A DNA stretch of 64,000 bases from a virus (IMGVR_UViG_3300027963_000034:186552-250551); one strand, 5' to 3'. Positions 1 to 64,000 are shown, counted from the first letter of the stretch. Notes: generated by a model not told the origin, from the letters alone. Numbers and translations: made by a program.

Positions 1-315
1 TATTGTATGATTACTTCTATCATATTCTATCGTTTGCTTATTTTTTATAAATTTTTCATATTTTTTATAATATTTGCCAATTTTACCCAACATATCATCA
101 TTTTGTAAAAACCCTCTCATTTTTAAATAAAATCCTGCCCAAGACCCACCTGCTTCAAATGCCTTTTTTCTAGCTGCTGCAGCATTTGCTCGTTGTGCCC
201 CCAATGTAGAACTTCTTTGAGATTGTGCTCTAGACCTTGCAGCAGCTGCTTGCCTATCAGCAATTGATTGTCGTCTAGTTGCAGCCCTTGATTCAGATTG
301 TGTTCTTCTTGACAT
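1..315 (-). CDS. hypothetical protein, N-terminal part only (gene runs off the window start)
   Basis: rc ATG at 313-315 opens a minus-strand frame (MSRRTQSESRAATRRQSIADRQAAAARS...) that stays open to position 1. Basic, Ala-rich N-terminus. Confidence 0.35.
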   Translation of the reverse strand, partial: MSRRTQSESRAATRRQSIADRQAAAARSRAQSQRSSTLGAQRANAAAARKKAFEAGGSWAGFYLKMRGFLQNDDMLGKIGKYYKKYEKFIKNKQTIEYDRSNHTI

Positions 316-324
316 AATCTAAAA

Positions 325-1605
325 TTAGTTTTTACTTAAAAAATTTCTAGCTGATAATATTACTTCTATTTTATCTTTAAGTGCATTAAATCCTGCTGCA
401 TTTGCCGGTCCAATGGCCGATGGGCCTGCGGGTGTGTAAAATACTTGATTTGTAATTAAATCTATTAATGTTTTTAATACATCTACTAACTCACCACCTA
501 ATACCATTTGTTGAACCGCTGCACCCGCATCACCTTCACCGCTATCACTTCCCAAATATACATTACCACCCGAATCTGAGTTTAAAAATATTTTAGTGTT
601 GGTGTGTAATGTTATGTCTCCATCGGAATGCTCATATATTGAAGAAGCAGCATCTACACTAAATACACCATCGGTAATTACACCAGTATTTCCTTTACCA
701 AAGATAATAAATTCTTTTGCTTTAGCCGATAAGATGATTCTATCTGAATTTATAAATAATTGGTCTCCTTTTAAATCTCCAGAAGAAGGATATGAGCCAA
801 ATCCTACTTTACTTTTTTTAATCGTTTCTTTAAAAGGTATTTTTGTTTTATTAGAGGATATATAAATAGAAGTTCCATCTTTATTTATATCTTCATCTAT
901 TAATTCTCCTAATTTTTTACTATCTAGTGCTGGGTTTTGTTTATTACGAATGAATATGCCTGGTGAAGAAGTTTTACCATCTTCGGTTAAAAAAAATTCA
1001 CTAAAACGAATTGTATTTCCAACTCTACCGGTTATAAGCGTATCTCCTTCTCTTGGTTTTAAAAATTTAATCTTTTCGTTTACTTTATATTCTTTATCTT
1101 TTTTTATCTTACCATCGCTGGCCTTTTTGGCCATTCCGGTTTGCTGTATTTGTTTATAATCTTCATTATTTGAACTAGATTTTCCTCCAGCATCTACATA
1201 TTTTATTTCACTAGCTCCAATTGTTGTTTTATAATCTTCTCTATAATTTGGATATTGTGTATTTGAAAATGGTAACCAAAAATGTTGCATACCGATATTC
1301 AATATCAATACAGTCTCTCCTACAATTGGAAATGTTATATTATTTTTATCAAAAGGAATTGCATAATCTATTAAAGATATTGAATGTTCTTTTTGAAATT
1401 TAACCGCTCCTAAAAATCGTATATCCGGGTCTTTATCTTTGTATTTATTATCATTATAGTTTACACTGGCGCTAATATTGTATAATAATGAATCTTCCTT
1501 TATTTCTTCGGTTGATTTGTATACTTTTGTTACTTTGGCCAAATAAACTTCTAAATCGCTTTTACTTTCTCCAGTAAATTCCGAATTGCTTGTTACTTCC
1601 CACAT
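325..1605 (-). CDS. hypothetical protein, possibly a virion/baseplate structural protein
   Basis: 426-aa ORF. Gly/Ser/Asp-rich beta-type repeats near the C-terminus (GSDSGEGDAG, NSDSGGNVYLGSDSG) resemble tail/baseplate spike proteins. No catalytic motif seen. Confidence 0.35.
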   Translation of the reverse strand: MWEVTSNSEFTGESKSDLEVYLAKVTKVYKSTEEIKEDSLLYNISASVNYNDNKYKDKDPDIRFLGAVKFQKEHSISLIDYAIPFDKNNITFPIVGETVLILNIGMQHFWLPFSNTQYPNYREDYKTTIGASEIKYVDAGGKSSSNNEDYKQIQQTGMAKKASDGKIKKDKEYKVNEKIKFLKPREGDTLITGRVGNTIRFSEFFLTEDGKTSSPGIFIRNKQNPALDSKKLGELIDEDINKDGTSIYISSNKTKIPFKETIKKSKVGFGSYPSSGDLKGDQLFINSDRIILSAKAKEFIIFGKGNTGVITDGVFSVDAASSIYEHSDGDITLHTNTKIFLNSDSGGNVYLGSDSGEGDAGAAVQQMVLGGELVDVLKTLIDLITNQVFYTPAGPSAIGPANAAGFNALKDKIEVILSARNFLSKN

Positions 1606-2010
1606 TTAGATTTTGTTTTTTATTTCTTCAATTTCTATTTCTAAATCTGTCAACTTTTCTTTATTTTTTTCTTCTACCTGATTAATCGTATTTTCCATTT
1701 CATTAAGTAATTGCGCTTTTTCGGTTTCACTTAACCAACCATCCTCACCAATACCTTTGGCTTCGGCGGCCGCAAGTCTTTGTGCAATTGTTGCTAATTT
1801 AATTAAGTGGTCATCGTTTTTAACCGATACCTCAATCAAATCTTTAATGATTGGGGCTATGACGGTTGCTTCACCAACATTGCGAATTAATTTACGAAGC
1901 GATTCAATCAGTTCGGAAATATTTTTCTTTTTGTTTTGTTGGTTATCGTATATGTCTTTAAATAATGATGATAAGTTTTTACCATCAAATAATTGAAATT
2001 CGCTTGCCAT
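1606..2010 (-). CDS. hypothetical coiled-coil protein
   Basis: 134-aa ORF abutting its neighbours. C-terminal Glu/Lys-rich heptad-like stretch (EKNKEKLTDLEIEIEEIKNKI). Confidence 0.45.
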   Translation of the reverse strand: MASEFQLFDGKNLSSLFKDIYDNQQNKKKNISELIESLRKLIRNVGEATVIAPIIKDLIEVSVKNDDHLIKLATIAQRLAAAEAKGIGEDGWLSETEKAQLLNEMENTINQVEEKNKEKLTDLEIEIEEIKNKI

Positions 2011-2783
2011 TATAATATGTTGTTTCTTACTATATAATTATAAAGTTCTTCACTTATTAGATTATATCCTTTTTTATTAGGATGTTTTGACGGTATAACG
2101 TCAAATGGTTCCGGATATTCCCACGCAGTTTCATCAGATATTTTTACAATAAAATCTCTAATAGTTTGTTTACCAAATCCCCAATAGTTTTTTGTATTTA
2201 TTAAATGTGTAACATCATCACCCCTTCTCAAATCTTGTACCATCATATCAAACGCATCACAAAATACATATTTTACACCATAACTCTCTAACATCTTTTG
2301 TAAGAAAATAATATAGTTTTGATTTATTATATTGTAATAATTTTGATTAAACATATTTTCTAAAAAGAAACGTTTATAATCTTCTAAAAATCCATTGTAT
2401 TTATCATCTCCAAATTTATATGATTCAAAAAATTTATGAGGTAATAAAGTAAGTTCTTTTATTGACCAACTTATCCACTCGCCTTTTGGTAAGAAATGAA
2501 CATGGTCTCTTAAAGATGAACTCCACATAATTACTACTAAATCTCCTTCGTGGATTTTTCCGTTTCTTAAATCATTAATAACTTCATTGAATATTAAATT
2601 ATTTGCTTTACCACTCCATCCATTATTTTCGTGGTCACAATTTAATTTTTCTGCTAATCGTATTGGCCAAGAATGTTTATTCCTAAAATCTTTAAGAAAC
2701 ATTCTATCTTTTAATTTTTGTTCTTCATCTATAATAGCACCCTGGCCTTCTGTCCAACTATCTCCGTATGCGTATAATTTCAT
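2010..2783 (-). CDS. SGNH/GDSL-family hydrolase (esterase/deacetylase-like), paralog 1 of 5
   Basis: N-terminal YGDSWTEG (GDS(L) block I with the catalytic Ser). Same motif position as the other four paralogs in this window. Confidence 0.6.
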   Translation of the reverse strand: MKLYAYGDSWTEGQGAIIDEEQKLKDRMFLKDFRNKHSWPIRLAEKLNCDHENNGWSGKANNLIFNEVINDLRNGKIHEGDLVVIMWSSSLRDHVHFLPKGEWISWSIKELTLLPHKFFESYKFGDDKYNGFLEDYKRFFLENMFNQNYYNIINQNYIIFLQKMLESYGVKYVFCDAFDMMVQDLRRGDDVTHLINTKNYWGFGKQTIRDFIVKISDETAWEYPEPFDVIPSKHPNKKGYNLISEELYNYIVRNNIL

Positions 2784-4480
2784 TATTTACTAATTAAATA
2801 TTTTCCTAATACTAAATAATCCATATCACAATTATGAAATGTCCAAATAGCTTTTTGTGGGTCATTAGTCATTGTATGGTCTTTTAAGTTGAATGATGTA
2901 TTTAATAGAATTGGTGTTCCTGTTAGTTTTTCAAATTCCTTTAATAATTCATAGTAAAGTGGGTTATCCTCTCTTTTTACAGTCTGTATCCTTGCAGAAT
3001 TATCAACATGCGTTACTGACGGAATGTTTACATCCTTTTTAACTTTAACAACCTGATTCATATAAGGAACATCTTCTTCTGATATAAAATACTTTTGATA
3101 ATCTTCAATTGTAACCGATGGAGCAAATGGTCTAAACATTTCTCTCTTTTTGACAACCTTATTAATTCTATCTCTAATGTCGGACAAATGTGGATTAGCC
3201 AATATAGAACGATTACCCAATGCTCTTGCACCAAATTCAGTCCTACCTTGAAACCATCCTATGATATTACCCTCTTCAATTAATTTTGCAACTTGTTTAC
3301 ATAAGATTTCATCGGTATCAAACATTACAACTTTTTTTCTATGATTTTGTAATATAATTTTAAGTAATTCAGGATTACTCCACTCTTCGCCTAAATATGG
3401 AGATTGATTATCACCACCTTTTACTTTTGGATGGCCTAATGTTTGGTGATAATGATATAAACATGCACCAATTGCCGAACCGGCATCCGATGGTGCAAAT
3501 GGAATCCACACATTTTTAATTGATGTAAATGTTTTAATTTTACCATTAGCAGTTCCGTTATATGCACATCCTCCACCCAATACTAAATTTTCACTATTCC
3601 AAATATTTGTAATTCTATTGATGATAAAATATAATGCACTTTCATACCATCTTTGTAATGATGCTGCAAGGTCTTTATGATGTTGTTCTATTGGTTCATC
3701 TTTGAAACGTGGAGGAAATCCAATTAAATCAATCAACTTATCATTAAACATATCGTTATCCGATGTATGCCATGTAAAGTAAGACATATCCATCTTTACA
3801 ATATCAATTTCACCACCAATAGTAGCAACCTTATCAAATGTATTATTATATTTTTGATTATCACCATATGGAGCTAATCCCATAACTTTGTATTCACCTT
3901 CGTTTGGTTTGAATCCTAAATAAGCAGTAAATGCTGAATAAACTAATCCCAAAGAATCTGGAAATTGTAATGTTTGTATTGTATGAAATCCTTTATCATC
4001 ACACATTGTAGCGTATACCGAATGTCTTTCTCCTACTCCGTCAATTGATAAACCTATTGCTTTATCAAATGGTGATGTATAGTAAGATAGTGCCAAATGT
4101 GAATGATGGTGTAATGAATATAAAATTTCTCCATCATATCCAATTGATTTTAATATTTCTGTTAAGTTACCTTCTGTTTCATTCCATCTCTTTAAGAATT
4201 GTCTCCATTTTATAGGATGTCTTAAACCACCCCACTTACCTATCGTTTCTCTAACTCTTTCAAATTTATGGTTTGGGTTCTCATACCAACAAACCATATC
4301 AATTTCATCAATTGTTATCTTTGTATATTCCAAACACCATTGAATTGCTTTAAACGGAAAAGAACTATCATGCTTTTCGCCGGATAGTTTCTCTTCTTCA
4401 ATTGCACATATAACTTTACCATCTATTACAATTGCTGCTGCTGAATCGTGGTAAAATCCTGATAAACCTAATTGTATCAT
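2783..4480 (-). CDS. carbamoyltransferase (NodU/CmcH/NovN family)
   Basis: N-terminus MIQLGLSGFYHDSAAAIVIDGKVICAIEEEKLSGEKHDSSFPFKAIQWCL matches the canonical carbamoyltransferase start (ILGxSxxYHDSAAAL..DG..V.A..EER..R.KHD..FP). 565 aa is the expected size. Confidence 0.85.
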   Translation of the reverse strand: MIQLGLSGFYHDSAAAIVIDGKVICAIEEEKLSGEKHDSSFPFKAIQWCLEYTKITIDEIDMVCWYENPNHKFERVRETIGKWGGLRHPIKWRQFLKRWNETEGNLTEILKSIGYDGEILYSLHHHSHLALSYYTSPFDKAIGLSIDGVGERHSVYATMCDDKGFHTIQTLQFPDSLGLVYSAFTAYLGFKPNEGEYKVMGLAPYGDNQKYNNTFDKVATIGGEIDIVKMDMSYFTWHTSDNDMFNDKLIDLIGFPPRFKDEPIEQHHKDLAASLQRWYESALYFIINRITNIWNSENLVLGGGCAYNGTANGKIKTFTSIKNVWIPFAPSDAGSAIGACLYHYHQTLGHPKVKGGDNQSPYLGEEWSNPELLKIILQNHRKKVVMFDTDEILCKQVAKLIEEGNIIGWFQGRTEFGARALGNRSILANPHLSDIRDRINKVVKKREMFRPFAPSVTIEDYQKYFISEEDVPYMNQVVKVKKDVNIPSVTHVDNSARIQTVKREDNPLYYELLKEFEKLTGTPILLNTSFNLKDHTMTNDPQKAIWTFHNCDMDYLVLGKYLISK

Positions 4481-5100
4481 TTTTTAAAATTTATATCGTA
4501 TCTAATGCCCAATGCGGGTTCAAACTTGGTAACGCGCGCATTACCATATAATACTGAATATTTTACCATATTTCTAAACTTACCATTCATTTCTAAATAG
4601 AATCGTTCTGTAATACGAACTTCTTTTGTAAATCCAACAATAAAATACCAATTTGTACTTGACTTTACATTGATATTATGGGTTAAATCAAGTAACGATT
4701 TTTCTAAATAGTAACGTAAAAATCCAACACCAAAAGAAAAATCAAACCCATATTTTAAAGGTGTTATATAATACATAGCCATACCAAATCTTTTATTTGA
4801 ACTTAATATAAATCTATCGGTTTCACTATAATACTTATTCTGAAAATCATCTGGGTAAATTACTTTGTCTCTATATATATCAAGTCCAAATCCATCTTCT
4901 TTTGGTTCTCTTCTTCTTTCGTAGTAAGCATTACCATATGGAGAAACTCCTAAACTAATACTAGTCCAATGTTCATATTCTGGTGCATCATCAATATACT
5001 CTTTAACATAAGAAATAGTTTTAATTTTTTTCAATTTATATTCTTGTGCGGTAGAAACAAGCGACAATAATATCATTGATAATATTAATAATTTTTTCAT
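4477..5100 (-). CDS. secreted protein, possible outer-membrane beta-barrel
   Basis: Bacteroidetes-style signal peptide MKKLLILSMILLSLVSTAQ. Alternating aromatic/hydrophobic beta-strand pattern, ending in aromatic-rich residues (YDINFKK). Confidence 0.4.
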   Translation of the reverse strand: MKKLLILSMILLSLVSTAQEYKLKKIKTISYVKEYIDDAPEYEHWTSISLGVSPYGNAYYERRREPKEDGFGLDIYRDKVIYPDDFQNKYYSETDRFILSSNKRFGMAMYYITPLKYGFDFSFGVGFLRYYLEKSLLDLTHNINVKSSTNWYFIVGFTKEVRITERFYLEMNGKFRNMVKYSVLYGNARVTKFEPALGIRYDINFKK

Positions 5101-5111
5101 AGTTTTTATTT

Positions 5112-5804
5112 CTAAATTTTTATATCACCTTCTCTATCAAATTCATTATAAAGTGCCATTTGTTTTTCTTTCATTTTGTTGACAACTTTTGTTATATAAT
5201 GAGTAGGGTGTCCGGTCATTTCTCTAATAAGTAAATATAGTGATTTTTTATTAAAATTTTCTATATATTCTGCTCTTCTAAATAATTCTAATACGGAATC
5301 TGCTATTTGTAAATCTCTTTTCTTTGGGAAAAAGTTTTCTAAATGTTTATCCCAATATTGTAACATTCTAGCATTGAATGTTCGGTGTTCATCATTTCTT
5401 TGTTCCTCTCTAAAATTATTTTCAGTATCAAATGATTCCGGTAATCCGGACATTATATCCGTATCTTTATATCTTTTATAGTTTGCATTATTATTTAAAA
5501 TAAGATAGTTTCTTGCAACAATAGTAAAGTAACTAAATGCTTTACCTTTACCATTTTTGTACATATGTATTTTTTCAACCATAAATGCAACCACTTCCGC
5601 CATTACATCTTGTGGGTCATCATCAAAATATGTAAACTTCCATTTATTATAGACAATTTCTGCTAATTTAGAAAATGCAGATGCTATTCTCTCTCTATAT
5701 AACTTATCTTTAATATATTGGTCAGTTGTTATATTATATTCAATAATAGCATCTTCCGTATCTTTTGTAAAATATTGTCTATTAGGACTTCTTTTTCTGG
5801 GCAT
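5112..5804 (-). CDS. sigma-70 family RNA polymerase sigma factor (phage-encoded)
   Basis: YKNGKGKAFSYFTIVARNYLI matches sigma region 2.2-2.4 (FDP..G.kFSTYA..wIr..I). C-terminal region-4-like HTH (LLIREMTGHPTHYITKVVNKMKE). Confidence 0.55.
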   Translation of the reverse strand: MPRKRSPNRQYFTKDTEDAIIEYNITTDQYIKDKLYRERIASAFSKLAEIVYNKWKFTYFDDDPQDVMAEVVAFMVEKIHMYKNGKGKAFSYFTIVARNYLILNNNANYKRYKDTDIMSGLPESFDTENNFREEQRNDEHRTFNARMLQYWDKHLENFFPKKRDLQIADSVLELFRRAEYIENFNKKSLYLLIREMTGHPTHYITKVVNKMKEKQMALYNEFDREGDIKI

Positions 5805-5806
5805 AG

Positions 5807-6067
5807 TTATCTTTGTTTGAATTTTTCAATAGTTTCTTTTATTTGATAAAATATAGAACCTACGTCATCATCCTTTTCAAACATTTCACGACTATCAATT
5901 TGTCGTAATGCCTCCAGTAATGCTTCGTTTTTTTGTAATTCCGATTGTATAAAATCATCGGTTTCTTCTATAACTTCTTCGTATTTTTCTAATTTAGAAA
6001 GAAGATTGAATATTGTATATAAGGTCGATATCAAACATACAATTAAAATTATTATTATTATTTTCAT
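5807..6067 (-). CDS. small membrane-anchored protein
   Basis: N-terminal TM helix MKIIIIILIVCLISTLYTIFNLL followed by a charged coiled segment. Confidence 0.35.
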   Translation of the reverse strand: MKIIIIILIVCLISTLYTIFNLLSKLEKYEEVIEETDDFIQSELQKNEALLEALRQIDSREMFEKDDDVGSIFYQIKETIEKFKQR

Positions 6068-6068
6068 A

Positions 6069-6704
6069 TTAAACTATTTCGTATCCTTCTAAAAAATATT
6101 TATTTGAATTTTTAAATTTAACTTCAATCAATTCTCCTTCTTTTGATTTCATTACAATTTTATCATTTCTACCATAGCTTTGTCTTTTTACAACCTGTGT
6201 GTTGTATACTCTATCTTTAATTGTAAATCCATCTAAATGGTCAATTTCATGCTGAACAATAACCGTCATCATTGTTTCTTTCGAAACTGATTCATTTGCT
6301 TTATCACCTTCTGGATTTATTTCAAAAGTTAATTCTCCCAAATTATCGGTATCAATCACAATTTTACAAGCTCTAATTGTTCTAATTGGTTTTGTAAGTG
6401 TAGATGGAATTGATAAACATCCCTCATAAAAAAGAAATCCTTCTTTAGATTTTTCTTTAATAACTGGGTTTAATAAGAATAATTCTTCATCACCAAATTG
6501 AATATAACACGCTCGTTTCTTAATACCAATTTGTGTTGCAGAAATACCTAATCCCGGATACTCTATCAGGGCGTCTGTTAATTGCATTCTCAAATTATCA
6601 GCTTCATCTTGTGTTATTTCTGACTTTAATACAGGAGTTTTTAGATATTCTCTAAACTCTTTCGTTATTAGTCCATTTGAACGTTTGTCTACTATTAATT
6701 TCAT
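6069..6704 (-). CDS. def: peptide deformylase
   Basis: All three PDF motifs are present: GLGISATQIG (GxGxAAxQ), EGCLSIP, and QHEIDHLDG (HExxH metal site). Confidence 0.9.
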   Translation of the reverse strand: MKLIVDKRSNGLITKEFREYLKTPVLKSEITQDEADNLRMQLTDALIEYPGLGISATQIGIKKRACYIQFGDEELFLLNPVIKEKSKEGFLFYEGCLSIPSTLTKPIRTIRACKIVIDTDNLGELTFEINPEGDKANESVSKETMMTVIVQHEIDHLDGFTIKDRVYNTQVVKRQSYGRNDKIVMKSKEGELIEVKFKNSNKYFLEGYEIV

Positions 6705-6707
6705 TTT

Positions 6708-6920
6708 TTATTTTTTTAATCCGTATTTTATAAATTTATACCATATTCTTTCATGAATATAATATTGAATGGGTTTATATATTAATTCTGCTATCCCAAA
6801 TGCAGCTCCAACTTTAATTGAACCACTTACTAACCACATTAATAAGAACCCGATTAAGGTACTTACAATTCGATATGAGATGGTTTTTGCTATGTGTCTC
6901 TTACGCTCTACTACCATCAT
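6708..6920 (-). CDS. small integral membrane protein
   Basis: 70 aa with two hydrophobic helices (TISYRIVSTLIGFLLMWLVSG ... VGAAFGIAELI). Confidence 0.4.
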   Translation of the reverse strand: MMVVERKRHIAKTISYRIVSTLIGFLLMWLVSGSIKVGAAFGIAELIYKPIQYYIHERIWYKFIKYGLKK

Positions 6921-7260
6921 TCTTCATTTTTCCACTACGGATTGCAGTACCACTAATTGCGGCTACATCCGTTGGTGGTTCGTGATAGATTACATCATAT
7001 CCCACACCTCTACCATAGTTCACCGATTCAATATCTGGGATGATTGATAATAATATTTTATTCCAATTATTTTGGAAAAATGGTTCATTACGAAGTTCAA
7101 ACATAACTTCTTGAGCAGTTTTAGGATTGTTTTCATCTATCTGAACATCTCTAATTGCTACCCAAACATTTTTACCTTTTTCCAATTGTTGATTAATTAA
7201 CCATTCGTGGCCTTTATGCCAATTTTGCCATCTTCCGATGTACATTGCGTATCTTTTCAT
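6901..7260 (-). CDS. cytidylyltransferase-like nucleotidyltransferase (NMN adenylyltransferase-like)
   Basis: YIGRWQNWHKGH fits the (H/T)xGH motif of the nucleotidyltransferase alpha/beta-phosphodiesterase superfamily (compare GRFQPFHxGH in NMNATs). C-terminal ISGTAIR fits ISxTxIR. Confidence 0.5.
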   Translation of the reverse strand: MKRYAMYIGRWQNWHKGHEWLINQQLEKGKNVWVAIRDVQIDENNPKTAQEVMFELRNEPFFQNNWNKILLSIIPDIESVNYGRGVGYDVIYHEPPTDVAAISGTAIRSGKMKNDGSRA

Positions 7261-8147
7261 TATATAAATTTTAATATTGCTAATTCTTTACCCTTTGCTT
7301 CAACCATAATATCAACATCTTCACCATATGTATTCGGAAGTGCATTTATATAAAGTGAGTGAGCTTGTGGTTTTTCTTTTGGGTTATTTTCGTGCAATGC
7401 TTTTGATTCGGAATAGTGCACAACTGGTGTAATTCCTTTCGGCCATGTTGATATTGCTAATTCTAATGCCGATTGTTCGGATAAATCACCTGTGCAAAAT
7501 TGATGGTGATGATAATCAAAAACAATTGGAGTTTTTATAGCAGAATAAATATACATAAGGTCTTTAACTGAATACATAGACGCCTTATCATCATTTTCTA
7601 TTGTAAGTCGTTTTTGCACCGATTTAGAGAGTCTTTGGAAGTTTTTGATGAATCTATCCATTGCAGCTTTTTTATCTCCGTAAACACCATTGCAATGAAT
7701 ATTAATTTTATTGTAGGGAGTTTTAGATAATCCCATCATATCGAATATTTTACCATGTAACTCTAAATCAGCAATAGTTTTAACTATAACCGATTCATTT
7801 GGTGAAACTAATACATTATATGGACCCGGATGTGATGTAATACGGATATTGTGAAACTTTGCGAAATCACCTGCCTTTTTTAACTCACTTTTAATCTCTT
7901 TGTAATCCTTTAATTGAGTAATATCAAAATTATCACCCCACGGGATGATAGTAGATGATAAACGAAAGAATTTAATTCCGTTTATTCTATTCCATTCTAA
8001 AATCTTAATAATATCTTTTGCATTTAGTAATGCCAACTCCGAAACATAATCCAAGCCTTTGGCATTGAATGTTTTCTTCACCATTGTACGATTAGTGGTA
8101 ACTTTCTTACCCATCGTCATATTAATACATGCATATCCTATATTCAT
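7260..8147 (-). CDS. uvdE: UV DNA damage endonuclease (UvdE/UvsE family)
   Basis: IGYACIN...FFRLSSTIIPW, TIENDDKA and VFDYHHHQF match the UvsE blocks FRFSSSIVP / TLENDDKT / VFDFHH. Confidence 0.85.
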   Translation of the reverse strand: MNIGYACINMTMGKKVTTNRTMVKKTFNAKGLDYVSELALLNAKDIIKILEWNRINGIKFFRLSSTIIPWGDNFDITQLKDYKEIKSELKKAGDFAKFHNIRITSHPGPYNVLVSPNESVIVKTIADLELHGKIFDMMGLSKTPYNKINIHCNGVYGDKKAAMDRFIKNFQRLSKSVQKRLTIENDDKASMYSVKDLMYIYSAIKTPIVFDYHHHQFCTGDLSEQSALELAISTWPKGITPVVHYSESKALHENNPKEKPQAHSLYINALPNTYGEDVDIMVEAKGKELAILKFI

Positions 8148-8154
8148 AGAATGT

Positions 8155-8187
8155 AATATACGAAAATAAATCTAAAATACCAAAAAT
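8155..8187 (-). promoter_or_regulatory. conserved phage promoter motif (Bacteroidetes-type sigma-A: TTTG ... TAnnTTTG on the minus strand)
   Basis: Plus-strand taatatacgaa-N13-taccaaa. One of 12 near-identical copies in this window. Sits upstream of uvdE. Confidence 0.5.
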
Positions 8188-9311
8188 TATATTTTATTTT
8201 TATATTTTAACCAAAAATTTACTGCATTTTGGTCATTTATCCATGTGTTTCTATCCGTCCAGTTAAAATCTGGTTTTGCATAGTATGGTATTAGATTTCT
8301 ATTACCGGTAGACCTTTCTGCGTGGCCTTCTGGTGACCACTCATCAATCATACCATCATTATTAGTATCCCAACCATCGATTGTACCATCTCCATCCAAA
8401 TCTATTGGTATTCTTACATTTTGAGGAACCTCCATTTCACCACCGTCCATTATTTCTTCCGTATCATCCCCATACACCTCATAATTTTTATAGTTTTCTT
8501 CCATCAAATCATCTAAATTATCATATAATCCCAATTTTTCGTCATTTTCTATAATTTCACCTATAAGTCTTTTTTGTTTTTGTTTTTTGGTTTCAATTAA
8601 TCCGTTAAATGCGATAATTAGAGCTACTGCAAGAGGGTCAAATACAATTACAATCAAAAATATGAAGAATTTTACAACATTTTTCAATTCCATACCAAAT
8701 GCATCAGCGACAAAACGAAACCCACCCACTTCTTTCTCCAAATCTATATTAGTAGTTTTAATTTCGTTGATTTTTTCGTTTTCTTTTGCGTTTTGGTCTT
8801 GCAAATCACCAATTTTTTTGTTAATTTTAGCAATTTCTTTATCTCTATTGTCTATTGAACGAATAAGACGAGAATTTACCTTACCACCATCTAAAATTTT
8901 ACCTTGATTTTTATTAAACTCACTAATTTGAGTAGAAAGTTGGGTAATTTGTATTGTATTTTGGTCAATTTTAGTAGAATGTACTAATATTTCTCTATCT
9001 ACCTGTTGTAATTTAAGTGATTGTGCCTGAAAAGCATTAGATAGATAACCAAAAATACCAGCGGAGGTGATTAACATTAATAATGCTACTGCGGACACTA
9101 AATACCACTTATTAAAACCTTGAATATCATCCCATTTTTGTTTGAGGTATGTAGCAGCAACTAATTTAGCAAACTCCAATGAACCGGCCATTACCATTAC
9201 TGCGGTTGAGGCACCACTAAATAATACACCCAATCCAGTTACGGAGAAAAATGCTGCACATCCGGCTATAATTAGTGCAGAAAATCCGACTAAATATTTA
9301 AGCCAATTCAT
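8187..9311 (-). CDS. membrane protein with coiled-coil and Asp-rich Ca-binding-like repeats
   Basis: N-terminal and internal TM segments. Long coiled-coil (KINKKIGDLQDQNAKENEKINEIKT). C-terminal DLDGDGTIDGWDTNNDGMIDEW (DxDxDG-like). Confidence 0.5.
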   Translation of the reverse strand: MNWLKYLVGFSALIIAGCAAFFSVTGLGVLFSGASTAVMVMAGSLEFAKLVAATYLKQKWDDIQGFNKWYLVSAVALLMLITSAGIFGYLSNAFQAQSLKLQQVDREILVHSTKIDQNTIQITQLSTQISEFNKNQGKILDGGKVNSRLIRSIDNRDKEIAKINKKIGDLQDQNAKENEKINEIKTTNIDLEKEVGGFRFVADAFGMELKNVVKFFIFLIVIVFDPLAVALIIAFNGLIETKKQKQKRLIGEIIENDEKLGLYDNLDDLMEENYKNYEVYGDDTEEIMDGGEMEVPQNVRIPIDLDGDGTIDGWDTNNDGMIDEWSPEGHAERSTGNRNLIPYYAKPDFNWTDRNTWINDQNAVNFWLKYKNKI

Positions 9312-9488
9312 TTAACGATTGATTCTAGTTAATTCGGAAATACGTTCTACTATTTTTCTAGCGTCTTCCAATGTTGTATGTCCTTCCGATGGTGACATTT
9401 GCTGTGCGCCTGTAATTCCGTTTTGTAAAATCCTTAACTTTCCGTCTAAAGCTTCTAACAATCCTTGTATTTTTTCGTTGTATATCAT
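9312..9488 (-). CDS. small hypothetical protein (58 aa, below the ORF-track cutoff)
   Basis: My own rc translation gives MIYNEKIQGLLEALDGKLRILQNG... Its stop overlaps the start of the downstream gene as TAAATG at 9309-9314. Confidence 0.3.
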   Translation of the reverse strand: MIYNEKIQGLLEALDGKLRILQNGITGAQQMSPSEGHTTLEDARKIVERISELTRINR

Positions 9489-9507
9489 AGTAATAAGTAT
9501 TTATTTG

Positions 9508-9542
9508 TATAAAAAAAGGTAGAAGTGACTGAACTCCTACCT
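9508..9542 (-). terminator. rho-independent terminator (minus strand)
   Basis: Hairpin aggtag-N14-ctacct (9517-9542). On the minus strand it is followed by the U-run encoded by the A7 tract at 9511-9517. Lies downstream of hsp20. Confidence 0.5.
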
Positions 9543-9545
9543 TTG

Positions 9546-9576
9546 TAATATACGAAAAATAACTGAATTAACCAAC
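9546..9576 (-). promoter_or_regulatory. conserved phage promoter motif (sigma-A-like)
   Basis: taatatacgaa-N11-ttaaccaac, a copy of the window-wide motif. Confidence 0.45.
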
Positions 9577-9969
9577 TTTTAAGGTTAATTTTTTTGGTTT
9601 GGACTCTTCTTTCTTTTCAAGAGTAATTGATAAAATACCATTCTTAATTTCGGCTTTTGCCTGTCTACCATCATAATTTTTACCAATAGTGATTCTTTCT
9701 TCAATATCGGAAATTAATTGATTAAATGGATTTTCTTTATCCTCTTGAGATTTTTTTGCTTTGATTTCAATTTTATCTTCATAACAATTGATTTCAATAT
9801 TTTTTGGGTCATGTCCCAATACCGATAATGCCATTGTTGCAGTATCATCTTTGATATCCACTGCAAATTTGTTAGGTACATAGGTTGTTGTTTTTGCTGC
9901 ACTCCAATTTTGGTTGTAATCATTTTCAAACCAATCGTTAATCAATCTGTCAAACTCATTAATAATCAT
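9568..9969 (-). CDS. small heat-shock protein (Hsp20/alpha-crystallin family)
   Basis: 133 aa. C-terminal GILSITLEKKE matches the Hsp20 G-V-L-T-I-x-x-P-K block and the length fits an alpha-crystallin domain. Confidence 0.75.
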   Translation of the reverse strand: MIINEFDRLINDWFENDYNQNWSAAKTTTYVPNKFAVDIKDDTATMALSVLGHDPKNIEINCYEDKIEIKAKKSQEDKENPFNQLISDIEERITIGKNYDGRQAKAEIKNGILSITLEKKEESKPKKLTLKVG

Positions 9970-10050
9970 AATATAAATTTTTTTTGTTAATAATACCTTA
10001 TATAGTTCAAATACTATACCATATGTATTTTTTTGACAAAATGTCTTAAA

Positions 10051-10704
10051 TTATTTAGATTTTATGTAATTTTGTCTTTCTATGATTGTGCTCATATGGT
10101 CTGCCCAATGCATGATGTACTGAATGTTTGATTTTAAATATTTAGATGTATCATATACTTTGAAATATTTTTCGTTATCTTCATCATAAAGACCATCAGT
10201 AAGTTTAATACCGAAATATTCATTTTCACTTATTACAATACCATATAAAGATAAAGTATATAAAGTTCTATCGGTGATAGCCATAAATGAATTTTTATTA
10301 TTTCTTGTATAAACTTCTCCTTTATTTTTAATATGCCATTCACTATCATTAGGTGCATAATGCAGCTCATCTTTTGTGCCTAATTTACCTAAATCATGAT
10401 GAAGTGCTACAAATATTAATTCTTCTTCACTAAAATCACAAATCCCACCAGATTCTTCAAAAGTTTTTTTCATTTTTAAAGCATTCTTACATACGTTAAA
10501 AATATGGTCAATATAACCACCGGTATACGCATTGTGATAATTTAAGTTACCAGATGCAGGAGATACTATTAGATTTCCACCTAATTCTGTTTCCGAATAC
10601 ATATGGAGTAATTTATCCAATCTTTCACCTTTAAAATATTTTTTGATAATTGCGATAAATCTATCGTAATTTGCTTTTAATTCTTGTTCTGTCTTTTGTT
10701 TCAT
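10051..10704 (-). CDS. HD-domain phosphohydrolase
   Basis: LIFVALHHDLGK contains the H...HD metal-binding signature. 217 aa. Confidence 0.55.
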   Translation of the reverse strand: MKQKTEQELKANYDRFIAIIKKYFKGERLDKLLHMYSETELGGNLIVSPASGNLNYHNAYTGGYIDHIFNVCKNALKMKKTFEESGGICDFSEEELIFVALHHDLGKLGTKDELHYAPNDSEWHIKNKGEVYTRNNKNSFMAITDRTLYTLSLYGIVISENEYFGIKLTDGLYDEDNEKYFKVYDTSKYLKSNIQYIMHWADHMSTIIERQNYIKSK

Positions 10705-10733
10705 AATTTAGAGTTTAATTGTTTATAATACCC

Positions 10734-10765
10734 TAATATACGACAAATAATCGATATTACCAAAT
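10734..10765 (-). promoter_or_regulatory. conserved phage promoter motif (sigma-A-like)
   Basis: taatatacgac-N11-attaccaaat, immediately upstream of the HD-domain gene. Confidence 0.5.
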
Positions 10766-11422
10766 TTATATTAAGCTATTTCTTTTTTTAATCATTTCAA
10801 ATCCAACATTACCAGCAATAACTATTCTATCTTTAGTAGATTTTTTAGCTGATGCGGGTACGTGAGGAACTCTTCCTTCCATTATAATTATATCATTTTC
10901 TTTTGGGAGAATATTATAAATAATTCCATCTTTACCCTCTATGTATAACACACCATCGTTACCTTCTAAATTATCCGGCATTTGAACATAGTGAACATAT
11001 GTGTAATCACACTTGAAAAGATTACTATTACTATTGAGTTCGGCGTGATTGTGCATTATTATTTCTGTTTCTGTTTCTGTTAAAAAGTTAACCTGCTTTG
11101 GATTCTTTGCTCTTACTATATTTATCCAACCCATTGTGTTTATTTTATTATATGGTAATTTTATATTTTCATTAAATAATGTAGTACATGCTTTTATGCC
11201 TTCTTTAACTATTTCATATATTTTTTTAGTTGATTCAATATCACCAATAAAATTTAAATGTTCGTTCCATTCTCTATAAAATATAAAAGCATCATATGGT
11301 CTTGAATCTTCCATATGTTTTATAATACTGAGGCATTCTTCTAACACATCATCTTTCATATGTGAAATATCAAAATTGGTTTTCCATATGTAAGTCTCAT
11401 CATCAAAGTATATCTTTTCCAT
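10766..11422 (-). CDS. putative 2OG-Fe(II) oxygenase superfamily protein
   Basis: MHNHAELNSNSNLFKCDYTYVHYV resembles the HxH...S-g-v-Y-Y block of phage-type 2OG-Fe(II) oxygenases. A later His (RVPHVP) and Arg (DRIVIAG) could complete the HxD/H...H...R triad. Confidence 0.35.
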   Translation of the reverse strand: MEKIYFDDETYIWKTNFDISHMKDDVLEECLSIIKHMEDSRPYDAFIFYREWNEHLNFIGDIESTKKIYEIVKEGIKACTTLFNENIKLPYNKINTMGWINIVRAKNPKQVNFLTETETEIIMHNHAELNSNSNLFKCDYTYVHYVQMPDNLEGNDGVLYIEGKDGIIYNILPKENDIIIMEGRVPHVPASAKKSTKDRIVIAGNVGFEMIKKRNSLI

Positions 11423-11428
11423 ATTATA

Positions 11429-11887
11429 TTAATGTTTTTTTATTTTTTTATATCCAATACTTTCGACTAAATCAAATACTATATCATTCCAATCTTCAAT
11501 TTCTACTTCAATAGTTTTATAATTTTTTAACATAATACCACTTACTTTATTATAAAACCATTTTGGTGCAGATTTTGGTCTATCTATTTTTTTAGTAACA
11601 TACAAATTGTATCCAAAGCAAGTATCTTTATCTAATTCTTTAAACCACACATATCCGATTACTCTATTGTTGATGTACAATAAAAACAAATTATCGCCAG
11701 TTTGTATTCTATTTATAGCATCATCAATTGTAAACATTTCATTCCACTTATATTCTTTATGAAAATAATTTATTAAAAGTTGTAATGAATCTTTATATGT
11801 TTCCGACCACGTTTTATTATAAATGTGTACAATGTGTAAATCAGCTTCTTCGATGTAATCTTCTTTATTTAATTGATAATATTTCAT
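11429..11887 (-). CDS. hypothetical protein
   Basis: 152-aa ORF with stop/start overlap to its neighbours. No motif recognised. Confidence 0.4.
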   Translation of the reverse strand: MKYYQLNKEDYIEEADLHIVHIYNKTWSETYKDSLQLLINYFHKEYKWNEMFTIDDAINRIQTGDNLFLLYINNRVIGYVWFKELDKDTCFGYNLYVTKKIDRPKSAPKWFYNKVSGIMLKNYKTIEVEIEDWNDIVFDLVESIGYKKIKKH

Positions 11888-12464
11888 TTAGATAATAGTT
11901 TTCCTTTTCAATTATTTTATTTAATTCATCCAAATCCGTTTCGGATAACATATTAAAGACCTCTTCTTTTGTTAGTACATCATTGTATTCTTTGGAAAAA
12001 TCAAAATCGGTTGGGTCATAACTCATATTTTCATCATCAAAAATATTTTTTAAATTATCTAATTTTGTAAAAATAAAATTTGATTTGTTATAATACATTT
12101 TTTCCCAAAGTTTTGGAATAAAATGGCCGCCATAAATTGTTAATTTTTTAAATAATTTGTTTATGTTTTTATATTTGTCAAAGTCTTTCGTATTTTTTTT
12201 TAATTTTAAATTACCAACATCCGAATTTGGGATTGCAGTATGGTTGAACCAAAGATATTCTGTATATAAACCGGATTTAAAATGTTGCAAAACATCTCTA
12301 TAAATAAAAAATGTTTTTTCTTTTAATGTTTTATTAAACAATTCTTCGTATTTGATTTCTTCAATATTGTTTGGATTTGTATTTTTTTCTAACCAACGTG
12401 TTCCACATTTTAAAGGTGCAATTACATCAAACTTATCCGTGTAAGAAAATTTTTTTACTATCAT
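11865..12464 (-). CDS. hypothetical protein, possible sulfotransferase-like
   Basis: N-terminal VIAPLKCGTRWL resembles the sulfotransferase 5'-PSB loop (PKxGTTW). Confidence 0.3.
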   Translation of the reverse strand: MIVKKFSYTDKFDVIAPLKCGTRWLEKNTNPNNIEEIKYEELFNKTLKEKTFFIYRDVLQHFKSGLYTEYLWFNHTAIPNSDVGNLKLKKNTKDFDKYKNINKLFKKLTIYGGHFIPKLWEKMYYNKSNFIFTKLDNLKNIFDDENMSYDPTDFDFSKEYNDVLTKEEVFNMLSETDLDELNKIIEKENYYLNEILSIK

Positions 12465-13069
12465 AAAATTTTAATTAATTTTTGGTATATCCATTGGTAA
12501 AATTGAAGATGTCCTTTAAATGACAAATGTGCGTCGTCTATTTTACCATTTGTTGCGTCTCGTATTCTATCGTAAAATAAAATGTCCTCTTCAACTGACC
12601 ACAATAAAGTTTTTATGTTTTTTTCGTTTAATACACTTATTAAAAAATTAATTCTATTGTTTTGTCTATTTTTATATTTTTTATTTTTTGCAAAATGATA
12701 TGAAAAATTCAATATAGTTTGATATTGTTCTTCATTATATTTCTCTTTATGATATATTACATCATGTGCCGAAATCCATTTATTTTCATTATTTAAAGAT
12801 GGTATATCATATCTGTAACTGAAAGTTTTTCCTATAATTACTATATCATCCGATTTAATTTTGTTAAAGTTATCAATTATTAAATCAATTATAATATCAT
12901 TACTACAACCATTTACACCATTATTTATTACGTTCATATTTAATAAATTACCTAAATGATTACACCATAAATCATCTTTATCTTTTTTATATTTTTGATA
13001 ATATTCATATTCTGGTGTGCAACCATGTCCATAGGTAAAAGAATCACCGAAACACCAAATGTTATTCAT
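12461..13069 (-). CDS. SGNH/GDSL-family hydrolase, paralog 2 of 5
   Basis: N-terminal IWCFGDSFTYGHG. Confidence 0.55.
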   Translation of the reverse strand: MNNIWCFGDSFTYGHGCTPEYEYYQKYKKDKDDLWCNHLGNLLNMNVINNGVNGCSNDIIIDLIIDNFNKIKSDDIVIIGKTFSYRYDIPSLNNENKWISAHDVIYHKEKYNEEQYQTILNFSYHFAKNKKYKNRQNNRINFLISVLNEKNIKTLLWSVEEDILFYDRIRDATNGKIDDAHLSFKGHLQFYQWIYQKLIKIL

Positions 13070-13715
13070 TATTAATTCGTTTTATATATTCAATAGATAG
13101 TTCCTTTTGAATATTATAAGTATAATGTATATCTTCTTCGTTTTTCCATTCTTTATATTTTAACCATTGATAATAATTTGGTTTAAAATCCAATTCGTTT
13201 GGTAAATGAAAATTATATTGTGTTTTATTGAAAACTTTATTACCATAATATAGATTATCTTTTTTAATAAAAACATGATAAACTTTTACACCTTTTTTTT
13301 TCAAATTATTTAATACTTTGGATATGGATGTAAATAGTTTTATATTGTAATCGTAATTATATTTTATAAAATAATCAAGTATAGCTGCACTATTGGTTCT
13401 TAATAAATTTAAACCTTCTACTGTTATTATATTTTGATTATCATCTAATAGGGTATTTGTAGACTTTAAATCACCCATCTCATTTACCATCAACCCTCTA
13501 GCCAAAAAACTAAAATTTATTAAAACAATATCGTCGGGATTTATATTATCATAACAATCTAAAATTTTATGAAATATTTGTTCATTGGATATTCCCGTTT
13601 CACCTAGGTTTATATAATGCATATTAAAATGTTCGGCAATATACTCACCGAAATTTTTTGATTTTTTAACTACTGCAAATGAATCACCAAAATGATATAA
13701 TTTATTATTTTTCAT
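13062..13715 (-). CDS. SGNH/GDSL-family hydrolase, paralog 3 of 5
   Basis: N-terminal KLYHFGDSFAVV. Confidence 0.5.
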   Translation of the reverse strand: MKNNKLYHFGDSFAVVKKSKNFGEYIAEHFNMHYINLGETGISNEQIFHKILDCYDNINPDDIVLINFSFLARGLMVNEMGDLKSTNTLLDDNQNIITVEGLNLLRTNSAAILDYFIKYNYDYNIKLFTSISKVLNNLKKKGVKVYHVFIKKDNLYYGNKVFNKTQYNFHLPNELDFKPNYYQWLKYKEWKNEEDIHYTYNIQKELSIEYIKRINNE

Positions 13716-14415
13716 TCAACCACTTATAATCGATGTGTTCATTTACAAAATTAATAATCTCTTCCGATTTAGTAATTTTTAAAGATATGTCATTGCTTTT
13801 GTTCATTTTAATCAAATTAAAATTCGGCTTCATTTTTTTAATGATGTTTGTAAATTCATTTAATTCGGACATGTTTATTATTATATCACATTTATTTAAT
13901 CCCCAAAAATATTGTGACCTAAAATTATTTAAATGCATTTTATTAAAATTTAAATAATCATTTGTAATATTTCTTTTTATGATATTGTAGATATCTTTAT
14001 CATATTGTTTTAATTCCATATCATTATTTGGTTCTTTTGTGGTATCTAATTCAAAAAATATTTTCGAAAAAATTTCTATTATCTCAACCTCATTCAGTTT
14101 TTCAAAATTGTATTTTAATTCTACACGATTTTCTTTACACATTAAAACCATATATTTTAATGCGGATATAAATCTATCTTCCGATGGTCGATAAATTCCT
14201 ATTGTTTTTTTATCTGGAAATATATTTTTATAATAATCATATGTGTTATGATAGTGAGCAAATGGCCTATTACTATCGATTTGGTCATACATAATTTTGT
14301 TCAATGTAGTATCACCAAAATCAACCTTAAATCTCCAATGTAACATAGAATATATAATACTGGTTGATGCGTTCTTTGGTATAGGTAAATAAACAAATTG
14401 ATTTTCTATTAACAT
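13705..14415 (-). CDS. hypothetical protein, possible carbohydrate-sulfotransferase-like
   Basis: FVYLPIPKNASTSI fits the Sulfotransfer_2-type 5'-PSB motif ((I/V)PK-x-(G/A)-(S/T)-(T/S)). Confidence 0.35.
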   Translation of the reverse strand: MLIENQFVYLPIPKNASTSIIYSMLHWRFKVDFGDTTLNKIMYDQIDSNRPFAHYHNTYDYYKNIFPDKKTIGIYRPSEDRFISALKYMVLMCKENRVELKYNFEKLNEVEIIEIFSKIFFELDTTKEPNNDMELKQYDKDIYNIIKRNITNDYLNFNKMHLNNFRSQYFWGLNKCDIIINMSELNEFTNIIKKMKPNFNLIKMNKSNDISLKITKSEEIINFVNEHIDYKWLNEK

Positions 14416-15713
14416 TATATTATTTTTTTTATATTTCTTACTTGATTTGAGATTTTTAGGTTTTTATATAACAATAAATCTAAAAAAGAATTTTTTGTAG
14501 TTACTTCATTCATTAGTTTTTCATTACATAGTGTAACCCAATCTTTACACACTTTATAATTTTTTTCATAATCTTGCATAAATTTATCAACGAATTCTAT
14601 AAACAAATTTGGATTATTTTTATATTCCAAAGCTTCATTATAAAATGGATGGGCCGGAACATTTAAAATTGTCTCAATCATTTTCAATGGATATGGGTGT
14701 ATAGATATAAATGGAACATTGGCCAGTATTAATCCATACGACTTTTCGGAAAGATATCCCGATGATAAATTATTTGTCCAATCCCAAGTTTCTGACATAA
14801 TATGCATCTTTGACATTGGTAATATTCTCATTAAATAATCTAAATAATGTTCAATATTTTCTATCCAACTTATATCTTCAAAGTCATCACCTTCGGTTAT
14901 ATTAAAATTTATCCTCGCATCAGCTTTTAAAGCATCACCATATCTTTTAAACTCAGTATTTTTACAATTATCTACTCTAGATAAATAAATTTTAGGATGA
15001 TTAAATTCTGACAATTTTAACATATAGTCCTTTCTATGTCGTTTGTGATATCTGATAGAAAAACACAAATCATATGGTTGATTTAATTTTTCAAAAACAT
15101 TTTTAAATTCATAATACCATCTAATAGAAAGTAATTCATTCCATTGATGTATGGTATTGGTTAATGCAAAATTACTATTTGGATAATGTAATTTTATATC
15201 ATTATCTATAAAAATATTATCATCTATAATAAAATGATTTTTTAATCTTTCTATTTGAGTTTCTAAATCTAAAATACTATGATAGGGTATACCATCGTAT
15301 TTTATATAAGACTTTTCGGTTCTTAATAAAAATACAAACCAGTTAGATTTACTCGATATAGCATCTGCAATCCATTTCATTATGGGAATATCATTAACAC
15401 CAAATTCTGCACCTTGTGCACCTCTGTGTGCTGACACTCCTGTTATTTTATTAATACATTTTATACTTGAGAATTTTTCATCTCTATTGTATTGATATAG
15501 AATAGACATAAAGTCTATAATATGATAACCATCATCGTTATCATTTAATATTGGGTCAAATATTACTTCAATATCTTTATTATTATATTTACAAAAAATA
15601 CTACCTACGGAGTTATTTAATCTATATGTCCGATTGGTTGTATTGTGTAAGATTTTATAAAATAACGATTTGGTGTAATAGTGATGAATGTATATTTTAT
15701 TTTTATCAATCAC
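14415..15713 (-). CDS. hypothetical protein
   Basis: 432-aa ORF translationally coupled to flanking genes. No motif recognised. Confidence 0.45.
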   Translation of the reverse strand: MIDKNKIYIHHYYTKSLFYKILHNTTNRTYRLNNSVGSIFCKYNNKDIEVIFDPILNDNDDGYHIIDFMSILYQYNRDEKFSSIKCINKITGVSAHRGAQGAEFGVNDIPIMKWIADAISSKSNWFVFLLRTEKSYIKYDGIPYHSILDLETQIERLKNHFIIDDNIFIDNDIKLHYPNSNFALTNTIHQWNELLSIRWYYEFKNVFEKLNQPYDLCFSIRYHKRHRKDYMLKLSEFNHPKIYLSRVDNCKNTEFKRYGDALKADARINFNITEGDDFEDISWIENIEHYLDYLMRILPMSKMHIMSETWDWTNNLSSGYLSEKSYGLILANVPFISIHPYPLKMIETILNVPAHPFYNEALEYKNNPNLFIEFVDKFMQDYEKNYKVCKDWVTLCNEKLMNEVTTKNSFLDLLLYKNLKISNQVRNIKKII

Positions 15714-16039
15714 TATAATATGGATTTATTTTGCTTTTGTGTAGGTGGCCACAAAATATCGTCTATATCTTTCCAATTCTTTAATGGACATTCGTTGTAA
15801 ATTTTAGAAAATATCTTTTTATTTAATGGGCATCCACAATCATTACAAAATGGTTCACCTGTTACTGGTCTTTTTTCTCTAAATTCAGGGCATTGTACAC
15901 ATACATTCCACCTACCCTCTGCTAATTCTTTTTGTTTGTCGGTTGGATTAACGGAGGTTACCCATGCGTCTGCAATTGTAATAATTTTGGATGGGTCTTT
16001 TACCAATCCACTTATTATTTTCTTTAATCCGAAATTCAT
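15713..16039 (-). CDS. Cys-rich hypothetical protein (putative zinc-binding)
   Basis: CVQCPEF...CNDCGCP...NECP cysteine clusters in 108 aa. Confidence 0.4.
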   Translation of the reverse strand: MNFGLKKIISGLVKDPSKIITIADAWVTSVNPTDKQKELAEGRWNVCVQCPEFREKRPVTGEPFCNDCGCPLNKKIFSKIYNECPLKNWKDIDDILWPPTQKQNKSIL

Positions 16040-16210
16040 AACCTATTATTTAAATTTTAAGTATGTTTTAATTTCACTAAATTAAGAAAATTTTCTACTA
16101 CCACTTTTATATTAACCTTATCGGTTGTATTATTTATTTTTTTAATTTTAGATACAAATGCGTCTTTATCACTATACTTTGTATTTTTGTTATTTGTTGT
16201 ACTCATAATA

Positions 16211-18136
16211 TTAATTTAATTTTATTAATTCTACCGAAATTGTTTCATAATTTACTGAGAAATATCCATCTTCTTCTAAATTTAATGCTTCTTCAAACTT
16301 TGTTCCTATTAAATCTTGTGCAATTACACCTCTCCATTTTCCTTCTAAATCTGGATTATTTTTTATTGCATCATCTATAAATTCAAATTCATAAATCTTT
16401 ATACCATTTTCTTGTTCGTATAAGAAATTAATATTTTTCTTTAATCTTTTATCTGACTTTTGTCCATTACAATAAGCACCATCGGCCTGTGTCGCACCAG
16501 CATAATTACAACCATAAACACCATAATAATAACAATAAAAATTTCCAATGTAACCACAATCGTCATAAACACCATTGCATCTCATACAAACTGGTGTATA
16601 ATAACCACATGTAGATGAACCTGGGTCGGAGCCTGCTGAACATAGAGTTCCGTTGCTAACCTCTCCATAACAACCATATCCTGTTACGAATTTACAATCA
16701 TAATCATAATTATGTGTAAGAATTCCATATATTGATTGATTTTCAGTTTCTTCCATTGAGAAAAATAAATCAGATTCTTCTACGTTAATTCTATATGATT
16801 GTAGTTTTTCAAATGAATATAATATATTTTGAACATTTTTAGTTTCAATTAAATTGGTTTCATTATTTAACACTATTATAGTATCTCCAATTGATAGGCC
16901 ATCATACGGAACGATTACTATATTTGTTTCAATAGTATCTTCAATTGCTACATTTATTACTTTAAATATCCTGCCATGTGGTACATCTGAAAAGGTAGAC
17001 CCGTTATCCAACTCTAAATTAATTATTGGGCCGAAGTAGTCAAATGTGGTTTTTTCTACGACTACCGATGATGTTATATTATAATTTTGTGAAAAATTAT
17101 TATAACTACCAGACCAATTATCAGATATTGCAAATGATATTGGGTCAGCAAAATTTATTGATTTAACCTCATCGTTTATAGATAAATTATCTGCGGTAAT
17201 AATCGAATTGTCTTTTAAAACTACTTTTGTAGTAGAATCGGCGTCCAATCTAACAGATACATCAGTTGTTCCATTAGAAACTTTACTAACATATCTAAGT
17301 CTATCCCAAACTTGAACCACCTTATTATCATCAAAATCACAAGAATTTACAATAGGTGCCATATTTGTTTTATTATAAACATATAAGTTTAACGAATCCA
17401 ATTGGCCATACACTAAATCTACACTTCTATAATGAAATGTTTTATTATCAATTAATTCTTGTGTATTATAAATATACTCTTGTATATATTCATCTATTTC
17501 TAAATTTGATTTTAGATTTTCTAATTCTAAAATTGTTTCTATTTTATATAATTTTGGATATACCTTATTGTCAGATGGTGTTATTCTTTTTTTAATACAA
17601 TAATTTGGATGGTTACCATTATCTCTCAAATCTTCCCCGATGTTATCAATTCCTAATTCAATGTCGTCTATATAACATTTTGGAATTGAATTTGGATTGT
17701 TATCATACATTATTTTTAAAAATTCCCAATTATCTTTAGCATATGTATCATCTAACAATGCGGTAGTGTCATATGATATTCTTATAATTAGTTTATTATC
17801 AGAATCATCTATTTGTGGAATAGTTATTGAATTATTTTCTACTGTATGTAAGTGGAATTGTATATCATTTGGTATACAAATTGATTGTGATAAAAATGTG
17901 TGAAATTGACTCGATTGTCCTTCAATTTTAAAATCGTCAAAGACATCTAAATTGGGTTGGGTACTAATTAAATGTATTTCTTGTATATTATTATCTAATA
18001 CAAAATTTGTAAGTGAACCAGAATCAATGTGATTTAGAACATTTACATCTATTGATATATTTGTATTAGTTTCAATTGCTTTAAAAGAACCATCGGTATC
18101 TTTTATAAAGTCTGTACCTATTAGGACTGCTCTCAT
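16211..18136 (-). CDS. tail fibre/tail spike with C-terminal intramolecular chaperone (peptidase S74) domain
   Basis: C-terminus SDKRLKKNINFLYEQENGIKIYEFEF...GVIAQDL matches the S74 auto-cleaving chaperone signature (S-D-x-R-L-K-x-N-I ... G-f-I-A-Q-E). Preceded by an unusual Cys/Tyr/Gly-rich module. Confidence 0.8.
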   Translation of the reverse strand: MRAVLIGTDFIKDTDGSFKAIETNTNISIDVNVLNHIDSGSLTNFVLDNNIQEIHLISTQPNLDVFDDFKIEGQSSQFHTFLSQSICIPNDIQFHLHTVENNSITIPQIDDSDNKLIIRISYDTTALLDDTYAKDNWEFLKIMYDNNPNSIPKCYIDDIELGIDNIGEDLRDNGNHPNYCIKKRITPSDNKVYPKLYKIETILELENLKSNLEIDEYIQEYIYNTQELIDNKTFHYRSVDLVYGQLDSLNLYVYNKTNMAPIVNSCDFDDNKVVQVWDRLRYVSKVSNGTTDVSVRLDADSTTKVVLKDNSIITADNLSINDEVKSINFADPISFAISDNWSGSYNNFSQNYNITSSVVVEKTTFDYFGPIINLELDNGSTFSDVPHGRIFKVINVAIEDTIETNIVIVPYDGLSIGDTIIVLNNETNLIETKNVQNILYSFEKLQSYRINVEESDLFFSMEETENQSIYGILTHNYDYDCKFVTGYGCYGEVSNGTLCSAGSDPGSSTCGYYTPVCMRCNGVYDDCGYIGNFYCYYYGVYGCNYAGATQADGAYCNGQKSDKRLKKNINFLYEQENGIKIYEFEFIDDAIKNNPDLEGKWRGVIAQDLIGTKFEEALNLEEDGYFSVNYETISVELIKLN

Positions 18137-18190
18137 ATTGTTTTTGTTATTTATATTCCTCTATAAATATAATTATAATCTATTTTAATT

Positions 18191-18222
18191 AAATATACAA
18201 CAAAATTTTATAATTACCAAAA
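18191..18222 (-). promoter_or_regulatory. conserved phage promoter motif (sigma-A-like), upstream of the tail-fibre gene
   Basis: aaatatacaac-N11-aattaccaaa. Confidence 0.45.
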
Positions 18223-18226
18223 GTGT

Positions 18227-18241
18227 GCGGGGGTTGGGGGG
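18227..18241. repeat. G-rich motif GCGGGGGTTGGGGGG (copy 1 of 2)
   Basis: Exact core recurs inverted at 26654-26667. Very atypical for a 30%-GC genome. Confidence 0.5.
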
Positions 18242-18279
18242 AACCGGGTCGATTTTTTAAAAAAATTTTTAGGTTACAC

Positions 18280-18993
18280 CTATTGATAGTTATTTACTAT
18301 TTCTTTGAATTGTGGTAATAATCTTTCATATATCACCGAATGACCAGTAACCTTTATATGTGAATCACCTATTTCATCGGCATCTTTTATAACATCATTC
18401 ATAATTTGTTCAAAGTTATCCCACCCATTCCATCCCAAAGGAATCCAATTAGAATAATATCCCACCCATTTTTCAATTGGTATATGAATTGGTATACATC
18501 CCATAGAATTCAATAACACTCCCAATTTTTGAAAGTAAGCGGATGTTAGAGGATTGATTGTTTTATTATGGTAATCGGATATGACATCCAAATCCTCCCA
18601 TATACCACATCCTTTCATTGTTTCTTCCCATAGAGACGAATACCAAAATAAATTATGATTATAGTTTGTAGTATTTCCAGATGGAGGGAAGCTTGGATTA
18701 TTATGATAGTTGAAGCGAGAATTATAAGAAGTTTGTAAAAATACAATATCACCACTTTGAATCTTTGGTAGTGTATCCAGTAAATTAAATAGTATTCTTT
18801 CGTTAGATAATCCTACCTCGGCAAGATTGATATATTCAAATCCCAAATCGTCCGCAATCCGTTTACCCCAAGAATCGGTTAAATTGGTATAAGTCCAACT
18901 ATCACCAAATAGCCACATTTTCTTCATTATCTCCTCAATTTTCGAATCAAATACCAAAAAGGGAACCTTATACCCCAATAGATAAATAAACAA
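18280..18993 (-). CDS. SGNH/GDSL-family hydrolase, paralog 4 of 5
   Basis: MKKMWLFGDSWTY. The GDS block sits 23 residues into the ORF, so the true start is probably the internal Met near 18927. Confidence 0.55.
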   Translation of the reverse strand: MFIYLLGYKVPFLVFDSKIEEIMKKMWLFGDSWTYTNLTDSWGKRIADDLGFEYINLAEVGLSNERILFNLLDTLPKIQSGDIVFLQTSYNSRFNYHNNPSFPPSGNTTNYNHNLFWYSSLWEETMKGCGIWEDLDVISDYHNKTINPLTSAYFQKLGVLLNSMGCIPIHIPIEKWVGYYSNWIPLGWNGWDNFEQIMNDVIKDADEIGDSHIKVTGHSVIYERLLPQFKEIVNNYQ

Positions 18994-19073
18994 ACGCTGC
19001 CCACCAGGAACACAGGTAACATCATTATAAGGGCGAATATATCACCAATAGTATTAAAAATCTTCAACATAGA

Positions 19074-20039
19074 TTATCTTTGTGGAGTTGGACGGTTACG
19101 GAAAAGACCTCCACCACCGGTAAACCCAGGACGAGTAGGGGTCGTATTAGTTGTAGTATCGGTAGTAGGAGTAACAGCAGCGATTGCGGCTTCCGTTTGA
19201 GCTTGAACCGCGGGTGTTTTCACTTCGACAATTTCACTCGTTTTAAATACGACGGGTGCAGTATCGGAAAGTTTGATAGAGGTTTCAGGAGCAAGAGAAC
19301 CAACGGCGGAAGATTGATAATCGGAATAGTATAACATATCTTTACCTTTCTCTCCGTTATAGAATATGTTTTTGATATTATTGAAATCCGTTCTTAATCC
19401 TTTGATTCTTTTATTTATCTCCATTAGGTTATTAGCCAGTTTTTCTTTATCAATCGATGCTCCTTCCGTTGTTGGAGCTTCTATTTTAAGTTGATTGATA
19501 GAGTAGTCGGCGGAAAGATTTAGGTCCCATAGTTGCCATTCATCTGCCGGTCTTTTGGTTACATTAGTTAAACAATAATTTAATTGGTCTATTAGTTTAG
19601 GAGTTAATACCGAATCTCCTTCAAATACCCATGTTACATCCTTTACTCCCGCATAAGGTATAAGTTCTGTTTCTATATCCGCTAATTCCATTATAGTTTC
19701 CATATCTAATTCTATAATAGGGATAGTTCCTCCTATGTTTACTGAACCTGATGTGGATGGAGTTGGAACGGCATGTCGAACATCGTACCACCAGTGTGGG
19801 TTTTCCTCCGAATTATCTTTTAAATCTTGTAGTGTGAGAGGTGAGCAAAGATATTTTTCTTGTATCTTTACAATAACTAATACCTCATTGTTTAATATGG
19901 GTAGAAAATCTATTTTCTTTTCGTTAGCAGAGAATATATAAGGTTCGGTTATGTATGAACCCGTACTTGCGTTTATAACCCAATTACCATCTTTTTTAGA
20001 ATACCTTTCTGGGTGATTTGAAAACTTTACCGATGCCAT
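19074..20039 (-). CDS. hypothetical protein, possibly virion-associated
   Basis: 321 aa. C-terminal low-complexity Thr/Pro/Gly tail (TPTTDTTTNTTPTRPGFTGGGG). The 3' end is markedly GC-richer than the surroundings. Confidence 0.45.
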   Translation of the reverse strand: MASVKFSNHPERYSKKDGNWVINASTGSYITEPYIFSANEKKIDFLPILNNEVLVIVKIQEKYLCSPLTLQDLKDNSEENPHWWYDVRHAVPTPSTSGSVNIGGTIPIIELDMETIMELADIETELIPYAGVKDVTWVFEGDSVLTPKLIDQLNYCLTNVTKRPADEWQLWDLNLSADYSINQLKIEAPTTEGASIDKEKLANNLMEINKRIKGLRTDFNNIKNIFYNGEKGKDMLYYSDYQSSAVGSLAPETSIKLSDTAPVVFKTSEIVEVKTPAVQAQTEAAIAAVTPTTDTTTNTTPTRPGFTGGGGLFRNRPTPQR

Positions 20040-20313
20040 TGTTCAATTGTTTTTTATATATAGTGAGAGGTTTTAGTTTTCTACCGTCCTTTTCACTTTT
20101 AAGAACCCCTCTCATTAAGGATTGGTATTCACCCCTATCTATTGCCGTGTTTATAATATCGTTAATCTCTAACTCGTCCGATAAGTTCTTATAATCTTCT
20201 TTTGAGTATTCCGTTATATGTTCTTCCTTTCTTTTATAACCTGTGATGTGAGCCACTCCTACTGAACAACCAAATTCATCTGCCGATTCAATATATACAT
20301 GCTCTTTTAACAT
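19996..20313 (-). CDS. hypothetical protein
   Basis: 105-aa ORF. Confidence 0.4.
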   Translation of the reverse strand: MLKEHVYIESADEFGCSVGVAHITGYKRKEEHITEYSKEDYKNLSDELEINDIINTAIDRGEYQSLMRGVLKSEKDGRKLKPLTIYKKQLNNGIGKVFKSPRKVF

Positions 20314-20315
20314 TC

Positions 20316-20516
20316 TTATTTCTTTTTTTCTCTAACTAATGGTCTAACAAATGTTCCGTTCTTTTGATTCATCTTATCCCTATCGGTTCTATCGAATCCC
20401 GCGTTACCACATCTGGTTAAGAAATCTTCGTCGTTCTCTCCAGGGATTCTTTCACAATACCCTTCGAACATTTTAACCATTAATTCCTTTAACCTCATCT
20501 GTCTCTCTATTCTCAT
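20316..20516 (-). CDS. hypothetical protein
   Basis: 66-aa ORF, stop/start coupled to its neighbours. Confidence 0.35.
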   Translation of the reverse strand: MRIERQMRLKELMVKMFEGYCERIPGENDEDFLTRCGNAGFDRTDRDKMNQKNGTFVRPLVREKKK

Positions 20517-20893
20517 TACTTATGTATTGTTTTCTTTGTAATTTCTAAACCCGCTTTGATTTTATCTAATCCTGCTTTTAATCTCGCTTTATCTAACGAT
20601 GGTTTCATACTTACATTTGCCGTTGATACTTTTCCTGGCATAAAGAATCGAAATGCTCCTACTTTACCTACTACCTTTTTAGTTGATGGGTAGTATTTTA
20701 AATCGGATTCCTTATCATCCTTATCATATAAAGATATAATTTCTCTTGCTTCATCTTCGGAAATACCCTTTGGGTGTGATATTACTATACCAAACATTGC
20801 CGATTCTCCTGAATTGGTTGGGAATAAATGATTTCTATTCGTAAAAGTGTACGAATAAGGTCCCTCTTTTAATAAATCAATTAATTTTATCAT
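20516..20893 (-). CDS. hypothetical protein
   Basis: 125-aa ORF. Confidence 0.45.
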   Translation of the reverse strand: MIKLIDLLKEGPYSYTFTNRNHLFPTNSGESAMFGIVISHPKGISEDEAREIISLYDKDDKESDLKYYPSTKKVVGKVGAFRFFMPGKVSTANVSMKPSLDKARLKAGLDKIKAGLEITKKTIHK

Positions 20894-20910
20894 ACTAATA
20901 AATATCTTAC

Positions 20911-20941
20911 AAAATAAAAAACCCCCACTATAAAGTGAGGG
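20911..20941 (-). terminator. rho-independent terminator (minus strand)
   Basis: Stem cccccact/agtgaggg (one mismatch) with a 4-nt loop at 20922-20941. On the minus strand it is followed by TTTTTTATTTT (rc of 20911-20921). Confidence 0.5.
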
Positions 20942-21217
20942 TCTCTGTTTATACCTTAATAAACTTCTTTCCGAATTTAATAAGATGTGGTATTACCAAC
21001 CATCCTACTACTGCTCCCACTACGAATTGTAATGAAAATACGAAATCTAATACTGCCATTTTCGTTTTGTTTAAGTTAGAAAATATGTCAACCTATTCCG
21101 ATATCGTAGTAATAAATATCAATTAAAAAATCCTTAAACAAATAAAATTCAGTTAAAAGGGTAGTTAGTATGTCACATACTATATCAAAATAACTCGTAT
21201 AGGGAAAAAAAGTCCCC

Positions 21218-21248
21218 CCGGTATGCAAGGGAGTCCGACCGGTTTTTT
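21218..21248 (+). terminator. possible plus-strand rho-independent terminator
   Basis: ccggt-N15-accgg followed by TTTTTT (21243-21248). Lies in a protein-free ~300-bp region. Confidence 0.3.
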
Positions 21249-21383
21249 AGTGACTCACTTTTATCTAGCTACACGATATTCAGTGTCTCTCGTTCCAGTC
21301 TTTATTTAAGCTTTTAATGCTTTTCGTCTCTTTATAACTATCGAGGAAACGAATAAAATGTGGAAAAAAAAGGGCATGAAAAT

Positions 21384-21409
21384 ACCGCAACGATTTTACT
21401 CATTGCGGT
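21384..21409 (-). terminator. possible terminator hairpin
   Basis: accgcaa-N12-ttgcggt. On the minus strand it is followed by a U-rich tract (rc of tggaaaaaaaagggcatgaaaat). Lies downstream of the 21433..21654 ORF. Confidence 0.35.
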
Positions 21410-21432
21410 TTCATCACTCTATATAAGTGAGC

Positions 21433-21654
21433 TTAGTTATACATTCTTTGTACCCATTTAGGATAGTAGTCTTGATATTGATTCATTAATTCACTTGCTC
21501 TATGCTTACTATCATTAAGCTTCTCTACTCTACTACCTATGTTTAATTCCTTACACCAGTCTTTAAATGCTTTTAAATGCATTGTTTCACTTCGTTCTCT
21601 CTCTATACTATCATATGTATCTATATCTACATTGACTATACTATGTACGTCCAT
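21433..21654 (-). CDS. hypothetical protein
   Basis: 73-aa ORF. Confidence 0.35.
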   Translation of the reverse strand: MDVHSIVNVDIDTYDSIERERSETMHLKAFKDWCKELNIGSRVEKLNDSKHRASELMNQYQDYYPKWVQRMYN

Positions 21655-21691
21655 ATCCTTGCTGATTTTATTTTTATTAAGATTGTCCGAA

Positions 21692-21922
21692 TTAGGCCTT
21701 TGCTTTGGGTGGGTTCATTTCAAATACTTCCTTTAAGTACTCGTCCTGCTCAGCCTCGTCCGTAGCAACCATTTCATTGTATCGTTCTAACAGTCGTAAC
21801 GCGGTACGGAGCTCATCCAATTGTTTTGATGCTGCCCATTTAGGTTTACCGTCTTGCAACCCTTTAATCTTTTTCATTAATACTACTTCGTCGTGCTTCA
21901 ATTTACTTATTGCGTAATCCAT
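21692..21922 (-). CDS. hypothetical protein
   Basis: 76-aa ORF. Confidence 0.35.
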   Translation of the reverse strand: MDYAISKLKHDEVVLMKKIKGLQDGKPKWAASKQLDELRTALRLLERYNEMVATDEAEQDEYLKEVFEMNPPKAKA

Positions 21923-22328
21923 GTTTGTTTTTGTTTAAATGTTTCTTTATGTGTGCCCAACAGGCAGATGTATGTTTCTTTTCAGCGTATCTAGCAGCCC
22001 GTTCATACGGATTTCTACTATATGTACCAGGGTATTTAAAGTATTTTGTTCTAATTGGTTGTAATTGATGTGTCCATTCGTGTATGCAGGTTTGAATAAG
22101 TTCTCTGACTGTATCACAATTGTCCCAATACACATGCACTTCATTATCTTCATCGTCGTACTCACCACATAGGTCCGGCTCATATCCTTTACGAATGGAC
22201 CATACAGGTTTGTATTTTTTCCTATTGTTCACTCCAAGTTCACGCTCGCACCAGCGCAATGCCATATTAGCGATACGGAATGTTGGCTGTCTACCCAGTC
22301 TCGATATCGGGGTGCTTAAATAAATCAT
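21903..22328 (-). CDS. HExxH zinc-metallopeptidase-like protein (SprT/DUF45-like)
   Basis: CIHEWTHQLQ gives an HExxH motif in a 141-aa protein. Confidence 0.4.
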   Translation of the reverse strand: MIYLSTPISRLGRQPTFRIANMALRWCERELGVNNRKKYKPVWSIRKGYEPDLCGEYDDEDNEVHVYWDNCDTVRELIQTCIHEWTHQLQPIRTKYFKYPGTYSRNPYERAARYAEKKHTSACWAHIKKHLNKNKHGLRNK

Positions 22329-22461
22329 TCACATTAGTTTTAGTTATAAAAAAAGGGATAGCGTTCTTGGACACTACCCCTATATTAATATCGGGCTTTT
22401 GTTGTAAAGTAAATCGGAGAATAACCAATTGAGTAAGTAACCAAGATGCCTTTCGATATCA

Positions 22462-22500
22462 TTGAGCGAAGTGAGGGAATCGAACCCTCACTTTCCTTAA
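22462..22500 (-). other. tRNA 3'-end-like fragment (T-arm plus acceptor 3' strand), not a complete tRNA
   Basis: The minus strand reads gtgagg-GTTCGATTCC-ctcac-ttcgctca, a perfect T-stem with a consensus T-loop. No matching 5' acceptor, D-arm or anticodon arm is found upstream. Confidence 0.4.
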
Positions 22501-22511
22501 CTCCGCTATAA

Positions 22512-22826
22512 TTACTTAGTCGCAGTTGTATCTGCTACTGGAGCAACTGCTGTTGTATCTACAATTGTAGAATCAGTTGCAGTTGAATCAGCTTTCACTT
22601 CGTTTGAAGCACCGGTTCCACACGCTACCATACCTACTGAAAGAATTAATGCCATAGCACCTACTTTAGCCGTTGATAAGATAGTTGATAAACGCTTTGC
22701 GTTGTATAACGCTCTAGTCGTAAAGAAATCACGCTTTTGCTCGCTTTGAGTAGTCGCTGCTTCGTTTAAGTTGTTTACTAACTCTGTTACTTGATAATTC
22801 ACTTTTGTACTAATTTTCTTAGCCAT
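22512..22826 (-). CDS. hypothetical membrane-anchored protein
   Basis: 104 aa with a hydrophobic segment VGAMALILSVGMVACG. GC-richer coding sequence. Confidence 0.4.
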   Translation of the reverse strand: MAKKISTKVNYQVTELVNNLNEAATTQSEQKRDFFTTRALYNAKRLSTILSTAKVGAMALILSVGMVACGTGASNEVKADSTATDSTIVDTTAVAPVADTTATK

Positions 22827-22930
22827 ATTATTTTTTGGTTCCCTTTAAGTTATTAATTGTTCAAGCTCCATTAAGGCGGGTCCCTTTTACCTTAGCTTCG
22901 CTTGTATCTTTATGTCGTTGTTTGTATATA

Positions 22931-22963
22931 CAATATACGACTAATTTTTTATATTACCAAATC
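22931..22963 (-). promoter_or_regulatory. conserved phage promoter motif (sigma-A-like)
   Basis: caatatacgac-N11-tattaccaaat. Confidence 0.45.
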
Positions 22964-23027
22964 TATTTTAATAAGGGCCGGCAGTGAGGTAACCATTATG
23001 AATATGTACCCCACGCCGGCAATCACT

Positions 23028-23396
23028 TTACTTTAAGAAATTATCTTCGTATTGATAACGCAGACCTTTTGCTGAACCGATTGGATTCAAATCCTTATCA
23101 ACATATCGTTTACCGGTATGAGCAAAGTATTCACTTAACAGGTGTGTTTTTAATCTTTGAAATTCATAATAGAATCCATTAGAATCCTGTTTAAGCTTAA
23201 TACCATATCCATATGCCATAGTAACATGCTTAACGCCACCATGCGTTTTAATCCTTCCAGTCGTTGGTAAAATGGTTGCCATAGCACCTTCACATTCTTT
23301 GAAAGGATTGTCAATGTAGAATCTAAACTTTTTAGATTTACTATCGTATGGAATATGCCCTTCATACTGGTTTGTAAATAGTATAATATTTTTCAT
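23028..23396 (-). CDS. hypothetical protein
   Basis: 122-aa ORF. Confidence 0.45.
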   Translation of the reverse strand: MKNIILFTNQYEGHIPYDSKSKKFRFYIDNPFKECEGAMATILPTTGRIKTHGGVKHVTMAYGYGIKLKQDSNGFYYEFQRLKTHLLSEYFAHTGKRYVDKDLNPIGSAKGLRYQYEDNFLK

Positions 23397-23443
23397 AATC
23401 GAAATGGGTTAACCTAATACACCACAAGGTTTTTATTGTTTAA

Positions 23444-23815
23444 TTATTTATCAGTATCTTCTGGTCTAGTCGCCATGTTGTCACGCATCATAGCCGGCAC
23501 AATCTCTTCAAGCGCCGGTATCATTTCACTCAATTCCTTTGAAGCAACTGCGTCTTTTTTCTCACGTTTAGATACTAGGTTTTTGATTAGGGATGTTTCA
23601 AGCTTAATCATTTTGTTGCCTGATTCCATTTCACTCACATATTTGCGTACTGACTCTTCGTCCACAAACATACGAGGCTTGTCCATTTTAGGACCGGATA
23701 ACTCAATCACTTCATATATGTGCTTACCGTCACCAAAGTTCAGTTTCTTATTCTTTACTACGGCTTTAAAACCTCTTTTACCTAACTTAATTTCTTTTAC
23801 TTTTACTTTACTCAT
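23444..23815 (-). CDS. hypothetical protein
   Basis: 123-aa basic protein. Confidence 0.45.
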   Translation of the reverse strand: MSKVKVKEIKLGKRGFKAVVKNKKLNFGDGKHIYEVIELSGPKMDKPRMFVDEESVRKYVSEMESGNKMIKLETSLIKNLVSKREKKDAVASKELSEMIPALEEIVPAMMRDNMATRPEDTDK

Positions 23816-23825
23816 ATACTATCTT

Positions 23826-24140
23826 TTAGTGTGTTGAATTTAATTCGTATTTAAATTCTTTTAACAATTGCGTTTCAATTTTATGTGCTAGTGCTTTACC
23901 TCTCACTATATCCACAATAAACAACTCGTATACTTCTTGGTCATTCTCTCGCATATCAATATACAACGCCCATTGTTTGTTTTCTTTACGAGCTCTACTG
24001 AAATGTTTTTGTAACCTCAATTTAGCAGAGTAGTGGAAACGTCTACCAATTGCCGCGGTGATACCTAAATAACTTTTACCATTGCTAGTGTTTACTATTT
24101 CGTACAATACGTGGTTTCTATCGTTTCTCTTTTTTCTCAT
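23826..24140 (-). CDS. GIY-YIG nuclease-domain protein
   Basis: VLYEIVN...GKSYLGIT reproduces the GIY-(x9-11)-YIG spacing, with a following basic region. 104 aa. Confidence 0.5.
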   Translation of the reverse strand: MRKKRNDRNHVLYEIVNTSNGKSYLGITAAIGRRFHYSAKLRLQKHFSRARKENKQWALYIDMRENDQEVYELFIVDIVRGKALAHKIETQLLKEFKYELNSTH

Positions 24141-24141
24141 T

Positions 24142-24387
24142 CTATTTTAATCTTTTAATTTCACTTACTAAATTACCTACTTCAATCGGACTCATTTTTG
24201 TATTAGTCCAGTCGGTTATGTATGCGTAAGCATCTTTCCTATTGGCGAAATACTTTTGGAATTTATTAGGACCGGTTACTTTGTATATTTCGTATGTAGC
24301 CGGCTCGAATTCATTATCCTTCATTCTCAATACTCTATTAACTTTTTTGACTGAGTAATTACTCTTTATGTTTAACTTACTTTTCAT
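24142..24387 (-). CDS. hypothetical protein
   Basis: 81-aa ORF. Confidence 0.4.
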   Translation of the reverse strand: MKSKLNIKSNYSVKKVNRVLRMKDNEFEPATYEIYKVTGPNKFQKYFANRKDAYAYITDWTNTKMSPIEVGNLVSEIKRLK

Positions 24388-24485
24388 ATTACTTACTTTT
24401 AATGGTTTGTACTATTGTTTTGATTAGTGTATATCCTAAAATTGATACCACTGCGATTACTATTGTTTCTCCTATTGTTATCATA

Positions 24486-24722
24486 TTATTTTGCTTGTTT
24501 TGACATATCCTTTAACACTTGATATAGTATTGATAGGTTTTCTAATTTTTTGTTACTCATATCATTCATTGGTTTACAATCGGTTTCCAATGCGATACCC
24601 ATTAATTGAACAACGGACTTTAATTGTTTCTTAGTCATTGTTAGTGTTATTTCGTTTTCGTTATACATATTATTTTGTTTTATTTTTAATGATTTGAAAT
24701 GAAAATTGCCGGTTATTACCAA
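24486..24722 (-). CDS. hypothetical protein
   Basis: 78-aa ORF. Confidence 0.35.
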   Translation of the reverse strand: MVITGNFHFKSLKIKQNNMYNENEITLTMTKKQLKSVVQLMGIALETDCKPMNDMSNKKLENLSILYQVLKDMSKQAK

Positions 24723-25090
24723 CCAGCAATTTCGTTAATTAATTTGTTACTAAACCCTAACGGATTCAATTCACTTCTTAATTCTTTAAGAAACTTTTTC
24801 TCAATACGGCCTAATTTGATAGGATATTGTGAAACGATACTTTTTAAGGTAGCAGTTTCCTGTTTAAAGATACTTAAAAACGCTTGAGCTTCACTCATTT
24901 GTTTTCGGTTATTACATACGATTCTATGTTTTTTACCCATAAAGTCGGTATACTCAACTATACACATAGTTTTACGACCATTACTCATTTTACTCGCGGC
25001 AAAATTCTTATACGGATTATCAATAATGCTTGATAAACGATTTGAACCCGTTTTAACTGACTCTTTGAACTCTAAATTGAACTTACTCAT
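24716..25090 (-). CDS. hypothetical protein
   Basis: 124-aa ORF. First gene downstream of the iteron-bearing intergenic region. Confidence 0.45.
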   Translation of the reverse strand: MSKFNLEFKESVKTGSNRLSSIIDNPYKNFAASKMSNGRKTMCIVEYTDFMGKKHRIVCNNRKQMSEAQAFLSIFKQETATLKSIVSQYPIKLGRIEKKFLKELRSELNPLGFSNKLINEIAGW

Positions 25091-25119
25091 ATTATTAAAT
25101 TTTTATATATTTTCTATCT

Positions 25120-25330
25120 TTTTGACCCTTACAGGTCTAAGATACAACTTTTTTTTAATCTGGCCAAATGTTTTGAAAAGAAAGTTTATTGACAATCAAT
25201 GAGTTACGCTTATAACAAAAAAACATATATGTAACTCGTTGATACTCAATCAAGAATTTTTGGGACGTAACTCATTGATTTTCAACACATTACGCCAACC
25301 AATTCAGTATCAATCAGTTACGCATTAGAG
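25120..25330. repeat. intergenic repeat element, copy 1 (iteron-like inverted repeats of GTAACTCATTGAT)
   Basis: The blocks ctggccaaatgttttgaaaag, caatcaatgagttacgc, gtaactcgttgatactcaatcaagaattttt and gacgtaactcattgat have a near-identical second copy at 49425-49690. Confidence 0.6.
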
Positions 25331-26011
25331 AATTTCTATATCGGTCCGTAGCTTATTTAAATAATTTCTAACGAAACATTTATTTTGTTTGACGCAATTC
25401 AATACTGGTAAGGCTCTTGGTAAATTCAAATATTTTTCGTATCTTACAGGAGGTAGACCAGGCCTGTATTGCGTGGGTTTGACCGGTATAACAAAAATAA
25501 AATCAGTAAAAAAATAAAGCGTGTTGGACCGGGTTACTCGCCTGTAATTCACGATCCAGTTAGTACCCGTATTCGATTTTTATCCCCTATAAATTTTTTT
25601 AATCCAAGCGTGTAAATAGGTGGGATATTAACATTCTTTATGACAGATTATTATTACACTCTTGGTTTATTGTTTAGTGTTTGTATGTTAAATTAAAAAT
25701 GACACACTTCAATTGTTTGACAGATTTTACCACTTACTAACACTTTTTACCACTTATTCCCCTAATCTTTATTATTTTGATATGGTATTGATTGATATAC
25801 TATCCACTCTATATTGAATACGATTGAATGAACACTCAGCATCAAAGTCTTTATCTTTATACATCGTTTGATAATACATTCCAATCTTATTCTTATCGGT
25901 CTTTTTATTCTCTGCCATTATCTTTGCTATAATCGGGTTGGAATTAATCTTATACATTAGTTCTCGCCAATTCGTTTTATTCTTATTCTTATCTCTATTA
26001 TACATCATATT

Positions 26012-26170
26012 CTATTTTCGATATTCTATACTTCTAAAATTACTTGCACCTTTACTCAATCCTTTTAATTCATTCACTTCATATAGTACACATATCAATC
26101 CTATTATACCCACTACCATTAATATAAAGGTTATACCCTCTACTATATCTTTTGTTTCGATTGTTAGCAT
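26012..26170 (-). CDS. small membrane protein (52 aa), tandem paralog A
   Basis: My own rc translation gives MLTIETKDIVEGITFILMVVGIIGLICVLYEVNELKGLSKGASN... It shares the ELKGLSK motif and an 18-nt DNA repeat (ctcaatccttttaattca) with 26262..26417. Confidence 0.35.
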   Translation of the reverse strand: MLTIETKDIVEGITFILMVVGIIGLICVLYEVNELKGLSKGASNFRSIEYRK

Positions 26171-26261
26171 ATACTATTTACTTAATAACTTTAAAATACC
26201 TCTTATCAATCCTATTACCAGTATGTAGTATAAACCGATTACTATTATCTTTGTTATCATT

Positions 26262-26417
26262 TTACTTTCTTATTTGTGTTTTATATTCTCTTATATCCTT
26301 ACTCAATCCTTTTAATTCATGTAGAGCAATGAGTAACCCTAACATACCCACTACTGCCATTGTCCATATGATACCTTCTATTATTTTAAATCCTTTATTA
26401 CTTAAATACTTACTCAT
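26262..26417 (-). CDS. small membrane protein (51 aa), tandem paralog B
   Basis: My own rc translation gives MSKYLSNKGFKIIEGIIWTMAVVGMLGLLIALHELKGLSKDIREYK... A 29-codon hydrophobic ORF (MITKIIVIGLYYILVIGLIRGILKLLSK) sits between A and B. Confidence 0.35.
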   Translation of the reverse strand: MSKYLSNKGFKIIEGIIWTMAVVGMLGLLIALHELKGLSKDIREYKTQIRK

Positions 26418-26458
26418 TCCTTGCTGAATTTATTTTATCTTACTTTTCAAAATCGTTT

Positions 26459-26623
26459 TTAGTTTTTCCACTCACCCGTTCTTAATAGGTCGGTTATTAA
26501 GTCCATACTCTGCAATGTAGTAAGGTAGACGGGTGCTGCATACCTTTTACCTTTGTATATTACACACGTCGGCTGCCATACTAACTGACCGTTATCTATT
26601 TCTATATTTTTTATTGTTATCAT
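26459..26623 (-). CDS. small MLTIKN-family protein (54 aa, below the ORF-track cutoff)
   Basis: My own rc translation gives MITIKNIEIDNGQLVWQPTCVIYKGKRYAAPVYL... It shares the conserved ATGCTAACAATAAAGAA-type start with the other family members. Confidence 0.3.
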   Translation of the reverse strand: MITIKNIEIDNGQLVWQPTCVIYKGKRYAAPVYLTTLQSMDLITDLLRTGEWKN

Positions 26624-26653
26624 ACTATCAAAAAATTTTCCTTAAACGACTCA

Positions 26654-26667
26654 CCCCCAACCCCCGC
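26654..26667. repeat. G-rich motif (copy 2, inverted: cccccaacccccgc)
   Basis: Reverse complement of the 18227-18241 motif. Lies about 35 nt upstream of the 26623 start codon. Confidence 0.5.
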
Positions 26668-26851
26668 CCCTTCGGTTCGTGGTTTGTGGTTTCGTATTAA
26701 CCTAATGTTTTATGGTTTAACTTATTCAGGTTCTTTATTGTAATCATACTATTTTCTTTTACTAGCTATTCTCATTACCTTACGAATACCCATTACTTTC
26801 CTGTGTTTTCTTTTTACCTTGTTCATTTTTATTTGTTTTAATTGTTATTGA

Positions 26852-27097
26852 TTATTTGTCCAATTCGTTTTCAAATGCTTCTATTGCCTTCATAACATTA
26901 CTTGGTGTATCTATTTTGTCGCCAATTGTAACGAAACCAATTGTTAATATAGCAAATACTATCCCAATACTAAATTCGACTACTCGTTCACTATGTAATT
27001 GGCTATCCTTTACATTAACTCCATTATGGGTAGTCAGATGTAATCCTAACATTGTTTCCCTTTTACTGAATATACTAATTCCTAATTCTACTTTCAT
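26852..27097 (-). CDS. small membrane protein
   Basis: 81 aa, hydrophobic helix VVEFSIGIVFAILTIGFVTIG. Confidence 0.35.
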   Translation of the reverse strand: MKVELGISIFSKRETMLGLHLTTHNGVNVKDSQLHSERVVEFSIGIVFAILTIGFVTIGDKIDTPSNVMKAIEAFENELDK

Positions 27098-27106
27098 ATT
27101 TTGTTT

Positions 27107-27448
27107 TTAAAATGGTCCATTTGAATAAAACGGATTGTTTATTCCCTGTGCTTTTGGTTTATGATGTGTTATAAGTTTTTCCAATGTATCTAGTATTTTA
27201 TTTTTTGATACACTACCTTTCATTATCCATGTCCGACCGAATTGTATTATATCTGCCCCATCCCTTAATACCATTTCGTACTCACCAGATTCTGTCCCTT
27301 CTCTAAATATTTTTAAAGTGTATGGTGTACTATTATATGCAACTCTAAAAATATAATTTTCGGCCGTTTCACCTATTTCACCTATTCTAAAATCTTTATA
27401 ATGATGTGCCCAACCCTCTAATGATTTATAATTCTTTATTGTTATCAT
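27107..27448 (-). CDS. MLTIKN-family protein
   Basis: Starts MITIKNYKSLEGW. Member of the window-wide N-terminal family. Confidence 0.45.
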   Translation of the reverse strand: MITIKNYKSLEGWAHHYKDFRIGEIGETAENYIFRVAYNSTPYTLKIFREGTESGEYEMVLRDGADIIQFGRTWIMKGSVSKNKILDTLEKLITHHKPKAQGINNPFYSNGPF

Positions 27449-27687
27449 ATTACCAATTACGAATTAACTCTTTAAACATATTAAATAGCATAAAGAATGC
27501 AAATCCACCTACTAATATTGTTAGTCCTATTACTATTGTCTTTGCAATAAACTCTAATACATTTGACCAATTAATTTTTTTCATATTATTTTTATTTATT
27601 TGATTGTTCTAAACATTTATTACACATACCATCCTCATTTAACAATGTAGAATGTATTGTGCATATTTGATTTTGTTTTCCATACTA

Positions 27688-27719
27688 CAATATACGAAAT
27701 ATTTTTCACTTTACCAAAT
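27688..27719 (-). promoter_or_regulatory. conserved phage promoter motif (sigma-A-like)
   Basis: caatatacgaa-N11-tttaccaaat. Confidence 0.45.
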
Positions 27720-27988
27720 TAGATAGTCTGCATGCAAATGATAATTTTATCTATTGTGTCAAACTCATCTTTGTTTAACCAAATGGTTTTACTATTGTAT
27801 TCCATAACATACATTCCGTTGTCCGTTTGTTGTCTATGTAGTAATATCGTTTCGTAATTCGGTTTGCCAACTGTCGCATATCCTAATGTAAATTCATAAT
27901 ACGATTTTTCCTCTTTAACTACAATAACATTAAATACTTCGTTGTAAGTTTCACCTATTATAGTTTGTATGTTTTTTATTGTTAGCAT
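27719..27988 (-). CDS. MLTIKN-family protein
   Basis: Starts MLTIKNIQTIIGETY and carries the family's YYEF-T aromatic block. Confidence 0.45.
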   Translation of the reverse strand: MLTIKNIQTIIGETYNEVFNVIVVKEEKSYYEFTLGYATVGKPNYETILLHRQQTDNGMYVMEYNSKTIWLNKDEFDTIDKIIICMQTI

Positions 27989-27989
27989 A

Positions 27990-28310
27990 TTATATTAATT
28001 CCATTATTGTTTTCAATTCATTCAACATCCCATCTGCCGTTTTTATATTACTTAATCGTATCTGGTCCTTATCTATTACTAATCCCTCTTGTATAATTTG
28101 AACCGAATACATCCCCAATTCATTTTTTTCTTTGTTTATTCTTATTATACGAAATATTGTATCAAAGATGCCCAGCTTTCTTAATACTACAATATCATAC
28201 ACACCAGGCATTTCAGCTACATCATCCACTATCCAATGTTGGTTTGCTCCGTTTTTAGATACTACAATGGTTTCTGCTACTAATTTATATTGATTCTTTA
28301 TTGTCAACAT
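27990..28310 (-). CDS. MLTIKN-family protein
   Basis: Starts MLTIKNQYKLVAE. Confidence 0.45.
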   Translation of the reverse strand: MLTIKNQYKLVAETIVVSKNGANQHWIVDDVAEMPGVYDIVVLRKLGIFDTIFRIIRINKEKNELGMYSVQIIQEGLVIDKDQIRLSNIKTADGMLNELKTIMELI

Positions 28311-28655
28311 TTATATTGCATTTAATATTCGCTCAATTGCATCCCTAAATTTTTCGGGTGTGTTTAACCTTTCTTTTGTATAATAAAATAGTAATCCATC
28401 AATTTCAATTCCATAAATATAACAACTCATATTTTGAATGTAATCCGTACTCAAACGCCCCTTTTTATGTAGGGTTATATTTTTTCTTAGCAAATGTGGT
28501 GGTGCTACCTCTCTTATTGAAAAATGTGTAACCTCACTGGTAGTATTATCCCAACCTTTGAAATACCATCCTTTGCCTTTTACATTTAAGGAATACCCAT
28601 TAATTTTTTCTATGTTTTTAAGTATTAGCATATCAATCTTTTTATTTGTGCACAA
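28311..28655 (-). CDS. hypothetical protein
   Basis: 114-aa ORF abutting the family array. Confidence 0.4.
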   Translation of the reverse strand: MCTNKKIDMLILKNIEKINGYSLNVKGKGWYFKGWDNTTSEVTHFSIREVAPPHLLRKNITLHKKGRLSTDYIQNMSCYIYGIEIDGLLFYYTKERLNTPEKFRDAIERILNAI

Positions 28656-28894
28656 AAGGTATCTATGTTTTGTATGTCTGAAAATTTCAAATACAAAGAA
28701 TAGTTACCATGTGATATTGTATATTTACCTCGTCTACCTTTAACACGATTAAGTTTTAAGTCTCTATGTTGTCCGTTATTGACATCCGTTAATGAAATAT
28801 GATATACCATATGCCCACATATCATACATCTCACATGAAAGGTATTATTTATTGGGTATCTCATTATTTTATCTAGATTATTTATTGTTAGCAT
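28625..28894 (-). CDS. MLTIKN-family protein (Cys/His-containing variant)
   Basis: Starts MLTINNLDKIM. Contains a CMICGH motif. Confidence 0.4.
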   Translation of the reverse strand: MLTINNLDKIMRYPINNTFHVRCMICGHMVYHISLTDVNNGQHRDLKLNRVKGRRGKYTISHGNYSLYLKFSDIQNIDTFCAQIKRLIC

Positions 28895-29450
28895 TCTTAT
28901 CTTTTAAATCATCAATTTGTTTTTGTAAATCTTTTATTGCTACTAACATTGAACTTGGTAAATTAGTATTCGGGTCCCATACAATATTATTTGCATTACT
29001 ATTTATTGTATTGAATAACCCACCACCTGTTCCTGTTACCGTCAACTTTCCATACTTATTTGGATTGATTGTACTACCATAAGAACTATTATTGACTATT
29101 GAATGACTACTTGCAGTTACGCCGGCAGTTGTCAATCGCATAGCTAATATTTTGTCAATCATTTCCTCAAATGTATTTCTGAAAATTGAAATAGATGCCA
29201 TTCTTTGTTTATCTACTGAATTTATTGTAGAACGATTTTCGTCATCCTTCAAAATAATACTAAAAACATCATCTTGTTTGAATTTATGTTTAGGTGTTAA
29301 TACACTCAATTCCCACTTTGGTTTTTGTGGCAAGTTTAAGTTTAATATTGTTGCTTCATAACTTGTTTCATCTGCATTATGTATTGGATTGACAATTGTA
29401 AATCCTTTGTATGTAAATCCACTTATTTTTTCCCAACCTTTAATTTTCAT
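28878..29450 (-). CDS. hypothetical protein with C-terminal coiled coil
   Basis: 190 aa, ends DLQKQIDDLKDKNANNK. Confidence 0.45.
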   Translation of the reverse strand: MKIKGWEKISGFTYKGFTIVNPIHNADETSYEATILNLNLPQKPKWELSVLTPKHKFKQDDVFSIILKDDENRSTINSVDKQRMASISIFRNTFEEMIDKILAMRLTTAGVTASSHSIVNNSSYGSTINPNKYGKLTVTGTGGGLFNTINSNANNIVWDPNTNLPSSMLVAIKDLQKQIDDLKDKNANNK

Positions 29451-29451
29451 A

Positions 29452-29895
29452 TTAAGATACTTTTTCGTTTACCCACTCAATCATTTTGTTTATTAACTTG
29501 CTCCTATCTTTTATCAATTCAATAGAAAATTCATCAATCGTCATCTTACCAGATTTTAATATGGTAACTTCAACTTTGTTATTTTTTATCTCATCCTCTA
29601 TTTGAAATATGGTAGCATCATTATTGTAATCTTTATGAGCTTCAAATTCATAAAACCAACATCCGACATTGTGATAATCTTTTGTTTTAGATTTGAGTCC
29701 GATATAGTTTATAGTAATCGTTGACTTATCCAAACATAAATTTTTTGTGTTAATCTTTTCAGGATTACTTATTTTCAAATTTGTTATTTTCATTTTGTTA
29801 TTATTTAGTGCACATGATAAATGGTCATATCCATCTAGATAATCATAATCGATATCCGATGTATCTTTACCACAATAACGACAAGTCCAACTCAT
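29452..29895 (-). CDS. hypothetical protein, N-terminal Cys pair
   Basis: MSWTCRYCGKD...LSCAL suggests a small zinc-ribbon. 147 aa. Confidence 0.4.
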   Translation of the reverse strand: MSWTCRYCGKDTSDIDYDYLDGYDHLSCALNNNKMKITNLKISNPEKINTKNLCLDKSTITINYIGLKSKTKDYHNVGCWFYEFEAHKDYNNDATIFQIEDEIKNNKVEVTILKSGKMTIDEFSIELIKDRSKLINKMIEWVNEKVS

Positions 29896-30203
29896 TACTT
29901 TCTTTTCTTTTTTGGTTTGATATATAAATTTATACCAATACCATTTTCCTCACCCCATGCCAAATCATATGAACTATAAAGATATACTCTATGATGTTTT
30001 TTATCAATGATTGCTTTGTCAACATAAATCATTTGATATTTTTCAGTTTCTAAATCTTCTAATCTTTTTTTATGATTTGCTTTACTCCATTCAATATAAT
30101 CACTAAATTGATTATGTAATATGGTATCTTTTTTTAGATATTGTGCATTAACAAAACATGCCCACAATAAACTTAATAATAAAATTGCTATTACTTTTTT
30201 CAT
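29895..30203 (-). CDS. secreted hypothetical protein
   Basis: Signal peptide MKKVIAILLLSLLWACFVNAQ. Confidence 0.45.
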   Translation of the reverse strand: MKKVIAILLLSLLWACFVNAQYLKKDTILHNQFSDYIEWSKANHKKRLEDLETEKYQMIYVDKAIIDKKHHRVYLYSSYDLAWGEENGIGINLYIKPKKKRK

Positions 30204-30213
30204 ACATTATCTT

Positions 30214-30642
30214 TTATTCATGTCCACCCAAATCAAATTCATCTTCCCATTCTTTTGTTGTTTTGGGTTTTCTTTTTCTTGTTTTTACAAAAGGTTCTTT
30301 GGTTTTAATTCCGTTGAATTGTTTTGGGTTTTGTTTTTTTCCACTTTTTTCTTGTATCCAATTATGCATAAAATCAATAGCCTGTGTTTCACTTTCTGCT
30401 TTATGTTCTCTTTGATAATCAGTTTGTGTTTTTGGTTTACTACCAATTGAACCCATTGTATCATTGTTTACTGAACTTGTTGGGTATAAAATTGGATAGG
30501 CCGATGATGTATATTCCAAATCATAATACCCACCATCTTTTTTAATTTGATTGATTGTTCGGTTTGCACCTTGTTTTGCACCTACCATAAATGCAACGCA
30601 CCATATAATAATCAATACGATTAATGTTATTATTAATTCCAT
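30214..30642 (-). CDS. membrane-anchored hypothetical protein
   Basis: N-terminal TM segment MELIITLIVLIIIWCVAFMVGA. Confidence 0.45.
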   Translation of the reverse strand: MELIITLIVLIIIWCVAFMVGAKQGANRTINQIKKDGGYYDLEYTSSAYPILYPTSSVNNDTMGSIGSKPKTQTDYQREHKAESETQAIDFMHNWIQEKSGKKQNPKQFNGIKTKEPFVKTRKRKPKTTKEWEDEFDLGGHE

Positions 30643-30645
30643 AAC

Positions 30646-31341
30646 TTATTTATTTAGTTTCTTTAAAATTGCTGTTTTCTTTTTGTTTAGTGTTTGTATT
30701 CTAATACTATTATACCACTTACCCATATTTCCAGATGGTTGTCTATTTTCCCAATATAATATTTGTTGATTTACTTCTTTTAGCTTTTTATATAACGCCA
30801 TATTTAAAACTTTTATAAATTTAGATATTCCTTTATTGTGATTTTTTTCCCAATCATCATGGTCACCAGAATCACTAATCCACTTATAACTTACAAAATC
30901 AAAATGGTTTAATTTACATACTTTTGCTATTGAGTATGATTCCATATCATGTATACCAATTGGGTTTGTAATAAATTGGTCCGTAGTTATACATTCGAAT
31001 CCATTTTCAATTTTTTCATAATCAAAATCAATACATTCCGTATTCCACAATATAGTTTCAAAAGGGGTTTGACCTAATTCACTCAAAGGTCTACAATCAA
31101 TATCACCTTGTTTAAATTTATCACATCTATATAACTTGTTTCTATATTCTTTTGGTCCTCCTGCTGACCCATAATTGATTACCATTGTTTCATTCGGGTC
31201 ATATTCATTTAAAACTTTTGTTGCTATAATTGCAGAATTTACTTTACCAACACCCGTATAATAAACATCAATATTCAATTCCGCTGGTATTAATTCTTTT
31301 GGTAATTCATTTTCCAATGCTACAAATAAGACTGTTTTCAT
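30646..31341 (-). CDS. nucleoside phosphorylase family-1 protein (MTA/SAH nucleosidase-like)
   Basis: MKTVLFVALENEL, YTGVGKVNSAI, YGSAGG and HDMESYSIAKVC parallel the MTAN/PNP_UDP_1 blocks (GIGKVNAA, GxAGG, DMEsaAiAQVc). Confidence 0.55.
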   Translation of the reverse strand: MKTVLFVALENELPKELIPAELNIDVYYTGVGKVNSAIIATKVLNEYDPNETMVINYGSAGGPKEYRNKLYRCDKFKQGDIDCRPLSELGQTPFETILWNTECIDFDYEKIENGFECITTDQFITNPIGIHDMESYSIAKVCKLNHFDFVSYKWISDSGDHDDWEKNHNKGISKFIKVLNMALYKKLKEVNQQILYWENRQPSGNMGKWYNSIRIQTLNKKKTAILKKLNK

Positions 31342-31342
31342 A

Positions 31343-31531
31343 CTATTTTTGTTTTTGTATCGTCAGATAGTAATTCCATTTTAACCAACTTATTGCTATT
31401 CCAAATGCCGGGGTAAATATTCCTTTACTCAAAAAATATTGTTTACTATACCATACTTTAATAAAAGGTAATATATTAACTACATCTTTATTTAATTGTG
31501 TTGAATTGTTTGCTATAAACCATTTTTTCAT
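31343..31531 (-). CDS. hypothetical small protein
   Basis: 62-aa ORF. Confidence 0.3.
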   Translation of the reverse strand: MKKWFIANNSTQLNKDVVNILPFIKVWYSKQYFLSKGIFTPAFGIAISWLKWNYYLTIQKQK

Positions 31532-31725
31532 TTTTCTAAATTTTGTTTTGTTTTTTTAATTGTTTCATTTTGAGCTTCTACTTTTGCTCGATACATCATA
31601 CGAATTATCATTCCCAATTGCTCATTGGTAGTATCGTCATCCATTATAATTTCTTTACGAATAGTCAGGGTTTCTTTAGCTTCCTCAGCCCATTCTATTA
31701 TTTGTTTTGCGTATCTCTTATCCAT
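31528..31725 (-). CDS. hypothetical small protein
   Basis: 65-aa ORF. Confidence 0.3.
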   Translation of the reverse strand: MDKRYAKQIIEWAEEAKETLTIRKEIIMDDDTTNEQLGMIIRMMYRAKVEAQNETIKKTKQNLEK

Positions 31726-32264
31726 TATATATCGGTTGGTAGTATTGTTGTTTTATGTGCTTCATCTCCAAATATACGGAAACTTTTTACAATTCCCAAA
31801 TCTGTTATTGTTACTGCTTCGACTTCAATTCCCCACCTTACTACATATTCTTTTACTTTGTTAGTTATTGTTTCGTTTACATCCACTAAGCCATCCCATG
31901 TTGTTAACTCCACTACATCTCTAATCATTCCCTGTGTCGTATCAATTAAGACATCGTTTGCGTGCATTACACTTAATAAATAAGTTCTAATATTACTTAC
32001 TCTATATCTGATAATTGATTTTAATACGATACTTTGTTCGTCCAATGTAGTTAGTGTTTGTGAGGGTAAATTGACTGACTGAGTAATAACAGGACATTCA
32101 ATAACGGAGTCAAAAAATGGTATCTTAAAATGAATACCAGGATATAATACTTTTATAAACTTTCCATATCTTAATTGTACTGCACCATTCCATTGTTCTA
32201 CAATAACAAATGGCAACATATCCATACCAAACCTAACTAATAGGTCTACTAACTTATCTAACAT
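31725..32264 (-). CDS. SPFH/Band-7 (stomatin/prohibitin-like) domain protein
   Basis: VEQWNGAVQLRYGKFIKVLYPGIHFKIPFFDSV matches the SPFH N-terminal block (r.G....pGlhf.iPfid.v). Confidence 0.65.
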   Translation of the reverse strand: MLDKLVDLLVRFGMDMLPFVIVEQWNGAVQLRYGKFIKVLYPGIHFKIPFFDSVIECPVITQSVNLPSQTLTTLDEQSIVLKSIIRYRVSNIRTYLLSVMHANDVLIDTTQGMIRDVVELTTWDGLVDVNETITNKVKEYVVRWGIEVEAVTITDLGIVKSFRIFGDEAHKTTILPTDI

Positions 32265-32282
32265 AACTTCTTTTTAATACTT

Positions 32283-32314
32283 AAATATACAACAAATTTT
32301 TGACATTACCAAAT
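32283..32314 (-). promoter_or_regulatory. conserved phage promoter motif (sigma-A-like), upstream of the SPFH gene
   Basis: aaatatacaac-N12-attaccaaat. Confidence 0.45.
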
Positions 32315-32464
32315 AAAAATGGGATACCTCAATTAAGAGACATCCCACTTCACATGGTATGCAAGAATTTTATGTATGTTTACGATAATTTTTCTTTTTT
32401 AATTGTTCACTTCTCGTTTTCTTTGCAATCTTTTTACGATTAGCAGATTTTGTTTCTCTTTTTG

Positions 32465-33403
32465 TCATATTAATTTTTTATAAGAATAAGTATCAATCAT
32501 TTCAAATAATTCATTAGATATAACTCCGAGTCCTAATTCATTCGGGTGACCATCTTCTATATGATAATCACTTTTTATTTTTAATTTATTTTGCAATTCT
32601 AAAAAATCTTTGTATTCTTTTTTCTTATTAAAGAATTTAGAAAATATTGAAATAAAATTTTTATTATTATAATGTGGTTGGTCAAATACAAATTCATTTT
32701 TTATATCTGAATTAATTAAACTATTTAATTTTTGAGCCATACTATTAATATCCGAATACAATCCATAAAATTTTTCAGAATCAATGTGTTCTCGCAAATC
32801 CCATTCAGTATTTTTAAATTCATTTTCAACCAATGGTGTAAATGCCATAAAAGAATAGAAATCAATATTATGGTTTTTAAAATATTCTTGTAATAAAATA
32901 ATTTGAACCTGTGTTGTATATTGATACAATTCTTTTTTCATTATTTTATCAATGAACTTAAAATAAGTTTTTGATAAAATTTTATCTTCTCCAAAATGCA
33001 CATATGGTATATTTGTTACATTGAATGGTCTAAATATTTTATGTATTGGACTAAAATCTCTTATTTGTGAGGACCAACCTATTATAACTTTTATTTCAGC
33101 ACATCCTAATTCTTTTATTTTGCATTTATCAAATTCATAATCTTCATATAAAGACATCATTAATAAACATTGTTCAAATATTTCAACATTTGAACCACCA
33201 TCCCAAGAAATATTTAAAACCATATCATAGTTTAATTTTTCTGCCAATTGATATGACCAAGTCTTTTTAGGATAAGTTCTATAATTTTGTAAGTAAGTGT
33301 TATTTGTCCAACTATCGCCAAATACAATTAATATTTTTTTATTTTTAAAAATATCATTTTCTATTGCTATCTTTACCGATTCTTTACTATCTAAATAAAT
33401 CAT
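32465..33403 (-). CDS. SGNH/GDSL-family hydrolase, paralog 5 of 5
   Basis: KILIVFGDSWTNNTY near the N-terminus. 312 aa. Confidence 0.55.
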   Translation of the reverse strand: MIYLDSKESVKIAIENDIFKNKKILIVFGDSWTNNTYLQNYRTYPKKTWSYQLAEKLNYDMVLNISWDGGSNVEIFEQCLLMMSLYEDYEFDKCKIKELGCAEIKVIIGWSSQIRDFSPIHKIFRPFNVTNIPYVHFGEDKILSKTYFKFIDKIMKKELYQYTTQVQIILLQEYFKNHNIDFYSFMAFTPLVENEFKNTEWDLREHIDSEKFYGLYSDINSMAQKLNSLINSDIKNEFVFDQPHYNNKNFISIFSKFFNKKKEYKDFLELQNKLKIKSDYHIEDGHPNELGLGVISNELFEMIDTYSYKKLI

Positions 33404-33653
33404 TTATATTTTCATTTTGTTCACCAATAATACACAATATATCATTTACATTTACTTGACTCCCATTTTGTCCTCCCTGGTATAAAAGATATCCTTTCCA
33501 ATAACTTTCTAAGTCCATAGCCGCTTTATCAGTTTCTATTTCAACAATTGGGTCATCAATTTTTATTTGGTCTCCAATTTGTTTATACCATTGTAAAATT
33601 ATACCTTGCTCCATTGTATCGGTTAATCTGGGCATTCTTATTACTTCCGCCAT
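33387..33653 (-). CDS. stand-alone lipoyl-attachment domain protein
   Basis: DPIVEIETDKAAMDLES contains the E-T-D-K-A lipoyl-lysine signature of E2/lipoyl domains. Start is probably MAEVIRMP (33653); the track ORF begins 14 codons further upstream. Confidence 0.55.
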   Translation of the reverse strand: MAEVIRMPRLTDTMEQGIILQWYKQIGDQIKIDDPIVEIETDKAAMDLESYWKGYLLYQGGQNGSQVNVNDILCIIGEQNENINDLFR

Positions 33654-33657
33654 AATA

Positions 33658-34779
33658 TTAATATTCAAAATTACCTGCTTGAATGTCCAACGCAAGTTTA
33701 TAATTATGTTCTAATTTGTCTAATTGTGTTTCATAAAAATTATCAAACTCTCCATTGTTTATTCTGTCTAATAAATCAAAATAAGGTTTATAATATGCAT
33801 CATTATTTTCATTACCAGGATAATATGAATTATATTGAGCTTCTCTTATTCCCAACTCGTCAACAAATGTATAAAATCCCATTTTTTCTAAAAAGTTAAT
33901 ATGATTTATACCATTTACCAAAATAGGAATTGTCTTTGTTATGAATGGAAATAAACTTTTTTCAGTAAAAACACCATCGGTTCCTGTATTTGATTCAACA
34001 ACTAAATTAAATTTAGACATACTTAATAAACATATGTTGGTAAACATAAATTGACTTCCGGTAAATTGTGCATGAAATTTTATAGGTTCAACAACTTCAT
34101 GTGACGAATATGGAAACTTTATATCATCCCTTTCATAAAATTCCAATTCTTTTGTTTCATCTCTCTCACCTTTTGCTGTTAAATTAGCATTAAAATAATT
34201 AACTAAAAAGTTTTTATTTTGAAATGACTTTATTTTTTTGAAAAAATCATATCTTCTTGGGTGTCCTCTTCTTACTAAATGTGATAATAAAAATGGCCTA
34301 TAATTTTGTTCTAAAATTCTTTGAAACTTATCCCATTGATAAATCATTAGACCATCGTACATTGATTTTGAATATAATCTTGTACCAACTTCATGCCATA
34401 TATAAGGTATAACAAAGATATAGTTATCATTATTGTATATATCTTCAAAATCACTTGCACATGTTTCAGTTGGATTAATAAATATTATTTTTTTATTATG
34501 TATATTATTTCTATTAAGTTGTAAAAAAAATATTCTTATTAAATTTGTAGATTCATCTTTATTAAATTTAAAAATATAAATTTTATGAGTTTCGGTTTCA
34601 TCCCAAAGTAATAGCTCCGAAACATCTTCAAACCCCATATCTTTTATTTTTTGTTCTAATTCATCAATTGTATCGTATGTTAAATGTTTAAATTGAGAAT
34701 GATTATTCAGTCTTTGTTTTAAATTTTCAGCATCAGGTGGTCCAGATGTCCAAACCGGGTCAAATAATTTTGTTTTCAT
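33658..34779 (-). CDS. hypothetical protein
   Basis: 373-aa ORF. No motif recognised. Confidence 0.45.
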   Translation of the reverse strand: MKTKLFDPVWTSGPPDAENLKQRLNNHSQFKHLTYDTIDELEQKIKDMGFEDVSELLLWDETETHKIYIFKFNKDESTNLIRIFFLQLNRNNIHNKKIIFINPTETCASDFEDIYNNDNYIFVIPYIWHEVGTRLYSKSMYDGLMIYQWDKFQRILEQNYRPFLLSHLVRRGHPRRYDFFKKIKSFQNKNFLVNYFNANLTAKGERDETKELEFYERDDIKFPYSSHEVVEPIKFHAQFTGSQFMFTNICLLSMSKFNLVVESNTGTDGVFTEKSLFPFITKTIPILVNGINHINFLEKMGFYTFVDELGIREAQYNSYYPGNENNDAYYKPYFDLLDRINNGEFDNFYETQLDKLEHNYKLALDIQAGNFEY

Positions 34780-35359
34780 TTATTGGTTTTTTTGTATCAA
34801 AAACTATTATAATTCTATGATAGAATGATATATTAATATGTGTATGTGGATTTTTTCCTATTTCCCAACATTCATTTTCATGTATTCTATACATTTTATT
34901 ATTTGGTGAAAAATCTTCAAACCATTCGTCTAAATGCAATTGCTGAATAGATGTTACTGATTTAAAATCATAAGAATATTGTTGTAAATATTGGTTATAA
35001 TCATTTAAACGTGGACCATCGTGTGTAATATCTGCTTCTAAATTTATAGAATTTTCACTTGAATTTATTGGTAAGATATATCTATTAACTGCCCCATCTA
35101 TATGAAATCCGGTCAATGAAAACGGACAATATATTACTATTTGCAAATGTGTAAGTTCAAATTTATTTGAAATATATTGTTTAAATAAATCAAATTCTTT
35201 TAAACAGGATGTATCTTTATCCAATAAATCATATATTCTAATACATTCTGGATTAAATTCACGTCTTTTAAAATTACTATCTATTAATTCAATAGAATTT
35301 TTTAATTCATTTTTTAATTCTAAAAAATTAGATACTGAAACTGATTCTATTTTTCTCAT
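34760..35359 (-). CDS. hypothetical protein (possible cupin/oxygenase-like His cluster)
   Basis: FHIDGA ... PHTHINIS His-containing blocks. 199 aa. Assignment is weak. Confidence 0.35.
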   Translation of the reverse strand: MRKIESVSVSNFLELKNELKNSIELIDSNFKRREFNPECIRIYDLLDKDTSCLKEFDLFKQYISNKFELTHLQIVIYCPFSLTGFHIDGAVNRYILPINSSENSINLEADITHDGPRLNDYNQYLQQYSYDFKSVTSIQQLHLDEWFEDFSPNNKMYRIHENECWEIGKNPHTHINISFYHRIIIVFDTKKPINENKII

Positions 35360-35571
35360 GGTATTATTTCTAAATCTTCAATCTTATTCACAAATAAATA
35401 TTCCATTGTTTGATTAAATTTCAATATTTTTTCAACCCCATAATATTGTTTTAATGTATCTGCAGATTCTCCTGCTACTTCTTTTGTAAATCTTTGTATT
35501 GGTAATTTTTTTACTATTTCATATAAATCATCACCAACTTTAACTAATTCCATTTTTCTTATCATTTCCAA
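35356..35571 (-). CDS. hypothetical small protein
   Basis: 71-aa ORF. Confidence 0.35.
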   Translation of the reverse strand: MEMIRKMELVKVGDDLYEIVKKLPIQRFTKEVAGESADTLKQYYGVEKILKFNQTMEYLFVNKIEDLEIIP

Positions 35572-35903
35572 AACATTTGTATCATTAAAATTGAAAATGC
35601 CAATATCAAACAGGTAATAGTTTTATATGTAATTGGCTCTTTGAATAGAATACTACTCATTAAACTAAATACAAATACACCTATTACAAATCCAATTAAA
35701 CGGGATGGCCACAATTCACCATTATAATGGTCAACTATCGCTCCGACTGATTTTATAAATAGCCAACTAATAGGAATTGATACGAGTAATATTATAATTG
35801 GATATTTTTTATTCCAATCATATTTTATCCCACCTTGTAATTGTAGGAATGTGAGCATTTGTGCAATAACACCATAGAGTGCACCTATAAGTAACTTATT
35901 CAT
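35562..35903 (-). CDS. integral membrane protein
   Basis: 113 aa with 3-4 predicted TM helices. Confidence 0.45.
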   Translation of the reverse strand: MNKLLIGALYGVIAQMLTFLQLQGGIKYDWNKKYPIIILLVSIPISWLFIKSVGAIVDHYNGELWPSRLIGFVIGVFVFSLMSSILFKEPITYKTITCLILAFSILMIQMFWK

Positions 35904-35917
35904 TTTTTTCTTTTTAA

Positions 35918-36104
35918 TTAATAATCATCATCTTCAAAAGATAATGCATCTGCGTGTGCGTCATCTTCGTAAATTTCATCTTCAATCAATTCTAATTTTT
36001 CATAAACATCATCAATTAATGGATGCGTTATACCATCTCTATCTATTGATTTTAGATTTTCTTTGATTTGATTTACTAATTTTAATATTTGTTGTTTCAT
36101 TTTT
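35918..36104 (-). CDS. small acidic protein
   Basis: C-terminal EDEIYEDDAHADALSFEDDDY. The track ORF extends to 36145, but that overlaps the upstream gene in another frame, so the start is probably the internal Met (MKQQ). Confidence 0.3.
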
Positions 36105-36407
36105 TTGGTTTTCAATAAGTATATACAAATCACGAATTTTAGCACATTGTTCGTATTCCTCTATTGATAAAAAATATTCCATAGATTTATCTAGTGTTAA
36201 TTTTGCACTTTCTTTTTTAAGAATGAATACAATATTATCGGATAAATTTGATACCATTATAGCTTGAATAGTATCTAGATTTTCTTTTATCAATCGTTCA
36301 GCATATCTTACTAATTCTGAAAAAATGATATATCTATTTTGTTCTAACCATTTAGAAACTGATTGATTTCCTAAATCAATATGTAGTATAATTGGTGTAT
36401 CTTTCAT
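36039..36407 (-). CDS. hypothetical protein
   Basis: 122-aa ORF. Confidence 0.4.
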   Translation of the reverse strand: MKDTPIILHIDLGNQSVSKWLEQNRYIIFSELVRYAERLIKENLDTIQAIMVSNLSDNIVFILKKESAKLTLDKSMEYFLSIEEYEQCAKIRDLYILIENQKNETTNIKISKSNQRKSKINR

Positions 36408-36905
36408 CTACAATAAATATTCCAAACCAATTATATTAGGTCTTTTTAATTGAATATCTATTTCGGATTTTGTTGTTCCAACTTTACATTGTTTTTTATA
36501 CCACCAGTATAAATCTTCTAATGTACCTTTACCTCTACTTCGTTCCATTGCTTTATCCCACAAGTCTTTGCCAAATTCTTTTTTTAATTCCATTTGTAGT
36601 TTCCACAATATAGTTTGTTCATCTTTATTGGCTTCTAATTCCAATTTAATTGCCTTTAATCGTTTCATTCTACTGGCCTCCAAAGATGCTTCAATTCTAT
36701 TTTTTTCATCAGTACCGCCATAATTAGTATAAGTTTGTTCATATACTTTTTTAGCAGATTCTCTTACATCCAATGCTTCTTTAAACATATAAGAATAATC
36801 AAAGTCACCATTTCTTATTTTCAATAATAAAGGTGCTTCTGCTTTAAGCGGTTTATTCACTCTACCCTTTGTCCACCATCTAAATTTATTGTATGACATA
36901 ACCAA
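36408..36905 (-). CDS. hypothetical protein
   Basis: 165-aa basic/coiled protein. Confidence 0.45.
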   Translation of the reverse strand: MVMSYNKFRWWTKGRVNKPLKAEAPLLLKIRNGDFDYSYMFKEALDVRESAKKVYEQTYTNYGGTDEKNRIEASLEASRMKRLKAIKLELEANKDEQTILWKLQMELKKEFGKDLWDKAMERSRGKGTLEDLYWWYKKQCKVGTTKSEIDIQLKRPNIIGLEYLL

Positions 36906-38031
36906 ATTTATTTACTCTTTTAAACATTCCTTTATTGTTAATAAAAAATGCATTTAAATCACTATTAACATCATAAAAATCCAAATCACCGTCTCCGTCA
37001 ATATCTTTAATTACATATAGTGGGTTATTTGGTTGTTGATATTGTAACCATTCTGGTAAAACTCCTGATGTTAATTCATATTCATTTTTTCCATTGTTTT
37101 TATAATAAAGATAATAGTGTTTATTTTCAAAAACTTGACCACCCACATTTTCTTTCTGGCATACAAAAATAATATCTTTAAATCCGTCATTATCAAAATC
37201 TCCGGCGATTGTATTATTGATACCAAGTCCTTTTGGTATCAATAATGTTGTTTTTTGTTTATTGTTTAAGAAATTCCAAACAATAGTAGGTGAGCCATAT
37301 GCAGATGTTATCGCATCCATGTTACTATCCCCATCCAAATCGGAAAAAAACAAACCAGAATTTGTTACGTTTGGTAAATTATTTATAGGTAATTTATCAA
37401 AAAATTTTCCATTAAATTTAAAATAATTGTCATTATGTGGAAAATCCATTCTAACTAAATCCGCTTTTTTATCTCCATCCAAATCTGCGGATGTCAATGC
37501 GTATGAGTTCCATAAAATTTTATCTAAAATAACAGAATCACCGGTTAATCCGTTTTTACTATTCCACCATACAACCAAATCAGTTTTAGTAGGTAATGGG
37601 TCTATATCATAAAATTCAGGACCATTATCAAATTCTGCAATATCAATATAACCATCACCATTAAAATCACCAGTTGTAACTGCACTACCACCTTTCCACA
37701 AATTATTTATTTCTTTTATTTGATTATCATCTAATATTACTATTGGATTCAATCTATTGTAAGTGTATGTGTTGCCATTTCTTATACCAACTTTTTTACA
37801 AATGATTATATCGTACTTACCATTTGAATTGTAATCAAATAAAATGGGAGAACTTACGTCGACTCCCATTTTTCTAATTTCGTTTTCACTATATATAAAT
37901 TCTTTAAATTTTACATTTGTTGATGTATCATTTATTTGAGTAATTGGATTGTTCACTTGCGGATTCATTGGTATTATCAATTCCTTTTTGCAAGATGTCA
38001 TCAATATCACTATTACTAATAACCATTTCAT
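36886..38031 (-). CDS. secreted lipoprotein with FG-GAP/VCBS-type repeats
   Basis: Lipobox-like N-terminus MKWLLVIVILMTSCKK. Repeated DxDGDGxxD-type blocks (GDFNGDGYIDIA, DLDGDKKADLV, DLDGDSNMDAI, GDFDNDGFKDII, DIDGDGDLDFYD). Confidence 0.6.
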   Translation of the reverse strand: MKWLLVIVILMTSCKKELIIPMNPQVNNPITQINDTSTNVKFKEFIYSENEIRKMGVDVSSPILFDYNSNGKYDIIICKKVGIRNGNTYTYNRLNPIVILDDNQIKEINNLWKGGSAVTTGDFNGDGYIDIAEFDNGPEFYDIDPLPTKTDLVVWWNSKNGLTGDSVILDKILWNSYALTSADLDGDKKADLVRMDFPHNDNYFKFNGKFFDKLPINNLPNVTNSGLFFSDLDGDSNMDAITSAYGSPTIVWNFLNNKQKTTLLIPKGLGINNTIAGDFDNDGFKDIIFVCQKENVGGQVFENKHYYLYYKNNGKNEYELTSGVLPEWLQYQQPNNPLYVIKDIDGDGDLDFYDVNSDLNAFFINNKGMFKRVNKFGYVIQ

Positions 38032-38188
38032 ATTCTTTAATTTTATCTTCTAAAAATTTAAAACATTCACCAGGGCCAGTTAAGGCATCATAACTACGAT
38101 AAGTTTTAATAAACTTTTCTAAACCTACATTATCTAAATATCTTTGTAAGTCTTCAACATTTGTAAGGTAGCAATGATTGAATCCCAT
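37928..38188 (-). CDS. hypothetical small protein
   Basis: 86-aa ORF overlapping the start of the lipoprotein gene by about 100 nt. Confidence 0.3.
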   Translation of the reverse strand: MGFNHCYLTNVEDLQRYLDNVGLEKFIKTYRSYDALTGPGECFKFLEDKIKEYEMVISNSDIDDILQKGIDNTNESASEQSNYSNK

Positions 38189-38832
38189 TATTTTTTGTTT
38201 TTTTTCTTTTTAGTATTCATTTTTTTCACTTCACTTTTATATCTTTCGTTTGCTTCAACTAATCTTTGATTTGGTTTCCACTCATCACCTTCAAATAAAT
38301 TATCATCTTCTGGTTCATCACCCCATTCAAAATGTGGGTTACCATCAAATCCACCATCGTTTGAAAACTCATCTTCATCTTCTTGTGTTGCTCTATAACT
38401 ATCTTCATGTGCCATATCAGTATCATAGTGTAATCCTTCATTTCCGTTTTGTCCTATAATATCCATTCTTTTATCACTTTCATCATACTCACCAAAGAAA
38501 TCATTTTCTAATTCGTCAAGATTTTCATACCCCTCACTATCTTTAAGATAACGATGTCTCACATCATTAACATCATCTTCAAATTTCCATGCTTCTAATT
38601 TTTCTTTTAAATCTTCTGCATCGGTTTCTCTATATTCGTCTGCTCTATCAATTACCCAATTTTTAAATGAATTTTCGTGATAACCCATACCAATAATTAA
38701 AGTTTGGAATGCATCCATCACTTCATCTAAACTCAAATCACTATGGTCAACTTCTACTGTTGTTTTTGTTCCGTAGGATTGTGCAGTAAATATTGCCTGT
38801 TTCTTAAAATCCATTGTGAAATTACTATTCAT
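38188..38832 (-). CDS. highly acidic protein
   Basis: 214 aa with long Asp/Glu runs (EDEDEFSNDGGFDGNPHFEWGDEPEDDNLFEGDEW). Confidence 0.45.
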   Translation of the reverse strand: MNSNFTMDFKKQAIFTAQSYGTKTTVEVDHSDLSLDEVMDAFQTLIIGMGYHENSFKNWVIDRADEYRETDAEDLKEKLEAWKFEDDVNDVRHRYLKDSEGYENLDELENDFFGEYDESDKRMDIIGQNGNEGLHYDTDMAHEDSYRATQEDEDEFSNDGGFDGNPHFEWGDEPEDDNLFEGDEWKPNQRLVEANERYKSEVKKMNTKKKKNKK

Positions 38833-39088
38833 TGTTTTTGTTTTTGTCTTTTATAAATTTTTCGTATCCTTTTTGTTCGTTCTCTTTTGCTATTTGTTTT
38901 ACACTATCGTAGTCAAATTCAGTATTAGATATTGCTGCCCCAATACTTGCAAACTTTTTTGTTTTATAACTACTTAATGGTGATGTATATTGTTTTAAGT
39001 ATGCTGCTTTTGCATCTAAATATTCAAATAAATCACTATCATTCATTTGTTTTAGTTCTTCCTCTGTTTTTAAAAATTTCTTTTCCAT
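38825..39088 (-). CDS. hypothetical small protein
   Basis: 87-aa ORF. Confidence 0.35.
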   Translation of the reverse strand: MEKKFLKTEEELKQMNDSDLFEYLDAKAAYLKQYTSPLSSYKTKKFASIGAAISNTEFDYDSVKQIAKENEQKGYEKFIKDKNKNNE

Positions 39089-39380
39089 AAATTTCTTCTA
39101 ATTTAGATAAATTTTCTTTTAAACTTTTTTCAAATAATACATCTATGCTTTCTTTTGTGGCACTTTCCATTACATTGAATAAATCAAGATCGCTTAATGA
39201 TATTAATACATCTGATTCTTTTGATATCTTTTCAAAGATAAATTTATTTAAATGTTTTAAAAAAATATCTTCATTTATTAATGAATAATCTTCGAATAAT
39301 CCTTGTTCCTTTAAACTTTTTTTTATATTTAAAGATATGAAAGATGCTTCATTTATTAAATCTTCACTATTAGAGCTCAT
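39039..39380 (-). CDS. acidic hypothetical protein
   Basis: 113-aa ORF. Confidence 0.35.
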   Translation of the reverse strand: MSSNSEDLINEASFISLNIKKSLKEQGLFEDYSLINEDIFLKHLNKFIFEKISKESDVLISLSDLDLFNVMESATKESIDVLFEKSLKENLSKLEEIYGKEIFKNRGRTKTNE

Positions 39381-39696
39381 CTAAATTGAAATTTTTATTT
39401 GCTGAATATAATATTTCACCATCTTCATTTACACTCATATCCAATGCTCCCTTATCCACTAAGTCACCAATTGTTTTAGAAATTCCATTTGCCGATACCT
39501 CTTTGCAAACTTTTAAAAATTCAGAATCATCTAAAAACATATCACCTTCTTGTTCCCATTTTCTTTGCATTGCAATTTGTAATGCGCGTTTCAAAGGTAT
39601 TCTATCTATGAAAGGTGTTTCTACAAAAAAATCAGTTTCTTGTAAAGTGTCTATCATATGATTTGATGCTTCAATTATTTCGTTAAGTATGTCCAT
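39370..39696 (-). CDS. acidic hypothetical protein
   Basis: 108-aa ORF. Confidence 0.4.
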   Translation of the reverse strand: MDILNEIIEASNHMIDTLQETDFFVETPFIDRIPLKRALQIAMQRKWEQEGDMFLDDSEFLKVCKEVSANGISKTIGDLVDKGALDMSVNEDGEILYSANKNFNLDEL

Positions 39697-39943
39697 TTTG
39701 TTTTGTTTGTTTATAGTTTTCTAACTCTTCATCCGGTGTTGGTAGATAACTAGATTTATAGTATTCATCATCATACTGAACTTCGTCTGGAAATATAGAA
39801 TGTTCTTGTACGCTTTTCCATTGCCAATATTCTTCATTTAATTTTTCTTGCAAAAGATATTCTTCATATAGATAATCTTCATCGCCACCGCCAATTGAAC
39901 CGGTTAATTGTTGTTTCATAAATTCTTCGTTAGACTTTGCCAT
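39683..39943 (-). CDS. acidic Tyr/Glu-rich hypothetical protein
   Basis: 86 aa (DEDYLYEEYLLQEKLNEEYWQW). Confidence 0.4.
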   Translation of the reverse strand: MAKSNEEFMKQQLTGSIGGGDEDYLYEEYLLQEKLNEEYWQWKSVQEHSIFPDEVQYDDEYYKSSYLPTPDEELENYKQTKQNGHT

Positions 39944-39980
39944 AGTTATTTTCTTTTAATAAATATACACCAATTTTTTC

Positions 39981-40622
39981 TTATTTCAAAATTATTTTTT
40001 CAACTTTTATTATAGAATCCGATTTATATTTTTCAGAAATTCCATCAGTTTCATATGGATAGTAGTATTTCACTTTACAAGTAACAAGCATAGTATCACC
40101 TCTCATTTCCCATATAGGAGCTATGATAGTATTTATTTCACCAGTTAAAATATCACTTTGAGAATTTGAATTAATTGTTTGTACAATCGCATCCATATTA
40201 GAAAGCAATGGTGGTAATTGTACTATTGTTAATTGGCCGGTAAATTGATTTAAATAGGTTTTCGTTACATTAACTATTGTGTCGTTTTTATTTATCCACC
40301 AATATAAATTACTTTCCCAATTAGCTCCTTGCGACGGTTTTGGTGTTTTACCATTTATTAAAATTGTACCGCTTATTCTATGAAAATTTTGTTTATCTAT
40401 TGAATACAATTTAAAATATGAATATCCGTTTATATCTTTTGATAATCTAGTATCAATGCTCAATTCAACATTTGGTTTTGCGACAGATATCCAAACTCTT
40501 TTGGTTACATTACGTCTAATATCAATTCCTGTATTATAATTATCCTCTTTATTACACGCTGGTAAAAATGTTAATAATACTAATCCCAATATATAAAGAA
40601 TTACCAAAATTACTTTTTTCAT
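39981..40622 (-). CDS. lipoprotein
   Basis: MKKVILVILYILGLVLLTFLPACNKEDN (lipobox LPAC). The track ORF extends upstream into the preceding gene, so the start was trimmed to this Met. Confidence 0.5.
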   Translation of the reverse strand: MKKVILVILYILGLVLLTFLPACNKEDNYNTGIDIRRNVTKRVWISVAKPNVELSIDTRLSKDINGYSYFKLYSIDKQNFHRISGTILINGKTPKPSQGANWESNLYWWINKNDTIVNVTKTYLNQFTGQLTIVQLPPLLSNMDAIVQTINSNSQSDILTGEINTIIAPIWEMRGDTMLVTCKVKYYYPYETDGISEKYKSDSIIKVEKIILK

Positions 40623-40623
40623 T

Positions 40624-41217
40624 TTACTTTGTTTTAGCTTCTCTAATATGTTTACATTCTTTTCCACCTGTATAAGTAAACGATGGACAATCACATTCCC
40701 AATTTCCGTTATCATTTTTTACTTTATATGTAACATTTGGGTCTTTTGATGAAGGTATCGTAAATTCTTTCACTTCGGTTAATCCTTTCTCTTTAAGTTT
40801 TCTTTGAATTAAATTATCAACTTGACTATCCGATATCCAACTTGCTCTATTTTTACGAAACTCCGTAAAGAAATATTGGTCATCACAAAGTGCATCCAAT
40901 ACTTTTATGGATATATCTTCACCTTCCGCCTGACAAATTTCATATAAAGTTTGTTCGGGTTCTTTTACAAACTTACCCGTATCGGCATAATCACCTGCAA
41001 TAACAATGTTATCACCTGCCCAACTACCTACGATATCGTTTTCACTATGTAAATCTCCACCACCTCTACCATTTCCGTCAGCAAGTAATATTGCCAAACC
41101 GGCTAATACACCATTTGCTGACATACTAAACTCCATCAATTTTGCACCATCTCCAAATGTGTAAGGTGTAATGTATTGTTTCTTTTTGATATTTACTATC
41201 TTATAATATTGTCCCAT
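40624..41217 (-). CDS. SWIM zinc-finger protein
   Basis: C-terminal WECDCPSFTYTGGKECKHI fits CxCxnCxH (SWIM). Confidence 0.5.
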   Translation of the reverse strand: MGQYYKIVNIKKKQYITPYTFGDGAKLMEFSMSANGVLAGLAILLADGNGRGGGDLHSENDIVGSWAGDNIVIAGDYADTGKFVKEPEQTLYEICQAEGEDISIKVLDALCDDQYFFTEFRKNRASWISDSQVDNLIQRKLKEKGLTEVKEFTIPSSKDPNVTYKVKNDNGNWECDCPSFTYTGGKECKHIREAKTK

Positions 41218-41235
41218 TTTGTTTATTTTAATGTT

Positions 41236-41262
41236 ATAAAAAAGGGGAGTAAAACTCCCCTT
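41236..41262 (-). terminator. rho-independent terminator
   Basis: ggggag-taaaa-ctcccc hairpin flanked by A6 (41238-41243) and TTTG. The minus-strand reading gives hairpin plus a U-run. Lies downstream of the 41271 gene. Confidence 0.5.
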
Positions 41263-41270
41263 TGTATATG

Positions 41271-42608
41271 TTATGCGAAATCCATTATTGTTTTTTCAGG
41301 TACCATTGGTTGTACAGGTATCATACCATTATCAATCATAAATAGATATTCTCTTTTAATAACTGACCAGTATTGTTGACCAGTTTCCTTTGTTTGTGGA
41401 AACTTGTCTATTGAATAATCACCTATAAACTTCATTGCCAACCATGGTAGGAATTGATGGAATCTATCTTTAACCGATGGATTTGTGTTATACATTATAC
41501 GGATATCTACTATAATATCACGCATAATTGTACCATTAAACTTTCGTTTATCAGATGTTAACTTTTTCATAAAGTCAAGTATTGGTTTTATTTGAGAGTC
41601 GTATTCACTTTCAGTAATACGATAATCACCATCCTTTACTTTTTTCATATCGTCAAACGCTAATGAATCAGTATGACAGAACATATAGATTGGATTTGCT
41701 TCACCCCAACCTTGTTTTTTAGCTTGATTCATAGCTTGTAACATTTTACCATATGTGTAAACACCTGCAATATCATTAAGTAATTCCAAATTACCTTTAT
41801 GTGATGTGATGAAATTCTTAAGCTTCCACCCAGCATATGTAGTGTTTGTTGTAATCAACATTTTATGTAATCTATCAATATCTTGTGATGTTACCCAATG
41901 AACATTAATACATGCTACTGGTGGAATTACATATCCCTTTTGTTTTAAATCCAATAGAGAATAATATCTAGTATGACCTTCGAATATCATATATGTCATT
42001 TCACCATTATCATTTAATTGATGTGGTACAACATTTATTTGTGTAAAGAATCCATTATTGATAATAGATGCTTTAATTGTAGGGATGTTTTTAACATTTA
42101 AATCCCTATTGTTCGGGTGTGGTAATAAGTTATCAAACGGAATCAACATTGGCTCCGCCATTTTAATAACTTTATTTGGATTCAATAAGATACTTTCATT
42201 GATAATGAATGAATCACATTCTGATTGTCCTTCGAATACTATAACTCCGAATCTTCGTAAGTCAGCAACATTCTTTGCGTGTTTTTTGAAACCCGGCTCC
42301 CATTCACACATAACTACCATTCTAATCTTCATTGATTCTAATGTAGAATATAATGTAAGAATTTTGGTAACCTCTGCTGAATTTATGAAGGTCTTAGCTT
42401 CAATCCAATTACCTTCATATTGGTAATCAGCTATCCTGTCGGATAAGCCATCATTAATTGTGTAAAACACTGGTGGTATTCCAGCTCCTTCGAATTTGTC
42501 AGCGATATAACTTTGCCACTCATCACCATGGGTGTAACGGGCTTTCATTACTTCGCTAGAGTTTTGTTCATTGGTGATTTGTGCACCTTCTTTTAACTTT
42601 TTAGCCAT
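41271..42608 (-). CDS. putative nuclease (PD-(D/E)xK-like N-terminal region plus ParB/Srx-like domain)
   Basis: IADYQYEGNWIEAKT gives a D...ExK arrangement. SIINNGFFTQINVV...YMIFEGHTRYYSL resembles the ParB N-terminal domain (GxxR box). Confidence 0.3.
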   Translation of the reverse strand: MAKKLKEGAQITNEQNSSEVMKARYTHGDEWQSYIADKFEGAGIPPVFYTINDGLSDRIADYQYEGNWIEAKTFINSAEVTKILTLYSTLESMKIRMVVMCEWEPGFKKHAKNVADLRRFGVIVFEGQSECDSFIINESILLNPNKVIKMAEPMLIPFDNLLPHPNNRDLNVKNIPTIKASIINNGFFTQINVVPHQLNDNGEMTYMIFEGHTRYYSLLDLKQKGYVIPPVACINVHWVTSQDIDRLHKMLITTNTTYAGWKLKNFITSHKGNLELLNDIAGVYTYGKMLQAMNQAKKQGWGEANPIYMFCHTDSLAFDDMKKVKDGDYRITESEYDSQIKPILDFMKKLTSDKRKFNGTIMRDIIVDIRIMYNTNPSVKDRFHQFLPWLAMKFIGDYSIDKFPQTKETGQQYWSVIKREYLFMIDNGMIPVQPMVPEKTIMDFA

Positions 42609-42680
42609 TGTAACTAATTTATGGTCTCTATGTATTTAAACTTGCCAATAATGAGACCGTTATTATTGGTTTGTTATGTC

Positions 42681-42713
42681 TAATATACGAATAATTTTTT
42701 ATATTACCAAATT
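42681..42713 (-). promoter_or_regulatory. conserved phage promoter motif (sigma-A-like)
   Basis: taatatacgaa-N11-tattaccaaat. On the minus strand this reads TTTGgtaatataaaaaattattcgTATATTAG. Confidence 0.5.
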
Positions 42714-43071
42714 AAAATGCTTTGATAACTCCCATTTGAATACCCAACGCTAATTCATATCTATCATAGAATTTAACTTTACTTTTCACTTCGTTAATAT
42801 CCACTTTGCAATCCGTACTTTCACCTTCATCATCCGTACCCATAATCAATCCGTTGCCGGCAAATGGTTGATGTGCTCCTTCAAATATAAAAAAATTATC
42901 CGTTCCGTTAATCAATCCTTCGTCGTCTACATATATTACATCCTCTTTATCTAAATATGCACCCGCGGTAAATAACTCACATTCTAATTGAGTATATATT
43001 TCTTTGTAGTCTCTACCCATTTCTACTTCTTTAACTTCTTTTGTCTTTGCGTTTATTAAAATTGCTTTCAT
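42712..43071 (-). CDS. hypothetical protein
   Basis: 119-aa ORF. Confidence 0.4.
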   Translation of the reverse strand: MKAILINAKTKEVKEVEMGRDYKEIYTQLECELFTAGAYLDKEDVIYVDDEGLINGTDNFFIFEGAHQPFAGNGLIMGTDDEGESTDCKVDINEVKSKVKFYDRYELALGIQMGVIKAF

Positions 43072-43075
43072 TTTA

Positions 43076-43291
43076 TTATTTTTCTATGATTACTGAATAT
43101 GATTTGTTTTTGTTTTGTCGGTCAATGCCCATTGGATAATAACTAATATCTTCCAATTTTATTGAATGCACAAACATCCCACTATCGTTGTTTTTAATTT
43201 TAATGCTTTTATCAGCATTGCTTGTCCAAATTAGGCCATCTAATACAATTGTATTTTCTTCTACTCTTCTAAATGTGTTTTGTTCTGTCAT
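43076..43291 (-). CDS. hypothetical small protein
   Basis: 71-aa ORF. Confidence 0.35.
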   Translation of the reverse strand: MTEQNTFRRVEENTIVLDGLIWTSNADKSIKIKNNDSGMFVHSIKLEDISYYPMGIDRQNKNKSYSVIIEK

Positions 43292-43302
43292 TTTATTTAT
43301 TT

Positions 43303-43650
43303 TTAGTTTTTAAATTTTCCTACTTTTATTTCACTCGTTATTAGTCGACTGATATACTCCACAAATGTATCTTTTGTTTTTATCCATTTTGTTGATATCC
43401 AATTATCTTGAAATATGTAATCACCCGTTGTACCTTCACCTAATACACATTTTTTCATACTATAACAATCATGTTCCCATTTTAATTCAAATAGTATTGC
43501 GTAATCACCCAAGGCCTGTCCGTTACAAAATACCCATACCCAACTACTTTCTTTTTTATTTTGTAAATTATCTAAATCGGTATAAAAAGAATTACCTAAT
43601 AATTCAAAATCTACCGCATCTATTGTTTCAAAGTTTACTGGTCGTTTCAT
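43303..43650 (-). CDS. hypothetical protein
   Basis: 115-aa ORF. Confidence 0.4.
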   Translation of the reverse strand: MKRPVNFETIDAVDFELLGNSFYTDLDNLQNKKESSWVWVFCNGQALGDYAILFELKWEHDCYSMKKCVLGEGTTGDYIFQDNWISTKWIKTKDTFVEYISRLITSEIKVGKFKN

Positions 43651-44012
43651 TATAATTTTCTTTTATGTCTTTCTTCAAATTTGTCCTCTACTAATTGTGC
43701 TGCTTTACTATATCCTTTATCTAACAATAATATTCTTGCAAACATATCAGCGGACATTTCATCATCATCGTTTCTATCCTTTGTGTGTTTCAACATTATG
43801 TGTGCTAACTCATGTGCTTCAACCCACCTCAATTCATCTTTGGTTAGTTTCACTTCACCATCTATGAATACACAACCCGAACGTGTCTCAGCAAAACCAA
43901 AACCACATTGTTCAAATAATGGTTTCATCACTTCATATCGGTAGTCATCTTTGGTTAGTATTGCAACTGCAACATCACTTTTGAACTCACTAAAATATGT
44001 CTTGCTCATCAT
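43650..44012 (-). CDS. ImmA/IrrE-family (M78-like) zinc metallopeptidase
   Basis: LRWVEAHELAHIMLKH fits the ImmA/IrrE HExxH block. The track ORF runs to 44102, but the start was trimmed to an internal Met because of the overlap with the upstream gene. Confidence 0.5.
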   Translation of the reverse strand: MMSKTYFSEFKSDVAVAILTKDDYRYEVMKPLFEQCGFGFAETRSGCVFIDGEVKLTKDELRWVEAHELAHIMLKHTKDRNDDDEMSADMFARILLLDKGYSKAAQLVEDKFEERHKRKL

Positions 44013-44424
44013 CTTCATCGTTTTCGTTATCATAAAAATATCCCTGACTTTCACAACTATCGGGTCCGGCCATTTCATATACCCAACCATCAGCCATTTC
44101 AATTAGGTTAGGATAGTAGACACCTTCCGTTCCAACTCCACTTCCGTTTCCTTTACTGAAGGCTAAGGTAATACCTTCACCTCTCATATAATCGGTATAT
44201 GCTTCTCCTTGCAATTCGACTTTATCCCTTTCTACTACTCCATTCATTTCAGCAAGTAATTCGTAGTAATCTTTACCACCGAATATACCATAACCTTCAT
44301 AACTTTGTTCAACCCATTTACTTCCTTTATTATCAATCATTACTACTGTAAATGTTTTTCTCGTAGAATAATTGTTTGCAATACTTCTATCAGTATCTTG
44401 TGTTCTCCAACTAAAAAATCCCAT
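43990..44424 (-). CDS. hypothetical acidic protein
   Basis: 144 aa with an acidic C-terminus (NENDEDDEQDIF). Confidence 0.4.
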   Translation of the reverse strand: MGFFSWRTQDTDRSIANNYSTRKTFTVVMIDNKGSKWVEQSYEGYGIFGGKDYYELLAEMNGVVERDKVELQGEAYTDYMRGEGITLAFSKGNGSGVGTEGVYYPNLIEMADGWVYEMAGPDSCESQGYFYDNENDEDDEQDIF

Positions 44425-44584
44425 AACTTTAATTTTAATATTTTATAATTCTTCAATGATTCCTAATATCTCAGCCAATCCAAATGTGATTGCCGAATTT
44501 CCAAATTGTTCGTTGAATAGGAAATAACAGGCTCCAAATCTCAATACACTTTTTAGAACACTGGTGTAAAAGTGTTTCTTTGAT

Positions 44585-44944
44585 TTACTTTCCTTTAACT
44601 CCATCTTTTTTATTTTTAATTTCAATAATATGTTTACAATCTTTACCTCTACCGAAACCATGCGCGGGACAACTACAACTCCAAAACCCTTCATCATTTA
44701 CTACCTTATATACATTTCCTTTACTACCTTTGATTTTGTATTCAATTTTCACTTTGGTTTTTTTGAACTCTTTTGGTTTTATGTAATTTATTTTATCCCA
44801 CATCTTTTCCAATTCGTTCCAACTATACCATCTATTTACTTCAATCCACCCACTACTTTCTTTACCACCGGTGCAAACAATCCATGTCTTACCAGTAAGT
44901 GGTGATTCAAAACAAATGGGTGGAAATGCTGATTTAATTCTCAT
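44585..44944 (-). CDS. SWIM zinc-finger protein
   Basis: WSCSCPAHGFGRGKDCKHI fits CxCxnCxH. Second SWIM protein in the window. Confidence 0.5.
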   Translation of the reverse strand: MRIKSAFPPICFESPLTGKTWIVCTGGKESSGWIEVNRWYSWNELEKMWDKINYIKPKEFKKTKVKIEYKIKGSKGNVYKVVNDEGFWSCSCPAHGFGRGKDCKHIIEIKNKKDGVKGK

Positions 44945-44948
44945 TGTA

Positions 44949-45230
44949 TTATCTATATAATGTTACAAAATGTCCGAAATGTTTATCAAATGTGCTTACT
45001 AAATGGTCGTAATCACCACCCATCATTTCAGTTTGAATAGCTTTACTATCTAATCCTAATTGTTTAGCCAAATTACCAGCTTTACCAATCAATACGAATG
45101 CGTTACCATCAGGTCCCGTTAGGTCAATTTCAATTCCTAACTTTTCTTCTTTACTTTTTATCATAACTTTATTTTTTATAATTTCTTGCATCCCACCTTT
45201 CAAATTCGTGGTGTTGTTTTGCACACTCAT
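44949..45230 (-). CDS. hypothetical protein
   Basis: 93-aa ORF. Confidence 0.4.
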   Translation of the reverse strand: MSVQNNTTNLKGGMQEIIKNKVMIKSKEEKLGIEIDLTGPDGNAFVLIGKAGNLAKQLGLDSKAIQTEMMGGDYDHLVSTFDKHFGHFVTLYR

Positions 45231-45268
45231 TAAGAATATACAGAACCTTTTTAATAAACTTCTTCATA

Positions 45269-45640
45269 TTACCACCAACTTGTATAATAAACCGTCTTAC
45301 CTTCTTTGATTGCTTCTCTTGCTTTACTAACGAACTCTAAATCCGTTTCATCTTCATCGGGTTGACTTTGACCAAAAAAGAAACCTGATGTATCTGGCAA
45401 ATTACCATCTTTAATATCTTGTTCTAAATTGTCTAAGTCTTCACTATCTAATACCACACAATCACCATTAAAACTATCGGATGTTCCACCTTTCATATCG
45501 TATAAGTTTTGCATCCAACCATGTAAGTTAGGATGCTTTCTCCAATAGTGTATTTCTTCTTGTTCAAAATTCTTTGTTGAAAAGTCTACATCCGTTTCCG
45601 GTTTTGCTTTTGTAGCTAAAGCGTACATATCTAATCCCAT
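45269..45640 (-). CDS. hypothetical protein
   Basis: 123-aa ORF. Confidence 0.4.
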   Translation of the reverse strand: MGLDMYALATKAKPETDVDFSTKNFEQEEIHYWRKHPNLHGWMQNLYDMKGGTSDSFNGDCVVLDSEDLDNLEQDIKDGNLPDTSGFFFGQSQPDEDETDLEFVSKAREAIKEGKTVYYTSWW

Positions 45641-45652
45641 AATTTTTATTTT

Positions 45653-45922
45653 TTAAAATTCATAATCATTACAAAAACAATTTGCTTTGCACATTGTTAA
45701 TAAATAAATGTTGTTTCTACAATCGATATCTGCTCTACTAAGTGCAAGATATAAGTTATTATCAACTACGGCCTGAACAAATCCACCACCTGCATAAGAA
45801 CTCTTATCTCTTGTACACATAATAGAAACCATAACATCCAAAATATGTTCACTTACATTTGTGAAACCATAATCAATAGCAAACTTTGTTGCTCTTTCAT
45901 AACATTGTTCTCTTATATCCAT
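45653..45922 (-). CDS. hypothetical Cys-rich protein
   Basis: 89 aa with 7 Cys. Confidence 0.35.
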   Translation of the reverse strand: MDIREQCYERATKFAIDYGFTNVSEHILDVMVSIMCTRDKSSYAGGGFVQAVVDNNLYLALSRADIDCRNNIYLLTMCKANCFCNDYEF

Positions 45923-45923
45923 T

Positions 45924-46310
45924 TTAATTTAAATTTATATTGTTAAAATTCATTTTACTTAAAATCTCATCACCCTCATTTATTCTATTTACTTGTTCAC
46001 CAACTACTCTATTTGCTATTTCAATTGTTTCTTGCAAACGAGAACGATAATTTTCTATACCATGTTCCTCTTTTGCTTGATTACACACATCTTCAATACC
46101 TTCATTTAATATTTTAATAAGGTCACTATCTTCCGTAATCATTGATGATTGTATCATTTCCATCATGGATGCTGCTACCGAACTTCTTAATGCCAATGTT
46201 GATTGGCCGGAATGTTTCATTACATTAATAAGTGTTAATGCCATTTTTACTCTTTGGTCATTTGTCTTTTGTATTCGTTCCGTTATCTCTTTCATATTTA
46301 ATATACTCAT
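45924..46310 (-). CDS. hypothetical protein
   Basis: 128-aa ORF. Confidence 0.4.
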   Translation of the reverse strand: MSILNMKEITERIQKTNDQRVKMALTLINVMKHSGQSTLALRSSVAASMMEMIQSSMITEDSDLIKILNEGIEDVCNQAKEEHGIENYRSRLQETIEIANRVVGEQVNRINEGDEILSKMNFNNINLN

Positions 46311-46321
46311 TTGTTTTAATT

Positions 46322-47056
46322 TTACATTGTTGCAATTCTATATTTTCCTGTTACTAATTCTTTGTGTAAATACCTCTTACATCTTCTACCTAATGCATTA
46401 GCAGGACTAACCAACGATTGTAAATGGTGTATAAAACTTCCACCATTTTCCATTTTAGGTTTGCCTCTCAATATTACATCATAATATGTTTTTAATTGAG
46501 TAAAGGTTAGTTTACCGGATGTTTCGGTATAATCCAATAACGATTGTGCTATAAATCCCCAATCACCTTTTTGTAAATGATAAGCTTTATTCATATACTT
46601 TCGTTTCATTTCTTTTCTACGAAACTTTGGGTCTTGCATTTGAGTTTGATGTTGTAAAGATTTAATTGCTTGTAGAGCAGGAATACCTTTTGATTGTTCA
46701 CTATGTTTAACACCATCTGCTAAACTACAACCCATACTTCCCAATGTTCTAGCAATCATTACATTCGTATCATTCAATTGTAAGTTCTTTCGTTCCATAC
46801 CTTGCTTTTTCCATATCCTCATACGATTTGGATTAGCGTGGTGTAAGTAAATGTCAATGTATTGTGCTACTCTCCACGGCACATCATTTTGACCGGTTTT
46901 ATACCAACCTTTCACTACGGATTTTCTATCACTATGACGACCTCTCAATGTAACCCAACCGAATATTTGTTCTAATACTTTTTTCACTTCTAACACTTGC
47001 TCCTCATTCTTCATTGGAATAGTTGCAATGTAGTTTGGTGTTCTATTTGATGCCAT
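46322..47056 (-). CDS. hypothetical basic protein
   Basis: 244 aa. No confident motif. Confidence 0.4.
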   Translation of the reverse strand: MASNRTPNYIATIPMKNEEQVLEVKKVLEQIFGWVTLRGRHSDRKSVVKGWYKTGQNDVPWRVAQYIDIYLHHANPNRMRIWKKQGMERKNLQLNDTNVMIARTLGSMGCSLADGVKHSEQSKGIPALQAIKSLQHQTQMQDPKFRRKEMKRKYMNKAYHLQKGDWGFIAQSLLDYTETSGKLTFTQLKTYYDVILRGKPKMENGGSFIHHLQSLVSPANALGRRCKRYLHKELVTGKYRIATM

Positions 47057-47228
47057 ACTATTTAATTTTTTTATCGTATTGTTTTGTAATTGTGATTGAT
47101 TGTAATTCGGTATTACTCTTTGCTATTGTCATAATAACTGAATAACTCAATCCCTTTATTGTAATCTTATCACCCGATTGAGATACTATTTTAATATCGT
47201 GTAGTGTTTTGTAATTCATATAATTCTA

Positions 47229-47576
47229 TTAAAGATAATCAGGCCCATATACTCCGTAACGGGCAGTTCCGTCAATGATATTTCCTCTCGCGTGTTTTGC
47301 TGGTGCTTTCCACGTTGCACATTTTAATAAATCACCTTTCTTAATTGGTGAACCTTTTAAATCACCATCAACTCTACTAATGAAACCCCAACAACCCGTA
47401 CCCTGCCATAATCGGATATACTTTTGTCCAACTTCAACTACCAACTCTTTGTATTGACTTGGCATATCTGCTTTCACATAGTAATCTTTTCGTTGAATGT
47501 TTAATTTGTTAATAAAGTTGGCAACAATAGGATTACCTTTAAGATACTCTATTGCTTTTTGATTTGTCGTTCTCAT
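47229..47576 (-). CDS. hypothetical protein
   Basis: 115-aa ORF. Confidence 0.4.
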   Translation of the reverse strand: MRTTNQKAIEYLKGNPIVANFINKLNIQRKDYYVKADMPSQYKELVVEVGQKYIRLWQGTGCWGFISRVDGDLKGSPIKKGDLLKCATWKAPAKHARGNIIDGTARYGVYGPDYL

Positions 47577-47577
47577 A

Positions 47578-47880
47578 TTATCTATCGTTGTTTAATGTGA
47601 ATAATTTTTTCTCACTTTTCACTTCTTGCATTCTATCATCTTCGGTAAACCCCGCACTATCGTATTCGGGTTCATCATCCATTACTTGATACTCATTATG
47701 TAAAGCAGTTTGTATTTTATCCAACAACTGAATTGACTTACTTAATTCTTTATCAAAATACTTTTCTAATTCGGGTGTAGTTCTTTTAGCTATCTCAACC
47801 AATTCTTTGTGAGACTCTACTCCTTTACTAACCACATAATAAAGGTCATTCAATTCCATCAATGTTAATTCTAAATTCAT
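47578..47880 (-). CDS. hypothetical protein
   Basis: 100-aa ORF. Confidence 0.4.
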   Translation of the reverse strand: MNLELTLMELNDLYYVVSKGVESHKELVEIAKRTTPELEKYFDKELSKSIQLLDKIQTALHNEYQVMDDEPEYDSAGFTEDDRMQEVKSEKKLFTLNNDR

Positions 47881-47890
47881 ATATTTTATT

Positions 47891-48178
47891 TTAATTATGT
47901 TTCATGCCTTTACATACACCATACCCTTGTCTTTGAGACAACTTATACAATCTATTTGCATCTTCCATTGGCATGATTTGTATCTCATTACCAGTTTTGT
48001 GGTTAGCAATTGCAACACCACCAACTTTTTGTGTAGTCGAACAATTAACACAACTTTTGTAACCATATTTCACTACTCGTAAAACTGGCATATCACCACC
48101 ACACTTAATACATTGTGTCATTTCTAATTTTACTTTTACTCCTTTCATAATATTATAATTCAAAGTTATCAAATACAT
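47891..48178 (-). CDS. C4 zinc-ribbon protein (TraR/DksA-like)
   Basis: CIKCGGDMPVLRVVKYGYKSCVNC gives a CxxC-N17-CxxC arrangement. Confidence 0.35.
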   Translation of the reverse strand: MYLITLNYNIMKGVKVKLEMTQCIKCGGDMPVLRVVKYGYKSCVNCSTTQKVGGVAIANHKTGNEIQIMPMEDANRLYKLSQRQGYGVCKGMKHN

Positions 48179-48542
48179 AAGGTTTAAACCAACCTCTAAT
48201 TACTCTATGTGTTAAATCGTTTCCGTTACTATCCACATCATTGTATCTTTGTGGTACGACTGATATAACTTCATCTAACAAATCGTGTCCGTCATACCTA
48301 CATATACCAATGAGTGCATGTAGTTTTTCTTGGATTTGTTTTTCATTGTTACGACCTCTCATATAAACATTGTGGTCATCACTCATCATATAAGAATAGT
48401 CGTGCACTTTCACTTCATCCATAAACTCACTATACAATTTACTTTCCTCATTATACGCATCATCTCTAAATACTTCATTGTTCTTATTCATATTTTCTTT
48501 TTTTAATTTTTGTGCGAATGCAATCATTTGATAATAATTCAT
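48153..48542 (-). CDS. hypothetical protein
   Basis: 129-aa ORF. Confidence 0.4.
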   Translation of the reverse strand: MNYYQMIAFAQKLKKENMNKNNEVFRDDAYNEESKLYSEFMDEVKVHDYSYMMSDDHNVYMRGRNNEKQIQEKLHALIGICRYDGHDLLDEVISVVPQRYNDVDSNGNDLTHRVIRGWFKPYVFDNFEL

Positions 48543-48543
48543 A

Positions 48544-49386
48544 CTATTTTATTTTAATTTTACTTTGTGCTGCTTTTGTCAACATTGGGTTAACATCATA
48601 CACACTAAATTGACTATCCATTGGTATAATGAATTTGTTGTTTGCTGTGTCAATTTTATTACGAACAAACTTAAACTTCAATCCTACGATAACACCTTGC
48701 TCATCCAAATATCTCATATCGTATGCATCACCATCAATTACTTTATAACCCATAAATGTTTTAGGTAATTGTTTACCCTCAAATACGATTGCAACTCTAC
48801 CTTTGTTTTCACTTAACAACTTTAAAGATTGTAACATATTATAACCACTAAACGAATAAGTCAAATCATAGTTAGGATAGAATTGTAATAAACCAAATCG
48901 TTTAGCTACCTTTGTATAATCGTAGAACTTAACATCATCAAACAATTCAAATATTACCCTACCATTGTGTTGAAACAAAGTAGGTTCAATATCACTCGTA
49001 CCATTTAAACGAACTGAAAACCTATAACCTAATTGTTCAGCGTTATATTTAGCTTTCTCAATCTCAGCAACTAACCAACCCATAAAGAATTGTCTATGTT
49101 CAAAGAATAATTTAGTCTTTTTGATACGAGCTTTGTTGATAGCGTTCTTTTTAACGTCAATACGATTATGACCTGATTCAGTCAAACAAGCCGTTCTACA
49201 TTCTTCCGTACTCATAGGACACACATTATATCCACTTAACGATGCCGGAGCAAGATACAAAATGTAAGTCATTTCGTTATACTTCAATCCTTTGGCGATT
49301 TTTGAACTACTCGCCACACTACCTAAATAACTTAAACCCGTTTGTTTTTTGGCATTACCAATTGTTGTAAATTTCATACTACTCAT
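48544..49386 (-). CDS. hypothetical protein with N-terminal Cys cluster
   Basis: 280 aa with CPMSTEECRTAC. First gene downstream of the second iteron-bearing repeat. Confidence 0.45.
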   Translation of the reverse strand: MSSMKFTTIGNAKKQTGLSYLGSVASSSKIAKGLKYNEMTYILYLAPASLSGYNVCPMSTEECRTACLTESGHNRIDVKKNAINKARIKKTKLFFEHRQFFMGWLVAEIEKAKYNAEQLGYRFSVRLNGTSDIEPTLFQHNGRVIFELFDDVKFYDYTKVAKRFGLLQFYPNYDLTYSFSGYNMLQSLKLLSENKGRVAIVFEGKQLPKTFMGYKVIDGDAYDMRYLDEQGVIVGLKFKFVRNKIDTANNKFIIPMDSQFSVYDVNPMLTKAAQSKIKIK

Positions 49387-49424
49387 ATTAAGATTTTTTT
49401 ATATATACTACTAAATTTGTACTT

Positions 49425-49690
49425 ACAGGTGTAAGATACGACTTTTTTGGTTACTGGCCAAACATTTTGGAAAAATCGTTCATTGACTATCAACGAGTTA
49501 CGCAATACCCTACTTTTTGGGGACGTAACTCGTTGATACTCAATCAAGAATTTTTCTATTGATTTTCAATGACTTATGAATGACATAACTAACCCATTGA
49601 TAATCAATAAGTTATGAAACACTCATAAGTCATTGAAAATCAATGGGTTATATAACTCATTGACTATCAATCAGTTATATTTATGTATTA
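49425..49690. repeat. intergenic repeat element, copy 2 (iteron-like inverted repeats)
   Basis: acaggtgtaagatacgactttttt, ctggccaaacattttggaaaa, cattgactatcaacgagttacgc, ggacgtaactcgttgatactcaatcaagaattttt, plus extra palindromic TTGATAATCAA-type sites. Homologous to 25120-25330. Confidence 0.6.
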
Positions 49691-50800
49691 TTCGTAGTCG
49701 TTTCTATCAATATTAATAACATACGGAAAACGAGGTATACCATCCGGAGTTAAATTAAAATATTTGATTGTTGCCTGCTTACCTATTAATTGTTTACGAT
49801 TTCTAAACATTTCTTCACTTTGTTCAAATGTTGCTTTCACATTAGATTTAAAAGGTTTACCATCTGCAGTTTCAAATACCATATAACCAACCATATTAGT
49901 TTTGTTACCCTCACCCTCACAAACATCTATAATCTCATATTCCTCATCTATGAACGATTTATGCTTCATTAAAAATTTACTTCGTTTGTTTTCATATTTA
50001 CCATTTGTTCTTAACATCTGACCTTCAAATCCAGCGTCCACATAATCCTCATACAAATCCATAACATCATCTTCGTTATTACAATTTGCCGTTTCAACTA
50101 ATACACAATGTTGTTCAAATTTATTTAAGTAATTATCAAACAATACATCCAATCTATAACATCTTTCACCAAAATTGTAATCTTCACTTGGTATATCGTA
50201 AATCCAATACTGAATATTCTTTTTACTTTCTTTTAAGTCTGCATCAGTTGGTTTACTTTTCTTAACCAATGATACAATCTTATTAAAGTCATTTGCGAAT
50301 TTGTCAGCATATAACTCACCATCCAATATCAATTCAGGATATGCTTCAAATACTTCACTTAAACTTTCTATGATATGTGGTGCTGAAATAATTGGTTTAC
50401 CATTACGACTAAACATACCATCTTTTGTTACAATACAACGAATACCATCTAACTTCGGTTGTGAGAATATTGGGTATGTAATTTTATCTTTACTATCTTC
50501 CCACTTACTCGCCAACATTGGTTCAAAGTATTGTGTTTTGTTTATGTGTTTAATATTTTCAAAGTAACCACTTTCCAACTTCTTTGTTCTTTTAGCAACT
50601 GCTTCTTTAAGAGCTTGTTCGTTATCGGTAGTGCCATTTGCCTTACCTTCGTTCTTACCATACACTACCGTCCATGTATTTGTTGTAATTATTCCCCCAC
50701 ATTGACCACTATGAGTTCGGTATTTATTATCCGATACTTCAATTGTCCATTCTTGTGTTGCACCTGTCTTTGTCTTTTTGTATATTGTATCTAATTTCAT
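49688..50800 (-). CDS. lig: ATP-dependent DNA ligase
   Basis: SQPKLDGIRCIV carries the KxDGxR motif I (adenylated Lys). Downstream blocks (DGELY, EGQMLR) fit the nucleotidyltransferase core. Confidence 0.85.
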   Translation of the reverse strand: MKLDTIYKKTKTGATQEWTIEVSDNKYRTHSGQCGGIITTNTWTVVYGKNEGKANGTTDNEQALKEAVAKRTKKLESGYFENIKHINKTQYFEPMLASKWEDSKDKITYPIFSQPKLDGIRCIVTKDGMFSRNGKPIISAPHIIESLSEVFEAYPELILDGELYADKFANDFNKIVSLVKKSKPTDADLKESKKNIQYWIYDIPSEDYNFGERCYRLDVLFDNYLNKFEQHCVLVETANCNNEDDVMDLYEDYVDAGFEGQMLRTNGKYENKRSKFLMKHKSFIDEEYEIIDVCEGEGNKTNMVGYMVFETADGKPFKSNVKATFEQSEEMFRNRKQLIGKQATIKYFNLTPDGIPRFPYVINIDRNDYE

Positions 50801-50801
50801 A

Positions 50802-51155
50802 TTAATTTGTTTTATTTTTTATATTTGAATGTTTCCACCACCAATGTGTCTTTCGTAACACTTCCGATATTTCAACCAATAATGATGTCAAACATTTTAC
50901 TTCTGATAAAGTAATTTTGCGTTCCGTTGCCATTTGTAATCCCATACAAAATAATCGGTATGTTCCATTATATTCGTTACGAACTAAATGAATTTCTTTT
51001 GGTTTATTCCAGCCACCATCACCACTATCAATTAAGTCAAATTCAAATACATACGCCTGTTCATTCATTTTATTTGTTGTAGTTGTTACATGATAAATCT
51101 CTCTGCCATAACAGGTCATATTTATTACCTTATCTATATTCTTTATTGTTAACAT
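50802..51155 (-). CDS. MLTIKN-family protein
   Basis: Starts MLTIKNIDKVINM and carries the family's AYVFEFDL aromatic block. Confidence 0.45.
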   Translation of the reverse strand: MLTIKNIDKVINMTCYGREIYHVTTTTNKMNEQAYVFEFDLIDSGDGGWNKPKEIHLVRNEYNGTYRLFCMGLQMATERKITLSEVKCLTSLLVEISEVLRKTHWWWKHSNIKNKTN

Positions 51156-51156
51156 A

Positions 51157-51450
51157 CTATAAATCTTTTAATGCTTGATTAAATGTCCATTTCATATTTT
51201 TAATCACACCAAAATAGTCAGCTGATATCCAATGACTAATAAATCTACCATTATCAACTCTATATAGATTTTTACTATCTTCTGCATCCCACTTTGGTTG
51301 TCTAAAAATATCAATAGTTACCCAATTTGTATCGGTATCTTGAAATGAAAAACAATATCTATCATCATGTTCTTCTGCTTCCCTTAATGTGTATTTGCCA
51401 TCTGCAAAATTCATTCCTAATATATCGGTTGGATTTTTTATTACTAACAT
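51157..51450 (-). CDS. MLTIKN-family protein
   Basis: Starts MLVIKNPTDILGM. Confidence 0.45.
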   Translation of the reverse strand: MLVIKNPTDILGMNFADGKYTLREAEEHDDRYCFSFQDTDTNWVTIDIFRQPKWDAEDSKNLYRVDNGRFISHWISADYFGVIKNMKWTFNQALKDL

Positions 51451-51451
51451 A

Positions 51452-51820
51452 TTAAATTGATTTTGCCATATTATAAAATACTTTTTTTAGTCCACCTAAT
51501 GAACTTAACTTTGATTTGGTAACCATTACTTTTGTCAAAGGTAAAGTACGATTATTTTCTCTTAATTCAAGCATATTTACATGTGCAGGTTCACCATTGG
51601 CATCGGTGTGTGGTATAAACAAACTAATAGTTATTTTTTCTGGAACTGAATAACTTTGTTTTACTTCACTTAAAGAAATAAGGTAATCTTTACCTCCCGG
51701 TGTTAATGCTAATTCATTTACACCAGTACAAACATACATTTGTTTTTCTGCATTGAATAAAGGAATATTAAATTGTATACCTTTCAAAAATTGTGGGTTT
51801 TTCTTTCTTATCTTTTTCAT
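51452..51820 (-). CDS. hypothetical protein
   Basis: 122-aa ORF. Confidence 0.4.
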   Translation of the reverse strand: MKKIRKKNPQFLKGIQFNIPLFNAEKQMYVCTGVNELALTPGGKDYLISLSEVKQSYSVPEKITISLFIPHTDANGEPAHVNMLELRENNRTLPLTKVMVTKSKLSSLGGLKKVFYNMAKSI

Positions 51821-52341
51821 TATCTATTCAATTTTGTTATACATTCATCAACTTTATCTCTCAACTTACCACCATATCCAAAATCACCATCAACTTGTAC
51901 ATGCCTCCATTGTGGAATACCTAATGACTTATATCCAAAGTTTAATTGCATATCATCAATAGAAATCCAATTAGTAGGTTTGAATGACTTAACCCACATT
52001 TCAATCTCACATGCTCTATCCCATTCTAACGATGAACTCATTTTCTTACGGGGATTAAAATGTGTTGTAGTATCTAATAAGTTCCACCTACCAATACCAT
52101 AGTGTTCAAATATCATACGCAACTGATAGAAACCAAAATGTTTTTTCCAGTCAGACGATACTACTAATTGTGCATCGGTTTGTTTTATAATCTCACTCAA
52201 TGCATCACACTCAGCCTTATCCCATGCGTAAGGTATTGTAAACTCATTCATTGTTCCTTCCATTATTTTCACTTTACCATCTCCCCAACTTCCCCATGCA
52301 AGTGGGCCATCTACATCTATGAATATTACTTTACCTCTCAT
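51820..52341 (-). CDS. HAD-superfamily phosphatase
   Basis: N-terminal VIFIDVDGPLA is HAD motif I (DxDG). 173 aa. Confidence 0.5.
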   Translation of the reverse strand: MRGKVIFIDVDGPLAWGSWGDGKVKIMEGTMNEFTIPYAWDKAECDALSEIIKQTDAQLVVSSDWKKHFGFYQLRMIFEHYGIGRWNLLDTTTHFNPRKKMSSSLEWDRACEIEMWVKSFKPTNWISIDDMQLNFGYKSLGIPQWRHVQVDGDFGYGGKLRDKVDECITKLNR

Positions 52342-52344
52342 AAC

Positions 52345-52608
52345 TTATTTCATTATCTTATTAACTAATCCGTTCCAATCTTGTCTTTCTATCTTATCTG
52401 CATTATACATTTCGAATTCATCCTTATCCTTATCGTTCTTTAATACAATAAGGTGATACTCATTATTCATATCCGATTTGTATATTATTTCACAAACATT
52501 TTTTTGTTCTTCATCACTCATTGAATTTCTAAACCTCATTACGAATACAGGTTTAGGTTTTAGTTGTGTTACCGATGGAATTGAATTATTTGGTATTAAA
52601 TGTGACAT
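52345..52608 (-). CDS. hypothetical protein
   Basis: 87-aa ORF. Confidence 0.35.
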   Translation of the reverse strand: MSHLIPNNSIPSVTQLKPKPVFVMRFRNSMSDEEQKNVCEIIYKSDMNNEYHLIVLKNDKDKDEFEMYNADKIERQDWNGLVNKIMK

Positions 52609-52611
52609 ATC

Positions 52612-52941
52612 TTATAATTTATTGTAATAGTGTTCAAATTGTAATACTCTATTGTGTGCCCAATCAACAAATGAATTAATTGTTTTCATAGGTTGACTAG
52701 TAAAGTTTCCACTATAAATGGTATCAATCCAATTCCTTCCATCCCCATTCTTTGCTCTCTTTATTTCATATGTTTCGTTTTCCCAATCTATAACAAATGC
52801 CAAAACATAATTGCTATTATCAGGTAGAGTAAATATCCACAATTCAGGGTCTACACCATTCGTTGAAAATTTATATTTACCACCTGTTCTAGTTGCAAAT
52901 TTTAAATCATCTATTTTTTTAAAATTCTCTGGCTGTTTCAT
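52612..52941 (-). CDS. hypothetical protein
   Basis: 109-aa ORF. Confidence 0.4.
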   Translation of the reverse strand: MKQPENFKKIDDLKFATRTGGKYKFSTNGVDPELWIFTLPDNSNYVLAFVIDWENETYEIKRAKNGDGRNWIDTIYSGNFTSQPMKTINSFVDWAHNRVLQFEHYYNKL

Positions 52942-52949
52942 AATCTATT

Positions 52950-53267
52950 TTATTTGTTTGTTACATTATCCCAATCATACAATACTTCTTTGAAATAGTT
53001 AAGTAATGTGAATGGGTCTTTTACATCATGCAATCCAAAACCATATTCCAATGGCGTAGAATTTATACCATCCCATAACTTCATTGTGAATGAATTTTTA
53101 TCGTTTCTATTAGGATGTCTATCCATATGAACTTTAAATGTAGTTGAATGAATGTTATCATGTTCAAATGTAAATTCATAAAAGTCAGGTTCACATTCCC
53201 AACCCATTACTTCAACTTGTTGTGAATTGATTGCTATTATTTTTTCTATATTCTCTATCGTTAACAT
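52950..53267 (-). CDS. MLTIKN-family protein
   Basis: Starts MLTIENIEKIIAI and carries the family's FYEFTFEH aromatic block. Confidence 0.45.
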   Translation of the reverse strand: MLTIENIEKIIAINSQQVEVMGWECEPDFYEFTFEHDNIHSTTFKVHMDRHPNRNDKNSFTMKLWDGINSTPLEYGFGLHDVKDPFTLLNYFKEVLYDWDNVTNK

Positions 53268-53268
53268 A

Positions 53269-53532
53269 CTACAATTGTTGTATTTTTTCCATTACATCGG
53301 TTACATCTTGTGGTCTTAAATAACCAATTACATCATCCGTAATTGGTGTGTCGTAACATATCTCACCATCTTTGAAAACGGCTAATTCATATAATCCCTT
53401 TTCACCACCATAAGAGTATTGACTTTTCACTACTGATACTTCGTACCCATTGTCAAATTTTGTTCTACTTACAATTCCATATTCTTCACCCATTGGGTTT
53501 GATTTGAATATTATGTCTTTAAATGTTTTCAT
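53269..53532 (-). CDS. hypothetical protein
   Basis: 87-aa ORF. Confidence 0.4.
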   Translation of the reverse strand: MKTFKDIIFKSNPMGEEYGIVSRTKFDNGYEVSVVKSQYSYGGEKGLYELAVFKDGEICYDTPITDDVIGYLRPQDVTDVMEKIQQL

Positions 53533-54112
53533 CTTTGTATAATTTTAATAATCGTTCACTCATTTGTTTGTATCTCATATTGAACTTATTGCTCATCATT
53601 GAAATAACTTTTTGATTGCTATATGGAGAATTATCAGGTGCACTCCACTTACGAGTATGATACATATAATTGTAAAACATCACATAAGCATTTGCTTTCC
53701 TAATGTAATCATCTATGTCAATGTTCAAATCCCATTTCTTCATTAAGGCAACCGACCTCTTTTCGTTATCTAACTCTAAGTCTCTACTTTGTCCTAATGC
53801 GGTTTTGATACCTCTAACACTTTTACCACTCAACCATTCATCTACTTTTGCTAAAGCTTCACAACCTTGTGTCCAAACTTTCACTCCATCAGTCCATTGT
53901 GTTAAATGACAATATTCGTGTACCAATATACCCAACCAATCAGGTCTATTCATTGCTACTGCCAATTTTTTTTCTTCATCGTCAAAGTAACCACTACATT
54001 TTATATTACCACTCAACTTTAAATATTTCACAGGTCTTAAATCACATTTGATACCATTTTCTTTACATTGTTTTTTGACCCATTGTATAAATCTTTTTTC
54101 TTTTGCTCTCAT
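53519..54112 (-). CDS. HExxH-motif protein (putative metallopeptidase)
   Basis: GILVHEYCHLTQW. 197 aa. Confidence 0.35.
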   Translation of the reverse strand: MRAKEKRFIQWVKKQCKENGIKCDLRPVKYLKLSGNIKCSGYFDDEEKKLAVAMNRPDWLGILVHEYCHLTQWTDGVKVWTQGCEALAKVDEWLSGKSVRGIKTALGQSRDLELDNEKRSVALMKKWDLNIDIDDYIRKANAYVMFYNYMYHTRKWSAPDNSPYSNQKVISMMSNKFNMRYKQMSERLLKLYKDENI

Positions 54113-54198
54113 ATTATTTTTTTATTATGTAATTGGTAGATAAAACGATAGGGGATAGAACTTAATCTACCCCCATTTCGTTCTCACCATTAAAACTA

Positions 54199-55515
54199 CT
54201 ACCAAACGATAGTCTCATCATCGGTTGTCTCACCATCTTTCACTTCATTGAAAAGTTGTGATTCATCTTCCGATTTAATAAATTTTTGTATTAATTGTTT
54301 GATAAATACCCTCTCACTATCCAAACCACCATCGTTACTGAAATAAGGTAAGATTGCAATTTCTGCGGCTTCCATTAAAGAGAAACCATCATAAATCAAA
54401 CCTGCTGCCTCAACATTCACACGGGTAGATACGATAGTAGAAATCTTACTCATATCGGTTTTGATTAATTGACGAGTAGTATCAGCAATTTCTGCTAATG
54501 CACTTAACGAATAATCGTCTGCATTTGGAAATTTGAATTTTAACAATTCGTATTCACTTTGTTTATCCAACAAGTCCATTTCGATTTGAACAAAACGGTC
54601 CATAATAGCTCTATCCATAATACGAGTACTGGTATATTCGTTCCCGATATTGGCGGTCGCAATAAAAGTCACGCCATTGGCAACTTTTACAATTGGTGAA
54701 CCTTCTGCCTCATCCAATCGTAAGTATCTTTGACCACTATCCAACACAGTCATTAAGATATTCCAAGCCTCTGGGTGAGAACGAGAAATCTCATCTAATA
54801 AGATAATTGCGTTTGGTGTTTTAATTGCTTTAACGAAAGCAGATTCACTAAAAAATGTACCACTCTCTTTGTTAAAGTGTGTGTTACCAATAAGTGTTGC
54901 TCTCGGGTCTTGCGTAGCACCTAAATTGAAATAGAAATCAGGTCGTTTCAATGAACGAACTAATGATTGAGCGGCTAATGTTTTACCACAACCAGTCGGT
55001 CCGGTCATCATAATATTTTTACCTCTAACCGCTGAACGAATTAAGTATTTCCACTTTAAGTTCTCAATAAATAATCCGATTGGTTTTAGTTCCTCACCTT
55101 TGGTATGGATAAATTCTTTAAGATGTTCATGTGTTTCAAATGCTTCACTTACACTATCACACGCACTATCTTCAATTACATTTGCGAGTTTTTTGAACTC
55201 ATCCATTTCAACCATTTTGTAAGATACATTACCATTCTTACCAACGAATGCTCTTAATGCTTTATCTTCGGTAAGAGCTTGTTTCATTTTTGCCTTTGAT
55301 ATTCCGGCAACTTTTGTAACTACATCATTATTTGTAGTCATCAATGCGAAACTTCTACCGATTTGAATAGATTTATAACACTCATTTGTGAAACCAACAT
55401 TGGTATCAACTGTCTTTTTTCGTGTGCTTACACGTTTTGCTGTTCTACGAGCCATAGTTTTTGTTTTAGTAGTTTTAACTTTATTAACTTTTTTGTTACT
55501 TTGATTAGTACGCAT
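54199..55515 (-). CDS. cobS: AAA+ ATPase of the MoxR/CobS (AAA_5) type
   Basis: Walker A GPTGCGKT, Walker B ILLDEISRS, sensor region ATANIGNE. Immediately downstream of a VWA-domain gene, as in CobS/CobT pairs. Confidence 0.6.
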   Translation of the reverse strand: MRTNQSNKKVNKVKTTKTKTMARRTAKRVSTRKKTVDTNVGFTNECYKSIQIGRSFALMTTNNDVVTKVAGISKAKMKQALTEDKALRAFVGKNGNVSYKMVEMDEFKKLANVIEDSACDSVSEAFETHEHLKEFIHTKGEELKPIGLFIENLKWKYLIRSAVRGKNIMMTGPTGCGKTLAAQSLVRSLKRPDFYFNLGATQDPRATLIGNTHFNKESGTFFSESAFVKAIKTPNAIILLDEISRSHPEAWNILMTVLDSGQRYLRLDEAEGSPIVKVANGVTFIATANIGNEYTSTRIMDRAIMDRFVQIEMDLLDKQSEYELLKFKFPNADDYSLSALAEIADTTRQLIKTDMSKISTIVSTRVNVEAAGLIYDGFSLMEAAEIAILPYFSNDGGLDSERVFIKQLIQKFIKSEDESQLFNEVKDGETTDDETIVW

Positions 55516-55549
55516 GATTTTATAATGTTTAATTGGTGATTGATATGTC

Positions 55550-55581
55550 TAATATACGAAAAATATTTGATACTACCAAAT
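55550..55581 (-). promoter_or_regulatory. conserved phage promoter motif (sigma-A-like), upstream of the cobS-like gene
   Basis: taatatacgaa-N10-tactaccaaat. Confidence 0.5.
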
Positions 55582-55622
55582 CTATTTATAATTGATTGAT
55601 TTTTAACTCTTTATACAAAGTA

Positions 55623-55680
55623 AAAACCCCTAATACATAAGTCATTGATTATCAACGATTTAGTGTTTTAGGGGTATTTT
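55623..55680. repeat. long stem-loop carrying a TTGATTATCAA palindrome (aaaaccccta...taggggtatttt)
   Basis: The inverted repeat aaaaccccta/taggggtttt encloses cataagtcattgattatcaacg. Related sequence occurs at 58203-58226 and 49600-49650. On the minus strand it is followed by a T-run. Confidence 0.45.
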
Positions 55681-55750
55681 ACCCTATTTTTATATATGTG
55701 TGAATGGGGACTCGTTTGAGCCCCACGTTTCACTTTGGGGCTTTCCGAGC

Positions 55751-58030
55751 CTATGATTTTTTAAGGAACAATTCGTTCATACTCTTTGCTACCTCAAACA
55801 TATTTTCTACATTCACATATTTGGCATCGTTACCATAACACTTTTTGAATATCTGCCAATCGGAACTATATTCAAAATTACCACGACTTTCGGTTATAAA
55901 ATATGAAAGAATATTAATACCATTTCCTTGCATTTTTTTCACTTGTTTACGGGTATGGTCAGCTGCTGCTTCACCGGAATAACTGATTTCGTCACTTCCT
56001 GAACTGATACTATATGTGGGTTGTCCGTCAGAGAAATTTAAGAAATAACTATCCGTATCATTTGTAGTAGGAATAAGCTCTTTCATAATTGCTTCGAAAC
56101 ACAAACCTTCTGGTGTAGTATTGGTACAACTTAATGTACTCATATAGTGACAAAATTGTCGGAATGAATCTCTACGACTATCATGCACCATAGCTACATA
56201 TGGTAATGCTCTACCACCGGTGTCGGTTGAACGAACTGAAACTTGTACATTGATATTACGGGCCATCTCACAGGCTTTAACAATCGCAACAGTCGATGTA
56301 ACACATCTTTTTAACTTATCACCACTCATAGAGCCAGAATAATCAATTGATATGTGCAGGTTTGCTTTCTTAAATTGGTCAACTTCGTTTGTGTAAAACA
56401 CATTCTCATTATCATAACCCAATGAAGCAATCATTCTACCATCAATCTTACCTTTCTTTAATCTACTGAATACCGTCTCACGACTTTCACTACGAATTTG
56501 TAACTTCTTACCTAATAAAGTACCCAATATTGTACCTCTCTTAACTTCATCTATATATGGTGTAGCTAATTCACCATCGTTTCGCCAGCTACGATTTGTA
56601 AATGGAAAGTCGGTACTTTCTAATAGTTTTTTAGTAAGTTTCTTCACTACAATACAATCAACCCCCTTACCAATATTCTTTCCGTTTCTTTCGTAATCAG
56701 CACCAACACGAACCATTTCGGTACCTGATTCCTGTATATCATCCAATTTTTCATTTTCTTGTTTGGTAATTTGTTTTTTCTTCACATCACCATTTAAGAA
56801 ATCTTTTTGTTTTTGGAACTTCTTTTCCAATTGCTTTCTAGCGGTATCGGATAGTTTTACTTTTGTATCACCATCTTGTCCATCATCATCAGTATTACCC
56901 AATTGAGCAGTTACTTGTCCACTCATTTGTCCATTACCACCACCCATTTCATCACCATTATCATCACCTTCTTCATTGATATCGGTAATTTCTATTTCAC
57001 TTTCACCATCTCCATCACCTTTACCTTTACCATTTCCGTTTTGTTGTGGTTGTGGTTGTGAGGAAACATATTTAAGAATTTCAGCAACAACGTCAATCGC
57101 AACATTAAGAGAATCACCGGAGTTTTTTAATCTGCCGATATTTTTCAAGTCCAATAAACGATATATTGTTCTCAATCCTTTCAACTTTGAAAGATTAGTT
57201 TCTTCGTTCAATAAGTTGATAATACGGAACATATAACTTTCCCAAGTTTCTTCGGTATATTCATCCGATTTAACACCTTTACTTACAATCTTATCATTGA
57301 AATAATGGTCATACATTTGAGTATAATAATCTCTATAACCAGGTGCAGAGTTGTATATGTAATGGTCAATACGTCTATCTTCAATCCAATTTGTTAATCC
57401 ACCGATAATATCAACAACTTCTTCGGTCGGAATACCTTTACATCCAATCTTACCACTTTTAAGGTAAATTTCTGAAATTTGATTAGTATAATTACCCGCA
57501 TAGTTTTTTATTACATTATCAATTCCATTTTGAATAGCGGATTCATCATATATAGGATTTTCACCATTTTCAATTAATTGAGAGTTTTGTCTCAACATAT
57601 GATTAAGATTCATAAATACATTATCCTTTGTATCTCCCATTGCTTTTAACAATTTGAAATCGGATAAGACAATATGAGAACCCTCGTGTAATGCCAAACC
57701 AACTGATACATCAAAGTTATCATCAACGTCTGCGGAAAGGATAACTTTTTTTCCATCGGTTTTGCTTTCACTTTTTGTAGCAAATGAAACCGGAATTGAT
57801 TTACTTGTTACGATTTGAACGAAATTTGAAATCGCTCGTCTTACTGATGCTAACTTATAAAGATTGTGTGTCTTTTTATAAGCATCTAAATCTTTCTTTT
57901 GATAACTACCATATGTTTCAAGATAGTCAAAAGAAGTGTCGTACTCATCATACCAAAAAGATGAAGCACTTTGTTTACCCTTTACCAAATAATCTTTGGT
58001 GCCGGTTTTGAATTTGTCATACCAACTCAT
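55751..58030 (-). CDS. cobT: CobT-like protein with C-terminal von Willebrand A (MIDAS) domain
   Basis: ISIDYSGSMSGDKL is the DxSxS MIDAS motif. Central acidic Gly/Asp/Glu tract (NEEGDDNGDEMGGGNGQ...DDDGQDGD). 759 aa. Confidence 0.55.
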   Translation of the reverse strand: MSWYDKFKTGTKDYLVKGKQSASSFWYDEYDTSFDYLETYGSYQKKDLDAYKKTHNLYKLASVRRAISNFVQIVTSKSIPVSFATKSESKTDGKKVILSADVDDNFDVSVGLALHEGSHIVLSDFKLLKAMGDTKDNVFMNLNHMLRQNSQLIENGENPIYDESAIQNGIDNVIKNYAGNYTNQISEIYLKSGKIGCKGIPTEEVVDIIGGLTNWIEDRRIDHYIYNSAPGYRDYYTQMYDHYFNDKIVSKGVKSDEYTEETWESYMFRIINLLNEETNLSKLKGLRTIYRLLDLKNIGRLKNSGDSLNVAIDVVAEILKYVSSQPQPQQNGNGKGKGDGDGESEIEITDINEEGDDNGDEMGGGNGQMSGQVTAQLGNTDDDGQDGDTKVKLSDTARKQLEKKFQKQKDFLNGDVKKKQITKQENEKLDDIQESGTEMVRVGADYERNGKNIGKGVDCIVVKKLTKKLLESTDFPFTNRSWRNDGELATPYIDEVKRGTILGTLLGKKLQIRSESRETVFSRLKKGKIDGRMIASLGYDNENVFYTNEVDQFKKANLHISIDYSGSMSGDKLKRCVTSTVAIVKACEMARNINVQVSVRSTDTGGRALPYVAMVHDSRRDSFRQFCHYMSTLSCTNTTPEGLCFEAIMKELIPTTNDTDSYFLNFSDGQPTYSISSGSDEISYSGEAAADHTRKQVKKMQGNGINILSYFITESRGNFEYSSDWQIFKKCYGNDAKYVNVENMFEVAKSMNELFLKKS

Positions 58031-58106
58031 AGCTCGGAAATTTATGTGTTTTTAAATAAATGTGTAAAATGTGGGTTTTTCTATCTTTTAACCCTTTTAG
58101 ATGTCT

Positions 58107-58137
58107 AATATACGAATAATTTTTGATACTACCAAAT
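58107..58137 (-). promoter_or_regulatory. conserved phage promoter motif (sigma-A-like), upstream of the cobT-like gene
   Basis: taatatacgaa-N9-tactaccaaat. Confidence 0.5.
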
Positions 58138-58161
58138 ATTTATTAAACTTTTTTTTAATAT

Positions 58162-58226
58162 GTTGATAGTCAATGACTTACGCATAAAAAAAGACCTATA
58201 TACATAAGTCTTTGATTATCAATTAG
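58162..58226. repeat. iteron-like repeats (gttgatagtcaatgacttacgc ... cataagtctttgattatcaattag)
   Basis: Same motif family as 25120-25330, 49425-49690 and 55623-55680. Confidence 0.45.
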
Positions 58227-58242
58227 TTAAGAAAATACTCAT

Positions 58243-58443
58243 TTATAGGGTAAAATCTTCATTCGTCTGCATACCTTTTGGAATTTTTGTACTATTTTGC
58301 GGTTTATTACCAACGACTGTAATTTTAGTGTGTGGTTGCTTATCCTCTTTTAATAAATCTTTAATTTCGGTTAATAGGTCTACTATAATTTTAAATTGTT
58401 CTAATTCCATTTTATTCAGTTTCGTGTTGTAAATAATTATCAA
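58243..58443 (-). CDS. hypothetical small protein
   Basis: 66-aa ORF. Confidence 0.3.
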   Translation of the reverse strand: MIIIYNTKLNKMELEQFKIIVDLLTEIKDLLKEDKQPHTKITVVGNKPQNSTKIPKGMQTNEDFTL

Positions 58444-58711
58444 ATTGTTTAGCCGCTTTTGGATTCACTTCGTATAAATGTTGTAATGATAATTCATATC
58501 TACCATTTTCCGATTTACTAATAAATAGTTCATCGTGTAAACTATCATTTATATTTATTAAAGAATCAACATTATGTGGAACTTGATAAACTTTAATTTG
58601 TTCACTTCTTAATTTTGTTAATTCTTTTTGTTGGTAATAGCAAATTAGTAATACTGATATTGCACCAGTACCTACGATTGCTTTCTGATATTTTGCGATA
58701 AATTCTTTCAT
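58412..58711 (-). CDS. membrane-anchored hypothetical protein
   Basis: 99 aa with TM helix AIVGTGAISVLLICYY. Confidence 0.4.
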   Translation of the reverse strand: MKEFIAKYQKAIVGTGAISVLLICYYQQKELTKLRSEQIKVYQVPHNVDSLININDSLHDELFISKSENGRYELSLQHLYEVNPKAAKQFDNYLQHETE

Positions 58712-58721
58712 AGTTTTATTT

Positions 58722-59798
58722 TTAGTTATAATATGTTGGTATGTGTTTTGATACCTCTTGTTTATTTTTATCCTTTATTCCAAATAAAATAGTTTTGTTA
58801 TGTTCAAATATTGGAATCATTTGATTATAAATATCTTTAAGTTCATCTGGATTTTTAGAAGCTACCGAATTAATGATTTCTTTTATTTTTTCAAATCTTT
58901 CATTATAATCTTCTATATTATCATAACTCTCATCCCAAAAATCACCAAATGTTTTAAATCCAATTTTATGTAATCTTTTTAATAAACCACATGCTCCTAT
59001 AATAACAAATGGCATATTTGAAGCAATTGCTTTTGCCGTTTTTTCTGTAAAATAATCTAAATCTATTGTTAAAGTTTTTTCTATAAAATGATCTTGAATT
59101 TCGCATTTTGAATCTATTTTTGATTCAGTTACAATTTGCAAAAATGAATCATCCCAAATTTCTTTTTTAATTTCGTGTAAATAATATGGTAAAGTATGTG
59201 TCACGTCCCAATCACTTGCTTCTTCTCCAAAATTATTATCAAATTCTTTTATAAATTTAAAAGATGCGTAACAATCATTCAGTAAATTAGTATTTTTTAG
59301 AAAATTATATAAATCCATTCTATGCACATGTATATACCAAGAACCATATTGATTTGTTGCCAATTTATAATTTCTATTAAAAGTTAAAAACTTTTTAATG
59401 AAAGGTAATTCTTTTTTTACAGGCTCTTTAAAGAATAACCATTGTGGTATGTGTAATTGAACATCCCATTCACCACCGGTATCTTGTGTCATTAGAAATC
59501 CGTAGTAAGTAACAGGTGTCCAGTTAAATTCTTTTATAAAATTTAAATAACTATCAGTTTCACATTCAGTAAATACAAAAACTTTATTTTTTATTCCCAA
59601 TTTAATTAAACAATTACTAAATTTTGAATACCCAAAAGCAGTAGATTCAAATGATTCACCTCTCTCATTTATTATTAAAGAATAATCTTTAAACCCATCC
59701 ATTGATAATTTTAGATTCTCTTCTATATTTTCAAGATCATTAAAAAACTGCTTTTGTATAAAAACAATTTTTTTATTATCTAAAATTTCTATATTCAT
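58722..59798 (-). CDS. hypothetical protein
   Basis: 358-aa ORF. No motif recognised. Confidence 0.45.
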   Translation of the reverse strand: MNIEILDNKKIVFIQKQFFNDLENIEENLKLSMDGFKDYSLIINERGESFESTAFGYSKFSNCLIKLGIKNKVFVFTECETDSYLNFIKEFNWTPVTYYGFLMTQDTGGEWDVQLHIPQWLFFKEPVKKELPFIKKFLTFNRNYKLATNQYGSWYIHVHRMDLYNFLKNTNLLNDCYASFKFIKEFDNNFGEEASDWDVTHTLPYYLHEIKKEIWDDSFLQIVTESKIDSKCEIQDHFIEKTLTIDLDYFTEKTAKAIASNMPFVIIGACGLLKRLHKIGFKTFGDFWDESYDNIEDYNERFEKIKEIINSVASKNPDELKDIYNQMIPIFEHNKTILFGIKDKNKQEVSKHIPTYYN

Positions 59799-59809
59799 AT
59801 ATTTTTAAA

Positions 59810-60013
59810 TTAAAAATCTCCTTCGGAATGTATATTGTTATCATCCCACGCATCTCTGCCTGCGGTTTTCGTTACACATTCATCATCACCCCAATCTAAA
59901 AAATCTTCGCCCTTATAATCTGGATGATTTTCTTTCATATAATCAATTCCACTTACCCATGACCAAGATAAGAATGCGGTTCCAATAACCATAAACAAAA
60001 TAACCCCCAACAT
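59810..60013 (-). CDS. small membrane protein
   Basis: 67 aa with N-terminal TM MLGVILFMVIGTAFLSWSWV. Confidence 0.35.
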   Translation of the reverse strand: MLGVILFMVIGTAFLSWSWVSGIDYMKENHPDYKGEDFLDWGDDECVTKTAGRDAWDDNNIHSEGDF

Positions 60014-60044
60014 AAAATATATACTTTAACAATTAATAATCCTT

Positions 60045-60554
60045 TTAATCCCACCACCCTCTTAAATCTTTATCCACAATTTTCCATAATTCTTTCCATT
60101 CAGCCTCTTCTATTTCATGAGACCTTTTAAATACTTTTGAATTGTGTTCTCTTTGTTCAGGCGTATCTTCTATATCATCAAACCACCAATCTTTGTTTTG
60201 GATTTCTCCCAACTCCGTTTCGGCATCTTTAAGATATTCATCTTCTCTAATTCTATCAATTAAGTATATTACTCTTTTGATTTCTTTAACTTTTTTCATT
60301 CTACTTATATCTTCTTCCCAACCATAGAACTCCAATGTGTGAGCAAGTTTAGTCAAAGAACGCCTTAACATCATTAATGAGAAAATATAATCCCAACTAC
60401 GATGCTCCCATAATTCTTTTTTAAAATACCAAACATTCTCAACGAAATATGGTATCTTATATCTAAACAATTCATAGGTTTTATACCACCAAGTTTGATG
60501 TCTAGACAATCTTTTTAATGATTTGAAAAAAGTGTCAGTAAAGTGAACCTCCAT
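60045..60554 (-). CDS. hypothetical protein
   Basis: 169 aa, Trp/Glu-rich. Confidence 0.4.
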   Translation of the reverse strand: MEVHFTDTFFKSLKRLSRHQTWWYKTYELFRYKIPYFVENVWYFKKELWEHRSWDYIFSLMMLRRSLTKLAHTLEFYGWEEDISRMKKVKEIKRVIYLIDRIREDEYLKDAETELGEIQNKDWWFDDIEDTPEQREHNSKVFKRSHEIEEAEWKELWKIVDKDLRGWWD

Positions 60555-60710
60555 AACTATTTGTTTTTATTTTTTTTCTTAAATAAATTTGATATTTTTT
60601 TACCTTCTTTTATAATATTCCCATTTTCATCCATCATTGGTGCACGATATATCTCAAATGCCATCCATAATGCAGTACCAATCATACCAATTGCAATATA
60701 TTCTATCATA

Positions 60711-61196
60711 TTATTTATATTTTTTCATTAAATTATATCTACTATGTCTTTCCTCTTCTGTCAACGCAACGGATTCATCATAACTATGCTCTATGTTTAC
60801 CTTTATACATAATTCTGGAGCTTTTGAATTTCTAAAATAATTATTTATATATCCCATTATATTTGCTGCACCAATTGGGTTGGCAGAATGAACATAGATT
60901 TGCGGTAACGGAATACCAGTATTCATAGATTCCGCTACCAAAAATCTTGCACAATCCATTCCAGTTTTTTCAGGTATACGATTGTAGTCCAATTCGTAAT
61001 TTGGTTTAACATTGGTATAATATTCCACCATTGCACCTTCTCCCAAATCGTGGTCTAAACTGATTACTTCATATGCTCCCAATCCTTTCAGTTTGATATG
61101 TGCTATAAATTCATCGTAGTTTCTAACAACTTCCCAGTTATCTGCCTTTGGTGTTCTTACATCATCCAAATACAAATATAGTTTATTTTTCTTCAT
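60711..61196 (-). CDS. receiver-like protein, possible cyclic-phosphate-processing receiver (cREC) domain
   Basis: LYLYLDDVRTP ... ISLDHDLGE ... IYVHSANPIGAANI resemble the LDDxR / SLDHDLG / HSxNP blocks I recall for cREC domains. Motif-level call only. Confidence 0.4.
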   Translation of the reverse strand: MKKNKLYLYLDDVRTPKADNWEVVRNYDEFIAHIKLKGLGAYEVISLDHDLGEGAMVEYYTNVKPNYELDYNRIPEKTGMDCARFLVAESMNTGIPLPQIYVHSANPIGAANIMGYINNYFRNSKAPELCIKVNIEHSYDESVALTEEERHSRYNLMKKYK

Positions 61197-61974
61197 TGTG
61201 TATAAAATTTAATTCTCTTGTTGAAAAATCATAATCAAATGTAATTGGTTCATTGTAAACTTCATATCTCAAATTACAACTACATCCGTTAAATGTATAT
61301 ACATCACCCCATTCATCTTTATAAGGCATCGTTCCCCAACCATATGCTTCATGTATATGACCGGCAAAGTGTAGGTGAGGTTTTACTTCATGCAATCTAT
61401 GATATAAGTCTGCACAACCTACATTTTGATTTGTGTTTTGTGCTCTATCACAATATCCATAAATCGGGCTATGTGTGATAACCATGTCAGTATCATCGGG
61501 TATACCATTCCATACCTGCGCTATATCATGTCCTCTATCTTTGTTGAATGCCCAACCATATCCAAATGATGGACTAACCGGTGAACCCCATATTTTTATT
61601 TGGTCAACTTCTATAAAATTGTTTTCTAAATAAAATACGTTTGGGTTAAGTTCTATATCCAATAAGTTTTGTAACCAATCAGGTTTACCTTCTGCAACTT
61701 CATCAGTCCAATTTGTATGAACATCAAAGTATGCAGCTTTATCTCTATACAATATCTCTCTATCAAATGTCAAATCGTGATTACCTGCTATGAATATCTT
61801 GTGAGTATAATTGTCTATACCATTAAACCATTTGATAAATCTTTCTACCTCATCCTTTCTACCTATGGATGTAATGTCTCCACTATGAATAAGAATGTCA
61901 CCTCCCGGTAACTTTCCATTCAATTGATTATGTTTATTATGTGTGTCGCTAATGTGCGTTATTCTCATCTTCAT
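61183..61974 (-). CDS. calcineurin-like metallophosphoesterase
   Basis: ISDTHNKH (DxH), ILIHSGDITSIG (GDxx), FIAGNHDL (GNHD/E) and FAGHIHEAYGWG (GHxH) cover MPP motifs I-V. Confidence 0.7.
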   Translation of the reverse strand: MKMRITHISDTHNKHNQLNGKLPGGDILIHSGDITSIGRKDEVERFIKWFNGIDNYTHKIFIAGNHDLTFDREILYRDKAAYFDVHTNWTDEVAEGKPDWLQNLLDIELNPNVFYLENNFIEVDQIKIWGSPVSPSFGYGWAFNKDRGHDIAQVWNGIPDDTDMVITHSPIYGYCDRAQNTNQNVGCADLYHRLHEVKPHLHFAGHIHEAYGWGTMPYKDEWGDVYTFNGCSCNLRYEVYNEPITFDYDFSTRELNFIHNEEK

Positions 61975-62227
61975 AAAATTCTTCTTTGTTTCCTATTAAT
62001 TGATATGCATCCCACAATGAATCCAATGCAATTTCAAACTTTTCTTTGAGGTCACTTTCATTTTCGGTTAGTGGATGTTCCAATAGATGTGTGTTTATAT
62101 TATCCATCATCACATGCGTTCTATCCATCAATTCTAAATAGTGTCCTTTATTTATCGAATTCTTTTTTTGCTTCTTTGATAACATCTGATATCGATTTGT
62201 TTTGATTTTTTTGTGCAGTTCTTGCAA
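61949..62227 (-). CDS. hypothetical protein
   Basis: 92-aa ORF. Confidence 0.35.
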   Translation of the reverse strand: MQELHKKIKTNRYQMLSKKQKKNSINKGHYLELMDRTHVMMDNINTHLLEHPLTENESDLKEKFEIALDSLWDAYQLIGNKEEFYEDENNAH

Positions 62228-62331
62228 CTCTTATAATGAACTCTGCTAATTGATGTTTCTTATCTATTTTTTTAATTAACTGAATTAGAGTGTCTAAATC
62301 TTCGTAATATTTACCCATTTTAATTTATATT

Positions 62332-62416
62332 TGCGGAAGCTCAGGGATTCGAACCCCAGATACCTTTCAGTATGACGGTTTTCAAGACCGTTCCATTCAA
62401 CCACTCTGGCAAGCTT
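62332..62416 (-). tRNA. tRNA-Ser(TGA)
   Basis: Minus strand reads GGAAGCT-tg-CCA gagtggttgaa TGG-a-ACGGT CTTGAAA ACCGT-(16-nt variable arm)-GGGGTTCGAATCCC-AGCTTCC-G. Anticodon UGA. The long variable arm is typical of Ser. No encoded CCA. Confidence 0.8.
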
Positions 62417-62425
62417 CCTAATATA

Positions 62426-62695
62426 CTAATAGATATGTGTTTCTTCATTTCTGAAAGTATCACTATCTAAAAAAGTAGTATTTGATTGTCTCCTTCTAGC
62501 TTCTTCAGCTGCTTTGACCATTCTAATCCAAGTAATAGATACATCAACAGGTGCTAATACCCATGCCATAACTAATACCATAATAGCATCCATTTCAGGA
62601 GAACTATAATCAATTCCTCTTTCTTTGTATTTTACATTCAACTGATAAAAACAGTAAATAATACAAATAACATAATAAATAAATAACCAATTCAT
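62426..62695 (-). CDS. small membrane protein embedded in the tRNA array
   Basis: 89 aa with two hydrophobic helices (WLFIYYVICIIYCFY, IMVLVMAWVLAPV). Confidence 0.4.
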   Translation of the reverse strand: MNWLFIYYVICIIYCFYQLNVKYKERGIDYSSPEMDAIMVLVMAWVLAPVDVSITWIRMVKAAEEARRRQSNTTFLDSDTFRNEETHIY

Positions 62696-62712
62696 AACTT
62701 TGTAATTTTAAT

Positions 62713-62744
62713 AAATATACGAATAATTTTCCAATTTTCCAAAT
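62713..62744 (-). promoter_or_regulatory. conserved phage promoter motif (sigma-A-like)
   Basis: aaatatacgaa-N11-ttttccaaat. Confidence 0.4.
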
Positions 62745-62834
62745 AAGAAAATAAGCAGGTGTGGAGTCACCTACCTATTTTTAGTGAATAAGAAACATCT
62801 GTCTCTCTTTATGGCGTCATCACAAAAGCCCACG

Positions 62835-62908
62835 TAGTCCGGATTGGATTCAAACCAATGGCCCATATCTTAGAAGGATATTGCTCTATTCAACTGAGCT
62901 ACCGAACT
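62835..62908 (-). tRNA. tRNA-Arg(TCT)
   Basis: AGTTCGG-ta-GCTC agttgaata GAGC-a-ATATC CTTCTAA GATAT-gggcc-ATTGG tttgaat CCAAT-CCGGACT-A. Anticodon UCU. Confidence 0.8.
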
Positions 62909-63092
62909 ATATAGGTAAGAGAGATACTACGTCTAATATCTCAATGTATTCTACCGGCCGTATATGGAGTATGCGCACTGACCATAAACTAAACTTTCGT
63001 CAACTCTTACCTTTATTAAAAACACAACCACTTTACGTCTGCAAGTGTAAAAGATTGTCGAGCTAATTGCATATACAATCTAATTGTGTTTG

Positions 63093-63166
63093 CGGACGGG
63101 ACGGGACTCGAACCCGCGACCTTCGGCGTGACAAGCCGACATTCTAACCAACTGAACTACCCATCC
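63093..63166 (-). tRNA. tRNA-Asp(GTC)
   Basis: GGATGGG-ta-GTTC agttggtta GAAT-g-TCGGC TTGTCAC GCCGA-aggtc-GCGGG ttcgagt CCCGT-CCCGTCC-G. Anticodon GUC. Confidence 0.8.
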
Positions 63167-63195
63167 AAATTACATTATCGTTCTTTAACTAATTT

Positions 63196-63453
63196 TTATT
63201 TTTTATTGTTAGTTAATTTTTGTTCCAATTTATCTAATCTCGAATCTAATTGAGAAAAGATATGATTTTCTAATTCATCTGCTCTGCGATTAAAGTCAGT
63301 TTGATTTCTATCAATTTGACGATATACATCCTCACCGATGCGTTCTAATTCTTTTTCTATTTTTCTTGCCTTAACAAATCCAATAACAGCAACTACCGAC
63401 ACTGCGATAACCACCACTACGGACATTCCTAAAACGAATGATAATATTTCCAT
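63196..63453 (-). CDS. small membrane/coiled-coil protein embedded in the tRNA array
   Basis: 85 aa with TM VLGMSVVVVIAVSVVAVIGFV followed by a charged coiled segment. Confidence 0.4.
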   Translation of the reverse strand: MEILSFVLGMSVVVVIAVSVVAVIGFVKARKIEKELERIGEDVYRQIDRNQTDFNRRADELENHIFSQLDSRLDKLEQKLTNNKK

Positions 63454-63490
63454 AATTTAATACTCCTATATGTCAAAGAACGATAATGTG

Positions 63491-63563
63491 AGCCGAAGGT
63501 CAGACTCGAACTGACGACCTGCTGATTACAAATCAGCTGCTCTACCAACTGAGCTACTCCGGC
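63491..63563 (-). tRNA. tRNA-Thr(TGT)
   Basis: GCCGGAG-ta-GCTC agttggta GAGC-a-GCTGA TTTGTAA TCAGC-aggtc-GTCAG ttcgagt CTGAC-CTTCGGC-T. Anticodon UGU. Confidence 0.8.
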
Positions 63564-63568
63564 TTATG

Positions 63569-63640
63569 TACTCTGTACGGGATTCGAACCCGTATTACAT
63601 CCGTGAAAGGGATGTGACCTAACCCTTAGTCGAACAGAGC
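63569..63640 (-). tRNA. tRNA-Glu(TTC)
   Basis: GCTCTGT-tc-GACT aagggtta GGTC-a-CATCC CTTTCAC GGATG-taat-ACGGG ttcgaat CCCGT-ACAGAGT-A. Anticodon UUC. G1-U72 wobble. Confidence 0.7.
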
Positions 63641-63774
63641 GTTTAAGGAAAGTAAAAGATGGGTGCGTGGACGATTACTTTTATGATTGGCTTTACTAAC
63701 CGAACGACAGTTTATTAGATTTGCACTAACTCGATTTAGCGGACTATCTTTGTTCCCAATCAACCTTATAAATT

Positions 63775-63806
63775 AAATATACGAATAATAATTTACTTTA
63801 CCAAAT
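63775..63806 (-). promoter_or_regulatory. conserved phage promoter motif (sigma-A-like)
   Basis: aaatatacgaa-N11-tttaccaaat, a few nt upstream of tRNA-His. Confidence 0.4.
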
Positions 63807-63809
63807 TTG

Positions 63810-63881
63810 GTTGAACGATGGGAATCGAACCCACACACAAAGTGCCACAAACTTTTGCCCTACCATTAGGCTACGCTCAAC
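63810..63881 (-). tRNA. tRNA-His(GTG) with encoded G-1
   Basis: G(-1)-TTGAGCG-ta-GCCT aatggta GGGC-a-AAAGT TTGTGGC ACTTT-gtgt-GTGGG ttcgatt CCCAT-CGTTCAA-C. Anticodon GUG. The extra 5' G pairs with the C73 discriminator, the His identity signature. Confidence 0.75.
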
Positions 63882-63888
63882 ATATATG

Positions 63889-63959
63889 AGGTGAGTACAA
63901 GATTTGAACTTGTGTAAAAGGTTTTGCAGACCTTCGCCTAGCCACTCGGACAACTCACC
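63889..63959 (-). tRNA. tRNA-Cys(GCA)
   Basis: GGTGAGT-tg-...-AAGGT CTGCAAA ACCTT-ttac-ACAAG ttcaaat CTTGT-ACTCACC-T. Anticodon GCA with U73 discriminator (Cys identity). The D-stem pairs poorly, which is why confidence is lower. Confidence 0.6.
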
Positions 63960-63965
63960 TTATTG

Positions 63966-64000
63966 TAGTTTCAGTAGGACTCGAACCTACACTCTAACAT
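63966..64000 (-). tRNA. tRNA (3' part only, truncated by window end; identity undetermined)
   Basis: gtagg-TTCGAGT-cctac T-arm followed by acceptor 3' strand tgaaact and discriminator A. The anticodon lies beyond position 64000. Confidence 0.5.

Follow-up and report, generated by a model that had tools for sequence, protein, structure and literature searches.

A lineage-specific AT-rich gene island in a large freshwater phage, most likely for cytoplasmic glycan synthesis and decoration

Why a phage should carry five GDS-motif hydrolase genes, a carbamoyltransferase and sulfotransferase-like genes near a fibre-like gene, and on what acceptor their products would act, is the question raised by this locus. 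We analyzed a 64,000-nucleotide stretch (IMGVR_UViG_3300027963_000034:186552-250551), referred to as the window, which comes from an uncultured large freshwater phage. An earlier note had read these genes as a glycan-tailoring set, and our ORF check of the window recovered every ORF it named, on the minus strand and at the coordinates listed below.

A conserved core of genes in fixed order was found in 63 related metagenomic loci. Its members in the window, in that order, were:

16211-18136, minus strand: fibre-like protein (641 aa) with an S74 domain, the anchor of the module
16057-16206, minus strand: conserved basic ORF (49 aa) ending in KLKHT, at a fixed position after the fibre-like gene
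15713-16039, minus strand: Cys-rich protein (108 aa), CxxC...CxxCxC...C; PHROG 13558, E 1e-7
14415-15713, minus strand: predicted GT-B-fold glycosyltransferase (432 aa), best conserved of the module's enzymes, its family seen only in this phage lineage
13705-14415, minus strand: predicted sulfotransferase-fold protein (236 aa) with PKNASTS (5'-PSB-like) and RPSxDRFxS (3'-PB-like) motifs
11429-11887, minus strand: weakly GNAT-like conserved protein (152 aa), Acetyltransf_1 at E 0.029 only

The fibre-like gene lay no more than 4.5 kb upstream of the GT-B gene in 28 of 28 loci. The Cys-rich protein was encoded upstream of GT-B in 36 of 44 loci, the sulfotransferase-like gene adjoined GT-B in 28 of 38 and the GNAT-like gene lay downstream in 23 of 27. 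Annotated genes were read in 8 of the 63 loci, and the 49-aa ORF directly followed the fibre-like gene in all eight. The 152-aa protein had no match among PDB sequences, but a protein matched by its family profile at the same position in locus L008 carries a Pfam Acetyltransf_1 match.

The GT-B protein had been counted among the large unknown ORFs completing the set; its identification as a glycosyltransferase strengthens the glycan reading. Its 206 homologs all came from metagenomic contigs, the longest of them 337 kb, with none in cultured phages and none in species genomes, the latter scanned with two peptide patterns only.

The 641-aa protein consists of a conserved N-terminal and middle region (residues 1-475), a Cys/Gly/Tyr-rich stretch (about 480-558) and an S74 intramolecular-chaperone domain (559-641), from which its fibre-like identity is taken. 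The S74 match was just below the Pfam cut-off (E 3.4e-4, 21.3 bits against 22) and clearer in PHROG (E about 4e-7), and the invariant KSD..K..I motif aligned with the first residue of 3gud, the released chaperone chain of GA-1. The C-terminus of this core protein is self-cleaving across the loci, being S74 or, in orthologs from deeper relatives, tandem Hint domains. The S74 domain of the tail fibre proposed earlier was thus confirmed; however, the gene's neighbours are enzymes rather than structural genes, no structural module was recognisable around it, and S74 is exchanged for Hint domains in deeper relatives.

The accessory and neighbouring genes of the window were:

2010-2783, minus strand: SGNH/DUF6071-like paralog 1 (257 aa); GDS at residue 7, NNGWSGKAN, C-terminal HPNKKG, no acidic residue before His
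12461-13069, minus strand: SGNH-like paralog 2 (202 aa); GDS at residue 8, NNGVNGCSN, DDAH
13062-13715, minus strand: SGNH-like paralog 3 (217 aa); GDS at residue 10, NLGETGISN, EEDIH; no Pfam match of its own
18280-18993, minus strand: SGNH-like paralog 4 (215 aa from the ATG at 18927); GDS at about residue 8
32465-33403, minus strand: SGNH-like paralog 5 (312 aa), in a second AT-rich islet; GDS at residue 29, NISWDGGSN, EDGHPNELG; no Pfam match of its own
2783-4480, minus strand: NodU/CmcH-family carbamoyltransferase (565 aa)
11865-12464, minus strand: 199-aa ORF, possibly a second sulfotransferase-like protein; PLKCGTRW and YRxxxxHxxS motifs
10766-11422, minus strand: 2OG-Fe(II) oxygenase-like protein (218 aa) flanking the core; PHROG 81 '2OG-Fe(II) oxygenase', E 6e-8
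6901-7260, minus strand: small cytidylyltransferase-like nucleotidyltransferase, GRWQNWHKGH
6708-6920, minus strand: DUF2061 membrane protein, following the nucleotidyltransferase
33658-35359, minus strand: two ORFs (373 and 199 aa) of the second islet, with no Pfam or PHROG assignment
58722-59798, minus strand: 358-aa protein; in relatives its family lies within the island and adjoins SGNH copies
4477-5100: exported protein, overlapping the start of the carbamoyltransferase
36886-38031: lipoprotein-like exported protein

To judge from their alignments, the five GDS ORFs are genuine paralogs and belong to a divergent SGNH/DUF6071-like family. Their pairwise similarity was far above chance (13062-13715 with 18280-18993, E 2.7e-10; 2010-2783 with 32465-33403, E 5.6e-7 by blastp; 12461-13069 with 18280-18993, E 5.8e-6, and with 13062-13715, E 1.3e-5), and the GDS position in the paralogs makes the ATG at 18927 the likely true start of 18280-18993. 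A 15-member family alignment showed an invariant GDS Ser, one Gly, the Asn of GxSN and a C-terminal His. An acidic residue 2 or 3 positions N-terminal of the His was present in four of the five window copies and absent from 2010-2783. Pfam gave no match for three of the five copies. DUF6071 passed its cut-off in 2010-2783 (32.9 bits against 27, E 6.6e-8), where Lipase_GDSL and Lipase_GDSL_2 both scored E ~1e-3; Lipase_GDSL_2 was below cut-off at E ~1e-3 in two copies. Family-wide, Lipase_GDSL_2 and Lipase_GDSL each matched 8 of the 15 members and DUF6071 matched 4. The family profile retrieved relatives with PF13472, PF00657 or PF19547 but no significant PDB match. The assignment as five SGNH hydrolases accordingly stands for paralogy and at superfamily level, but four of the five copies miss the Pfam cut-off and the canonical GxND block III is absent from all five. 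Nor is the number as exceptional as had been suggested: SGNH copies ranged from 0 to 5 per locus of about 20 kb, so the window, with five, marks the upper end of the spread within the lineage.

The carbamoyltransferase appears solid at family level, with Carbam_trans_N (E 2.3e-57), Carbam_trans_C (E 3.8e-65) and PHROG 1601 'Nol-like carbamoyltransferase' (E 1e-118), and cyanophage carbamoyltransferases were about 31% identical to it. The NodU equivalog model scored 148 bits against a cut-off of 1000, so that the NodU/CmcH family is supported but a NodU equivalog is not.

Of the two sulfotransferase-like genes proposed, 13705-14415 is predicted to have the sulfotransferase fold with PAPS-binding motifs. 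The second, 11865-12464, is a possible candidate by its motifs. Both loops (PLKCGTRW and PIPKNASTSI, respectively) were present and kept in homologs, and K18, R22, R55, T67 and H113 of 11865-12464 were invariant in 23 homologs, but Sulfotransfer_1 matched 1 of these 23, a PDB search gave no match, and hhalign aligned the two families only across the 3'-PB-like motif (E about 1e-3, probability 22-25%).

The nucleotidyltransferase and DUF2061 genes are possible substrate-activation genes and are only tentatively placed in the island. In six related loci the island also contained an APS-kinase-like gene (Pfam E 4e-19), which lay immediately upstream of the nucleotidyltransferase in L005-L007, where gene order was read. 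The 373-aa protein at 33658 was weakly related to the 358-aa family (hhalign E 3e-4, probability 40%) and showed no significant link to GT-B. A TEKT...PF(V/I)I motif was common to the 358-aa protein and GT-B, at non-significant hhalign E values of 0.012 and 0.006.

Accessory content varied among loci of at least 17 kb, with SGNH copies in the range given above and the carbamoyltransferase in 11 of 19. A GT4 gene fused to an FkbM-type methyltransferase, GT9 genes and DUF5672 genes (unknown function) were each found in 3 of the 8 annotated loci, and an NAD-dependent sugar epimerase/dehydratase in one (L008). GT9 (heptosyltransferase-family) and GT4 genes occurred alongside the carbamoyltransferase, and 2OG oxygenases were recurrent. 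The glycan-tailoring character of the set was thus upheld by GT-B and, in relatives, by the GT4, GT9, methyltransferase, APS-kinase-like and epimerase genes.

The toolkit genes had a GC content of 25.7% versus 30.7% (p 2e-5) and were the GC minima of the window. Their proposed clustering around the tail fibre holds for 11.4-19 kb only: the carbamoyltransferase and one SGNH copy lie 12 kb from the fibre-like gene on one side, a further SGNH copy 14 kb from it on the other. No signal peptide or membrane segment was found in any toolkit protein, all of which were checked; the proteins start straight at the catalytic motif. PAPS- and carbamoyl-phosphate-dependent chemistry is cytoplasmic, and no PAPS-synthesis gene was found within the 64-kb window. 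Unless packaged in the virion, the toolkit proteins would act in the cytoplasm, and the absence of secretion signals makes stripping of host surface glycans for receptor destruction, as the earlier note envisaged, unlikely.

We consider the island most likely an AT-rich set of cytoplasmic enzymes that build and decorate sugars. That the phage uses this lineage-specific accessory set on its own fibre-like protein or virion is a tentative proposal, modelled on the virion glycoconjugates of mycobacteriophages and giant viruses. A phage-made acceptor is favoured, if barely, over host envelope precursors because GT-B is confined to the lineage, highly conserved in comparison with the variable accessories and always linked to the fibre-like gene. 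The same linkage would equally be expected of a hypervariable host-range or moron region. Both virion and DNA glycosylation have been discussed for aquatic jumbo phages (PMC12619734).

Almost as likely is that the same enzymes act on a host envelope glycan precursor, such as an intermediate of LPS core, O-antigen, capsule or glycolipid at the cytoplasmic face; this corresponds to the main idea of the earlier note in its remodelling form. The chemistry fits known envelope decorations: carbamoyl-heptose occurs in the LPS core of Pseudomonas, and the Nod factors and LPS of rhizobia bear sulfate and carbamoyl groups. The GT9 and GT4 genes found with the carbamoyltransferase agree with this, and the exported proteins encoded in the window, such as 4477-5100 and 36886-38031, suggest that the phage may also add envelope proteins. 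LPS gene clusters and carbamoyltransferases are known from large cyanophages (PMC3037559), whose glycan clusters are similar to this island, but the families of the island were not seen outside its phage lineage. Moreover, the GT-B and sulfotransferase-like core enzymes belong to no Pfam family and had no detected bacterial relatives, and in this they differ from host LPS genes captured recently. The related loci read contained no polyprenyl-phosphate glycosyltransferase, flippase or membrane acyltransferase/Gtr-type component, and the core stays the same in phages that are 40-93% identical and presumably infect different hosts with different glycans.

It is improbable that the island hypermodifies phage DNA, with GT-B glycosylating a modified base, as T4 glucosyltransferases do and as in the 5hmC-glycan clusters reported in 2023, and the other enzymes decorating the DNA-linked sugar or making its donor. 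The 2023 clusters reportedly adjoin phage structural genes, use a kinase and a cytidylyltransferase for donor activation and yield heptose products; the nucleotidyltransferase here and the APS-kinase-like, GT9 and 2OG-oxygenase genes of relatives are consistent with such a scheme, and strong conservation combined with restriction to one lineage is what one would expect of a DNA-modifying enzyme. However, neither a cytosine C5-methyltransferase/TET pair nor a thymidylate-synthase-like hydroxymethylase was found in the window or the loci read, GT-B is not basic (pI 7.0), and the module is anchored at the fibre-like gene, not at replication genes. We know of no sulfation, carbamoylation or SGNH esterase chemistry on DNA sugars.

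More improbable still is a peptide or protein maturation system, in which an ATP-grasp-like N-terminal domain and Hint/S74 self-cleavage process the 49-aa ORF or the fibre-like C-terminus, and tailoring falls to the glycosyltransferase, the sulfotransferase (for example by tyrosine O-sulfation), oxygenases, SET methyltransferases and, in relatives, a radical-SAM enzyme. The 49-aa ORF is conserved and fixed in position, L003 and L004 have B12-binding radical-SAM genes directly upstream, and in L007 and L008 the interval from the 49-aa ORF to GT-B contains SET-domain and 2OG-oxygenase genes. The PDB matches of the fibre-like N-terminal domain were solely ATP-grasp Mg/ATP loops, but at E 1.6 this similarity lacks significance. 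The 49-aa ORF is rich in lysine and has no obvious leader/core architecture, no RiPP recognition element or protease was recognised, and the epimerase, GT4 and GT9 sugar-nucleotide genes indicate real glycan synthesis.

Least probable are virion-borne SGNH esterases that remove esters from polysaccharide on the host surface during adsorption or release, like the sialate and O-antigen O-acetylesterases of tailspikes: some viruses and phages do use SGNH domains as receptor-destroying esterases, several copies lie near the fibre-like gene and copy number varies among relatives as host-range functions would, but the window paralogs are small stand-alone proteins (~200-310 aa) with no fibre or spike attachment domain or signal peptide, match no PHROG structural family and are interleaved with PAPS- and nucleotide-sugar-type biosynthetic genes.

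Returning to glycan synthesis for the phage's own fibre-like protein or virion, GT-B would transfer a sugar from a nucleotide-sugar to the acceptor, the sulfotransferase would add sulfate from PAPS, and the carbamoyltransferase would O-carbamoylate a sugar hydroxyl with carbamoyl phosphate and ATP. The SGNH paralogs may attach O-acyl esters or cleave them, at differing positions, and the GNAT-like protein may N-acylate an amino sugar. The variable accessories (SGNH copies and carbamoyltransferase, with GT4, GT9 and methyltransferases in relatives) would diversify the glycan between related phages. Should the acceptor instead be a host envelope precursor, the surface of the infected cell would be altered, with the receptor masked, superinfection blocked and progeny kept from adsorbing to infected cells or debris.

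All the ORFs that the earlier note had assigned to a glycan-tailoring toolkit around a tail fibre were present in the window with the same boundaries. The toolkit genes and the neighbours that the argument needs are:

2010-2783, SGNH-like paralog 1
2783-4480, NodU/CmcH-family carbamoyltransferase
11429-11887, GNAT-like protein (152 aa)
11865-12464, candidate sulfotransferase-like protein
12461-13069, SGNH-like paralog 2
13062-13715, SGNH-like paralog 3
13705-14415, protein with a sulfotransferase fold
14415-15713, GT-B (432 aa)
15713-16039, minus strand, Cys-rich 108-aa protein
16057-16206, minus strand, lysine-rich 49-aa ORF
16211-18136, fibre-like protein (641 aa)
18280-18993, SGNH-like paralog 4
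32465-33403, SGNH-like paralog 5
33658-34779, 373-aa ORF
34760-35359, large ORF
58722-59798, member of a 358-aa family

The mean GC content of the toolkit genes was 25.7%, against 30.7% for the other window genes (Mann-Whitney p 2e-5). GC is lowest across the window in the three toolkit-bearing stretches, 10000-18000, 32000-36000 and 58000-60000 (22-27% vs ~31%), and a common compositional history is suggested for the dispersed pieces.

We fetched 63 related loci, searched them with profiles built for the toolkit families, and read the annotation in eight. The core was found in a fixed order of fibre-like gene, 49-aa ORF, Cys-rich 108-aa gene, GT-B and 152-aa GNAT-like gene, with a sulfotransferase-fold gene flanking GT-B on either side.

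Gene linkage and accessory genes in the related loci (synteny denominators are loci with enough flanking DNA; L003-L008 are individual related metagenomic loci)
Fibre-like gene at most 4.5 kb upstream of GT-B: 28/28 loci
Cys-rich gene upstream of GT-B: 36/44 loci
Sulfotransferase-fold gene adjoining GT-B: 28/38 loci
GNAT-like gene downstream of GT-B: 23/27 loci
Carbamoyltransferase: 11/19 loci of 17 kb or more
GT4 of ~900 aa fused to an FkbM-type methyltransferase, GT9 heptosyltransferase-family protein, and DUF5672 protein: each in L005-L007
SET-domain proteins: L007, L008
B12-type radical-SAM enzyme: L003, L004
NAD-dependent sugar epimerase/dehydratase: L008

Loci of at least 17 kb carried 0 to 5 SGNH copies (median 1), and we therefore regard these copies as accessories, and the carbamoyltransferase likewise. 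Further methyltransferases and 2OG oxygenases were present among the eight annotated loci. The window itself contained no homologs of the relatives' GT4, GT9, DUF5672 or radical-SAM genes.

The C-terminal ~80 residues (559-641) of the product of 16211-18136 showed the S74 intramolecular-chaperone signature, with PHROG matches at E 4e-7 and a Pfam Peptidase_S74 score just below the cut-off (21.3 bits, cut-off 22). Within the KSD..K..I motif, S560, D561, K565 and I568 were invariant in 6 orthologs. The best PDB match of the region (E 0.32) was 3gud, the released GA-1 chaperone, which starts exactly at the cleavage Ser. The C-terminus is probably a member of the S74 family, and it shares its position and the Ser-Asp...Lys..Ile cleavage motif with K1F endosialidase, T5 pb1 and GA-1 gp12. 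However, no known fibre resembles its N-terminal 470 residues, and S74 is swapped in 8 orthologs. Residues 1 to ~475 had no known match by tblastn in 50,697 phage records, among family models or in the PDB. "Fibre-like" is the most that can be said of 16211-18136.

Thirty-one orthologs of the fibre-like protein carried the Cys-rich region and S74. In eight deeper-branching orthologs both were replaced by two tandem Hint/intein-like domains with a terminal ...HNK, and the first ~470 residues were conserved in the two types. Two of these Hint-type orthologs (L007 4953-7259 and L008 4969-7296) matched Pfam Intein_splicing at 1e-17 to 1e-18 and Hint at 6e-13 to 2e-19, and the other six were found with a profile built from the L007 and L008 proteins. 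Because Hint domains substitute in the deeper orthologs, the conserved feature is a self-removing C-terminal module and not S74 itself. We also considered whether the central part of the 641-aa protein contains a Hint domain (with a ...THN end), and rejected this, as there were only weak partial matches to the N-terminal half of the Hint profile.

A broader N-terminal alignment matched, in the PDB, only the Mg/ATP loop of biotin-carboxylase-type ATP-grasp enzymes (four matches, E 1.6-2.4, non-significant). The aligned motif, tDfikDtDGsfkxiEtNTNI, is at 18026-18115 of the window (residues 8-37 of the protein), and this part of the protein could contain a permuted ATP-grasp-like domain. Further along, "EYIQEYI...YRSVDLVYG" resembles a RimK-type hinge by eye.

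The 49-aa lysine-rich ORF directly followed the fibre-like gene in 8/8 loci read; its length was 47-49 aa across loci and its KLKHT C-terminus was conserved. The Cys-rich 108-aa protein (CxxC...CxxCxC...C; PHROG 13558) is probably a zinc ribbon. L007 has another fibre gene (20064-21242) at the end of its island, of a more conventional type with collagen repeats and Peptidase_S74. For 325-1605 of the window, a baseplate identity was rejected, with no Pfam, PHROG or PDB support.

Of the large ORFs that had been left as unknown, 14415-15713 could be assigned: it has two Rossmann-like domains in GT-B topology. The search returned 206 homologs with 46-93% identity, and among the 120 matches listed none had a Pfam domain. 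The GT-B itself matched no Pfam, NCBIfam or PHROG family, and tblastn found no homolog of it in cultured phages (50,697 phage records); nor was one found when 185,579 species genomes were scanned with two peptide patterns only. The other two large ORFs, 33658-34779 and 34760-35359, stayed without assignment. A TEK...PF motif is shared by GT-B with 33658-34779 and with 58722-59798, and neither relationship was significant (E 0.16 for the former; E 0.012 and 0.006 for the latter). The alignment of the 358-aa family matched 33658-34779 at E 3e-4 with a probability of 40%, and no relatives of 33658-34779 were found in the IMG/VR scan. The profile of the 152-aa GNAT-like family gave no useful match to PDB sequences.

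The earlier note had named two sulfotransferase-like genes, which fared differently. For 13705-14415 we found 54 homologs, all without annotation. A PKNASTS motif (5'-PSB-like loop) and an RPSxDRFxS motif (3'-PB-like) were invariant or nearly so in 21 homologs, with P12, S16, S18, R75, R80 and S83 invariant and K13 and T17 nearly so. The protein itself did not match any curated sulfotransferase model. Scanned singly, its homologs gave sub-threshold matches to four different sulfotransferase Pfam families, including Sulfotransfer_3 in 6/21 and Sulfotransfer_2 once (E 6e-5). The AlphaFold model from the 21-homolog alignment was confident (pLDDT 90.3), and the protein has a P-loop-like sulfotransferase fold. 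Since the match is distant but consistent, we accept 13705-14415 as a sulfotransferase fold with PAPS-type motifs.

On the other hand, 11865-12464 is a candidate sulfotransferase-like protein only, with one of its two motifs linked to the 13705 family. Its 24 homolog clusters conserve PLKCGTR and YRxPxxHxxS, together with K18, R22, R55 and S63, the analogues of PAPS-motif residues. Comparison of the two families with hhalign joined the 3'-PB-like motif alone (E about 1e-3, probability 22-25%). Sulfotransfer_1 was matched by 1/23 members, and the family profile had no match among PDB sequences.

No APS-kinase homolog was found within the window by tblastn. In contrast to the window, an APS-kinase-like gene was present in six related loci by profile search (Pfam E 4e-19). 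The region 6708-7260 (minus) holds a small cytidylyltransferase-like nucleotidyltransferase (6901-7260) followed by a DUF2061 membrane protein. In L005-L007 an APS-kinase-like P-loop kinase lies directly before the nucleotidyltransferase that matches 6901-7260 (L005 6023-7576, L006 5074-6102 and L007 3869-4896), with DUF2061 further downstream. PHROG 10255, of 230 aa and annotated "kinase", is matched in its C-terminal half by the window nucleotidyltransferase. The pair could serve sulfate or sugar activation, or NAD salvage.

The five ORFs with a GDS motif, previously described as five SGNH hydrolases, form one paralog network. Pairwise comparison, with which phmmer agreed, joined 13062-13715 to 18280-18993 (E 2.7e-10) and 2010-2783 to 32465-33403 (E 5.6e-7). 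The remaining copy, 12461-13069, matched 18280-18993 (E 5.8e-6), 13062-13715 (E 1.3e-5) and 2010-2783 (E 2.4e-4). We aligned 15 family members, namely the five window copies and ten from related phage loci. The GDS motif (block I) was present in all five window copies, at residues 7-10 or, in two N-terminally extended copies, 29-30, and its Ser was invariant in 15/15 members. The NxGxxGxSN motif with invariant Gly and Asn was also found in 5/5 window copies, and the C-terminal His was invariant across the alignment. Four window copies have an acidic residue two or three places ahead of this His (DDAH, EEDIH, GDSH, EDGH); 2010-2783 has PSKH, with no acid there. The canonical GxND block III was absent from all five.

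Only 2010-2783 passed a curated cut-off (DUF6071). Two copies matched Lipase_GDSL_2 at E about 1e-3, below the cut-off, and three had no match to curated SGNH models in Pfam. Across the 15 members, Lipase_GDSL_2 matched 8/15 (best E 4e-7), Lipase_GDSL 8/15 and DUF6071 4/15. A profile search of 5.8 billion proteins found relatives recorded with PF13472, PF00657 or PF19547, one of which was named "lysophospholipase L1-like esterase". Against PDB sequences the profile found esterases, none significant (rhamnogalacturonan acetylesterase E 0.23). The paralogy is real, and we describe the window copies as a divergent SGNH-like family with catalytic Ser and His retained, in which superfamily membership is putative.

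Two further genes adjoin SGNH-like copies. A stand-alone lipoyl/biotinyl-attachment domain protein (33387-33695, minus; Biotin_lipoyl E 4e-15, ETDKA motif), whose top NCBIfam matches are E2 lipoyl domains, lies between paralog 5 and the 373-aa ORF and is odd cargo for a phage. A 321-aa protein (19074-20039, minus) next to paralog 4 ends in a Thr/Pro-rich tail (VTPTTDTTTNTTPTRPGFTGGGG). Thr/Pro-rich tails are O-glycosylation acceptors in other systems.

The carbamoyltransferase 2783-4480 was unambiguous at family level. Carbam_trans_N (residues 4-340) matched at E 2e-57 (195 bits, cut-off 24) and Carbam_trans_C (residues 398-565) at E 4e-65 (219 bits, cut-off 27), and the PHROG "Nol-like carbamoyltransferase" at E 1e-118. 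Its closest phage homologs, with ~31% identity, were from Ralstonia phage RsoM2USA and cyanophages S-SSM7 and P-SSM2. We place it in the NodU/CmcH family from these domain matches; the narrower "NodU-type" label went too far, as the score for the NCBIfam NodU equivalog (NF041651) was 148.5 bits against a cut-off of 1000. The stop of 4477-5100 (minus) overlaps the carbamoyltransferase start by 4 bases. This ORF encodes 207 aa and matched no family. The N-terminus of its product clearly resembles a signal peptide (MKKLLILSMILLSLVSTAQE), and the protein may be exported or located in the outer membrane, and co-transcribed with the toolkit.

No signal peptide or hydrophobic segment was found in any toolkit protein, and the SGNH-like copies start at the catalytic strand. 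The substrates of such enzymes, namely PAPS, nucleotide sugars, and carbamoyl phosphate together with ATP, are found in the cytoplasm. The island therefore acts within the host cell during infection, on a target that is put together in that cell. From the enzymes of the window and its relatives, it is fairly secure that the island makes a glycan and decorates it with sulfate, carbamoyl, acyl and methyl groups.

For the acceptor of this glycan we lean slightly towards the fibre-like protein or another virion component. A phage-made acceptor is slightly favoured because the GT-B and sulfotransferase-like families seem lineage-restricted, the accessories differ between loci around an unchanging core, and the linkage to the fibre-like gene is absolute. 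A fuller version, which we offer tentatively and consider rather doubtful as a whole, is that the six-gene core (fibre-like, 49-aa, Cys-rich, GT-B, sulfotransferase and GNAT-like genes) would be a dedicated system making a sulfated glycan on the phage's own fibre or virion. This glycan would be further acylated or carbamoylated, and related phages would differ in it through their variable sets of SGNH, carbamoyltransferase, GT4, GT9 and methyltransferase genes.

Host envelope precursors are nearly as likely as the acceptor. The chemistry is of the classic LPS or capsule type, and GT9 and GT4 are present in relatives. Comparable LPS/glycan clusters, whose role is not settled either, are found in large T4-like cyanophages and explain why these genomes are larger (PMC3037559). 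Seroconversion of the GtrABC/Oac type is disfavoured: unlike those systems, the toolkit lacks the membrane components, and Pfam searches of the window and the loci read found no membrane-embedded flippase, GtrB-type GT2 or acyltransferase-3.

Glycan hypermodification of DNA is a real third option. Phage GT-Bs resembling PglH, BshA, MshA and T4 beta-glucosyltransferase were shown to attach hexose, HexNAc, heptose and Kdo to 5hmC, and the clusters that encode them are close to structural genes (bioRxiv 10.1101/2023.12.21.572611). The island shares with these clusters, which make 5hmC-linked mono- to trisaccharides, a GT-B like those four enzymes, kinase/cytidylyltransferase genes for donor activation and a structural-gene neighbourhood. 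Against this option, its GT-B is not basic, and no base-precursor enzymes (C5-methyltransferase/TET or hydroxymethylase) were found in the window or the loci read. We know of no action of the island's decorating enzymes on DNA. Maturation of a peptide or protein by the island, and SGNH esterases borne on the virion, are minor rivals.

The window resembles known systems in part. Like cyanophages P-SSM2, S-SSM7 and S-SM2, it belongs to a large aquatic phage with clustered sugar-modifying genes and a NodU/CmcH-family carbamoyltransferase. However, it is of a different lineage, with a core fixed beside a self-cleaving fibre-like gene, and SGNH paralog 1, GT-B, the sulfotransferase-like protein and the fibre-like protein had no tblastn match in the 50,697 phage records. 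The virion-glycosylation cassettes of mycobacteriophages and the glycan clusters of giant viruses place soluble virus-encoded glycosyltransferases by structural genes, and these enzymes modify viral proteins in the cytoplasm. The window would share this arrangement. To our knowledge, neither of those systems has a sulfotransferase, carbamoyltransferase or SGNH set.

Rhizobial Nod factors are decorated by NodU/NolO (carbamoyl), NodH with NodPQ (sulfate), NodL (acetyl), NodS (methyl) and NodZ (fucosyl). The island has in common with these enzymes carbamoyl, sulfo and acyl decoration and, in relatives, methyl decoration and an APS-kinase-like gene. This is resemblance only: the window is without NodABC, its sulfotransferase is not detectably NodH-like, its carbamoyltransferase falls short of the NodU equivalog, and its context is a phage. 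Full-text searches on phage sulfotransferases and DUF6071 did not bring up a comparable island.

We conclude that the window is part of a large uncultured freshwater phage. It is AT-rich (GC 22-36%), with closely packed genes nearly all on the minus strand, and over the first 5.4 kb it is identical with a contig from a JGI metagenome of freshwater origin (sample 3300010160). Metagenomic contigs carrying homologs of window genes were 120-340 kb, with GT-B relatives on contigs up to 337 kb. A megablast search with 20 kb of the window found no near-identical phage among the 50,697 phage records. Judged by one AAA protein (56% identity), Microcystis phage Mel-JY01 is the nearest cultured relative; a more distant Microcystis-phage match of the same protein is annotated CobS. 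The gene content includes a GP88-family protein, peptide deformylase, UvdE, Hsp20 and ATP-dependent DNA ligase. A cluster at 62333-63959 (minus) holds seven tRNA genes (Ser, Arg, Asp, Thr, Glu, His, Cys). The "moraphages" described in 2025 are aquatic jumbo phages, 200-300 kb in size, that have heat-shock genes, several glycosyltransferase orthogroups in their core and predicted Bacteroidota hosts; the same paper cites mycobacteriophage virion glycosylation (PMC12619734). Compared by description only, the window has Hsp20, low GC and related contigs up to 337 kb.

Signal-peptide or lipoprotein-like N-termini were also seen in 36886-38031, 39981-40715, 22512-22826 and 29895-30203 (all minus). 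The first of these encodes 381 aa with FG-GAP/VCBS-like Asp-rich repeats by eye, and 22512-22826 has a Thr-rich tail. Such N-termini suggest a Gram-negative host, and the phage seems to export several proteins to the host envelope. Scattered through the window is also a family of small paralogs linked by weak blastp, with ~90-117 aa and most starting MLTIKN or MLVIKN (27719-28310, 28625-28894, 50802-51450 and 52950-53267, minus). Two other paralog pairs are 40624-41217 with 44585-44944, which have a common SWIM-like zinc-finger end, and 43303-43650 with 52612-52941.

Glycan genes are common in large aquatic phages, and the substrates of most are not known. The GT-B, sulfotransferase-like and SGNH-like families are uncurated and abundant in freshwater metagenomes. 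What is new relative to known phage glycan-modifying islands is these three families together with an unusually well-defined conserved core. The lineage offers a clean handle, with a small invariant core at one fibre-like gene and varied tailoring enzymes around it. The island chemistry is plausible and the module testable, and nothing contradicts current ideas; a small curiosity is that orthologs of one protein can have tandem Hint domains in place of S74. Should the island act on the host envelope or on DNA, it would provide new enzyme families for superinfection exclusion or anti-restriction. Should it act on the virion, virion glycosylation would extend to aquatic phages whose hosts are probably Gram-negative, and to glycans that bear sulfate or carbamoyl groups, and we know of no tailed phage that carries such a glycan. 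The system would then be a bacterial-virus counterpart of giant-virus fibril glycosylation, and would matter for host recognition, for adhesion to mucus or exopolymer, and for grazing or immune evasion.
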